From contig NC_092349.1 of the NCBI RefSeq assembly GCF_963676685.1, forward strand, positions 79,422,001-79,486,000: a stretch of DNA of 64,000 bases. The letters run 5' to 3'. The stretch's first letter is position 1, and the number at the start of each line of letters is the position of its first letter. Positions 1-64,000 of the stretch are shown in pieces. This DNA comes from Mytilus edulis. Taxonomy: Eukaryota. A program made the position numbers and the translations under genes. The notes below the pieces were generated by a model. The model was not told the DNA's origin. It saw only the letters and a program-made list of their open reading frames with translations, and did no database searches.

Positions 1-1927
1 CCCCATTTTTACGCCGATGGCAACACGATTATGGAAAATTTCAAAATCGGGACTGATCGTATCCAGATCGGGCTATTCGTAGTACCATCTTTAACCATCG
101 TAAACCATCGGCCACTTTTTCTAGCCTTCGTGGACAACTTCGGGAAGGGTTCTAAATTTTTTAACATTTTAAAAAATCCCCGAAGGTGCGTCCGATGTTG
201 AGGGTTCGTATTGAGTTCGTATCACCATCCTCACCATCGTAATGTCACCTGTAATGCATCTTTGAACATCGTATTGCATTCGTGTTTCTATCGTTTCCAT
301 CGGGCAGTTTTGACATTACGATGTCTACACGAATGAATCACGAAGCTACCCGAAGGTCTTACGATGGCAACACGACTTCGTGAAGACCTCATAATCCCGT
401 CGTGTTGCCATCGAATAAAAGTACGAAGTCGACAAGATGGAACTACGACGGCAATATTTCCAGCAAAATGTAAGTTAATTTTCGCGCTAAAATACATTTA
501 AAGTGCCATGCGCGATATGCACTGGTCAGTCTAATACAACAGTTGAGAAAGACGTTCACAAAACATGGAGCTCATATCATATGATTCTATGAGAACAAGA
601 AAGGCGACAGCGTTGTTTCTATTAATTCAAATGGAACAAGAAGAGTAGCTATAACAGGCTCAGGATTTACTTTTACAAGTAAAATATTATTTTTTGTCAA
701 TTTTTCATATCAAGTAACATAATGAAAATCATAAACGCGCCTCGTACACCAACACTGCAAGTACACGTATATAGGGAAACCAACTTTTTCTTCATTATTC
801 TGATTTTTTATGTATCGTCTGAGTTGTTGTCACACGAATGTTTACTCCATAACCATTTTGTTTTCTATATGTCATATTTTGCCGCATTTGTTGCTTTCCC
901 CACATCCTTCCTTTTGTCTATATTATAATGATATTCTCCTGGAAAGAGCTCTTTTTGAATAAAAGGCATCAACGAACACCCATTACCTTACCTTTAAGAT
1001 AGATAAGTAAACATGGGCACAGGGGTCGAATTTAAGCTTTTTAGTGTACTGGCCAGCCGGACCAGTGGACTTTAGATCTACTGGTCCGGCTCAAAATTTA
1101 CTGGTCCTGCAAAAATGACATTCATTTGATAACCACTAAAAGATATGACAGATGTTTAGTTTTATTTTTCTCAGCTGCTTTCCTCTTCTTTATTCCAAAA
1201 ATAGCACCCCCAGTACCCTAAAAATAATTTCTCAGGTTTATCTTTTTGTAAACAAACCGAGATAGAGATGCAATCATTGATTTTAACGAAAAATTTCTAC
1301 TGGTCCGACACAAAATCTACTGGTCTCTGACCACCGGACCAGCGCCAATTTCGACCCCTGCATGGGCATAATTATGGGTGATTATTCAGACTAGTGCACA
1401 CATTTTACAGTTCAAACAAGGCAATGCCGAGCGTGGCATCCCCTCGTATATAACACATTGGGGACAAATATAGACACTATATTTGTATATGACACATGCA
1501 GAAAATGGTAAATTGAATTGGCATATTTGATACATAAACTATTTTTTTAGAAATCAACCAAAACATTCAGCAACTGGAAATACCTTTAATATTGTCTTTA
1601 GAACCAACGTCTTTTAGACATCGTATGGCCATCGCGCCATCATCGTAATCCATCGTGTAGCCTTCGTAATCCATCGTGTAGCCTTCGTGATCCATCGTGT
1701 AGGCTTCGGCTGAGATATGAAGCTTAAATACCCGTCTTCGGTTAACCTTCGTATTTCCATCTTTTGCTATCGTATATAATTTCGGCACCATCGTATAAAC
1801 TTCGTTATTCATCGTACTTGCTTCGATCACTTTTTGGTATTTTAACGAGATCGGGACCAACTTCGTACGAACTTTTCGCATTCGGGTGTCCATCGTATAT
1901 AAAAATCGGGACAGTGTGACGCGGGCA
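1..1927. mobile_element. PIF/Harbinger-like non-autonomous DNA element (right part; left end outside window)
   Basis: Ends ...GGGACAGTGTGACGCGGGCA followed by TTA (1928-1930). The terminus resembles the TIR of the complete element at 10506-11496. Dense CATCGT/CTTCGT subterminal motifs. Confidence 0.6.
1020..1360. mobile_element. hAT-type MITE nested in the Harbinger-like element
   Basis: TIR CAGGGGTCGAA / TTCGACCCCTG; perfect 8-bp TSD CATGGGCA (1012-1019, 1361-1368); internal CTGGTCC/GGACCAG motifs. Confidence 0.9.
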
Positions 1928-2844
1928 TTACAAAGCACGCTATTCACGAATCGAGTAATGAATAAACGGAGAGCGCGCGGCAGCTTTATATATTTTCATG
2001 TGCCATACATGCTATATATATATGAATTTTCATAAATGTACATGTATCAATTGGTGATGTTTTCTGTACTTGCTATTGGGGAAACTCAGAAAAAATAAAA
2101 TTGCAACGTTTCTTCGGTATTATGTTCATTGATTTTTTTTTTAATTTGGGACCTTGGGATTTCATGTTTTTTAAGCCCGGGATTTCGGAATCAGGAACCC
2201 TCCGACCCCCCTCAACATGTTATCAATGGTTGGTAAAGAAGGCGAGAGACTTCAGCGTGTGCACTCTTGTCATAATTTGAAAACTTTTAAATAATTTGAT
2301 TAAAACATTTACCGATATTGCCTCTTTGTTGATACTATTATTTTTTGTGTAGCTCGTCCGCTCCCATTTTATTTTCGTTATGTAAACAGAAAGTCACAAC
2401 TGTTTTGTTTTTTTACAGGAATCACGCAACTTTAATCCTGTTCCATACCATGCTGATAATTTTGGGCATAAAATCCATCTTGATCAAAATAAATCTTGCA
2501 AGTAGCCCTCGGAATATATAGAGGGGTGGTGTTCAGGTTACAAAAAGGGGATGTTGGATATAGGATTATAAAAATTGGGGTAGTGAAATCAAGGGGACAT
2601 AAAAGGTGGGATCTGGAGAACAACAAAAAAAGGAATTTAGGAAACGGCGCACACCGAGTCAATAAGATTGTTGTGTTGTATACTGTTTTATGGAGGGGGA
2701 GGAGGGGCGGGCATTATGGGAAGATCTCCCGTCTCTGACTCAAAATATGGCTAATTTAATGTCAAGGGTTTTATAATTCTCCCTGACAGCTTCAGACAAA
2801 ATAATTTTGTATCTCCTATCTTTTTAAATAGACAATACCCTTTT

Positions 2845-3590
2845 CTAAAATTGAGAATGGAAATGGGGAATGTGTCAAAGAGACAACAACCCGACAATAG
2901 AACAGACAACATCAGAAGGTCACCAATAGGTGTTCAATGCAGCGAGAAACTTCCGCATCCGGAGGCGTCCCTCCGCTTGCCCCTAAACAAATATATATAC
3001 TAGTTTAGTGATAATGGACTTCATGCTAAACAAATTAAACACAAAAAAATAAAATTAAAAATAATCCAAGACTAACAAAGGCCGGAGGCTCCTGACTTGG
3101 TACAGGCAAAAAAATACGGTGGGGTTAAACATGTTTTTGAGATCTCAACCCTCCCCCTATACCTCTGACCAATGTAGAAAAGTAAACGCATAACCATATG
3201 CACAGTAAAATTCAGTTCAATAGAAGTCATAGTCCGATGTCAGAAGAGGTAACAAAAGAAAATAAACAAATTGACAATAATACATAAATAACTACAGACT
3301 ACTAGCAGTTACTGACATGCCAGCTCCAGACCTCAATTAAACTGATTGAAAGAGTATGTCTTCATCATTCTTCCGTTAGGGGTTCAGTATTATACACACA
3401 AAATATTTAAGAGAAAAACATAACCCGTGTCATGCCAACAACTATTTTTTAGAATAAATGTGTTTAATTTCGATGTAAAGACCCTATAAGTGAATCAATA
3501 TTAAAGCCAAAATATGAAAACTTGAATGACCTGACAACCGTATCGTAACTATATCCCTTCCTAATAACTCTGTTTAAAGGTCTTGTTATC
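2845..3590 (+). repeat. Dispersed repeat (composite, bivalve-type)
   Basis: The 5' part (AAAATTGAGAATGGAAATGGGGAATGTGTC...) recurs inverted at ~41270-41350; the segment at ~3085-3160 resembles ~32215-32300. Confidence 0.55.
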
Positions 3591-3599
3591 TTTTAATGT

Positions 3600-3845
3600 T
3601 CCTTGTTGTCGTTTGTTGATGTGATTCATTAGTGTCTCGTTCTGTATATAGATTAGACCGTTGTTTTTCCCGTTTGAATAGTTTTACACTAGTCATTTTG
3701 GGGACACTTTATAGCTTATTGTTTGGTGTGAACCAAAACTCTGTGTTGAAAACCGTACTTTGACCTATAATGGTTTTTATTTAAAAATTGTGACTTAGAA
3801 GGCGAGCTGTGTCCTTGGCACTCATACCACATCTTCTTATATCTA
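3600..3845. repeat. Dispersed repeat family ending in ...CATACCACATCTT
   Basis: Related copies at ~32420-32690, 34990-35200, 61840-62040, 62130-62430, and inverted at 5815-6075 and 31900-32130. Confidence 0.6.
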
Positions 3846-5084
3846 GAGAAACGTAAACAAGCTTCACATTTGAAGTTCATTTTTAACTGAAATGCCACCT
3901 TACGTTCATTCCAAATAATAGAGAAATCTGTCTCAAAATGAACAAAGTGATCAGCAATATCAGTCTCAAACCTATTTTGACTATACATTTACCAAATAAA
4001 CCCACAATAAAAATGAAAGACCACAGGATTAATTAAACACTTAATTTTCAAAACTTGTCTCCTAGAGACAGTCGTATCTAATTCCACCAAGCACTGACTC
4101 AAATGTCTGCTTCTGTTTTTCCAAAATAATGTATTTCAGTTAAAAACAGAAAAATTTCTGTAAAATTCAACATCAACCTCGCGGGACCAAAATGTAGCAT
4201 CGGTTATTCTGATTGAGATGCGGAGATGTGGACCACAGCTTGTTCTAGTTGTAAACAGAGACGATGGATGCCAAATGTTAAAGCAATTGGTATCTAAATA
4301 GCTAAGTAAATACCAACCAAAAAAGCCTTTTCTAGGTTGTCAACGAGGGTATCACCAAACCCGTAGCCAGTGCATGAAAGTACGAAATTTTAATAAAATT
4401 TCCTGTTTCATCATTTTTTATTTACTTTTCATTCAGGAATAACTCTCTCGGCTTCGGTTACACTATTCTGTCGTTGAGTGCTTTATAGGGAATATTGTAA
4501 TTGCTTTCAGCTATGCATAATCCTTTGTAAGGCCACAACTAATACGTGTTATGAAGAACGGGCATGATTATGCTTTGATCAATATAGAAGCATGTTGCTC
4601 GCATCTTATATAATTAATGTACATTAACTTTTTAAAGAAGTTTACAAATTTTTTGCAACGATGCAAATACTAATCTTGGGAGTAAAAATAAATATCTCTA
4701 TCAATGAATTCAACATACCAATATCTATTTCATTTAACAAATATATAGAAAATACTTAGTTAACCCGAATGTACATAACAAAATAGGGAAATATAAAATT
4801 CATGGTTTTAAACAAGGAAAATAACAATTGCATAATAATCCTGCGCCACTTCACAAAATTTTGCTGGTGCGTTGTTCTTCTCCTATCTTTTCGGGGTTAG
4901 GTAATAAATGTGTATTTACGGGTTCACACATACACACATGTGTATTATATTTAAAGCATAAAAACAAAATTTTTAAAGTGTAAACAATGAATGAAAAAAA
5001 ATTTGATTATCTATTTTCCAATATCTTTTATATCAATTTCTTAATTCTTTTTAGAGCATTTTTCATTTTGTCACACGATTACAA

Positions 5085-5352
5085 AAATTGAAAAATGCTA
5101 CACACAAAAGCATTTTCATTTTTGAGAAAATTTTCCATATGGGGCATTTTCCATTTTTCAATATTTTAAGGCAAACTGAAAAATGCTCCACGTTGGAGCA
5201 TTTTTCAATTTTCAAATTTGAAAGACAAATTGAAAAATGCTCCACGATGGAGCATTTTTCATTTTTCAATTTTTTAAGGCAAATTGAAAAATGCTCCAAG
5301 TTAGCGCATTTTTCATTTTTCAATTTTTTAAGGCAAATTGAAAAATGCTTAA
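5085..5352. repeat. Minisatellite, ~55-bp palindromic unit, ~5 copies
   Basis: Unit core TGAAAAATGCTCCA-cg(t/a)-TGGAGCATTTTTCA, repeated at a ~55-bp period. Confidence 0.85.
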
Positions 5353-7115
5353 GTTAGCAATTTCAATATTGTGATTTTAAGAAGGAGATTGAAATTTGTT
5401 TTTTTTTCTAAAACTATCAAATTCAAATGTTTTAATTTATTCAAAATGTTGATCAGATGAAGTTTTTTTTAACGCAAACTTATCATTACTTTTTATATTA
5501 TCCTCTTGGAATCAAATAATGTAATCTCATGAAAATAACAAATTTCAAATTTCATAACGAAAGTGAATTTTAAGAAGTGACTTTATCAAATTTTTGTTAC
5601 ATTTATCAAACAAATTAACTTTAAAATTTGTAGAGTATTTTGCAAAATCTATATTTCAGTTTAAAATGAAAAATGTTTGGCGTAAATATACACGGTCTCA
5701 TGCGATATTGTTGTTAATGATTTTAAATAATGCTTAAAACGATTAATTTTTTAAAATAAATTAAAGTTAGAATTTTGCAAATAAAAACATTTAGGAGTTC
5801 AGAGTTTGCATGTAAAGAAAAAGAGATATGGTAATATTGCAATTGAGACAACTCTCCACAAGATACAAAGTGACACAGAAATTAACAACTGTAGGTCACT
5901 GAACGGCCTACAACAATGAGCAATGCCCAAACCGCATAGTCAGCTATAAAAAGCCCTGACATGACCAAATGTAAAAAAATTCAAACGAAAAAAACAAACA
6001 GCCCTATTTGTGTACAAACAAATAACGAAAAACAAATATGTAACACATCAACAAACGACAAACACAGAATTGCAGAATTATATGGTGCTCAGATAATATA
6101 ATTTTATAAGGACAGTGAACTAAATGCAACGGGATAGTCAAAATGCAGAATATGAAATAGAAATTAACTAATCTTAGTCCCAGTAAAGGAAGTGAATTTT
6201 CTATTTATTTAAGTTTCTTGTCCTCTTAAACAGAACATATATCATAAGTGTTTACAACAGAAGTTTTAAAGTACGATTTATGGCATTTATTTTTATAATT
6301 TTCTTTTACTCAAGTTTTTCTCGCGTCTGATTGCAAGCGTATTGTTGTCATTTCGTTTGTTTTTACTTTAATCAATGAACAATATTGCAATATTGTTGTT
6401 TTAAGGTTGATAATGAGTCATCCTGGAGATATATAGTTCATTATTAATAATGAAAATGAAAAGAAGCAATATCTGATAATTCCGATAATAATTTAAAATA
6501 TTTATGTTTTGAAGCATTCTAAATGTCTCAGCTAAGTTTTTCAATATTTTATGAGCAATACACATATATATCTTGCATACATTCAGTCATTTAGCACGGT
6601 CTTAAGATCCCATAAGATTTCAATGGCAGAAGATGACAATTTTACTTAATACAATACTTTCTTGCATTGACTGTGTAAATGAAAGGATATTTAATTTTAC
6701 ACCCACATATCTAACGACACTATGTAATACAATCATTATATATCATGGTGGTCTTTTAAATACAAGACAAACGGCGGAAGTTGCATTATTCTACACTTCC
6801 ACCTTTTAATAAATATTTTCCATCACAATTCATATCAAATCACAACATTTATTTGACACACGATTTCAATCAAGTGACTTAATACATTGTCTATTTAGTT
6901 GAATTGACACATGTGGGTCATTAGATTTCATATTTTTGTAAGGCCAATTGAATCAAATCAGACGTCTTTTAGCAAACAACAATATATATGCACAAAAAGC
7001 CGAACATTTACATGTACCTTTTTAAATGACCTAATATAACTTTCAAATATTTGTATAATTTATGGTTATAGATAGCTATATATATAAAAATTATAAAAAT
7101 TGCGGTTTTTATCCA

Positions 7116-7215
7116 ACGCAATCATAGGTTTGAACGTAGTTTTCAATTTAGACTCGTTTATATATATATATATACAAGTCTAAATTGAAAACTACGTTCA
7201 AACCTATGATTGCGT
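7116..7215. repeat. Perfect 39-bp inverted repeat around a (TA)n-rich spacer
   Basis: ACGCAATCATAGGTTTGAACGTAGTTTTCAATTTAGACT (7116-7154) and its exact reverse complement (7177-7215). Confidence 0.95.
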
Positions 7216-7221
7216 ATATAC

Positions 7222-7425
7222 AACTCGTCTAAGCATCAACCCAACAATGCTAGATATGTAAATTTGCTTTTGCAAAATTTTTGTTCTTCCCTCGACGGGA
7301 TTCGAACCCATGCTACTGAGATATCGTGACACCAAATCGCCTGCACTGTAGCCGTCCCGTTAGACCACACAACCACCTAAGCTTCATAAAAATGAGCTTT
7401 CGGTGGCTGGGTGGTACCTTTCCAC
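7222..7425 (-). mobile_element. tRNA-derived repeat (SINE-like, Pol III A/B boxes)
   Basis: Minus strand has an A-box-like TGGTTGTGTGG (7375-7365) and a B-box GGTTCGAATCC (7308-7298); absent from the paralogous block at ~63320. Confidence 0.6.
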
Positions 7426-7567
7426 GTCTATACACGATACACATACTTGTTTATGATGACATAATTTATTGTTAGAATTTTTTTTTTCAAGATAAGTGAA
7501 AGGAAAATATTTGACTGTTTCGATGCCTAATAATATTTTTTAAAAACTTCAAAGTAAGAAAACATGG

Positions 7568-9216
7568 CTGTTCCCACTCGCCTTACAATTACATCCCCTC
7601 TGATCATGTCATAACTGGGGATCTAAACATAATTCAACATGAAAATCTCCGAAAGGTTATTTCTCATGGTCCTAAGTTTAGAGAACCCCAACACATCAAT
7701 TGGAACCATAACTTCAAAATAATTATTGATTCCATTGAGGACTACGCCAGAACATGGACTAATCGAGAAGAAGTTGAACTGGACACTTTGTCAGAATGGG
7801 TTAAAACTATCAGATCTCTGATAAAACGTCGCATTTACAAGTTGAAAAACTGTTTGAACGATCGACTACAGTCCGTTTTCGGAGACAAAGACACGAAAGA
7901 GGCCATGAAATGTCTATCATCTCTTCCTGATAAGTATCTTGTTGTTCCTGCGGACAAAGCTTCACATAATATTGTCTTTGTATGTAAAACGTATTACTAC
8001 GAATGTCTTGTAAAAGAATAAGGTATTAATGAGCACTCATGTAATCTCACATACAAAGATATATCATTTGAAAAGGATGAGATTTTAGCAAATCATAAGT
8101 CCTTCATGACTTCAATTAACATTACAGTGAACACAAAATTGGAGGACTTACCTTGTTTGTATTGGATACCAAAGCTTCATAAAATTCCGTAAAACACCGG
8201 TATATTGCTGGCTCATCTTCATGTTCCAATAAATAGTTGTCCATTAAATTGACTAAAATTCTGGCGCAGTGAAAGAAGGTCTTCAGACATACTGTGAAAA
8301 TGTTTACTCGCGTAGTGGTATTAACCATATGTGGATTCTTAAAAATTCAAAAGAACTTCTAGACAATTTTAAATCTCGGTCTTTTTCTGAAATTAGTTTA
8401 ACTTTTGATTTCACAACCCTGTATACCACCATTCCCCATGTGAAATTGAAAAATCGCCTAAAAGAAATAACCCACAATGCCTTTCAACATAAAAACGGTA
8501 GCATACACTATAAATTTATTACTTTGGGATATCATACGGCATATTTCGTTAATAGTGACAAACAAAAAGGTAAAACATGCTACACAGAAGAACTAGTGGT
8601 CAGTATGCCGGAGTTTCTTATGGACAACATATTCTTAGAGTTTGGAGGTAGACATTTCAAACAAATTGTCGGCATTCCTATTGGGAACAAACTATGCGCC
8701 TCTTTTTGCCGACCTCTTCTTATTTTCATATGAATCGGAGTTCCTGCAGACACTTGCATTTGTCAAGAACAAAAGGATCGAAGAAGCCAGATTATTAAAT
8801 TTCACTTTCAGATATATTGATGATGTTCTTTCCACAAACAATCCGAACTTTTCAGATTGGGTTCCATAAATATATCCCCTAGAACTAGAAATTAAAGAAA
8901 CAACAGACACGGCTTCCTCCGCCTCATTTTTAGACTTATATCTAGAATTTGACTTCCGAAGTCATCTCAGAACCAGAATCTATAACAATCGAGACGATTT
9001 TAATTTTGAAATTATAAATTCCCCCCCACCTTAGTAGCAATATACCAACTTCACCTGCATTTGGGATATATATTTCCCAATTTATTAAAAATTCAAGAGC
9101 TAGCAGCTCCTACTCAGACTTTGTAAAACGTCATCAGTGGATGAGTAGAAAGTTGATGAACCAGGGGTATGTCAAAGAACGTCTCGTCCTTTTTGTAAAA
9201 AAAATTTATCGGGAGG
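7568..9216 (+). mobile_element. Decayed Penelope-like retroelement, reverse transcriptase region
   Basis: Translated pieces HVITGDL..GPKFREP, VVPADKA, TFDFTTLYTTIPH, QIVGIPIG/GTNYAP, FRYIDD, ELEIKETTDT..SFLDL; several stops and frameshifts. Confidence 0.9.
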
Positions 9217-9689
9217 TGATTTGTATTATCTTTCATTTTTTGCCGGTGTGTTTTGTATTTGCGACTTTTTGTGTTTCTGTGGCTCTTATAACTTGACTCT
9301 GTACTCTAAAAGATCTCGTCAGTATGATATTGTTCTATTATATGTCATTGTGATATATTTCTATTATGAATTAGAAAATACGTTGAACCACAAACGTCAA
9401 AATTATTCAATCGCGTAGTGGAATGACCCATTTGTGGATTCTTATAAATTCTATATAACTTTGGGACAATTTTAAATAACGGTCTATTTCTGAAATTACT
9501 TCTTACATACTTTTGACTTTTTAACCCTGTATGCCAATATTGCCCATGTGAAATTTTAAAATTATTTGAACGACAAATGTATGTGACGTATACAATTTTC
9601 TGACGGCAGACACGCGAATCAATGAATGTGTTTGTAGATAGATGTTTTTGTGTTCTGTTAAATTGTTCCTTTTAAAATTGTTACACGAT

Positions 9690-10208
9690 GATGACTGATG
9701 TACCCATATTTTGACTATTCTTTTTTATTATGCCTGTTTAGTTCACGCATCATTGTAAATATAACGGAATTTGATGACTGTCATCAAAGGTAGAGGTTTA
9801 GCCCTATAAAACCAGGTTTGTCTATCCCAAATTCATGTATTTAGTTTTGATGTTATATTTGTTATTCTCGTGGGATTTTGTCTGTTGCGTGGTCCGTTTC
9901 TGTGTGTGTTACATTGTAGTGTTGTTTCGTTGTTCTCCTCTTATATTTAATGCGTTTGCCTCAGTTTTAGTTTGTTACCCCGATTTTGTTTTTTGTCCTT
10001 GGATTTATGAGTTTGAACAGCGGTATACTACTGTTGCCTTTATTAATCCACCATTTTCTCCATTTGAAAATGCCTGTACCAAGTCAGGAATATGACAGTT
10101 GTTTTTATTCGTTTTTGATGTATTTTGTCATTTGCATTTGCCATGTGATTATATAAACTTTCCCATTGGATTTTCCTCTGAGTGCAGTATTTTTGTGATT
10201 TTACTTTT
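9690..10208. repeat. Nested dispersed repeats
   Basis: 9825-10045 matches 14450-14675 and 45846-45955; the flanking part matches 31085-31290 inverted. Confidence 0.6.
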
Positions 10209-10505
10209 AATGACGTGCTAATAAAGTTAACTATGGAGGGAATGACATTGCTATGTTATTTTTCGCTATGTAAATCAGTGACGCATCGAAAAAGTATCGA
10301 GTGATTTGTATTATTAGTTTGTATCCCTACCAGATATAATATAAAAATACGAAGAAATCACGGATGATTTGTTTTTGAATTATATTAGTTTAAAGCAAAC
10401 AATATCATGATTACCTAAACTTTTGTAACAATTCGTTACGGAAAGAAATGTCCAAGAAACCGAAATTTAATTAAATTTTTAAATGTTTGCCACATGCATT
10501 CCTAA

Positions 10506-11496
10506 AGCCTCGGTCACACCTTACCGGATAGCTCGAACGGACGCCTAACGGATAACTTTTTTTCAATCCGTTCATGTCCGTTAGACGTCCGTTGTTATCC
10601 GTTATACGTCCGTTGTTATCCGTTATACGTCCGTCCATATCCGTTGCATGTCCGTTAAGCGTACATTTTATCCGTCGACGTCCGTTTTGTCCGGTGGAAA
10701 ATTTTGAGCATGTTCAAAACTTTGAACGGACGTCCAACGGATAAAATGTCCGTTGAAAGTCCATTAGGCGTCCGTTTTGAACGGTACTCGTCCGTTTCGT
10801 TTCCGTTTTGTATCCGTTACGTGTCCGTTATACATCCGTTGGATGTCTGGAAGATAAGTTCACTAACGGACTTCTACCGAACGTTGAACGGATAAAACGG
10901 ATGTTGAACGAATGAGAAACGGACTTCTACCGGACGTATAACGGATAAAACGGATGATGAACGGATCTGAAACGGATAAATGCCAATTGAAAATTTCGCG
11001 TCAGAAATGCCAATTATTGGTATGTCAGATTTCTTACGGTTCATGAATTCTTATTATTCATAGAGTAAGGGCGGTTCTTCACAATCAAGCAGCTCTTATT
11101 CAGGTCAGACACGGACCTTTTGCGGTGAAGAATAAACCAAAACCAGTTACACCTAAACATTTTGAATATTGATGCGATGTACATGTATTATTATTGTCGC
11201 CTCTATTTTTCCGTATATATTGTTCATCCGTTTTATAAGGTACGCTTCCGTTAGGTATCCGTTTTATGCGGTACTCGTCCGTTGGATGTACGTTCGACAT
11301 CCGTGCTGCCCGGTACGTTTCCGTTTCTCGTGCGTTGCATATCTGGTGTGTGTCCGTTAGACATCCATTACACGTCCGTTTTATTCGGTCAGTACATCAA
11401 CGACCTCCCAACGGATAACAATTTTGTCAACGGACAACTTTTATTTTCATCCGTTAGACGTCCGTTCGTGCTATCCGGTAAGGTGTGACCGAGGCT
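10506..11496. mobile_element. PIF/Harbinger-type MITE, complete
   Basis: 27-bp perfect TIR AGCCTCGGTCACACCTTACCGGATAGC, extending to ~48 bp with 2 mismatches; TAA TSD (10503-10505, 11497-11499); TCCGTT/AACGGA internal motifs; empty site at ~63745. Confidence 0.93.
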
Positions 11497-13819
11497 TAAA
11501 TTGAACTCATGAATGTATTTTTCTTATTACATATATGAATTGATTAGGTTCAGCAAATTTTCGTTAAAAATCATCGTGAGATCAAAACTATATCGTATTC
11601 CCTTAGGGAAATCATACTGTCGGGAATTGTATTATTTTATTCTCACGATCGTATGACATATCAAACCTGGTTAACACGTGAAGGCCATCATCTTCCAAAG
11701 ATCGCAAGACAATCTTTTTAGTTTTTGTCTATAGTTTTTGGTGTATCTTGTATTGGTATTTTGAAAGGTATTAATGGTAATGAGTTTTATTAGCAATAAA
11801 AGTAAGATAAGATCGAAGGGCGTGTGATATGATTTTTAATAAGAGTACCATCGACCAATACTTATGCTGTGTTCGTAATTTTTCTCACAGGTATTACCTT
11901 TATCATGACCTTGTATTTTATTAGATTCAAAAGGACTGAAGACAGGGTAACATTTAAAAAAGTTCTTTGCTATTTCGCATACAAGATTTAGAGGAAATGG
12001 GTTTAATTTCTTTATACAAAAGGACCCACCCAACTGTCTTATAGTTTTTATGTTATTTGATAAAATTATGAAAGGAATTGGGCATACCTTTATCAAACAC
12101 GCTCAACCTAAATCATATATGATGTTACAAGGGATTCTTATTGGCTGATTTTATGGAGAGGTGGTATCGCTCTGTTACCTTTTGCTAGCTACCTTCTTAG
12201 AAACACATAAACAAGAAACTAACACTATAAAAATATATACTGCTTCTCTGTGGCGACAAATCAAAATTAATCATTGTGTCCAGAGTATGTCATTTCACAA
12301 GGTAAGTAAATTGCAAATGATTTGATTTTTTAGATGTAGGTTATCAATACAAGATGCAATGAATACTATCCAATTCTCGGGATAGTCTTTAACATCATGA
12401 ACTCAGTTATGCAAGTTTTAAAGTATTTGTAACGGAACACACACGTTTGTAAGCATCACAAGTTTCCTGCGTTAAATAGATTAACAGTTAGGCACCTGAA
12501 GATCGCTATAATAAATTTGAAGATGAGAGTACTTCGTTCAGCGTTTTGGGTCTACAGTTGAGATATGAGTACGTCGAATATGTTACATTAAATTCAACAA
12601 AACATTTATAAAAAGACCTAGGGAAATGTATTGTACAGCACCAGAAAAAAAAATAAAGTTGAGGAATACCTTTCACAAAAAGCGGGCTAAATTTCAATTT
12701 GTTTGAAAGTATGGATATATGAAATTTTGTGTTTAAGATGAAACATGAAGATTTCAAACTCAAATTTATATTTCCGAGTTCGATTGTTCATTTCCATATT
12801 GACCTTGTATCAAACGTTTAATAAAATATCAACAAAAGATCGTTTTGTGTTATACACTTTCAATGTTGTTTATTTATCACCTGGTTCTAGATTTGGTTTG
12901 GATGGCATTTAAATTTGATACAAATGTATTTGTTTCAAATTACGCATTGTTCAGTCAAACTGTAGTTTAGATACATAAAAAAAGCTAGAAGTATGTAGGT
13001 AACACATAAGCTCTCAATATCATTTATATGACCTAAACGTATGATTGTATATCTTATTGAAAAAGGATTAAGATTGACGTGTTTGACGCCAATGGCAAGA
13101 TTGTAAAGCCTCTCATGCTTTCAATCCATATTTGCTTGCTAAAATTTGATAAATGTAAATGAAGATATATTTGTTGTCGAACTACGCTTGTGATGAATAT
13201 TATTTTTACTGTTAATATAAAATAAAACACTACTGAATGGGATTATAATTAAAATAAATCGAATAAATCAGTAATGAAGAAATTATTTTTTTGAAATAAG
13301 ATTATCCTACGTTGTGATCCTAGGCCATTTTATTTGGGGAGATGTTTATGTACAAGGTCAGGAATAATGCAGGTAATTTTTACTCCTTGTGTTGATTCAT
13401 AACGTGTTTTCACTCCTACCAAAAAGTTTGTCTACTTATTCATATACTTTGGGGATTATATTTTTGAATATATATAAAGGACGTATCACCAAGTCTATGC
13501 TTTTGAAATAGGCCGTTTCTTTATAACTTTGAACATATTTTGACAATGTTTTTGCATGACAACTTTTAAATCTTTCTTTTTTTGGATTATATTTTTACAT
13601 TAAAAGATCACACATTAGACTAGTATTAATTTGTTTTTTGATACGTATCAAATCACTCTGAACATTATATGTTTAATTCTACCATAGCCACGTGTTAATT
13701 AGTTCCAAAATAAGTCAAAGAATGCAAAATTTAGAAAAAAAAATGCTATAGTATGTGACGTCATTTTTATGACTTTTTGCGTTTAGGCCTGGACTAAGTC
13801 GGGTGTGTCTATTTTCTGT

Positions 13820-14135
13820 GTTGGTCTTTGTATTATGTATCCGGTTTTTGTTTTCTGTAATTAGTTAATACTTCAGTTTTATCATGTATATCTTTTATAT
13901 TCATTTGATAAAATTTACTGTTTGCAATAGCATAAATTGTTCTAAATAATAAGGATGTTTTTATCACAAGCAGAAAACCGAAGCCGTATTTGGCACAACC
14001 TTTTTTCAACTTTTGATCATCAGTGCCGTACATCTTTGTACTTTTTCGTTTATATCTTGGCGTCACTGGTAAGTCATGTGTGGACGAGGCGCGTTTTAGA
14101 CATATTGAGTTTTAAACCTGATGCCTTTTGTTGTC
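13820..14135 (+). mobile_element. Degenerate retrozyme-like repeat with mutated hammerhead core
   Basis: 14060-14104 GCGTCA-CTGGTAA-GTC-ATGTGTG-GAC-GAGG-CGCG aligns with the intact hammerheads at 58.8-59.2 kb, but both conserved boxes are mutated. Confidence 0.5.
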
Positions 14136-15348
14136 TATTATTCATGTGTTTCTTTGTCTAATACGTTCTCCTATTTATTTGTAATGTAGTCCTGTAATAT
14201 TATGTTGTCATTTTAATGTTATATTTAACATTGCCATTAAAGTGCGAGGTTTGGCATGCCTCAAAACCAGGTTCAACCCAACATTTTTTCTTTAAAAATG
14301 TCCTGTACCAAGTCAGGAAAATGGCCATTGTTATATTATAGTTCGTTTCTGTGTGTGTAACATTTTAACGAGGTGTTTCCGTTGTGTCGTTTGTTTTCTC
14401 TTATATTTGAGTGTGAATTCATATTATTATAAGACGTGTCACGGTAGTTTTCTATCCCAAATTCATGTATTTGGTTTTGATGTTATATTTGTTATTCTCA
14501 TCGGATTTTGTCTAATGCTTAATCCGTTTCTGTGTGTGTTACATTTTAATGTTGTGTCGTTGTTCTCCTCTTATATTTAATGCGTTTCTCTCAGTTTTAG
14601 TTTGTTACCCAGACTTTGTTTTTGTCCATAGATTTACGAGTTTTGAACAGCGGTATACTACTGCTGCCTTTATTATTCACAACCTATTTTCTTATAACTT
14701 AACGACTGCAGATACACGGTCAAATAACAAACTAAAATATAAACAATTCTATGACAATACGTATATAAAAGGAGGGTGAAAGATACCAAAGGGACATTCA
14801 AACTCATAGATTGACATGAGACTAGGCAACACAAACCCCTAAAGAAACTGAGGATCGCAAGTGCTCTGCTGGTAATGGACAATAAAAAAATGTAAGAGTA
14901 CATCGATTTTTTATGAAGAGTAGATTATAATTTGACAGGTAAGCTTAAAATCACTTCGAATGTAAAAAACACAATGAAAACTTATACATGTAGTGGATGT
15001 ACGAAATAATAAATGTTTCACTAATGCGTGTATCTAAATACCGGGATTTTGATCTAGTTTCTTGCAAAGAAATAAATGATTTGATTTAAAATTTGAGTTT
15101 AGAATACTTGTCGATAAAAATTATTAACTACCGTATATCTGCCGTAGATTTATTTTTGCTTTGTGCGCGGGTTATGAAATGCGAAAATGGAACATGAGTA
15201 ACTTCCCCTGCATATTAAAGATTATCTTTTTTTTTCATTTTAACGTCTCAAAATGTTATATTACTACTTGTTAAATCAGTGCTTAAATTGAATTGATCGA
15301 CATAATGTGTATATTTTATCTCTGATTTCATCATAAATAAATGAACTA

Positions 15349-17963
15349 ATGATTAATGTACATGCTATCCGTTTCAAAACACACCAAACAGGGACACCCT
15401 TAATATTGTTAATCAGCAATCTTTTGACTATCATGTTTATCGTCATTACCTGAACAATTTGCTTAAAATGTAAAAGTTATATTTTCACAGATCTTTGCAT
15501 ACATACGTTTTACTAATGCTTTGTTATAGATCATGAAAATGATACGAAACCTTAATTCATTACCAATGCGCACTGTACTTGTCCTGACACTATTAAAGTT
15601 CATCAAGCTACATCCTTATGTGGGATAAACTTGAAATAATTTTTGATCCGTAAATGTAGGTAGTCACAATTTCCTAATGACTGCCGTGCTTAAAAAAGAG
15701 GGACGAAAGATACCAAAGGGACTGTCAAGCTCATAAATCTTAAATAAACTGACAACGTCATGGCTAAAAATGAAAAAGACAAACAGACAAACAATAGTAC
15801 ACATGACACAACATAGAAAACTAAAGAATAAACAACACGAACCCCACCAAAAACTAAGGGTGATCTCAGGTGCTCCGGAAGGGTAAGCAGATCCTGCTCT
15901 ACATGCACATAATATATTATAAACAAAAATTGCCGAATAATTCGTGCAAAAACGTCAATTTGTTTCTACCTCTTGGTGAACATAGGAAGGAAGTGACGAT
16001 TTCCCTAGACACACGAATGATGTTCAATAAAATCATCATTTTTGACAACGGAAATTCAAAACTGGAAAGAGAAAGGGGTCTTTTCTTTTTAAAACAGTTT
16101 TAAGTATTTAATTTAGTATTAAATTGTCATCGATGATTCATCAGTCAATTAAATTCTTGTTTTTTACATCTTCGATTATGAACTGTAGTTATGTTTTCGT
16201 GTGAACTTTTGCAATCATTGGAAATTAAAGAAAGTGAGAATTAACCTGTCAATTTTATCATCAAATTATGTAAGAAAATGTACGTGCTATACGGTATCAA
16301 AATTGTATTGTTAGAAGACAAGTCCTGTATACATGTACTAATCCGTATTATTTTGACATTTAAATATTATAAAATAGATTCATGGGTATCTAATAACATC
16401 CAATGACATCAATGCGATGAGAAAATACATTCTAATTGGTGATAGGTCGGGGAATTGTGCATTGACCTTTCTATAGGGATGTTATAAATTCCCAATTAGT
16501 CATAGTGCTAAAGTTTACAAAGAATAGTTTCATGTTTTTTTCAAACATATCTGTCTCATATCCTCATTAGTATAATTCGTCGCTAGATAAAGACGGAGGT
16601 TGCATTCGGTATATAGTATGTGGTAATGTATTACTTAGTATGTAAAAGAATAATAATCATAACATCATTAACAAATCACATACAAGATTAATACAGTTGA
16701 TAGCGGGGATTTACTTAGAGTATATATTTCATTCTCTTTGACGTATTCATTATTAATTTATTTATTTTCTTGGGTGGATAATGTGATCAGAAACCTCTAG
16801 TATACTATTTCAATCTTGTTACCTGTAATTGAATGGAAATTAAAAAAACAAAACTATTACTTTTCTTTATTCTACTTTTATATGACTTCTAAAATGTAGA
16901 AATCAGCTGATGATTTTTTAAATGTTATAAAACATATTATTTCAAAAACACATTTTAATTAAGATGCTATTGATACTTCATTTACATTTTTCCCGGTAAT
17001 TCTACAAAAGGGTGACTGTAATATGTTATTTATATAAAATCAATTTTATGGAATAAGTTGATATCTTTGTTGAATCCCCCCTCTTCCAAAATAAAACCAA
17101 AAAAGAAGACAAAAAAATGCTATTCAGATATATGTATTTAAGATATAAGTACATGTTATATACTAGTATATCGTTGGATATATATTCAGACATTTTTTAC
17201 AAATATATGCATACATATATTAATAGTCTCATTTTTTTCCTTTTGTTTTGACATGTTGAATTAGTGACTGCCTTTAACATGTTTTGTGCTTTTAGACTGT
17301 TTATTCCCATTTTCATGTATTTTATTTACCACAATTGCATCTTTCAACAAGACGACTTACATATACATAGTGGTTAGCATGTGCAATGTGTCAAGGTAAA
17401 ACCATTTAAATCAATTGACCTATAAACTAAAAGTATATAAAGTAAAGTAAAGACTTTTTTCTAACTCTTTCTAGTATATTATACACCTCATCATTCGACT
17501 GAGTCTCTATAAGGGCACACTACAGTTTTTATGTCTAAAATCCCAATTAATTATAAAAACGTTTTTGTTTCCTCTTTGGAGATAAATATAACAATGATTG
17601 TTATTCTAGTTTCATATTAATTGTTGCTAATATGTGATCAATATATAAATATAATATTTGAATATTATTGATAAATTGATTTATCACATATTTTGTACTG
17701 ATATGTACGTTTTTGCATGGCCAATAATAGCCGGAAGTCAATGTTGGTTATCAGCCCTCGAAATCCATATCAAGCCCCCGAGTTTAACTTCCGGTAACCT
17801 GTCAATCAAAGACTATTTGTAAACAAGTTGAACACAATGAAAAGAAATTGAGAATGTTACGAATCTGCTGTAGAAGAAAAAAGTAGAAATCAACAGTGAA
17901 AATCACAAAAGTGTTCGTAAAATTTTGACTTCATAAAGAATTTAGAAAATATATGAAGCCACA
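15349..17963 (+). repeat. 2.6-kb direct tandem duplication, copy 1
   Basis: Near-identical to 17965-20580; I saw only 2 substitutions and one 1-bp indel. Confidence 0.97.
15690..15905 (-). repeat. Short dispersed repeat sharing a motif with Penelope-like 3' ends
   Basis: Copies at 18306-18521 and 14765-14815 (same orientation) and 29270-29425 (opposite). Carries GCTTACCCTTCCGGAGCACCT, similar to 28949-28969. Confidence 0.7.
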
Positions 17964-17964
17964 T

Positions 17965-20580
17965 ATGATTAATGTACATGCTATCCGTTTCAAAACACAC
18001 CAAACAGGGACACCCTTAATATTGTTAATCAGCAATCTTTTGACTATCATGTTTATCGTCATTACCTGAACAATTTGCTTAAAATGTAAAAGTTATATTT
18101 TCACAGATCTTTGCATACATACGTTTTACTAATGCTTTGTTATAGATCATGAAAATGATACGAAACCTTAATTCATTACCAATGCGCACTGTACTTGTCC
18201 TGACACTATTAAAGTTCATCAAGCTACATCCTTATGTGGGATAAACTTGAAATAATTGTTGATCCGTAAATGTAGGTAGTCACAATTTCCTAATGACTGC
18301 CGTGCTTAAAAAAGAGGGACGAAAGATACCAAAGGGACTGTCAAGCTCATAAATCTTAAATAAACTGACAACGTCATGGCTAAAAATGAAAAAGACAAAC
18401 AGACAAACAATAGTACACATGACACAACATAGAAAACTAAAGAATAAACAACACGAACCCCACCAAAAACTAAGGGTGATCTCAGGTGCTCCGGATGGGT
18501 AAGCAGATCCTGCTCTACATGCACATAATATATTATAAACAAAAATTGCCGAATAATTCGTGCAAAAACGTCAATTTGTTTCTACCTCTTGGTGAACATA
18601 GGAAGGAAGTGACGATTTCCCTAGACACACGAATGATGTTCAATAAAATCATCATTTTTGACAACGGAAATTCAAAACTGGAAAGAGAAAGGGGTCTTTT
18701 CTTTTTAAAACAGTTTTAAGTATTTAATTTAGTATTAAATTGTCATCGATGATTCATCAGTCAATTAAATTCTTGTTTTTTACATCTTCGATTATGAACT
18801 GTAGTTATGTTTTCGTGTGAACTTTTGCAATCATTGGAAATTAAAGAAAGTGAGAATTAACCTGTCAATTTTATCATCAAATTATGTAAGAAAATGTACG
18901 TGCTATACGGTATCAAAATTGTATTGTTAGAAGACAAGTCCTGTATACATGTACTAATCCGTATTATTTTGACATTTAAATATTATAAAATAGATTCATG
19001 GGTATCTAATAACATCCAATGACATCAATGCGATGAGAAAATACATTCTAATTGGTGATAGGTCGGGGAATTGTGCATTGACCTTTCTATAGGGATGTTA
19101 TAAATTCCCAATTAGTCATAGTGCTAAAGTTTACAAAGAATAGTTTCATGTTTTTTTCAAACATATCTGTCTCATATCCTCATTAGTATAATTCGTCGCT
19201 AGATAAAGACGGAGGTTGCATTCGGTATATAGTATGTGGTAATGTATTACTTAGTATGTAAAAGAATAATAATCATAACATCATTAACAAATCACATACA
19301 AGATTAATACAGTTGATAGCGGGGATTTACTTAGAGTATATATTTCATTCTCTTTGACGTATTCATTATTAATTTATTTATTTTCTTGGGTGGATAATGT
19401 GATCAGAAACCTCTAGTATACTATTTCAATCTTGTTACCTGTAATTGAATGGAAATTAAAAAAACAAAACTATTACTTTTCTTTATTCTACTTTTATATG
19501 ACTTCTAAAATGTAGAAATCAGCTGATGATTTTTTAAATGTTATAAAACATATTATTTCAAAAACACATTTTAATTAAGATGCTATTGATACTTCATTTA
19601 CATTTTTCCCGGTAATTCTACAAAAGGGTGACTGTAATATGTTATTTATATAAAATCAATTTTATGGAATAAGTTGATATCTTTGTTGAATCCCCCCTCT
19701 TCCAAAATAAAACCAAAAAAGAAGACAAAAAAATGCTATTCAGATATATGTATTTAAGATATAAGTACATGTTATATACTAGTATATCGTTGGATATATA
19801 TTCAGACATTTTTTACAAATATATGCATACATATATTAATAGTCTCATTTTTTTCCTTTTGTTTTGACATGTTGAATTAGTGACTGCCTTTAACATGTTT
19901 TGTGCTTTTAGACTGTTTATTCCCATTTTCATGTATTTTATTTACCACAATTGCATCTTTCAACAAGACGACTTACATATACATAGTGGTTAGCATGTGC
20001 AATGTGTCAAGGTAAAACCATTTAAATCAATTGACCTATAAACTAAAAGTATATAAAGTAAAGTAAAGACTTTTTTCTAACTCTTTCTAGTATATTATAC
20101 ACCTCATCATTCGACTGAGTCTCTATAAGGGCACACTACAGTTTTTATGTCTAAAATCCCAATTAATTATAAAAACGTTTTTGTTTCCTCTTTGGAGATA
20201 AATATAACAATGATTGTTATTCTAGTTTCATATTAATTGTTGCTAATATGTGATCAATATATAAATATAATATTTGAATATTATTGATAAATTGATTTAT
20301 CACATATTTTGTACTGATATGTACGTTTTTGCATGGCCAATAATAGCCGGAAGTCAATGTTGGTTATCAGCCCTCGAAATCCATATCAAGCCCCCGAGTT
20401 TAACTTCCGGTAACCTGTCAATCAAAGACTATTTGTAAACAAGTTGAACACAATGAAAAGAAATTGAGAATGTTACGAATCTGCTGTAGAAGAAAAAAGT
20501 AGAAATCAACAGTGAAAAATCACAAAAGTGTTCGTAAAATTTTGACTTCATAAAGAATTTAGAAAATATATGAAGCCACA
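17965..20580 (+). repeat. 2.6-kb direct tandem duplication, copy 2
   Basis: Offset of 2616-2617 bp from copy 1; junction ...GCCACA-T-ATGATT... Confidence 0.97.
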
Positions 20581-21789
20581 CTGGAATGAGTAGCGATATA
20601 GGATTCTTCTTAAGCATTTTTTAATATTTGTAATGTAACACTTTAAAGTTGTTTAATATTTGCAATTCTTAGAATTAATATATTTATTGTTAATTATTTC
20701 TGAAACTTTTCACAAAACGTTGTTTACCTACTGTGATACGAACTTTTTTTTAACTAACAGTGATACATTTTTTATTTTTTTCGTTAAATATCTTTTTGAT
20801 TTTTGAAGAAATATCAAACATAATCGTTTTTTTTATTCATTTTTCGAAGCTATTAAAGAACTGTAAAATATTGAACAGAAATGCTCACGAACTTGTTTTC
20901 ATCAAGGCCGTTGTAAATGAGCTGACGATTGTAAACAAGCAACTTGTTGGCTTTTCGTTTGAAGTCCCTTTTAATCGTATAGCTTACATTCTGTTAAACG
21001 TATACTAGATGAACCTTATATAGTCTTATTGTCAGTTAGAATAAAGTCACTAATAATTTGCGGATCTTATACATTCACAAATTACAACATGTGTAACTAT
21101 CAACAAAATAAAAAAAAATAACTGTTATCTAGTTGTATCTAACTGTCATTTCGAATCCCAATTTTTTTATAACAGAAGTTTTGTATTATTCTGACGTCTG
21201 TAATAAAACTTTCTTAACCGGAAATCCATTTTTATCTCCGTCTAAATCCATAGAAAAAGGAAATACTTCCGATTAAAATTCTGAATGCATTCTATGTCAT
21301 ACCTGATAGACAACCTTTCAATAGAGATTGTATTAATAGTTTACAGTCGTTTCTCTACTATCGTGCTCCTTCAATTAATATATCAACCACAACTGTAATA
21401 GTTTTTATTTGAAAAGCTTCTGGAAAGATGTTCAGTTAATTATTGATATTGGGTGAATATTATCGCCAATAAAATGATGCGAAATTTGTGGCTTATAGTC
21501 GACAATGAAAACAGTTGTACAAGTTACAAGAATGATTTTTTATTTAAGCAATATAATTAAATATTAATAGGTTATGTTGCTATTTCTAACACTCGTACCA
21601 CATTTTCTAAACCATATATTTAAGATCTAACATCCAAATAAAAATCAAACTCCATAAATATCTTACAGTACAAAATAAACATGTAAAGCTCTCGTACTAA
21701 CTTATTAAACAATGAGTTGGTAGTCAGAATAATTTGAACACATCTACGGTTATAGGTAATACTAAACTATATATTAAAGTCAAAGACAA

Positions 21790-23400
21790 GATATTGATTA
21801 TTTTTTTTATTTGTTACACAGATAGGTTCAAGGTTACAATACTAAAAACTCGGGTGTTACCAGAAATTAGGTCAAATATGAATGTGATTTGTATTGTTTA
21901 AAAAGGTTAAAGATCATTATGATATAGGGTTGTTTTTGTTCGGTAATCATAATAGACTGATAATGTAAGAGTTACATCAAGATCCTTTACTTTTGAGGAC
22001 AGCACATAGGTCAGAACATAATCACTCTGTTTTGCTAAAAAAAATGTTTATCAAGTCTAAAAAAGTTGCAGACTATTGTTTTGACTTTGGCAAGACCATA
22101 ATTTTAACAGTTCGTTTATTATTGAAACAGGTATACATGTAACACTTAAATTTTTAAATACCTCTATATTATATTGTATTGTACAAGTTAGCATATGAAT
22201 GATTCAAAGCTTAATTTAGGTTGATAAAGATATGGTGAAACCCCGATCGTTTTTGATTTAATAAAAATAGAACGATCTTTTTATATCTTATATTAGCAAA
22301 ACTTTTGTATCCTCAATTATTTTAAATAGAATATTGAAGGTATACGAGGGCAGCACTATTGATATAAACTGTTTTTCGAAAGGGTAAAGTTCATTAGAGT
22401 TGATCGAACAATATGTGCAGAAAATATAATTTCAAAGGTATGCTATAAACTTACTTTTAAACTTATTATGAAATAATGATGCATATAAAAGTAGCTCTAT
22501 AACATGAAGCTATTTTTCCCGATATAGTTTCAATATATTTTCCACGAATTCATTTATAGGACTTTCTGGTTCGACTTTTCCTTGGAGTTCGGTATTTTTG
22601 TAGTTTTACTTTTATTATACTAGTCAGATTACACAAGGAACATGCATTGATTTCTTTTTACTTTGTTATCGATTTGCTAATCCATTATTAAAACACTTCC
22701 GTGATCGTTACGTCAACAAAGCAGATTAATATTAAGAGGTTGAGATTTATAATAATTGGCAACTTAGATAAGTTCCGATGTTCTGATTTTACTATTCGGA
22801 CTTTGTTATTTGTAAATTTTATAACTTGACAAACCGCAAACTTTAAAAAGTTCTTGGAATTATAAGTTTGTTCAACTATGGGTATTTGGTTTACTTAGCG
22901 CCTGGTTAAGGTTGCGGTTACAATATCATTTAAACATATTGTCAGGTTAATTTATGATCAAAACGTAATTGAAATATTTAAAAAAAACTAACTGTACAAT
23001 AGGTAAAATTAATAGTTTTGGTACCTTTAATAATAATCGATAGAAATGTTAGAGTCGTAATATGATTTAAAATTTAAGTTAAGATTTTTTATTAATATAA
23101 AAAAAGAAATTGTGGTATCATTTACATCCAATATTAATATAAAATCTTAGTCTTTACTCTTATGACTAAACAACGTGACAAGATAGTGCTTTGTTTTGTT
23201 TACATTTTTGATTTTTAACACAATACGCTGCCCTAAAGTAACAAATATACGGGTGTGACTATACCCGAAATTTTCAATCATATTTTAATCGTGAACAAGA
23301 TAATAGAATATCCAGACCAGTAGTATTGTTTTTTGTAATATTTGGTTACACAAAAGTAAAATCAAGCATTTGTAAGAGTTATGCATACAACCATTTGATT
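21790..23400 (+). other. Relic duplicate of promoter, non-coding exon 1 and part of intron 1
   Basis: Colinear similarity to 50700-52340 (gene B) and 23720-24930 (gene A): ATATGGTGAAACCCC, ATAAAAATAGAA, TGCAGAA..AAG|GTATGC (donor after 22437), and the intron-1 block at 22897. Confidence 0.65.
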
Positions 23401-23804
23401 TAAAGTTAGTGTTGTTTTAATACTTCAAAATCTCCTAAATGCCCAAAAAAATTACATACACGTTTGGGGTCATTATTCTATTTGTACTCAAACTGGTAGT
23501 TCCATTAATCTACTTTGTTTATAAAGAGGACTATGGATTGAGGTTTGAGATCTGAATGGGAAAAAATGACTTTTTTTAAAGAAAAAAAAGTGGCAATGTT
23601 TAGGGGAAGGACAAATGTTACCAAATTATTGTGATACAGATATTTTCTTTAGTCTCAAGATTTGCATATACTTGTATTGACATTCTCCCCGACCATGTGT
23701 TTTAACAGTTCAGTAGTAAGTTAAATAGGTTCAACATTTAATTTGAATCTTTAAAGACCTATATACCAATTTTTACTGCACTTGAACAAGATAACATAGA
23801 TATT

Positions 23805-23843
23805 GGGAAGTCCCGGGTACGAACATTCGTCGTTGTATAAAAA
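23805..23843 (+). promoter_or_regulatory. Gene A core promoter: kB-like site and TATA box
   Basis: GGGAAGTCCC (23805-23814, fits GGGRNNYYCC); TATAAAAA (23836-23843), conserved in the paralogue. Confidence 0.6.
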
Positions 23844-23864
23844 TAGAAATTTATGATATAAAGT

Positions 23865-24017
23865 ATTAAGATTATATTTTATCCCCGTTTAGTTTAGATA
23901 GTATAGTGCAGACAAAAAACAGAAATCATCGTTACATACTATTCGTCGGCACTGCATTGATAGCTACATTTAGTAAGAGTTCAGTCCACATTTGATGCAG
24001 AACATACAATATTGCAG
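23865..24017 (+). other. Gene A putative non-coding exon 1 (start estimated from TATA)
   Basis: Donor CAG|GTAAGC after 24017, conserved in gene B (AAG|GTAAGC after 51326). Confidence 0.55.
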
Positions 24018-24929
24018 GTAAGCTTTGAACTAACTGAAATAAGATTTCACGATGCAAACCCAAGTATAAAGAAAACATTGAAATTATACAAATGTTTCCC
24101 CCTTATTTCAAAATCTAAAACATATAGAATTTGAGACAGAACTTTGGAGAAAATTCCAGGGAACATTCATGTTTTTGTCATCTATCAAAACGATGATTTT
24201 TTTTAATATTTTGCTTTTCTATGTGAGTTTGTTATTGTTTTGAAATTCAAATAGGGTACATTTAGTGCACTATTGAAGTAATTGAACTCCCTTGAAGACG
24301 CTTTTGTTATGTTGAATATTTACGCGAATGATTTGTAAAAGTTCATTGCCAGTATGAAAAACAATAGCAAAGAAACATACAAAACAGGGTATTTTTTAAC
24401 GGCTCAGTAAAATAATAAATTAATGCGCTTATCATTCAATCATCACGATTGGTGCTGATCGTCTTAAAACAGATGTTGTACATTTTATTTGTAAATTTCA
24501 GCGAAGTGAATAATTTGATAATTTGACAAACCACAATTAGTAAATATATATTGTTTATTTGTGGTTATTTTGTTGAATTATCGCCGGGTGAGTTGTGCGG
24601 TTACGGTATTATTTAAATGTTTCAGCTGGTTAATTATTGATCAAAACGCAATTGATATACTTTGAAAAAAGAATGTAATACATTTATTACTGGTGCCCTT
24701 TAAATTAACAGAGCGAACTTTAAAATCGATATATTTAAAGTTTAAGTTTGGCCTACTGATCAGCATTTACTTTGATAGCAAACAAGTGACAATATTTCTC
24801 ACCTTTTTGTTTGCAATATAGTTCACTGACTTAACGTAAAAGGTATACGGGTATGCCCACACCTAAAAACCAACAACATGAATGTATTTAAATCGTAAAC
24901 ATGGTATCAAAATAAGATATTTTGTGTTC

Positions 24930-25222
24930 TTTTTATGCCCCATTTATGGACATTATATTTTCTGGTCTGTGTGTCCGTTTGTCCGTGTGTCCGTCTGTTT
25001 GTTCGTTTGTCCGTCTGTCCCGCATCAGGTTAAAGTTCTTGGTCGAGGTATTTTTTTAAGAAGTTGAAGTCCAATCAACTTGAAACTTTGTACACATGTT
25101 CCCTATGATATGATCTTTCTAATTTGTATGCCAAATTAGAGTTTTTATCTCATTTTCACAGTCCACTGAACGTACAAAATGATAGCGGGGATGGGGCATC
25201 CTTGTACTAATGACACATTCTT
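24930..25222 (+). mobile_element. HINE/DINE-1-like (Helentron-associated) short element in gene A intron 1
   Basis: Starts TTTTATGCCCC; GTCC/GTCT/GTTT microsatellite; inverted sub-terminal GGGGCAT near the 3' end; T-rich flanks; absent in gene B. Confidence 0.65.
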
Positions 25223-25396
25223 ATTATGTGTCAATTTTGATACAACAATCGAGTATTACTTGTACTGTTAAACATTTTTAAATACAAAAAAGACAATGCA
25301 AATCTTTTTTTATCACAATTTTATTGAAAATATCATTCATTTATCAATCAACGACATTTTTCGTTCATTTTAGATTTTTTTTATAGACCATCCAAT

Positions 25397-25460
25397 ATGA
25401 ATAGAATGTTTGTTTACATTTTTATGATGGTATTCGCTGTGGATAAAGTATCTACGTCAG
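25397..25460 (+). CDS. Gene A coding exon 1, signal peptide (MNRMFVYIFMMVFAVDKVSTS)
   Basis: ATG 25397; donor CAG|GTAAG; same 64-nt coding length in gene B. Confidence 0.8.
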
Positions 25461-25921
25461 GTAAGAAGAAAATAAAATCACATAAATTCTGAACTAATTT
25501 TTTATCGCATTACACATGGTGATATTACTACATGACTTTTTGTACATGGTACACCTTCATTTTCCCTCTACATGCTCTACGTCACCAACCAACGTTTATG
25601 CAATTTCCTACAAAATGTATTTAAATAATTTTCTATACCAAGTAAATAAGGTATGTTTTAAGTTATCACCAGAAAAAATTGTACCTCTTGTACAATGATT
25701 TTTATGAACACTCATATATTTTATCATAGTAACAAATGTGTATAATGATATTAAACGATACACTTATCCTCTTAATTTAAAAATATAGTACAAATGTATC
25801 ACATACTTTGGAAAAGCTGTTTTTCCGAATGTTGCCACTTTTATTAGTCTAAAAAATGCAATCAAAGACTTGTCCATAATTATAATAAAGATATCTTTTA
25901 TCAAATTTAATTTGCTTTCAG

Positions 25922-26248
25922 CTTCGTGGAATCTAACAACCTTGCCCGTTAGCTTTGGAAAAGACGTTATTTTGTGGTGCTACATGGGTGAGAAAAAGGA
26001 AAACAATTTTTCAAAACAACAAACAGATCTTCGACAGTGGACAGGAGGCCAACAATACGATTTGCTTTGTATGGATAATAAATGCCTAAATCCATTTAAG
26101 TATGAAATGTTAACACGAAATAACAGTCAAGATTTTGGGTTATTGATTCACAATTTAAGTGAATCAGATTTGGATTGTCAATACACGTGTTCCTGTGGAT
26201 TTTCTGATTTCACTAAGAAACTATCTGTCGAACCAAACCATGTTATGT
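25922..26248 (+). CDS. Gene A coding exon 2, V-like Ig domain
   Basis: 327-nt phase 1-1 exon; VILWC, RQWTGG and ESDLDCQYTC match the Ig B-, C- and F-strand motifs. Confidence 0.9.
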
Positions 26249-26366
26249 GTAAGTACTTGTAAGTTTTAAAACATGCATAAAAAGTTTAATTGAGTTGTAT
26301 ATCATCCTACATTTTGTTTACATTTAGTAACAAAAGAGACCGGAAATACGAAAAATGACAACCACT

Positions 26367-27215
26367 CAGGGTTTCCGCTGGCGGTCGCCATTTTCGCAAT
26401 TTGCGAAAAAATAATAATAGTGGCGATAAAAATTCGTCATTTGCGAAAGAATTTGGCGAAAGAAATATATAAACCGATTTATTTTCCTCCATCTTGTTTA
26501 TTTACTTTTTTTCGAGTTTCTCGGACTTTACCCGATCAGACAATACTCGGAATTCACCTTGACCTCATTAAGATTTACACAGAAAATCAATAATCAGCTG
26601 ATTGCATTTTATAGCTATCGGCAACAAAGGACTAATTAATAAAGGTGTTGATTGAATTGTTTCACAAAATGATATGGTCAAATGGCTTCCGCTATAAATG
26701 TCACATACAGAATTTATTTACATCTTTGCGACGCACGTGTTTGAAGCAAGTCCCTTTAAAGATAGTTTTGAAAAGAAAGCTGTTGTTGTGACGAAAATTG
26801 TTCAAAAGCAAGAAAAATCTCCGATTTAAAACTTTAATTCTTTTATCCTTTGACTTTAATAAAGGCGTTTGAGTGACACATGCACGTGTTTCAAGCATAG
26901 TTGTACGTCTCAACTTTTGAATTTACGATGGTCAAGAAAAGAAAACTGTCGTTATGAAAAAATCTATCCAAAAGGCTGGGAACAACCCCTCGAATGAGAG
27001 TAACCCTTCAATGTAATGACTACACATGAAATGAGGGATCAATTTCATGTGATAAAAGCTTTTGTTTTGTTGTAAAAATTACTACTTAGTACAAAAGGGC
27101 ACAACAGGAAAAATATATTTATGTTACTTGGCGAAAAAAATAATAAAGTGGCGAAAAATATATTGTTTTGGCGAAAGAGGTGGCGAAAAAAATAATTGAC
27201 CCAGGGGAAACCCTG
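26367..27215. mobile_element. hAT-type MITE in gene A intron
   Basis: 15-bp TIR CAGGGTTTCC(G/C)CTGG; perfect 8-bp TSD CAACCACT (26359-26366, 27216-27223); TGGCGA subterminal repeats. Confidence 0.93.
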
Positions 27216-27493
27216 CAACCACTGTATATCCAATCAAACATTCAGACATAGACAAAATGTCTTTAAAAATGTGGCAATTCCATAATTTAAAGATTTATTT
27301 GAATTTCATACATTTGAAAAAGACAAATAAAAGATTTTTTTAGCGCGATTTGTTAACCCATATGATATTGACGTCAAAGATATTTATTAATTGAATGAGC
27401 AATTAGCATTGTTTGAATAATTTTATTATCGAATGTGATATATTATAATTGACATATTGTTCTATGTTAATATTTTGTTAATTTCCATTATAG

Positions 27494-27612
27494 CTCTACC
27501 AGCTAATCAAACAACAATAACAAATGGAAAAAATATCAACAATGGCAACTTGAAAATAGAAATCATGCTTGATAAGGTGAATCCTGTTCCGCATTGTTCA
27601 GCACTATTTAAG
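27494..27612 (+). CDS. Gene A coding exon 3, first half of domain 2
   Basis: TAG acceptor, AAG|GTGAGA donor; ...IEIMLDKVNPVPHCSALFK; 119 nt as in gene B. Confidence 0.85.
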
Positions 27613-27842
27613 GTGAGAAGGCAAATTACTTAATATTACTAATTAATTCAATTACATACCGAAACACTTTTTACATTCAGCATAAAAATAATGTAGAAAC
27701 AAATACAGTACCGAATGGTACATTTTCCATTCATTTTAATGAAGTAATATTATGTTATGTTTGAGGTAGTGAGATATAAAAATTTACATTAAATCAATAA
27801 TTAAGTAAGGTACTCAAAACAGACCATTCCTCTTTTTTGCAG

Positions 27843-28023
27843 GGTCAGTTTATCAATGAGACAACTGTTACTGTGATGAGGTGGTACACATATCATAACG
27901 ATGTCAGAGTGATTTATAATTTTCCTGTTGACGATATCGGATGTGAAGGGAGACTGCAAATACTGTGCACACTTGTGTATCGTAATGTTACAATTTTTGA
28001 CGAAGACATAGACATGTGTCTAA
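27843..28023 (+). CDS. Gene A coding exon 4, second half of domain 2
   Basis: TTTTTTGCAG acceptor, GTAAGT donor; 181 nt; 45/60 aa identical to gene B. Confidence 0.9.
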
Positions 28024-28365
28024 GTAAGTTTATACTTTTTTTTGGTCTGAATTGCTGTTACTTCTGTTTCGTCTTGCATTGTACAGTAGTAAAAAATGTC
28101 AATGCAAACACTGTAAAGTTGTGCAGTAAACTTGTATCTAATATTTTATTTAACTTTCATAGTTAGTACCTTGCATGTAATAAGTCAAAAATTTAACACG
28201 GCGTTTTCTCCAGTTGACTATCATGTAACATTGGAGAAGACAAAGACAATGTGAACGTAACATTAAACAGGGCTTTTTAATGTGTATTTAAATATATTCT
28301 CATTCTTAATGGCTTTTGAAAATGTGTCTCTTTTCATTAATCTTATGATTGTTTTTAATTTATAG

Positions 28366-28458
28366 AAGAGGAAGCAAGCATGCTGATAATGACTTCACTA
28401 GCCATCGGATTTTCAGGATGTGTTATAATATTGTCGATTTGCATATGGTTGACTAAAA
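28366..28458 (+). CDS. Gene A coding exon 5, transmembrane helix
   Basis: 93-nt phase 1-1 exon, MLIMTSLAIGFSGCVIILSICIWLTK; GTAAGT donor. Confidence 0.85.
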
Positions 28459-28484
28459 GTAAGTTTAATATTCTATTTAATGAG

Positions 28485-29095
28485 ACACATAATAGATTTA
28501 GTGATCACTTACATCTTATATATCAAAGTGAACTTGAAATTAAAGATATTATAGACACAGATAAATCTGCTTCATATTTAGACCTTTTTCTCGAAATGAC
28601 CACTGATTGTAGGTTGAATACCAAAATTGATGACAATCGTGATGATTTTAATTTTCCTATAGTCAACTTTCCATTTCTGTGTAGCAACATCCCAGCGGCA
28701 CCAAAAGCTAAGTACGTTGATTTTGATGAACGAGGAATACTGCTTTCTCAAAAGTTGCTAAGACAGGGCTATGAATCAAACAAATTGAGGTCATTACTCA
28801 AGAAATTTTACGGACGCCATCATCAGCTGATTGGCCACTGTGACAAAAGTGTGTCAGAAATCATATCTGATATTCTTACTCAGTCATAATAATATACCGA
28901 ACTAAAAGAAGAAATAACACGACGGGTGCCGTATACGGTGCAGTAAATGCTTACCCTTCCGGGGCACCTAATTTAACTCCCGGGTTTTAGTGGAGTTCTT
29001 GTTGTTTCTTATTCATTATTTATAACTGTTTATGTAGATGTCCTTTGGTTTTGTGAGTCTTTGTTTACTCCTTGGTTTTGATTGTTGTTGTCTTA
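28485..29095 (+). mobile_element. Penelope-like 3' fragment (RT C-terminus and 3' UTR) in the intron after the gene A TM exon
   Basis: ELEIKD..SASYLDL..RDDFNFPIVNFPFLCSNIP..LKKFYGRH, homologous to 8880-9216; absent in gene B. Confidence 0.85.
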
Positions 29096-29995
29096 TGACA
29101 CTTCGTTTAGTCAAATACAATGTAAATTTACTCCCCATAGACACCAGCGTAATATTTTGTGTGCCGGACGGGTGATAATTCTACACAAAACTTTATCAGA
29201 ATAACAAAAAGTAGCAACGATTAAATACAGTATAACATTGTAGAGAATTTTTTGTCAAATACCGATAGGGTGGGGTTCGTGTCCTTTATTCTTTAGTTTT
29301 CTATGTTGTGTCATGTGTACTATTGTTTGTCTGTTTGTCTTTTTCATTTTTAGCCATGGCGTAATGAGTTTATTTCCGATTTATGAGTTTGACTGTCCCT
29401 CTGGTATCTTTCGTCCCTCTTTTATCTTCATGTGTATTCCTTGGTTATTATTCCAAACGGTTTATATATAAGGATGCTATATCATTATTATTCATGTCAA
29501 AACAGAAGTGCTGACCAAAGGGATAGTGATCCTGACGGCAAAGAAAACTTATCATATATATATAATCACCTGAATGAATTTTTTTTACGCCAAATGCTCG
29601 TTTTGTTAACCAAAGACTCAACCATGTCAACAGTAACGCTTGAATATAAACGTTAAAAAGGCCAGCATACGCAGAATCAAATTTACGGCTGCTTGGATTA
29701 ATACAAACTATATTCATTGTTTTAATAGCTCTTTAAATCAGTTGAGATGAATAGAAATAAGCAGCCTACGTTGATACGTTTCAAACGATCAAAAGATGAA
29801 CGTAGAATTCGATTACTCAATCGTATTGTATTGTTCAATTTATTAGTAGTTTTAAAAATATTTCGTACCAAATAGTTTTGTTTTTAACATATAGTTGAAA
29901 GTCTAAAATGTTTGGACTTGACAGGTATAAAGTTTTATCTTAACATAAACATGATCAACACTCACAATATAATTTCAACTTTTTCTTTTTGAAAG

Positions 29996-30141
29996 GACGT
30001 AAGGACCAGTTTGATTTACGATGCTGGACCAACGGAAAGAAGAAACAAATGGACAGTACAATTGTCAATCAAGTGCAATTACTGACTCCTTCAGAAAAAT
30101 ATCATCATGAAAAAGAAACATCAACAATGATAGACGTCTAG
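29996..30141 (+). CDS. Gene A coding exon 6, cytoplasmic tail
   Basis: Polypyrimidine tract plus AAG acceptor; RRKDQFDLRCWTNGKKKQ...ETSTMIDV*; basic stop-transfer cluster; homologous sequence in gene B. Confidence 0.7.
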
Positions 30142-30963
30142 TCAATATTTGTTTATCATCATGATTGTGAACATTTGCAATACGTTTCAAGTGTACTGTA
30201 CTGATGCTTGTGTTATCACGACACAGTAACATTTGGCAGTTCAATGATGTCATTCTGTGAAATGACCCCGGACCAACCGGTTTAACTCTTTATTAACAAG
30301 AGAACTAGAGATACGTACATTGATAAAAACATGATTTGTCCACCAATTAAATACTAATGTACTGCTTATGATTGTTGATTAAACAGAAGATATCAAAGTC
30401 AGGAAACACCATCCATTACTATGAATCAAGATAGTGCATTTTAGCGTAAGAAGGTCCTATCAATGAATTTTATCAGTATCTAAGCAGAATTGTATTTTGT
30501 ATTTATTGTATTAAATCAATTTTCTAATATGATATGACTACCATGAAGGTCTTTCACAATCAGTTTTTTGAGAGTACCATTTCATTATGTGAAGTCATCT
30601 GTAAATATGTCCTATTCATGACCAGCAAGTATTATTTCATATTTCAAGGTGCAGCTAAACGTGTTATAATTGTTTTATGTGTTGTAGATAAAGGAAAGTG
30701 TTAAGATTCATTGATAAGTCGTGTATAATTGGTATTATTTATTGTAATAATGAATTCAAAAGTGTGATTGTGAAAATGGATGCATTTCATGAAGTCCTTA
30801 GCCTTTGGCAATTGCTGATAACCAATTTGAAAGGCTTCATTTACAAGATTTAGATTAGACAAGTACAGGTATCAGTTTTCGAAGACGAACATAACATTGT
30901 GAACTTGTTAAGTGCTTTCAACAATTATGATATTAATAATTTTTTTTTATAAAATATGTTTTA

Positions 30964-30969
30964 AATAAA
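30964..30969 (+). terminator. Putative poly(A) signal of gene A
   Basis: AATAAA at the end of a 3' UTR block conserved with gene B (57822-57827). Confidence 0.5.
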
Positions 30970-33289
30970 GCCTATTGAGAACTATATAGGTTACGTTGAA
31001 TATTTTATACTGCTTTTCTTCTTCATACCAAATAGTTAAAGCGGTAATGATCATCCATTCATCAATGACCGGAAAATTTAAATAACAGATATAATGTTAA
31101 ATCGCAAAAATTCAAAAGGGAAATTCCCTAATCAAATGGCAAAATCAAATGAGTAAAACATCAAACGAAAGGACAACAACTGTCATATTTCTGACTTGGA
31201 ACAGGCATTTTCAAATGTAGAAAATGTTGAATTGGACCTGGTTTTATAGCGCTAAACCTCTCACTTGTATGACAGTTGCATCAAATTCCAGGTTCCTTGC
31301 TTATTGTATATTGTGTTTATGTGTGTTGAATTAAGGAATAAAAGGAAATGACACAATACATTTAGTGCGTCAGAAGGGCTTTTCATGATTTCAATCATTT
31401 CCGAACCAGGGATGCATTGCTAACTTATAGCGCAAAAGGACATGTTAAATAGAGGAACGAAATTATGTTTGTCATTTTGGGACATTTATAGCCGACCGGT
31501 TGAGTTTGTATCAATGTTAAAGGAGGTATGATTGCCTTACATGTACTTCGTTTAAATTTTGGTAGATAGTTGTCTTATTGGCAATCATACCACATCTTAT
31601 TGTAATACAGAAAAAAAACCAGCAAATTATATAACATTGTACACGAGACATCTTATATAGATGATTTCCTGTCAACGAATTGTCCTGATTTCGTATAACG
31701 ATGATGTTCAAATTATAAAACCGCAATCCTGTTTTCTCTTCTTTGATTGGGGAGTAATACATGGAGCCTCATATTCGGATTTTTGTAACAGCACAACACT
31801 TGCTCCAACATATAGAACTGTGGCGTAAGTTATACTGAAATGCTCACGACGTATGACCTATTCTACTCGTATAATATTTTGAGGAAAATTTCGAATAAAA
31901 CAAGAAGTTGTAGTATGTTGGCAATTGAGGCAACCCACTACAACAGACCAAATGACACAGAAATGTTTATCTATTAGTCATGATACAGTCTTCAACAATA
32001 CCGCTTCATCAGCTATAAAAGTCCCCGGAATGACAAATGGAAAACAATTCAACTAGAAAATTAACGGCCTCATTCAAGCACAAAAAATGAACGAATCACA
32101 AATAGGTAACACATCATCAAACGACAACCAAGGAATTATTTGGCTATTTCATTAGGGTCTTTCTGTTTTGAATTTTCTTCGGAGTTCAGTATTTTTGTGA
32201 TTTTACTTTTTACAGACTTCTGACTTGGGACAGGCACATGCACAAATAATGTGGTGCGGTCAATCATGTCAGTGGGATCCAAACCCTCATCCTCACCTGG
32301 GACATAGGTTTAACAGTACAACATAAGAACGAACTATATACATCAGTAGAAAAAGGCTTAGGGAAGGGTTGGGATACCGCGAACATGTTAAATCCCGCCA
32401 CATTATTTATGTATCTGCCTGTCTGAAGTCAGGAGCTTGTTATTCAGTGGTCGTTTGTTTATGCGTAACATATTTGTTTTTAGTTCATTTTTTTTTATAT
32501 ATAATTATGCCGTTAGTTTTCTGGTTTGAATTGTTTTACATTGTCATATCGGGGCCTTTTATAGCTGACTATGGCCTTAGTTCATTGTTGAAGGCCGTAC
32601 AGTGACCTATAGTTGTTAATGTCTGTGTCATTTTGGTTTCTTGTGAACAGTTGTCTCATTGGCAATCCTACCACATCTTCTTTTTTTATATTAACTCATC
32701 AGATAGATACAAATAAAAATACAATTAACAAAAACAGAGTGGACCTGGCCGGGTACTAAACATATACTTGTATTTCCCAACAACAAAAACACACTAAGGT
32801 AAGATCTAAGAGTTCTTTCAGATATTGTCACAGTTAGTTCAAAGCAACTAACAACTAATAACAGCAATCATGCATCTAAGGCTAAATTATCAATCAGTAC
32901 ACACCCAAGGTTGTCTTTGTCTTAGATATGACGACACAATAATATTCCTCTGATCCTACAAAGCACGTTTTGTTGTAACCAGTGACTAATCTGTATTTTC
33001 AAACATACAAACTGTCAGATGATAACACGGTTCACGTCTGTGAGAAATACAAAACAAATGTTCACAGCTAATTGTATAGAGTTATAGCATCTCATTATCA
33101 TATCTTATATTATATTCAAGATACAAAATGACGTTAATTTGTTTCTGATAGAAGGGAGTATTTCAGAAAAATACAAGTTTTGAGATCAGATTTCATGAAA
33201 TTTTGATAATTTTTGTTTAACTGTTATATTTACAAAACCTATGCTCATAAAATGATATTATTTATATAATACTTTTAGTATTCAAAACG

Positions 33290-34532
33290 AATTAAAATAT
33301 TTTAAAAGTTACTCTTTGCAAGAAATACCGGTAATGTTATATCTAATGGTGTTTGTATTGGAATTGGAAATGAACAACTACAAATCGTTGAGCAAAACAA
33401 GTACCTGGGCGTTATTTTTAGCGAGAAACTTAAATATACTGCTGCAGCGGATGCATTTGTCAAAGCCGGTGGTAGAGGACTTGGTGCTGCTATTTTAAAA
33501 GTTCATTCATACAAAGGAATTGGATTTAAAACCTTTGAAACTGTGTTTAACTTCTGTGTCAGCCCTGTTTTAGATTATTTTTCTGGTGTTTGGGGCTACA
33601 ATACTTATAATGGCATTGATATGATACAAAACAGAGCAGTACGTTATGTCTGTGGTTTACATCGGTTTGCACCCATTATATCATTAAACAGTTAATTTGG
33701 CTGGTTACCACCAATGCAGAAAAAATTGTTAAATATGGCACGCCTATGAAACCGTGTCATTCTTATGGACGACGAGAGACTCACGAAAAAAGTTTTCGAG
33801 TGGGAGTATAAGATTACTAGTAATTGATTATGGTTTACACAAGCTATGGACATCTTTAATAAACTTGGTTTAAGTTACCTCTATGAAACAAAACAAATAG
33901 TGGACATACCAGAAGCTTAAGAAAAACTTTTATGTTATACTGAAAGTGAATGGAAATACAAATCTGCTTTATCACCGAAACTACGAACATTTGTGACCTT
34001 CAAAGAAAATTACGAACTAGAACAGTATATCACATCACGTCTAAACAAGAACGATCGGCTCTTTCCCAATTAAGATGTGGGATTGTTCCTATACGCATTG
34101 AGACTGGAAGGTTCCGTAACGAAGCGCTACCAGACCGAATATGTGTACTGTGTGAAAAGCAAGAGGTCGAAGATGAAAAACATTTTATGTTAAACTGTCC
34201 ATGTTATGACAAACTTAGACAAAGGTTTCTACCTATGGCCGCATTAGACAATTTTAGTGACAATAGCGAAAAACTTATCCTTTTATTGAAATACTATCAA
34301 ATTCAAACTGCAAAATGTTTAAATTCAGCTTCCATTCATAGAAAAAAACAACTTTACGTCTAATTCTGTATTTTTATTTTGTAAACTTTTACGTTTTTGG
34401 ATATGATTTTATATTGCTTAAGTGACATATAGGTCCAATGGGCCGGGTGTAAATATCAAATTGTTATGTATATAATTGTATAAATGTATGTTGTAATACA
34501 CATGTCACTATATAAATAATTACTTACTTACT
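33290..34532 (+). mobile_element. Decayed LINE 3' fragment
   Basis: YKYLG-like and DYFSGVWG motifs with stops; C-terminal IETGR..RICVLC..EDEKHFMLNC zinc-finger; (TTAC)n tail at ~34520-34532. Confidence 0.85.
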
Positions 34533-35439
34533 ATATCTTATGGTGTTTGTATACGTACGCGCGTTATTATTAGAGCAAAGTGTAACATTAAAATTACTAT
34601 TCAAGACAAAACATGTTAAGTGATACAAAATCCGTAAAAACCCATAGATAATTGTTGTTATTGACGTCAATAAAGGTATACGTGTATTACATGTATTATT
34701 AGGTCACGTTGATAATTTGAAACTGGAGGTGATTTCCCCCAATGTCCTATCGTTTATGTTTGTAATATTAACTGATGTGCACGAATATCAAATCAACGAA
34801 AATATCAAAGTACATTGAAATGTTACTAACTAGTCTTTGTGCGGTCGTAAAAAGTACAAATATATACTAGTTGCGGGTTGTGCATGTTTTAAACTGAAAA
34901 TATTTCTGTGTACATATTTTTGTATATACTCAGATACAACAAAACGAATTAGCAGTTTCGGTTAGCGTGATTTGTTCTTCAAAGTTTGCCGGTTGTCGTT
35001 TGTTTTTGTTTATAGTTTTATGCATAAACCAGGCTGAAAGTTTTCTCGTATGAACATTTTTGTGTGTTTGCTATTACAGAGTCTTTCATAGTTAATGTTT
35101 GTATATTTGTCGCTCGTTGAATTTTGCTTGTCACTATAATCTGTGTCATTTAATTGGTGTCTGGCCAAGGTTGTCTCATTGAAAATCATACCGAATTTCT
35201 TACAAGAGTTCTATCCTATATATTAAATTCCCTTAGCAGCTGTACGACGGACAACTGGTGCAAAGTAAAGAAAATATGAGTCAACGGTCACAGTACACCA
35301 ATGCTTAAAAAACCCCACATAAAGTCAGTTATATACGCGAAATGGCATATATGAAACAACTCAAACGAGTTCTAATTGAATTACGAATGCGGTAGAACTA
35401 ATTTTAAACGTTAATACTTTTAATGAAAATCCTATCTTG

Positions 35440-38400
35440 CAAAGTTGAAACTGTTCATGCTCAGTAAATACAAATTAGGCACGTGTTACTACTATGACTC
35501 TGAGAATCATAACTAAAGGAGCTCCAATTGAAACATATAAGACGAAATATTGATGCATGCATATATCGGCGGCGAAAAATTATGACTAATATTTTTATAA
35601 ATAGTTAACAATAATAAATCTATGAGTAATAATGTTACTCTAACTTATCATTTTGATGAAAATAAACCGGTAAAGGTCTTTACATCAAAGGCATAATTGA
35701 GATGTAGTGTTTGAAACAGGTCATATATATTTGAAAGAGGGTTAAAGGACATGTTTACTAGATACTTTGTGTACTATTTGTCGTTTAAAAGGGTATTTAG
35801 TGCAGATGATCTAATTGTTTAGAAGGTAATTTGATAAAACAAAACATCCACGGGTTATTTATCTCTTTTATCATCAATGAAATAAACTAAAAACCCTATT
35901 TTATTTATTCAGTATTACAATTTATCAACATAATTTATTTGATTAACACAAGTACATGTATATTGGTCAATATTTGTTTTAGCATAAACCACATTATTGA
36001 ACTCTCTTGTTATTATGATTTTAAAGTTTGTATACTTGGATTTTGTCAATGCAGTCTATAATACATGTAAGTTTTAATCATGTCCCTTTGTTTGTCATAT
36101 AGTTATTAACCTAAATGCAAACTTTGTTTTTCCGTGATTTTCAAATGTTTATAGCGTTAATGATGAGAATATCCAGAAAAAACGATGTGGACGCACGAGA
36201 TTTAAAAAGTATTAATTTCATCTATGTCGATGGACCTGTTAAATTTAAAAGAAAACATTATTACATTGACATGTAGGTGACGCAAAAGAACTATATGAAA
36301 TCAAGACCAAAAACAAAGAAATAATACAGCTAAAGTCTTTTCAAAATTACATGTTACTATGAGAGCAAAACAACGGAACAACTGAATCACTGAAAATGAA
36401 AAATAAAATGAAAAAGACCAAAACACGTCCTTTTTTTGCTCTAGTTAATATATACAAAGTATTCTAAACAGACTGATTGAAAACCGTTTCATCTGTAAAT
36501 TGTTGATAAACGACCGGAATTCATTTGACTAGAGTAATGTTATATGTTATCATTGCTGTGTTCTTAATGCTATATATCTTCGTAATATTTTATTTGTCTT
36601 TGCAACCGATTTGAGCGCCACAGATGAGTTGTGTAAAGGCAAAAAATTCGTCTTGAGTACTGATTTATAAGTTTGTATACTTAATGATTTTGTGTATAAA
36701 CAAGGTCGACTCTACTGTTGCTGGACGTTTCGTCTCTGAGAGATCACCATTCTAAGATGTTTGCTTGTGTATATGTGATACATAGTATAATGCACCTATA
36801 TCAATGTGTTAAATGAATTAATATACATTCAGCTTTATTTATTGTATACTAAATTGTTCTAATTTTAGGAGCAAAAAGAAGTATATTGATGATTATTCTA
36901 TTGTTCTACTATCCTTTGGATGTCTTGTGTTTCTTATTACATATATTATTGATGTTTTAATTTTTTAAAAGAAGTAGGTCGTATATTATCAAATTTGAAA
37001 AAAAAACCATTCTTCTCACAGTTCGATCCTTACCTCATTATGTAAGATAAAGGTAGTTTCCCTTAAATTGAAATTCCCATGAATACAACTTGGTTGTCAA
37101 ATTAAACACTTTTCGAAAATGCAACTTGAACTTCTTCGTGGAATTCTTTATTGCATTTAACGAATAGATATATCGAGTCCACAATACAAAGCTTTCAACC
37201 AGATATATGATTTAATAAAGGAAACCTTGCAGGTTATATCAAACCAAAATTTCGTATACAAAGATATATAATTAATATTAAATATTTCATGAATACACTA
37301 AAAGCTAGCAAAACGTTGCAAAGAAACTTTATATTTTGGTGCGCTGAAAGTGTTTCAACTTGATTCAATCTTACTGCGAATGCTGAAAAACACACACTGA
37401 GTCGGATAGAAATAGAATATTATACACATCCAGGTGTACAAGAACTTGATAAGAATTTAATGCATTTCAAGACATTCAAATTCAAGTGTTAGGTTTTTAT
37501 AATAAATCAGTTTGAACACCATTACAGACTGCAAAGAGGTTGATCAACCTAAAATAAGTTTGAAATTGCATTTTATTGATAAACAAAAGATGAAATGTCT
37601 ATCATTTGAAGCTCAATTATATCAATGCTAATGCCACTATATTGAACTTAAGACACGTTAGGAGCTATAACAACGATGTTTATTTTTTAAGCTCTCAAAT
37701 ATTTTGTTGACTAGAGCCTTGTTAAAAGATGTCATAATTACCTTGAGATATTTTCTCTCGTTATTATACCCCAAACATCTTATTTGTAAATATGTTTTCT
37801 CATTGAAATATTACTACCTTATGACTTACTTTGATTTTGCAGAAAGTTTTCATTTAATATTCTTGTCTCACTTGACAAAGGTTGAAAGGATTCATATTTA
37901 TAACTTTCAATTTTATTTAAACATTTTTTTAAATCTAAAATATACAAATGAGGCATTTGTAACTGTGTATGCGACATGTATTTCAAGTAACTGAGCAATG
38001 GTTAATCAATTTGGACTGATTAACTCTAATATATGTACAAACATGTGATTTTTCGTTAGTATTTTCGTAGTATTGTGACGGAAAAAATGATCAATACCTA
38101 CATTTATTTTAAATCTTGGCTTTCTGAAAGTACAACATTCAGATGTATTTTAAATAAATCTTTTTATTTTTGTGCTGGGCTGTGCTAATCAGTTCATGTA
38201 GAACTGTTTTTAAATTTTAAGTAAGGATCAGTGATCCAAATCGTTTGGTGGTTATTGTGTAGTTAACGTTACCATTGATAAATGTACTAATATGAGTCGT
38301 TGTTTTGAGAAGGTCAGAAAGGGCAGGAGTTGTATCGAATTAAATGTATTATTTGCATCCTGGAAATTCTTTTAATCACTGATGACGAATTAAATAATGA

Positions 38401-38880
38401 TAATAGTATTCTATTGTTTTTATATTATTTTGTTTATAAAATTGTTTATGATCAATATGTTTTAAATTAATTCTTTAATACTAAAGGTCAACCAGTGCTT
38501 ATTAAATACATTATAATGATATAAATTTATAACTCCGTTTCAAACTGTGAGTAATACATGACAATTAATAAAATGTGTTCACCAAAAAAAAAAAAAAAAA
38601 GGAAAACAAGAATTGAGGGTTATCCCGGAGCTTCTGATCGGTTGTAAGTGTTGGTTATTAAACGAGTCCTGCTTTCTTCATTTAACTGTTTTTATTCTTA
38701 TTTGCCATTAGTTTAGTTAGGTTGCCTTTACTTCCCTCATTTCGGATAAATCTTGAAGATATTTTGATAGCACATGTTTTCATCTGCTTTTAATTTGGCC
38801 TTGTTTGGAATTTGTCAGGAAATCATTTCTTTATTAGTATCTTTATAATATCTATATAAAATTATAATCCTGGTACTTTT
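35440..38880 (+). repeat. Older tandem duplication, unit 1 (second unit ~38890-47220, expanded by insertions)
   Basis: 35440-36030 ~ 38890-39460; 37795-37830 ~ 40445-40480; 38060-38870 ~ 46390-47220. Confidence 0.7.
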
Positions 38881-40224
38881 GATAACTAATTGCAAAGTTC
38901 AGTAAATACAAATTAGGCATTTGTAATTGTGTTGGTTCCACAAAATAGGAACTGATAGATCTGCTATTGAAAATATATGAGACTAATAATTGATGCATGC
39001 CATATATCGGCGGCGAAAAATTATGACTAATATCTTTAAAAATACGTTGCGATAATAAATGTACGAGTAATACTCTTAATCTTGATAAAAATAAATCGGT
39101 AAAGGTCTTGACATCTTAGATATAATCGAGATGTGTAAAACAGTGCATTTGGATTCAACACATTTTTAAAGGACATGTGTAATAGATAATTATTGTATTA
39201 TCTTTCGTTTAAATGGGTATTTAGAGAAGATGATCTATATTTTTTTTGGATTGAACTATTATGATAAAAAAATCTCCCATGGGTCATTTGTCTCTTTTAT
39301 CACAAATGGAGTAAACTAACAACCCTATTTCATATAATCGGTATTCCAACTTATAACATAATCTACTCGTTTAACACAGTCATGTTGGTCAATATTTAGT
39401 TTAGCATCAAACAGATCATTGAACTCTTACGTTACCATGTATCGATTTTCAGGTTTGTTATTAAAGTGAAGTTAAAACATTTGTATATTATTTTTGCAGG
39501 CTATAGTAAATGTACATCTGAATAAAAAAAAATAGTATAAAATGATCTAATTTAGCAACTCCTAAAAAAAGTTATATATAATCAAACTAAGGTTTTAACT
39601 TCCATTTAGCAATAAGTACACAGGTGCAAGACTTAAAAGGACAAAAAGTGTTATTCAATTATTATATTGCACTTGTTAACAGATGTTGTATATACTTATA
39701 GTTGTTTCTTGACAGATATTGGCAGTAAAGACCCGAGTCCAATCGTTTATGTTTGTTATGGTATAAAATTAGACGATTTGTAATTTTCATAATAACATGT
39801 ATTTTACATCCTTATTCAGTATGACTAACAATATTGCAGACTAACGGCGACAGAAATCTTCTCCGTAATTGTTAATTACGATTACTACTAGTACATCGTC
39901 CAATTTGTGTAGAAAAGTTAATTTCATAGAAAAACTTTACACAAAATGAATTAGACGATGCATGGTGTAAGCTTAACATATCTGCACTAAAATAAAGTAT
40001 ATTTGAGAGGACGTGGTCGGGTACTTGTAAATCCCAACATTAACAAAAAGCCAGTAATTACAAATCTGAGAGTACTCGCAGTCACGGACAACTAGTTCGA
40101 AGTCAATAACATCTTATTAAAGAAATCATGCATCGAAGACAAACTTACAAATCAATACACATCAAATAGCAAATGAATTAAAAATAAAGGGTCCTAAACA
40201 GTCAGACAAAACATGTACTTAATA

Positions 40225-40340
40225 TTATTCTACCGAAGGTCGATGGTTTTCTATTGGTAATCTGGCCACCTACACCAATAAAACATGCCGCCACAGGTAG
40301 CACAGTAGTGTTAAAATTGGCGTTACATACTAACCAATCA
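40225..40340 (+). mobile_element. SINE 3' fragment
   Basis: GGTCGATGGTTTTC..CACCAATAAAAC..CCGCCAC..GGCGTTA..CCAATCA resembles mollusc SINE core/tail sequence (from recall, not a database match). Confidence 0.4.
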
Positions 40341-43300
40341 TTTGATCAATATATTTAATATTCATCAATAAAACTTATATCGAACTAATCAGTGAAATTA
40401 AGACTTTCTAGTTTAGTGTGGTAGAAGTGTTTTTGTAAACGTATCATCTCATTGAAACATTACTACCTTATAATTAACTAATCAGAAAATTGTAATTAAT
40501 CAAACTCAAATAAATACCTTGTAGATAGTTACAATATTGATTTATTCTTTTTCGTTTTATGTTTAAAAGCCAACTCAAAATTACCGATTGGGTTTACTAA
40601 TATTTACCGCGATTGACAGAGGAAGCAAAATATAACCTATTGATTCCTAGTGCAACCAGTATTTGCTTTAAAACAATCCTACAGTCCATGAACTGTCAAC
40701 ATTCAGTAATATCTAGTAAATATGTTTCTATCGGTATTATTGAAATAAGGTAAAACCAAGAGAGTAATTATGATCATAATTTCCAGAAATTATTCTTTGG
40801 TATACATATTATAAAATCAGCCTAATCAATAACAGACATGTCATGCAATTAAAACAATTTTATCATTATGTAACTTACGCTTGGCCATTTAGTATATATA
40901 CTATTCTGTTAAAGTTACAGACACGCATAGAACAAAACACAAAGAGACATGTAAGCCAATGTAACATGTGTAAAAGCACTATTCAATTGTATAATATTGC
41001 AAAAAAAGTGGACTAAATGTTTTGTAATTGAAGAAAAAAAAAATGAAAAGTCGATATTTTTCAAGTGTAGGAATAAAATTCTAGAACGGTCTTTGATATA
41101 TTGGTCCCTTAAATTGCACATTTTTACATGTTTAATTGATCGAGTAAAGTAAAAAAGAGTAATTTAGACGTATTACTAGTAAACAAAACTGCATCTGCAT
41201 GAACGAATAAGTTTAAGTAAATACTACAGTTTTCTATGATTCAAACAACCACTGTAATGAAAACCTATTAGTGACCTTCTGTTGTTTACCACTCTTTAGT
41301 TGGATTTTTGTCTCTGTGACACATTCTCCATATCCATTCTCCAATTTTATTTCTGCCATCATATATTTTACCAAAAAAATATGGAATTTTTGCAAAACGC
41401 CTCGTTTTCAAATATATTGCATTTTTTTTCTATTCAACAAGCAGTTATTGAAAGTAAAAACACCTTTCTAGGGACAGCCAAAATTGTAAGGTGTTGTAAA
41501 CGGTTATATTAGTTCACTTGACAGAAAAGAAAAAAAGAAAAAGTTACACCGATACTCGATAAAAGTACCCCAGTCAAATCGATATCAATTTAAATATATC
41601 TTGACACTCTGCACACAATTTATGTACTAGTATATGTCATTATAATTTATTTTAGAAAACCAGTAGAAAGCTAAGGCAGATCATTTGTAGAAACCTTTCT
41701 ATAATTTACTATTTTGCAGTTTTTTGTGCATTCAAAATAGACAGTATCAGATTTGTTCACGGGAGGTCGTAATAGATAGTTAACCTTTACATTTGCTACT
41801 GGGTGCACGACCTTGACAGAATGATGTATTACTTCATTCATAGGAATTTTCGAATTGTATTTACGTCATAAAATATTTCATCGTCTCGTCCTTTTTATAT
41901 TGATATGACATGTATGATATATAACATATCTTAAGCAAATATTTGCAATTCAGCATGTAGATCTTGTAATAGAGATACAGTCATTTGTTAATAAAGTATA
42001 CATTTCCCTTCAAAGCTAAACATACTTTTATCAGTAGTATAATTATTCTGAGAAGCATTTGATGAGTTGTTTAACGTTTTCCTGTTGTAGAAAATTGATA
42101 TAGAAGAAAAAAGCTCACGGAATAATTCATATTTAAATATTGTGAAATAAAATCTGTTTTGATTCATTTTATTATTTTAACTACATAATGCGTTCGTCTT
42201 CTTTGCAAATATTTGAAATGTTCTAAATGCTTTAAAAGGGATTAATGGTAAAGACCTGTAAGAAAACATGCAATTTAAATTCTTTTTCTCTATCAATAAA
42301 ACATGTAATACAACGCATTCTCAAATATCTTTGAATTGCTAGCAGTAAACTATGCTTAGAATAAACTCGTATTCAGAAATCGAAAGTGAAGACTAATTGA
42401 AAAAATATGTTTAAGTCAGCTAAGATAACATTCCGTTTATGAACATGTTATTAAATATAAACGAGCCTAAATTTTAGAAAACAGATTGGCTCATAACTAT
42501 CTTAGCAATGCCTGTCTATTGAACGTGAAAAAAAGTTAACCATATATACCAAACATACAGTAAATATGTTCCAATCCTATATCACGATGTCTAGACATTG
42601 ACAAAAATTTTCTATGCAGAAAGAACCTTTACAACCAAAGAAATTGTTCAACTTATATTTTAAACGATTGTGAACTTTTCTTTTCTCTTTCGATCTAACT
42701 GCATGTGGTGTACTAGTGCACATATCCAAATGCAATATTCGATTTCATCTGCAAGAAAAATGTTCAACCATGGTTGTTCCTTCGACTTCTTACGGAAAGT
42801 ATATTATGATTGAACGTTTTGAAAAGTCATAGACACAAATGATAAGTAATACGTTTCTCGTTTTGTTGGTACAATAAAGTCCTCAATTTCGGTATCGAAT
42901 CATTGTACTTATCATCCATGCTTGCCATGACTTTGAAAACATCATGGATGCAACTAGAGGAACAGAAACTGTTTCCTCTTGAAATTACTGCTTTTTTATG
43001 GATTTATGTTTCCTCATCTTCTCATTTGACAGTGCATTGTGTTATCCATTATTTCATTTTTTTGTCCATGGAAAGGTTGCATCCACTTTAATGTTATTCA
43101 TTTATTTCCCTGTTGATTAAACAAATCTAGAAGGCTCTTTAGCATCTTATGATACTATTTACTATCAAATAGTCACCACACTAACAGCTATTTCGTTTAG
43201 ACCTTATTGATATATGTGTAAATGATAAAATTGAATAACAGTTTAATTTAAAAATGATATAAATGCATTTGGAATACACTAATCAAGTACCAATTAGCCA

Positions 43301-43474
43301 AGTTAGGTCCGCAGCAGAGAGGTTCATTGACTTCTTCTGCTAAAATTCTTCTGCCACTATTTGAATCATAAATAAGCCATCACTAGAATGTAAGATATAA
43401 TAAAGTCAGTCTAGACAATTTTTTCTAATGTATAACATGTATCACTTATAGGTTTAAGTACAGATACATCTTTT

Positions 43475-45845
43475 AGGTCTGCTGAATTTTGGAAAGTTTT
43501 AAATAAATTCTCTCCGAAACAAAAAAAGGAAAGTCCAATTTCACTAGAAGTAATGTATGCACATTTTAAGAAGCTTAACGAAAGTGTGGCAAATGAGGAG
43601 GAAGAGTTTAAATTACCTAACCTAGAGTTAAATGAGTTCGACGAAATTTTAAATGGGCCTATTACCGAGGAAGAAATTATCAAAGTCATTAAAAAATTAA
43701 AAAATAACAAAGCCGCTGGATATGATGGAATAAGAAACGAGTTTATTAAAAATTCCATGTCTGTATGTTTACCTCTTTATGTAAAACTGTTCAATTTTGT
43801 ATTCGACACAGGGATTATACCCGAAATCTGGTCAATGGGAATAATTAATTCCATTTATAAGAATAAGGGAGCTCTTAACGATCCAGACTCGTATCGAGGT
43901 ATTACACTGGTATCATGTTTAGGTAAAGTATTTACAGCTATACTAAATAACAGACTAGACAAGTTTGCCCAAGAAGTAGAATTACTCTCAAAATGCCAAG
44001 CGGGATTTAGGAAAGGGTACTCCACACTTGATAATATATTTAGTTTATACTGTTTGATTCAACTTTATTTACTCTCTGGAAAACGTTTATTCTGCACATT
44101 TGTAGATTTCAAGAAAGCCTTTGATACTGTATGGAGGGTAGGACTGTGGCAAAAGCTTATTTCTAGTAATATAACCGGCAAAATATTTAAGTCTATTTAT
44201 AACCTCTATTCTAATGTCAAATCATGTGTAAGACATAACTCGAGTTGTTCAAATTTCTTTCCGTGCGAAGTTGGAGTTAGGCAAGGTGAAAACTTATCAC
44301 CCTTTCTTTTTTCTATTTTCCTTAATGATCTTGAAAGCTATTTTATTCAGCATGATATAACAGGTTTAGAAAAGGTAAATGAATACTGTCTAAATGAACT
44401 AGGCATTTATATTCGAATTTTCTTGTTATTATATGCTGATGATACAATATTATTAGCAGAATCAGCTAACGATTTACAAATAATGTTAAACAAGTTTGAT
44501 GAATACTGTACTGACTGGAAACTAAATGTAAACATTGATAAGACAAAAGTAATGGTGTTTGAGAAGGCGAAGCGTAAAAGAAATATGAGATTCATGCTAA
44601 GGGGCGAGGAGTTACAGCTCACCGACAGTTATAATTACCTGGGATTATTAATAAGATACAATTGTAATTTTAATTTATCAAAGAAAAAACTTGTTGAACA
44701 ATCACAAAAAGCACTGTATGCATTATACTATAAGTTAAGAAATGTAAACATCCCTTCAGATCTGCAGTTTCGACTATTTGATTGTATGGTCGCTCCAATT
44801 TTGCTTTATGGGTCGGAAATCTGGGGTCACGAAAATGTTGACATGATTGAAAAGGTGCACTTGAGTTTCCTAAAAAGAGTCCTGAATGTTAGATCAACAA
44901 CACCAAACTATATGGTCTATGGGGAAACTGGCAGATTTCCATTAAAAATTAATATCAAAACTAAATTACTATGCTTTTGGTCAAGGCTAGTGCAAAGCAG
45001 TAGTAACAAATTATCTGGGATCTTGTATCAGTTAATGTATAACTTACATAACTCAGGCCAATACTCATTTAAATGGTTATCTTCCGTGAAACAAATTTTA
45101 GATGATACAGGATTTTCTTTTGTCTGGAATGCACAGGGTGATATCAAAAGTTCGGATATTAAAAAAGAAATAAAACAGAGATTGGTTGACCAATTCGGAC
45201 AGAGCCTATCTGCTGATATGACAAACTCATCTAGAGGTGTGTTTTATGCTTCATACAAAACAATGTTTTGTTTAGAGCCATATTTACTCAATCTTAAAGT
45301 GGCAGATCGATACATCTACAGTAAATTTAGATGTTCAAACATCAAAATCCCTATAGAAGTTGGTCGGTGGAAAAATACACCAAGAGAAAATCGTATATGC
45401 TGTCACTGCGATTCAAATACCATTGGTGACGAATATCATTATTTTTTTGTATGTTCCAATAAACAAATTATGTCTTTAAGAGAAAGGTATATACCTACAT
45501 ATTACATAAAAAATCCTTCCCAATTGAAATTTATTGGTCTATTATCACACTGTAACGTGCCAGTGCTAACAAAAGTGTGCATGTTTCTAAGACATATTGA
45601 AAAAATATTTTCATAATTCATAGCATGTTACAATAATTTCTAACCACGTTGCAATTAAGAATTTTGCAAACAAATCAACCAAATATATTTCAGTTTTATT
45701 GTATGATATCAATTATTAATCTATTGTGTGACTTTCTTGTAAATGTATAAGTATGTATGTAATTTTTAATGTATAATTGTTATCCTCTTGTAGCACCATA
45801 CGTGTGCCTAAGTTGTAATAAATTGTCTTGTCTTGTCTTGTCTTG
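43475..45845 (+). mobile_element. 5'-truncated non-LTR retrotransposon (RTE-X or CR1/L2-like clade)
   Basis: Open RT frame, AATAAA at ~45817 and a (TCTTG)n tail; endonuclease domain missing. Confidence 0.93.
43553..45616 (+). CDS. LINE ORF2 fragment: reverse transcriptase and C-terminal CCHC finger (687 aa)
   Basis: KAAGYDGI, YRGITL, QAGFR, FVDFKKAFD, GVRQGENLSP, LYADD, YNYLG, LYGSEIWG, C..C..GDEYH...C. The frame continues upstream (FWKVL), so this ATG is internal. Confidence 0.92.
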   Translation: MYAHFKKLNESVANEEEEFKLPNLELNEFDEILNGPITEEEIIKVIKKLKNNKAAGYDGIRNEFIKNSMSVCLPLYVKLFNFVFDTGIIPEIWSMGIINSIYKNKGALNDPDSYRGITLVSCLGKVFTAILNNRLDKFAQEVELLSKCQAGFRKGYSTLDNIFSLYCLIQLYLLSGKRLFCTFVDFKKAFDTVWRVGLWQKLISSNITGKIFKSIYNLYSNVKSCVRHNSSCSNFFPCEVGVRQGENLSPFLFSIFLNDLESYFIQHDITGLEKVNEYCLNELGIYIRIFLLLYADDTILLAESANDLQIMLNKFDEYCTDWKLNVNIDKTKVMVFEKAKRKRNMRFMLRGEELQLTDSYNYLGLLIRYNCNFNLSKKKLVEQSQKALYALYYKLRNVNIPSDLQFRLFDCMVAPILLYGSEIWGHENVDMIEKVHLSFLKRVLNVRSTTPNYMVYGETGRFPLKINIKTKLLCFWSRLVQSSSNKLSGILYQLMYNLHNSGQYSFKWLSSVKQILDDTGFSFVWNAQGDIKSSDIKKEIKQRLVDQFGQSLSADMTNSSRGVFYASYKTMFCLEPYLLNLKVADRYIYSKFRCSNIKIPIEVGRWKNTPRENRICCHCDSNTIGDEYHYFFVCSNKQIMSLRERYIPTYYIKNPSQLKFIGLLSHCNVPVLTKVCMFLRHIEKIFS

Positions 45846-46998
45846 TTTTCCTCTAAAAGTTGAATTGTTTCCCTCTGTTTTAATTAGTTACCCGGATTTG
45901 TTTTCTCTTAATTGTTTGATGAATTTTGAACAGCGGTATACTTGTATTGTCTTTATGTTTAGCATACTCGTACACAAATCATTATTTAAGTTATAAAGGC
46001 AGATATTGCAGATGAAAGGTTACATTTGACTTCTTCGTGAGGAATAGAAAGCCGACAAAGGAAAATCCGACCAACGGATTTAATAGAAAATATAAACTAA
46101 TGTAACGACATGAAGTGACACTAATATTTCATTTTTCATTTGGAAAAAGTTCTTATGATTCACATTTATCACATGTTTATTAGTTAAAATTTGATTTAAA
46201 ACCTATTTTGAAATCATATGATTTTAAAATGAACATATTTAATTTGATTCTTTAAAGTCTATAATATACGTAACAGAGCAAAGGTTCAATCAAATTGAAC
46301 TGATTGATTTCAATATACGTACATGCATCCAAATATTCGTTATTTGTTGTGACAGAAAATGAATGTCTTATATCTAAATTAAAAATTTGGTTTTCCGAAA
46401 GGACAATATTAAGATTAAAAATTTTTAAGTTGCATTTATTCTTTCAATAATATGATTAGTCATGTATTCGTATGTAGATATGTGTGCCGTATTGTGCACT
46501 TACAAATGTAGTTCATATCGAAATGTTTTTTTTTAATTTTAAGTAAGGACCTGTGATCAAAACGATTAGTGCTTAATATGTAGTTTAAATAAGCATTTGT
46601 ATAGGTTTTGATAGGAGTCGACTTTTATAAGTAGGTCAGGAAAGGGAATCGAATAAAATTTAATATTCGCATCCTGCAAATTATTAATCACTGATGGCTA
46701 ATGGAATTATAATGATAATAGCACCACATTTCCTTTTTTTGAGATTTTTTTTATTTATAAAGATTTCCAATAAACATGAGATTATACTTACAAAATATGA
46801 AACTCATTCATTCTTGAATACTTAAGGTCAACCATTGTTTATACAATACATTAGAATGATGTAAATTCGGGTACAAACTGCAAGTAACACATGACAATTC
46901 AAATAAAGTGTTGATGGTAATTCCAGAGCCTCTGAGTTCAATCCCAATTATAAGTTTTGCATGATTTCTGTTTTTTTGCATTTTTCTTGTTTTTTTTC

Positions 46999-47048
46999 GG
47001 GGGGGGGGGGGGGGGGGGTTGTTGTTGTTGGGTTTTTTTGGGGGGGGG
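46999..47048 (+). repeat. Poly-G / GTT low-complexity tract
   Basis: G20, (TTG)n, T7, G9. Confidence 0.9.
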
Positions 47049-50000
47049 ATCGGTTAAGTAAATTACTTCCCTCATTTAGGATGAATCTTGGAGTTCGGAT
47101 AGGATATATTGATATTACATTGTTTTCTAATTTGTGTTTCACAATTGTTTTGAATTTGTCAAGACATAATTCTGTTATTGGCATTTTCATGTATTTTATC
47201 TTGTATCATATATTTGGTTAATATTATTTTTTTCTTACAAGTATTACTATATTAACAAAATCTGTTTCCTTGCTGGTCATACTAGACTTTCTTATATATT
47301 TTAGCAATTTAGACAGTGTATTCGGCAACGTGCTTATTCCGTGTTATAAGCCATTATCCTCTGTATTACCTTATTTTCATTGTACTTAGTCATCTCCGTG
47401 GTCAACTGCCAGTACTATCACTTTTGTGAAAATAAAGGCTACCACGTGAGACTTCAAAACTGTACCACCAAAATGTATTAAACGGTAGCAAAGGCAGTGG
47501 ATTATTTTGAAAATTTACTGCTAAAAGTTAAATTCAAATATTTTAAGTTAGTTCACATAAACATGATAAAGGACATCTTTTGTTGTCAATTTAAATTATG
47601 TCCTTACAAACACCAGAAGATCCATGCCTCGCTTAGTTTTTATGTCACGGAATTATCTAATTCATTTGAACTGATAAAAATGTTATTTTGTTTATTGTGC
47701 AATATTAAATACAAGCACTTATAGAGGGTTAATATAACAAACAGTCTGTTAGAACATTAATCAGATTTTGACTGATAAAGATATAACTGTAGCGCGTTTT
47801 AAATTTAAAGTATTTTTAATAATATTAAGTTGAATCAGTGTGTGAAGTAAATAATAAACATACTTATGATAAATCAAGTGCAAAATAAAAGTGAATACAC
47901 TATGAAAATATTCAAAATATATGTCATTGGACATAACGAAATAAAAAGAAATGATGACTCTGTAAAAACAGAACGAATACCAACTATTTAATAAAACCAA
48001 GGTAAAAGTGAACTAATAACATTAACGATACTAATTTTTCTGTTTAATCTGAAATAGTCATTGTAATATCAAAAACTTTTTCATTTGTCAGTATTCCAGT
48101 CAATTTTCAATTAGTGACTATGAAATCATCCCTTGGTTATTTTAACGGACGACATGTCACCAATTATTTGACCGTTATAAAATGTCTTTTCACAGATGAC
48201 AATGAGTATGTTCCAATTATCGGAACTACAATTCCTTTCACTTTCGCCTGAATGTGACATACCGAGTTATTCTGCTCACCTGGTTTTTACATACATAAAT
48301 AGCATAATGGGTGTCACATGTGGAGCGGAATATCTTTACCATAACTGAGCACCTGACATCCTTCTATTTGTTTATGCTCATTCTATGTTTTTTTTTGCCA
48401 CTAGTGATTGTCGATGATCTAAGTGCGTAGACTCACCGTCGTGTGGACTGACCTTGCACGCGTTTTTCTAGCCGGAACTATGGGTGAATAACATTAGTAC
48501 ATTAAAGTTTAACTTGGGAAAAATCAGAAACTTTGGAATTAACCTAGAAAGAAAAGCTAGGCAGAATGAGATCGTAAGCTATGTAAGAGAAACATCTGTG
48601 AGACAATCTCAAACAGCAAAATTTGAAATTGCAGGTTATAGGTTTTTGTCATCGGTACAAAAAAGTATACATAGATAATTGTGAAAACCCAAAGATGCCT
48701 TAAAATGCTGAACGATAGATGAGGTGAGTTTGGTAAGGTTGTTTTTCAACGTTAAATATAATACATGAATCATTGATATTGCTAGAAAAAATCCATCAAA
48801 AACGTAAAGCTAGTCTGTAATCAACTTTACTGTTCTAATTTTACTACTTCAAATGCGCATTACGATAATAAATGTCTCTCTATTGATACTCGAGGCAAAC
48901 TATTTGAAAATCCTAGAAACAAATTGAAAGATACAAGCTTAAAAGGACAAAATGTAAAGCCTAATTCAGGCAAGGAATCAGACATTTGCTTATAGGGAAA
49001 TATATTTTAGAAAGTATATCAATCAGGCAAAAACTAGTATGGATATTTCATATTTCTGTCACCCGCATTTAGATAAAAAAAACATAACTTATAAAAATAC
49101 AAGATGCCACCGAAATGCAAGCGAATTTAATTTTTCTTGATATGATCGTTACGCAAAAGATAGATAAATGGCAATGTATTCCTAAAGTCAACACCCTGCA
49201 AAGCATTGTTTTTATCATGTTTTAAAACATATAACCCAAGCAGATAATATTTCTCAAGGAAAAACAAATCATATGTAAATAAGTAGACAAATAAGTTTTC
49301 GAATCAGAGGTTGCATACAAAACAATGAATAGATTATCTAAAATAAACCACCAGTTGATTGCATTTATAAATTAGTAGTGAAATCATAAACACAAAACAA
49401 AGTATTTTGATTTTGATTTTGTGTCTGACAAAAAAAATGATCAAATTAAGTATATTTTCATCTAATTACGTTACTTGTTTCGGAACACTTGTCTACATTA
49501 ATTATGAACTATCACTTTTTCATCTTCCGTGAGAAATGTTGCATTCTATTCTGTTATACGTATGACTTTAAAATATTTAAAAAAATAAATGCAGTGATGC
49601 ATGTTTAAAACTGATAACTATATGAACTTTGACATGACAAGATGTTACCCTCTGATAACGAATATGTCGGTGTATTATATGCATGAGCCTTTATTCAAAG
49701 AAATTGTAAATTTTCAAATTAGTCATAGTCCAAATTAAAGAAAAAAGTGTCATATTTTGTAAATATAACATTGTTCATCTTCATTTATAGAATATCACTA
49801 GATTAAACGGAAGGTGCATTCACACCAGTATGTATGATATGGTAATGTATTAATTAGTATGTATAAGATAATCATTGTAAAAAAACAAAAATTACGCTCA
49901 AGATTATTATAGTCATTAGTGTGGATTGACTTCTCATATATAGCTTTTTCTCTCTACCGTATTCATTTCTGTTTTTTCTATATTATTTGTTTTAGGAAGG

Positions 50001-51124
50001 CGTCAAAATTTTGATAGTATTTAAATAGTTCTTGATCTATTAGTATTGCTTACACTTTATACTTTATAAAGATGACTTCTACAAATATAGTTTGCTGATC
50101 AATTTAAAACGCCGAAATCACGCAAGATATAAACCTAAAATAAAATAGTAATGTGCCATAACGAGATGTAATGAATAATCAGTTCTTTGGAACATACAAT
50201 TTATAAAGTTTTATATTAGATTTCTATATGGTCAACACGACGATTAGATGACATATTAAAAGCATCAAAAAATGAAATTAGTATAGGCGAATGGGCCTTT
50301 TTATATAGGAAAGCAGGAGATAACATTAGTTCACACAAAACTTGATAGCGGAACAATTTGTAAAAATTTAACACTTTATTTAAACATAAATCACTGTCTT
50401 ATTTGTGATGTTATCAGATAGTTGTGGCTTGAGTATCTGTTTAATGTCATATTTGGTAAGAAGTAATTGAATATCAAATGAGACATCGGTTAACCAAACC
50501 GCAATCTATATCTATAAAGAAGCTATCAGTATATATGTAAGTAGAAATTTAACGCTATCATACCCATTTAAAGGAATTGATATAACTTTAAAATAGGTGT
50601 ATAATTCACGGTAAAAGATATATTGTTAATCTTTAATGTCGTTTTAAGTCACGGACGGGACAGTGTATATTTGTTTTTGTGTTGTTTTTTTTTTTTTATA
50701 TTAGATCAAGGTTAAAGGGCTACATGTAAAACAAATAAAAGGTGCGCTCATAATTTAGGTCACATATGAATGAGATTGTTTTTTTTTGTTTTTATTTAAA
50801 TTTTAAACGTATGTGTTTTTTCTGTAATTATGATAGACCGATAAATATTTCAACAATTATTATGATTCTTTATGGTATTTCAAAGGCAATCATATTTTTG
50901 TCATGTTATTTTCAAACGATTGTCTTTTAAGCCTAAAAAAGGTGCGCATTATAGTATCGAATTTGCAATGTGAATGCGTTATAGCACATGTAGCAGTATC
51001 GTATGGAGTGAAACAGGTGCTATATTTTAATTGAATCTTTAAAGTTCTCTCTGTCCAATTATCATATTGCACTGGTTCTAACATAAAAGATGGTATACCT
51101 GTTTTAGGTAGACATAAAAATATG

Positions 51125-51162
51125 GTGAAGTCCCTGTACAAGCTTACGTCATTGTATAAAAA
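51125..51162 (+). promoter_or_regulatory. Gene B core promoter: degenerate kB site, CRE-like site, TATA box
   Basis: GTGAAGTCCC (51125-51134), TTACGTCA (51144-51151), TATAAAAA (51155-51162). Confidence 0.55.
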
Positions 51163-51184
51163 TAGAAAATTATGATATTTAATA

Positions 51185-51326
51185 TTTACGTTCATGTCGC
51201 ATCCTCATTTAGTTAACATAGATTATTAAAGATGCATGGATACACAAATCATTATAACCTTCTCTTCGATAATAATTGGTAGCTTTATTAAACATTTATT
51301 CTTATGCAGAACATATATTAACGAAG
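51185..51326 (+). other. Gene B putative non-coding exon 1 (start estimated)
   Basis: Homologous to gene A exon 1; donor AAG|GTAAGC. Confidence 0.55.
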
Positions 51327-52739
51327 GTAAGCCTTAAGATAACTGCAATAAAGGATTTTTGATGCAAACTTAGGCAGTACTACTAAATAAAACTATCGTT
51401 CTACGGGGCACGCAATTTTATACATGTACAATGTACCTCAAAAACGTTCATGATATCCGCATGTAATACGTTAACATCTCCATAAAATGGGCATGTTTAC
51501 TCATCTATTAAAACGACGATTTCCTGAGAAGAAAAAAAACCCAATGAAAGTGTGTTTGTTTTCTTTTTTATACATTTTCTACGTTAGCTTTTCCTGTTGT
51601 TTTTTGCTAATTATTATAATTTTAGTCAAATAACCAGTAATTGAATCTTCAAAATACATTGTTTTCGTGAATAACAGGAGCAACGAGACGAAAACATTAA
51701 ACATTAAAACTTCATATATCATTTACAATCGTACCAAAACATCTTGGTTTGTATCAATTTTCTTTTAATGATGACGATTGGTAAGCTCATCCTATTTAAC
51801 ATGTCGTACTGTTGGCGGTTTATACATGTACTGAATCGTAGCATATGATTGAATATTGAAGAACTGCAAGCTTGAACTAGTGCATGAAATACTTTTGATT
51901 TTTAACCGAAAGCAAATGGTTTTAATAGCGCCTGGTGATATTTGTGGTTATATCATAGTTTAAATGTTTTGACGGGTTAAATTATGACCAAACCGCTAGT
52001 ATTGAAACACTTTAAAAAAAAAAGTACAAAGGTATATATTTATAGCGTGGGTACCCCTTTAAATTTACTAATTGAAGTTAAAGAATAAAAATATGATTGA
52101 AGGCTTGATTTTAATACTATTGATAAGGATTTACTGTCATATCAAGTTGTAAGACGGTGACAGTATAGTGTTTTATTTTGTTTGTTGTTTGATTTGCAAC
52201 ATAATCAATTGAATAAATGTATCAAATTCTGGGTGAGGTCAAAATAAAAATAAATAATGAGATTGATATCTGGAAAATATTAAAGGTTATCTAGATAAGT
52301 ACTGTTGTTATGTTTTGTAGCATATGGACAATCAAAATATATCAGACCTAACACACAATGTAAAAGCATAGAAAACAAAGAAATTTTATTATTAGGTAAG
52401 GTAGCTCTTTTCATGAAAGTGACAAGATAGTGTTTTCTTTTGTTTGTGGTTTGATTTGCAATATTATGAATTGAATTTATGTAATAGATATAAGGGCGTG
52501 CACCAAAATCTAAATAATGAACGAGATAGTAATTGTGAACAAAAATTGAAGGTTATCTAGATATGTGTTTATGTATAGTTTATTTTGATAGAGCGATCGA
52601 ATATCAATCGTACTGTTATGATATTATTTAAACACTTAAACATTAAAAAAAATCGTTTTGTCAAAAACAGATTGTTGAACATATCACGCATCTATAATCA
52701 ACAAATTCTACTTTTTTTCTAGATTGCTTTAAAGACCAT

Positions 52740-52803
52740 ATGAATAGAATGTTGGTTCACATTGTTATGGTTGTATTAGTTGCTGGTAAAGCATCTACGT
52801 CTG
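52740..52803 (+). CDS. Gene B coding exon 1, signal peptide (MNRMLVHIVMVVLVAGKASTS)
   Basis: Acceptor AG 52721-52722, ATG 52740, donor G|GTAAGT. Confidence 0.8.
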
Positions 52804-53509
52804 GTAAGTATTTCATTAATATTTCACACATATAAAAAGGCGACGATATTCCACGGTGCTGAGTGGTTTTGTTTAAATACGGTCCATTAACAACACAAGC
52901 GTCACCCGGAAGAGACACACAGATCAAACCAAGTTCCTTATTTCAATAAGTTGAGTACATACGTTAGCATAATGAAATGATCTTGTGATTGTTTCATATA
53001 AAGTCGACGCCAATATAAAGAATTATAACAGGAAGAACGACTTCCACATGTAGGTATACGGCATAAATGTCTTAACCATGCCAAACTATAGATTCATATT
53101 TTGAACTGTAAGTATCTTTTTTTTAAAGGTTCAACGTAAGCATTTTGGTTCTGTTTAAATGTATGACTAGTGCAAACGTTCAAACATTCGTTTAACTGAT
53201 GCAATATAATTAGCAAGTGCTCAATAAGTGTTGCATGAAATATATCAGTGTGATGCAACTCCATTAATTGTTTCATAATGTATTTCCTTTTACCACTACG
53301 ACACCGATACAGGTTTTGATAACATCATTTCAAATCATTTATTTTCTATAAAATTTTCTTTGAATCTACCTCCTATTGTTTCTAAAATATAATTTAACAA
53401 AAAAGTGTAACATATTTGGGAAAATTCGTTTTCCGAACATAATCAGTTTATTCTTCTAATGCATACATGTATATACTTTTTAACAGTTATAATTAAAAAT
53501 TGCTTTCAG

Positions 53510-53833
53510 GTACGTGGAAACTGACTAACACTAGAGTAACATTTGGAAAAGATGTTTATCTGATGTGCCTTCTTGATGAAGTTGAATGTAATACTTCCAA
53601 ACAAGAACCAGACCCTAGAGGTTGGACAGGGGGTCCACAATACCAATTACTGTGTATGGACGGTGATTGTCGAAACTCATCTAAGTATGAAATGATTACA
53701 CAAAGTACCAGTCTAAATTTTGGATTATTGATACACAATTTTAGTGAATCAGATATAAACCACTCATACACGTGTTCCTGTGGATTCAATGATTTCCATG
53801 GAAATCTTTCTATTGAACCAAAACAAGTTATAT
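53510..53833 (+). CDS. Gene B coding exon 2, V-like Ig domain
   Basis: VYLMC, RGWTGG, ESDINHSYTCSCGF; phase 1-1. Confidence 0.9.
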
Positions 53834-53954
53834 GTAAGTACTTGTTAAGTAATAAAAATGTATATCATTTGGAGTTTTTTTTTTTACGTAAAATACATGT
53901 AAGCAGGAAGTCTAACAGTATAGATATCAAACTCTGAAGATTATATCAAATATC

Positions 53955-54547
53955 TTTAGAAAGATTCGTGGTATACCGCCATCTTAGATCGACAATTCCG
54001 TACAAAATCGGTCTAGTTATTTGGAGACAGATTTGCAATTTACTGGTTAGACTGTTTATTGATATAAAAAAGCTTGGTGATTTCTTGTATAACTCAAAAT
54101 ATTTAAACAAATTTCAAATTTTGTGTTTTTAGAATCTGTCTTTTCAAATAAACCATTTAAAGATAGATCATGTTTTTAGTAAAATAGGATTTGTTTTTTG
54201 TTTTTTATCGTAGCACGAAAATAAGTTCGGTGACACCATTTTTATTTATATTTTCTTATTGTAAATAATATATTATCATGATTATAAAACCTATATTCTC
54301 ACAATTCATTTCAAATTTCTATTTCATAGATTTTTTTTATGCACACAAATGTGTTGTTTTTTTCTGAACAAACAAACCAAATGTATACAATTTTCAACGA
54401 CTCATAGCTTGGAAAATAGCACGGTGACCCATACTTTTTATCATATCTTTAAAAATGCATTGTAAAAACTTCATTTTGGCAATACTAATGAGTCTTATGG
54501 TAATAACTCTAGACACATCTATCAAGAAAACGGGCATTTCTCGTAGG
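53955..54547. mobile_element. Probable DNA-transposon-derived insertion in gene B intron
   Basis: No counterpart in the equivalent gene A intron; no clear TIR or TSD found. Confidence 0.3.
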
Positions 54548-54643
54548 TTAAATATGTTGATTACCCCATAAGAAATACTTGTTTTCATGTATTGAAATTA
54601 AAGAAATACCATTTATATTTACTACTTTTTATTTCTGTTGCAG

Positions 54644-54762
54644 CGTTACAATCAATTACAAAAACAATAAAAGATAAAAACAATATCAACAACGACAACA
54701 TGGCAATAGAAATAATTCTTCACAAGGTGAACCCTGTTCCAAACTGCTCAGCATTGCTTAAG
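54644..54762 (+). CDS. Gene B coding exon 3
   Basis: TTGCAG acceptor, AAG|GTGAGA donor; IEIILHKVNPVPNCSALLK. Confidence 0.85.
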
Positions 54763-54985
54763 GTGAGAAGGCATAACTACTTTATGTTTTTATTTCATTT
54801 CAAATGCATCCTGAAAATCTGATTTCATTGTCACAAGTAAAAGATATATATCACAATTCAATTGCATTGCCTTATTTGAAGATACATCTTATCAACAATA
54901 ATTTTGTTTATTTAGATAGTTCTGATACGTTAGATACACTGTATGCACAGAAAAAAATTGAAGAGACCTCCTCTTTTTTTTGCAG

Positions 54986-55166
54986 GGTCGGTTTATCAAT
55001 AATGCAACTGTTACTGTTATGAAATGGTACACGTATTACAACGATGTTAAGGTGGTTTATGATTTTCCTGTAGACAGTGTCGGTTGTGAAGGTAGACTGC
55101 AAATACTTTGCAACCTTGTGTATAGTAATGTCACAATTTTTGACGAATACATAGATATATGTCAAG
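54986..55166 (+). CDS. Gene B coding exon 4
   Basis: TTTTGCAG acceptor, G|GTAAGC donor; 181 nt. Confidence 0.9.
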
Positions 55167-55444
55167 GTAAGCTTAATTTAATTTCTACAGTTTTCTAATT
55201 CGATCTTCCTTCTATTATGTCTTGAATAGGATCGTGATGGTTCATATTTTGTAAAGATTCAGTGTGAAACTGAGGTGTAGCAAGCATCGTCCAAACACTA
55301 ACTTCAGCAAAAAGTAATCTGCTTTGTAAAACAGGACTTGATCATTTCTACATGTATACTATTCTTTTTTTTGAAGGATGGTGTGAATTCACATACAACA
55401 GTGAGGAAAGATATCATACTCAAAATTTGTATTAATGTATCTAA

Positions 55445-55560
55445 ATTTAAGATAGGTGTCGAGTGCACCTGCAAAAGGGGGGTTCGAACTCACAACCTCA
55501 TTGTTAGCCAGTGATTACTGTAGTAGAACTACATAGACCACTTGGCAAACGAGACCCCTA
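55445..55560 (-). mobile_element. tRNA-derived SINE head in gene B intron
   Basis: Minus strand TTGCCAAGTGG (A-box-like) and AGTTCGAACCC (B box). Confidence 0.55.
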
Positions 55561-55650
55561 ACGCGTGTATGAAAAAGTCTTATTTCGTTTGTTCTATATT
55601 GAAATAAAACTCTTTTTTATGTTTATTCTATTTTTGTTTCTAATTTTTAG

Positions 55651-55743
55651 AAAACAAATTGAGCATGCGGACAATGGTTTTACCAGCCATCGGGTGTTGT
55701 GTGTTTGTTATGATTTTGTTGATTTGCATATATTTGGTTAAAA
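55651..55743 (+). CDS. Gene B coding exon 5, transmembrane helix
   Basis: 93 nt; NKLSMRTMVLPAIGCCVFVMILLICIYLVK; GTAAGT donor. Confidence 0.85.
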
Positions 55744-56511
55744 GTAAGTTTTAAAGTACTTTTTATATTTCGATATCGTTCGAATCTTACCTCACAATGA
55801 AAAATATAACAAGTGTCTTGTCTCTCTAAATTCTCATGAAAAGCAAAATTGCCACATCATAATTGTTCCGTGAATTTTGATTTAAATGTCTTTACTATAT
55901 ATTGATTCTTATATGAATTACAGAGTTTTCTGTCTAAATTATTAATATCAAAACAGAAGCAATATAAGATTGTCAATGAATTAAATGCATAAAATTCATC
56001 AACGACTTTAGGTTAATACATTCATAAACAATATCAAAATATATAATAAAAAAAAAAAGACTCAAATAAGAAAACAAAATAATAAAATGATATCTAACAC
56101 TTTGCCGTCGAATGTCTTAAGTGTGTGTAGATTGTATGCATGCTGCATCGTTTACAGCTCTTTTTGGTAAAAACAAAACCTGTTTTTTTCTGGATAGCGC
56201 TATTTTGATTTGTATAAACTGGACAGTAAAATTTGCATTGTATGTATTTACTCCATGCCAAGAGTCCAAATGAGTACTTGTTTTAATCGTGAAGTGAAAT
56301 GATATCGGCGTCATTCGAATATATGATAAAAACGATTAAAAGTTGAGATGTAAATTCAATTACTGAATCTATCGTTCTGGTCATTGTATTAGTTGAATAT
56401 TTTCTTGAATAATTACTTGAAAGTTAAAACACTAAAATGTTTACAATTTTTGCAGTTTGATAAAAGTAATTACTTAAATAATTTGAATTCATTCATTTTT
56501 CTCGTCCTCAG

Positions 56512-56549
56512 GAAATGACACGATGTACCATTTGGCAGATAATGTTTGA
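56512..56549 (+). CDS. Gene B coding exon 6, short cytoplasmic tail (RNDTMYHLADNV*)
   Basis: Strong acceptor TTTTTCTCGTCCTCAG; stop TGA 56547-56549. The frame homologous to gene A's tail is shifted by one. Confidence 0.6.
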
Positions 56550-57821
56550 CCAATGAAAAGACGAAACAAAGTGCAATAACCAATCAAGATCAATCAATAA
56601 TTGCAGACGATAATAATCATGAAACTGAAAAATCACTACACGAAATGTTGCTTTCGGGACGTTAACCCGTACATTTCCGATTACACAATGCTTGCGTTAT
56701 AACGTCACAGTAACACTGACTTATTCAATTATGATATTTACGATTGATAACTCCAGCCAACCACTGTAGAGCATTCACAAAATAGAACAGGAGATTAGTT
56801 TATTTGTTGAAACAAGACATTTAGCAAATAAATACAGTTGAATTGCTAAATTAAATTTCGGCTAGTAAGTATTATCAAATATCATTTTTGTATATATCAT
56901 TTAGCTATTTTAATTGACTTTTTTTGTATTTTAAATTTGTTATGCAGACCAAAGAAAAACAAATTGTCAAGTGCCTTTATTTCTCTATTAAAGGTAAAAA
57001 ATGTAGGTTAAAGACAAATACAGTTATTGTACATGGGATTGAATTAAAACAAAACAATTTATATGAAAGGACATACATTAATTTCTATCAATTATGATTT
57101 GAGTTTGTCATGTTTGCAGCAGTATCATGTAATTTATACTGTTCATTGAGCATCATTTCGGATGCATTCCATAACACGCTAAAACAGAGTTAGCATCACA
57201 ACTCATTTGTAGAATTTCACATAAGTTCAATCTTTTTTGTGCAAAAGATTTAAGTATTAATTTACCGAATTTTACAGCTAACATAGTCTTTATCAGGAAC
57301 TAGAGGCAGAGCTAGGTAATATATAAGGAACAGCATTCCATTGGTATATCAAACAAATAAAAACATTTTCTAAATAGTTACATGATCATACTTTCGGATG
57401 AATACTCCGATCTCCGATTCAAAGTGAGTTTAGCACTTTTGTTAATAATATATTCACTGCTTTACTATGCAATTTTGACATACCATTTCCTTGCTTGATA
57501 TCATCTGTAAATATTTCCTATCAGCAAGTATCATTTCGTATTTCAATGTGCAGCTAAACGTGTTATAAGTGTAAATGTTTTAGAATATAACGTAAGATGT
57601 TAGAATGTTTATGTAATAAATCATGTGCGACTATTATTTATTGTATATGTGTTTATGTAGTGTTATTGTCCAAATGCATGCAATCAATAAAACTGAAAGC
57701 GTTTGGCCAATGCTTGGGCATCATTTACAATCTTTTACGCACATCAGTTTGATAAGACGAACATATAACTTTTCATGTGTATGATTTTGTTATTGCTCAA
57801 TGTTTTTGTTAACCTGTTTTA

Positions 57822-57827
57822 AATAAA
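57822..57827 (+). terminator. Putative poly(A) signal of gene B
   Basis: AATAAA in the same context (TGTTTTAAATAAA) as in gene A. Confidence 0.5.
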
Positions 57828-58069
57828 TGCTATAAAAAATACCTGTTGTTTAATTTGCTTTAAACTGATTTATATTTAATGAGTTACCATTTCATTCGTA
57901 AATAAACCAATTCAAGATATTTTGTCACATGTACTAGATACTTATTTCGTATATAATGAAGTTAAACTGAACGAAAATAAAGTCTTAAAATTGAAGATAG
58001 GCGATTTATTGGATACATTCATACGTTATAAGTCGGAGAGGTCTACAGTCGTTTGATATGAAGTCTTTG

Positions 58070-58410
58070 GTCCATTGGAAGGAAATTGAGGTCAAGGTCA
58101 AAGGACAAGGTCATGTAATAAATTTTAAATTTTGCTTGTCATCGTTATTCTAAAGAAACTTTGACAGTAAATCATATGATGTGTTGGCCAAGTAACTGTT
58201 AACAAAAAGGCGCAACTTCAACCTATTTAAGTCGAAGAGTTTTAGTTTACCCTTATAGGAATTGTCTCCCCTTTTGTATTTGAAATCAGTATTTCTCAAC
58301 AACCATATTAGTGATTGACCTGGGGTATTTTGATTTGATATCACTGACCTATGACCTCAACATTGAGGTCAAGTTCAAAGGTCAATTTGACGTTCTAGAT
58401 TTTGTTCTTT
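58070..58410. repeat. HINE-like internal repeat fragment
   Basis: Two TTGAGGTCAAG(G/T)TCAAAGG motifs and inverted TGACCT motifs. Confidence 0.4.
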
Positions 58411-58454
58411 GATAAATAACCTCATCATAGATACCAGGATTAAATTTAGTATAT

Positions 58455-58498
58455 ACGCCAGAAGCGAGTTTCGTCTACAAAAGACTCGTCAGTGACAC
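58455..58498 (-). ncRNA. Type I hammerhead ribozyme, copy 1 (stem III mutated)
   Basis: GUGUCA-CUGACGA-GUC-UUUUGUA-GAC-GAAA-CUCGCU-UC-UGGCGU. Confidence 0.65.
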
Positions 58499-58819
58499 TC
58501 GAATCCAAAAACGTTAAAAAAGCCAAATAAAGTACGAAATTGACGAGCATTGAGAACAAACATTCCTAAAAGTTTTGTCAAATACAGCTTAGGTAATCTA
58601 TGCCTGAGGTAGTAAAGCCTTAGAATTTCAAAAAATTCAAAAACTTGTAAACAGTAAATTTAAAAATATAACAATATCAATGACAATTCATGTCAGCACA
58701 AAAAGTGCTGACTACTGGGCTTGTGATACCTTTGGGGAAATAACCCTCCACCTGCATTGGCATCGACCCAGTTATTGTAAATAAAATCATCATAGATACC
58801 AGGATTAAATTTAGTGTAT

Positions 58820-58863
58820 ACGCCAGACGCACGTTTCGTCTACCAAAGACTCATCAGTGACGC
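58820..58863 (-). ncRNA. Type I hammerhead ribozyme, copy 2 (intact core)
   Basis: GCGUCA-CUGAUGA-GUC-UUUGGUA-GAC-GAAA-CGUGCG-UC|UGGCGU; predicted cleavage between 58826 and 58825. Confidence 0.9.
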
Positions 58864-59184
58864 TCGAATCCAAAAACGTTTAAAAGGCCAAATAAAGTAC
58901 GAAGTTGACGAGCATTGAGAACAAATATTACTAAAAGTTTTGCCAAATACAGCTAAGGTAATCTATGCCTGAGGTAGAAAAGCCTTAGTATTTCAAATAA
59001 TTAAAAACTTTGTAAACAGTAAATTTATAAATATAACAATATCAATGACAATTCATGTCAGCACAAAAAATGCTGACTACTGGGCTTGTAATACCATCGG
59101 GGAAATAAATCTCCACCAGCAGTGGCATCGACCTAGTGGTTGTAAATAAACTCATCATAGATACCAGAATTGAATTTAGTATAT

Positions 59185-59228
59185 TCACCAGACGCGCGTT
59201 TCGTCAACAAAAGACTCATCAGTGACGC
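59185..59228 (-). ncRNA. Type I hammerhead ribozyme, copy 3 (intact core)
   Basis: GCGUCA-CUGAUGA-GUC-UUUUGUU-GAC-GAAA-CGCGCG-UC|UGGUGA; predicted cleavage between 59191 and 59190. Confidence 0.9.
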
Positions 59229-60204
59229 TCGAATCCAAAAAAGTTAAAAAGGCCAAATAAAGTACGAAATTGACGACCATTGAGAACAAAAATTCCTAAA
59301 TTTTTGCCAAATACAGCTAAGGTAATCTATGCCTGAGGTAGAAAAGCCTTAGTATTCCAAAAAAATCAAAAATTTGTAAACAGTAAATTTATAAATATAA
59401 CAATATCAATGACAATGCATGTCAGCACAAAAAGTGCTAAATTATTTCTGGTTCATTATAAAACAATTAAGTCTTCTGCATAAACCTATTAATTTTTTTT
59501 TTATATCAGTTCGATTTACCACATTTCATCAACACAGAGTAACATTTTCTAACATCGTTTTTTTAAATTTCATTCTTATTATCGAGGTGGAAAGACCTTC
59601 AATAGTTCTCCATGTTCTCTGAAGAATTGGTTTTTAATACTGTTGTAATAAGGTTGATAATGCAGTCATCCTGTTACATAGTTCATTATTAATAATGAAA
59701 ATTAAAAGATGTAATATCATATATGAATTGAGTTTTAGATAATTCCGATTATAATTATATATATAAGTATTTATGTTAGAAGCATTCTGTACGCCTCTAC
59801 TAAGTATAACAATGTTTCATGAGCAATTCACAAATATATCTTGCATACATTAAGTCATTTAGCGGAGTATTAGGACATAATAAGATTTCAATTGCAGAAG
59901 ATGATAATTATACTTGATACAATACTTTTTTGTATTGACTGTGTAAATGAAGGGACATTTGGTTTTACATCCACATATCTAACGACACTATGTAATACAA
60001 TCCTTATATATCATGGTGGTCTTTTTCAATACAAAACAAACGGCGGATGTAGCATTATTCTTCACTTCCAACTTTTAAATAAACAGTTTTTAGCGTAATT
60101 CATATTAAGTCGTAATATTTAACAAATGATTTCAAACTGAGTACATCATCGATTTCGTTTAAACGTATTTATTTAATGTTGGATTGAGAAACATGTTATT
60201 GCAA

Positions 60205-60497
60205 ATTAAATTAATCCCTTTCCACTTTGCGGATGCGAGTGCTGCCTTGTAGCGGCATTAGCCTTCTTTTTTCGAAATTTACAAGGGGTATTTTACGTGC
60301 AAGATATATGACTCTCTCGTAACACAGGTCAGTCGTTTATCGTCCCCTTTCGACTAGCATCGTTTCCTCAAGATAATACTACAAATGGTGTCAAGATAGA
60401 ACCGAAAATTGAGAATTTTTCTCTTTGGAACAGAGATCGAAACCAGGAACCCTTGTGTTAGTAGTCCGATGCACTAACCACTACATCACGGCTCTCA
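60205..60497 (-). mobile_element. tRNA-derived SINE, near full length (MetaSINE-like core)
   Basis: Minus strand head GAGAGCCGTGATGTAGTGGTTAG...GGTTTCGATC; core GGACGATAAAC..CACGTAAAA; AT-rich tail; absent from the paralogous block. Confidence 0.7.
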
Positions 60498-60539
60498 TAT
60501 TATCTTTTTAGATGAATTAAGAACTATGTCCAGTGCACG

Positions 60540-61815
60540 ATGTTTTGTCGATATTGTCAACATCGCAATGTCAACTTTATAGTGTCGTTATTGTGTTTAC
60601 ATTGTATCCTATCAATATGTTCTATACCTTTCTGTTTACATCGTTCACATCGTATACATCGGGATGTTGACAATATCGTGTCGACATCGTGTTTATATTG
60701 TATATATATAGAGTCTATAGTTTTCTGTTTACATCGTTCACATCGTATGCATCGCGATGTTGACAATAACGTGTCAACATCGTGTTTATATTGTATATAT
60801 ATATATAAAGTCTATACCTTTCTGTTCGCATCGTTCACATCGTATACATCGCGATGTTGACAATAACGTGTCAACGTGTATATATAGAGTCTATACCTTT
60901 CTGTTTACATCGTTCACATCGTATACATCACGATGCTGACAATATCATGTCAACATCGTGTTTATATTGTATTTATATATATAAAGTCTATACCTTTCTG
61001 TTTACATCGTTCACATCGTATACATTGCGATGTTGACAATATTGTGTCAACATCGTATTTATATTATATATGTAGAGTCTATACCTTTATGTTTACATCG
61101 TTCACATCGTATACATCGCGATGTTGACAATATTGTATCAACATCGTGTTTATATTGTATATATATATATATATATAAAGTCTATACCTTTCTGTTTACA
61201 TCGTTCACATCGTATACATCGCAATGTTGACAATATTGTGTCAACATCGTGTATATATAGTCTATACCTTTCTGTTTACATCGTTCACATCGTATACATC
61301 GCGATGTTGACAATATCGTGTCAACATCGTGTTTATATTGTATTTATATATATACAGTCCATACCTTTCTGTTTACATCGTTCACATCGCATACATCGCG
61401 ATGTTGACAATATTGTGTCAACATCGTGTTTATATTATATATATATAGTCTATACCGTTCTGTTTACATCGTTCACATCGTATACATTGCGATGTTGACA
61501 ATATCGTGTCAACATCGTGTTTATATTGTATTTATATATATAAAGTCCATACCTTTCTGTTTACATCGTTCACATCGCATACATCGCGATGTTGACAATA
61601 TTGTGTCAACATCGTGTTTATATTATATATATAGAGTCTATACCGTTCTGTTTACATCGTTCACATCGCATACATCGCGATGTTGACAATAGTGTGTCAA
61701 CATCGTGTTTATATTGTATATATAGTGTCTACACCTTTCTGTTTACATCGTTCACATCGTATACATCGTAATGTTAACAATATAGTGTCAACATCTTGTT
61801 GTTGTTGTATATACA
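60540..61815 (+). repeat. Satellite array, ~80-103-bp unit, ~13-14 copies
   Basis: CTGTTTACATCGTTCACATCGTATACATCGCGATGTTGACAAT... with variable (TA)n. Confidence 0.95.
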
Positions 61816-62429
61816 TTTTTTTTCTTTTTTTTTTTAAAATAAGTTAACATGGTTAAGCAGTTAGTTATATAGTTAAAATTGTTTTCCATTTTTCATGTCG
61901 GCGTCTTTTATTGTTAACTATGCCATATAAACTTTGCTCAATGTTAAAGGCCATACGGTTATCTATAGATGTGCCAGTTAGTATGTATGTACTGGAAATT
62001 TTACTTATTTGCAATCATACCACTTCTTTTTTTATAAATACCTTTCTGTTTAAATTGTTTACATAACAATGCTAACAATATTGTGTCAAAATCGTGTTTA
62101 TATTTTATATTGAGTCTATGGTATGTATATAAACGTTAAACTAACTGCATTTGTTTGCACCTGTCCTTAGTCAGGAATCTGTCGTTCAGTAGTTGTCGTT
62201 TGTTGAATTGTTCATACGTGTTTCTGGTTTCATGTTTTTTTTACATTAGACCTTTATTTTTCCTGTTCAAATAGTTTTACACTAGTGTTTTTTTTGTGCC
62301 TTTCATAGCTTGCTACTCGATAAAAACCAAAACTCCGTATTAATGTCAAACCTATAGGGGTATACTTATAAAAGATGAAGTTTAAATAAAAAGTTGTCTC
62401 ATTTGAACTTATACCGCATCTTCTTATAT

Positions 62430-63115
62430 GTATACATCGCTATGTTAACGATGTCAACGATGTAAACAATATATATAAGAGTTCAAACAATGTTAACAAA
62501 GTTGACTAGATATCGGTTTAATATTGTGTACATCGCGATGTTAACGATGTCAAGGATGTAAACAATATATAAGAGTTTAAACAATGTCAACGATTTTCAC
62601 ACGACATTGTTTTAACCTTGTAAACATCACGATGTTAACGATGTCAACGATGTAAACAATAGATAAAAGTTCAAACAATGTCAACAATGTTGACACGACA
62701 TCGTGTTTACATTGTATACATCGCAATGTTAACGATGTCAACGATGTAAACAATATATACGGGGATCAAACAATGTAAACGATGTTGACACGACATCGTG
62801 TTAACATTGAAAACATCGCGATGTTAACGATGTCAACGATGTAAACAATATATAAGAGTTCAGACAATGTCAACGTTGTTGACACGACATCTGGTTTATA
62901 TTGTATACATCGCAATGTTAACGGTGTCAACGATGTAAACAATATAAAAGGGTTCAAACAATGTAAACGATGTTAACACGACATCGTTTTAACATTGTAT
63001 ACATCGCGATGTCAACGATGTATACATTATATAAGGGTTCAAACAATGTAAACAATGTTGACACTATATCGTGTTAACATTGTAGATATCGCGATGTCGA
63101 CAATATTGAATAAAC
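62430..63115 (-). repeat. Satellite array, ~95-bp unit, ~7 copies, inverted relative to the left array
   Basis: AACGATGTCAACGATGTAAACAAT units, the reverse complement of the left-array motif. Confidence 0.9.
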
Positions 63116-64000
63116 ATCCTTCACTGGACATGAATGTGAATTAACACCTGTGGATCATTAGATATCATATTTATGTAAGGCTAATTGAATAAAATAATAC
63201 GTCTTTGAACAAAAAACAATATATTTGCATAACAGCAGAAAATTTAAAGTACCTTTTTGAATATGTTGAATGGCCTAATATGTCTTTCAAATTTTTGTAT
63301 AATTAATGATTAAAGATAGATGGTCCATTAGGCTTTTTCTAACATTATTTTTTTTTAAGTAAGTGAAATGAAATATTTTCGATGCATGATAATGATTAAA
63401 AAAAAAGAGTAATATAACATCAAGTTATAAGCATATAGATAAGGTCACATGCAGGTAATGCCGTTACTATGTTATGTATTGCTATGTAAAACAATGGCAC
63501 ATCGAAAAGTATCATGTGATATTTAGTATCAGCTTCGATCCCTCTTTCTTAACCAGATTTAGTAAAAAATTATGTCTTCCAATTCATATCAAGACTTCAA
63601 CTATGATTTTTTTCAATTAAATGAATTTACAGCAAACATTATCTAAAGGAGTTTATGTTTTGAAACAATTAGTTTAGGAAAGACATGTCCAAGAAATAGA
63701 AATTATAGGTACATGCATATGATTTAATTTTGACCCCATGCATCTCTAAATCTAGCACATCAATGTATTTTTTTATATATGCTTGTATGCACGTTTTCGT
63801 AAAATAATCATCGTGAGATCAAATCTATATCGTATTCCCTTAGGAAAATAATACTGTCAGGGATTTTATCACCTTACTCTCACGATCGTGCGAAATATCA
63901 GACCGGGTTAACATATGAAGGCCGTATTCCTTTTTTCCGTTTATAAGTTTTCTCACAGATATTAGCTTAATCATAATCTTGTATTTTATTAGATTGAAAA

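Follow-up and report, generated by a model that had tools for sequence, protein, structure and literature searches.

The 64,000-nt window of Mytilus edulis DNA analysed here (the whole stretch, NC_092349.1, positions 79,422,001 to 79,486,000; coordinates below count from its first letter) carries two forward-strand genes, A and B, each encoding a signal peptide, a V-set immunoglobulin (Ig) domain, a second Ig domain split between two exons, a transmembrane (TM) segment and a cytoplasmic tail. The two proteins are 59% identical over 269 aa, and the introns are all GT..AG, with phases 1,1,0,1,1 in each gene. The 309-aa product of gene A is identical (100%) to public model P0026, and the 272 aa of gene B correspond to residues 62-333 of public model P0008, again at 100%. 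Both of these Mytilus models are labelled 'uncharacterized', in keeping with a previous sequence-only reading of the locus that had recognised no named family. The exons are as follows.

23891..24017 (start approximate), + strand: gene A 5′-UTR exon; an RNA contig spanning 23891-24015 (2 differences) and a joint from 24017
25397..25460, + strand: gene A signal-peptide exon, coding part; joint 25456>25918 GT..AG in 3/3 contig runs
25922..26248, + strand: gene A V-set Ig exon, phase 1-1 (C41, W61, D104, Y109, C111); sequence, fold model, joint 26248>27494
27494..27612, + strand: gene A second Ig domain, first half (VNPVPHC; C165, strand C); sequence, fold model
27843..28023, + strand: gene A second Ig domain, second half (C204, C212, C229); RNA pieces 27841-28020, fold model
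28366..28458, + strand: gene A TM exon, uncharged; joint 28458>29996
29996..30142, + strand: gene A cytoplasmic tail exon (48 aa, C-terminal IDV); RNA contigs, sequence
51298..51326 (3′ end shown, start not fixed), + strand: gene B 5′-UTR exon; joint 51324>52721 GT..AG
52740..52803, + strand: gene B signal-peptide exon, coding part; RNA contigs, sequence
53510..53833, + strand: gene B V-set Ig exon; RNA contigs, sequence
54644..54762, + strand: gene B second Ig domain, first half; RNA contigs, sequence
54986..55166, + strand: gene B second Ig domain, second half; RNA contigs
55651..55743, + strand: gene B TM exon, uncharged; RNA contigs, sequence
56512..56549, + strand: gene B tail exon (12-residue tail); RNA contigs, sequence

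RNA contigs cover the 3′-UTR to about 30926 in gene A and to about 57777 in gene B. All five coding joints of gene B were seen in RNA contigs, each in 2-3 of 3 contig runs, as were four of the five of gene A among the joints listed; for the latter, contigs were mapped at 90% likeness, at which close paralogues may also align. The records of these contigs carry no RNA label, and we read them as RNA because they are spliced. Together with the equal intron phases, the joints bear out the proposal of two spliced genes of like architecture. Two raw-read runs under a different species label, of each of which about 6% was read, left most exon bins without depth and are uninformative either way. Gene B reads its 12-residue tail in a shifted frame; a different frame still shows the ancestral long tail, which the M. 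coruscus counterpart, P0002, retains. N-glycosylation sequons, previously counted as 7-8 per gene, number 7 in gene A and 9 in gene B; 8 of the 9 are extracellular. A TM-skipped RNA form was observed for a neighbouring copy.

Two public models from two species, P0006 and P0001, combine a gene B 5′ half with the 3′ half of copy E, 68 kb downstream. The most likely explanation is mis-mapped junction reads, because the first 15 bases of the downstream exons of B and E are identical and just one of the first 24 differs. The common gene B allele has the E-type residue at that differing site, and the gene B RNA contigs examined follow the normal splice path.

Domain architecture and tails

The AlphaFold2 model built from a 67-sequence alignment (mean pLDDT 84.7) comprises a V-set Ig domain, a C-type Ig domain and a TM segment; an alignment of 34 close sequences gave a pLDDT of 43, and only the 67-sequence model was used. 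This model and its structural neighbours, collected with Foldseek and VIA, support the Ig-like fold that had been suspected. The model shows the V-set strand topology, C′ and C″ included, and the invariants C41, W61, D104, Y109 and C111 are present in 67/67 sequences. Indeed, the motifs that the sequence-only reading had found unusual turn out to be the canonical C-strand Trp and D-x-x-x-Y-x-C of V-set domains. At E≤0.1, Pfam detects V-set in 8 and Ig_3 in 13 of 28 members, with a best E of 4e-6, and gene A itself matches V-set at E 0.24.

Domain 2 is modelled as a seven-strand Ig sandwich (residues 138-227, pLDDT mostly >90), and the two-domain model aligns to V-C pairs over residues 19-230. 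Domain 2 has neither the B-F disulphide nor the C-strand Trp, there being no Cys column on strand B and a Cys165 on strand C, and it gave no Pfam C-set match. Its conserved cysteines lie on strand C (66/67), in the EF loop (60/67), on strand F (67/67) and at the end of G (60/67). The missing B-strand cysteine of the second Ig domain is the distinctive trait of the family. After strand B comes a Y/F-P-x-P corner, which resembles that of CD80-like C2 domains. The diagnostic signature consists of W-x-GG, KY and DxxxYxCxxG, followed by a second domain that has Y/F-P-x-P-x-C and is interrupted by a phase-0 intron.

The best structural neighbours are BTN3A (Z 12.5, rmsd 6.3, 244 aligned residues), Neph1 D1-D2 (Z 12.1, rmsd 3.8, 190 aligned) and Rst D1-D2 (Z 12.0, rmsd 4.3, 194 aligned). 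Since antibody Fab chains score equally (Z 11.3-12.5), the fold is uninformative on function. A viral CD200-like protein is the top neighbour among viral models, and Atlas clusters at 0.85-0.89 (CD200/CD200R, fasciclin-3-like, CD80-like C2) serve as leads only.

As had been noted from the sequence, neither tail contains an ITIM or ITAM, and neither TM segment of A and B is charged. Among 50 family members with domain 2 and a TM segment, scanned with the familiar ITIM and ITAM consensus, there were no ITAMs, one ITIM-like motif, three members with a charged residue in the scored TM window and 19 members with no Tyr. Of 26 subfamily records, many of which are near-identical, 24 end in Val or Ile, and family-wide a hydrophobic C-terminus is only weakly enriched (13/45, p 0.03); a hydrophobic-x-Val C-terminus is PDZ-ligand-like. 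For these membrane proteins the term 'receptor' is doubtful, because the tails are without a signalling motif.

Family size, turnover and selection

What had been described as a tandem pair is tandem and not a pair: genes A and B are two of the seven copies of an array. One array copy, a pseudogene, no longer has a V exon; models from M. galloprovincialis and M. trossulus show its counterpart intact, in support of the proposed birth-and-death mode. Related V exons number at least 115 across the genome, on 12 large contigs, and for 86 of them another lies no more than 300 kb away; in the 30 loci examined, each V domain sits in one exon with AG..GT boundaries and phase 1-1 (the donor of L024 being doubtful). 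Every named relative is from Mytilus, including 6 among 10 distant representatives looked up (best 150 of 759 matches). These results uphold the idea of an expanded family; a 'Mytilus-specific' label, which the names of the relatives might suggest, is not thereby shown. The gene B region was matched in DNA runs of three species labels. A description of the family is absent from the papers searched, subscription journals lying outside that cover, and a look-up of six accession numbers gave 0 matches.

Birth-and-death and exon-level mosaicism are supported by several comparisons. Trees of the V exon and of the rest of the gene are incongruent, and AU tests rejected shared V/rest groupings in 3 of 5 cases, the groups having been picked after seeing the trees. 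Synonymous divergence is unequal between exons (B-E, V versus rest, p 6e-6).

The family had also been called diversifying. Taken to mean positive selection or a high level of polymorphism among alleles, this is not supported by our results. V dN/dS was 0.17-0.50 in 15/15 local pairs and 0.17-0.91 in 13/13 pairs of a second pairwise count, so that no positive selection on V was found in either count and V is under purifying selection. The BC and C-C″ loops are variable: the BC loop of the A-E pair has 23/32 nonsynonymous sites, and the loops of divergent paralogues are rich in replacements. In a small sample of five counterparts, three of gene A and two of gene B, V is 95-99% identical across other M. 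edulis and M. galloprovincialis models. The second half of domain 2 differs more between gene B alleles (90% aa) than V does (98-99%), and the V domains of both genes show few variants in RNA contigs.

Possible functions and comparison with known systems

What might such a repertoire be for? The view that we favour, trusting it about as much as we doubt it, is that genes A and B belong to a large, tandemly expanded mussel family of single-pass glycoproteins whose V domain would make them tags for recognition or adhesion at the cell surface, the proteins themselves carrying no signalling motif. By analogy with CD200, B7/butyrophilin, JAM/nectin and Neph/Rst, the membrane-distal V domain would be the module that binds a partner on another cell. 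The C-type domain, which is heavily glycosylated, would serve as a spacer; in place of a B-F bond, C165-C212 (strand C to F) and C204-C229 would probably hold it together. The short tails, which in the subfamily mostly end in hydrophobic-x-Val, might only anchor the protein or bind a scaffold. The repertoire would grow by tandem duplication and by the swapping of exon-sized tracts, after which each paralogue would change rather little, and in consequence diversity would be found among genes and not among alleles. Forms with a short tail or with the TM exon skipped would serve as decoys or modulators.

A defensive role is possible, if rather unlikely: the proteins could be germline innate immune receptors, or decoys for microbial or parasite molecules, that signal via a separate chain. 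The number and clustering of the V exons, the pseudogene and mosaic copies, the variable loops and the TM-skipped RNA of the neighbouring copy would all agree with this, and, counter to the adhesion reading, the loop replacements would also suit ligand diversification against microbes. V-set domains are over-represented among dispensable mussel genes (a row of Table S52 in PMC7653742), which favours defence for part of the family, and pearl oyster haplotypes differ in Ig-gene copy number according to a portion of PMC9646362. Nevertheless, the near-complete lack of ITIM, ITAM and charged TM residues, dN/dS values that are all below 1 and the stability of genes A and B across assemblies and species speak against it.

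We consider it improbable that the family provides a wiring or tissue-sorting code of the Beat/Side, Dpr/DIP or Rst/Kirre type, or gamete-surface recognition, with heterophilic binding between paralogues. The V profile does have DIP-alpha (8e-6), DIP-gamma, RIG-5 and Dpr6 among its top matches to PDB sequences, the lowest rmsd is that of Rst and Neph D1-D2, and the paralogues are divergent and individually conserved; however, titin and antibodies stand among the same matches, whose scores are those of Ig domains in general, and turnover and pseudogenisation appear quicker than we would expect of a fixed code. An allorecognition locus resembling Hydractinia Alr, relevant to transmissible mussel cancers, seems less probable again. 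Its appeal lies in the clustering of V-set TM genes with pseudogenes and recombination, as in the 41-gene Alr family (part of PMC9546547), and in the one comparison, P0033 with copy E, where V has diverged (69% identity) and the 3′ halves are near-identical (95% in the second-half domain). Yet the V domains of A and B vary by only 1-5% between assemblies, and the family is spread over 12 large contigs instead of forming one complex; the I-set/Fn3 region and the ITAM/ITIM tails of Alr are missing. Similarly, we regard as a long shot the idea of a hundred-gene V+C repertoire reshuffled by V-exon exchange, and perhaps by long-range tandem splicing, that would form a germline code for cell identity or recognition with soluble and short-tail decoys, a candidate means by which transmissible cancer cells might be recognised as self or non-self.

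How does the tag family that we favour compare with known systems? B7/butyrophilin, CD200/CD200R and JAM/nectin share its succession of signal peptide, V-set, C-type Ig, TM and short tail, but at 12-16% identity only, and orthology is not shown; identity is 12-15% in the comparison with B7/butyrophilin, with no sequence homology specific to that family, and the butyrophilin B30.2 domain is missing (mussel tails are 12-48 aa), and V+C proteins of these types differ from it in the B-strand Cys of domain 2. Over both domains of the model, Neph1 (3.8 Å) and Rst (4.3 Å) fit best. Neph and Rst are conserved genes of low copy number whose products have five Ig domains, whereas the mussel proteins have two Ig domains and turn over quickly. 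Beat is, in a portion of PMC11999971, a multigene Ig family of surface tags, as is proposed here for the mussel one. With Hydractinia Alr the family shares the invertebrate expansion of divergent V-set TM genes and pseudogenes barely seen by Pfam, but not Alr's own traits as given in sections of PMC9546547 (V + I-set + Fn3-like, ITAM/ITIM tails, high polymorphism, one complex). Molluscan Ig-domain genes also include FREPs, MDM and oyster CgIgIT2 (in passages of PMC11999971) and the pearl oyster Ig(+Fn3)+TM genes, which are clustered and variable in copy number like the mussel family (in passages of PMC9646362); the mussel proteins carry no fibrinogen, Fn3, five-Ig chain or tyrosine motif of molluscan IgSF immune proteins.

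This work delimits one of the larger unnamed mussel surface-protein families, mostly missed by Pfam, and its fold, diagnostic signature and evolutionary pattern allow it to be tested in data from haemocytes, gills, gametes and transmissible cancers. Expansions of Ig genes within single lineages are common among animals, so the family is a useful catalogue entry and not a surprise.

A two V + C architecture occurs in 4 of 131 matches. Nineteen giant multi-Ig matches among the 150 representatives were set aside as generic Ig, their best domain scoring 7-26 bits against at least 71. Finally, P0204 and P0207 fuse family domains to an EGF and a kringle domain, respectively, and may be gene-model joins.

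Structure and predicted fold of genes A and B

Genes A and B, the two spliced genes picked in the sequence-only reading, are real and have the architecture first described for them.

Window 25397-30142, + strand: gene A coding sequence, six coding exons, 309 aa
Window 52740-56549, + strand: gene B coding sequence, six coding exons, 272 aa

Their proteins are 59% identical, and the genes have the same intron phases (1,1,0,1,1), with GT..AG at every intron. Assembled RNA contigs contain all five coding joints of gene B, each in two or three of the three contig runs, and four of the five of gene A among the joints printed. The RNA cover of gene A may include paralogues with 92% identical V exons; contig pieces with 1-2 differences span its UTR, second domain and tail, and high-copy repeats inside its introns show very deep RNA contig cover. 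Among public protein models, gene A is exactly P0026 and gene B residues 62-333 of P0008, both named 'uncharacterized protein [Mytilus edulis]'. P0008 and a further model, P0006, carry an extra 61-residue extension ahead of the signal peptide, which is doubtful; part of it matches later-intron sequence of gene B (window 53236-53328 and 54320-54394).

AlphaFold2, run on a 67-sequence alignment, predicts a V domain at residues 22-121, followed by a C-type Ig domain at 138-227 and then a TM helix (mean pLDDT 84.7), in support of the proposed Ig fold. In Foldseek/VIA, the leading structural matches are butyrophilin BTN3A (Z 12.5, rmsd 6.3, 244 aligned), Neph1 D1-D2 (Z 12.1, rmsd 3.8, 190 aligned) and Rst D1-D2 (Z 12.0, rmsd 4.3, 194 aligned), but they tie with antibody chains and all show 7-17% identity. 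In the viral structure library, a CD200-like protein ranks first. The motifs WTGG.QY.LLCMD..C and YTCSCGF, initially regarded as unusual, turn out to be ordinary V-set features, the C-strand Trp and DxxxYxC. Both are invariant in 67/67 aligned members, and the family marks that go with them are GG, KY and xxG. It is domain 2, the split second Ig domain, that is the unusual part of the protein. Its strand B lacks a cysteine, and the residues kept are Cys165 in strand C (66/67), Cys204 (60/67), Cys212 in strand F (67/67) and Cys229 (60/67). From these strand positions in the model we infer C165-C212 and C204-C229 disulphides. A C-F bond is known in CD4 domain 2.

A tandem array within a large family

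The tandem arrangement stands, but the genes are not simply a pair: seven same-strand copies (Z, A, B, C, D, E and F) lie at C6:79.389-79.603 Mb, within the 261 kb read around the window. Within 430 kb downstream there are five further V exons, and in the sequence read there four of them are accompanied by a second domain split in the same way. Genome searches accepted 78/120, 112/150 and 56/133 scored candidates, whose union of 115 V exons is a lower bound on V exons and not a gene count, because some genes hold two V exons and three matches contain stops. Contigs C6 and C14 carry 37 and 36 of them, and 86 lie at most 300 kb from another.

Birth-and-death, as had been proposed, is upheld by damaged copies. 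In copy D the signal-peptide exon is interrupted by two stops and the V exon is missing (the gap from signal exon to domain 2 is ~120 bp); its counterparts, P0037 in M. galloprovincialis and P0022 in M. trossulus, are complete. Copy C has a stop close to the tail end. The 12-residue tail of gene B is a frameshifted long tail; the long form can still be read in another frame, and the counterpart in M. coruscus has kept it intact.

The window also contains a LINE-type element between A and B (43436-45613, + strand; an open frame of 726 aa whose reverse transcriptase domain matches RVT_1 at E 6e-34), a 2616 bp head-to-tail duplication of 99.9% identity (15349-20580) that is either very recent or an assembly artefact, a 365-bp x 2.8 tandem repeat (58413-59438), and a related pair of 91-94 bp minisatellite arrays that run in opposite directions (60560-61816 and 62429-63097). 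Fragments at 7515-9300, 28460-28900 and 33950-34360, with only weak Pfam matches, resemble decayed retroelements.

At E<=0.001 a profile of 28 V exons retrieved 759 representatives; at 1e-10 it retrieved 417. Among the best 150 of the 759, 131 were kept once 19 generic multi-Ig giants had been excluded; 67 of these also have both halves of domain 2, and four have two V domains (P0052, P0054, P0055 and P0078). Together with a cluster at C14:34.64-35.02 Mb, where V exons stand in pairs 1-2.5 kb apart, these four probably represent a two-V subfamily. All relatives with a species name are Mytilus (edulis, galloprovincialis, trossulus, coruscus, californianus); 4 of 10 distant look-ups carry no species name, so the family may extend beyond Mytilus. 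We found no account of it in the literature searched; it is a new, unnamed family, of a known kind. Published work describes over-representation of Ig and V-set domains in the dispensable gene set of mussels (V-set FDR 4e-5; PMC7653742), clustered Ig genes in pearl oyster (PMC9646362) and, for the gill or mantle of another mytilid, enrichment of C1-set, CD80-like and V-set terms (PMC5549309).

Selection and exon mosaicism

The diversifying selection suggested earlier finds no support, since V dN/dS is below 1 in all pairs (0.17-0.50 in all 15 local pairs, 0.17-0.91 in 13 pairs including other clusters). In divergent pairs, the BC and C-C'' loops of V are where replacements cluster. The TM exons of Z, A, B, C, D and E (window 28366-28458 and 55651-55743) give dN/dS >=1 in 12/15 pairs, on only ~20 synonymous sites; relaxed constraint, conversion or selection on the TM might each account for this.

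The copies are mosaic. Synonymous divergence differs between V and the rest in B-E (p 6e-6) and between V+TM and the second-half domain in Z-A (p 0.004); the difference by exon is not significant in A-B (p 0.30). AU tests rejected shared V/rest groupings in 3/5, with groups picked after the trees were seen and two chimeric models and copy F excluded. In the chimeric models, from two Mytilus species, the 5′ half of gene B is spliced to the 3′ half of copy E:

C6:79474740-79546897: B-to-E chimeric splice spanning two other copies; public models P0006 and P0001

Junction mis-mapping is the probable explanation, because B and E exons start almost identically and contigs on B take the normal path.

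Tails, candidate functions and probable soluble forms

As first described, neither A nor B has a charged TM residue or, scored against the consensus motifs, an ITIM or ITAM in its tail. That first description gave 7-8 sequons each; A has 7 and B 9, 8 of them extracellular. In the 50 members that have a TM as well as domain 2, ITAMs number 0 and ITIM-like motifs 1, three charged residues fall in scored TM windows, and the tails are short and mutually unrelated. Val or Ile is the last residue in 24/26 records of the local subfamily, many of them near-identical, and by consensus these tails look PDZ-ligand-like; the family-wide bias to a hydrophobic C-terminus is weak (13/45, p 0.03).

The leading reading, to which we give about an even chance, is that the family are cell-surface recognition or adhesion tags of CD200/B7/JAM/Neph design. 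The V domain would bind a partner protein, with the glycosylated C domain as its spacer and the tail as an anchor, and diversity would be stored among paralogues and made by duplication and exon-tract exchange. Microbial recognition, with signalling passed to a separate chain, is rather unlikely, though the strongest of the rivals; a wiring or gamete code seems less likely again. Alr-like allorecognition is the most doubtful: counterparts of A and B from M. galloprovincialis and from other assemblies have V domains 95-99% identical to theirs, so both genes are stable and not hyperpolymorphic.

One RNA contig, with a loose end at window 55164, joins the end of a copy-E-type second domain directly to the E tail exon and bypasses the TM. 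The TM exon is likewise missing from models P0017 and P0023, so soluble forms probably exist.
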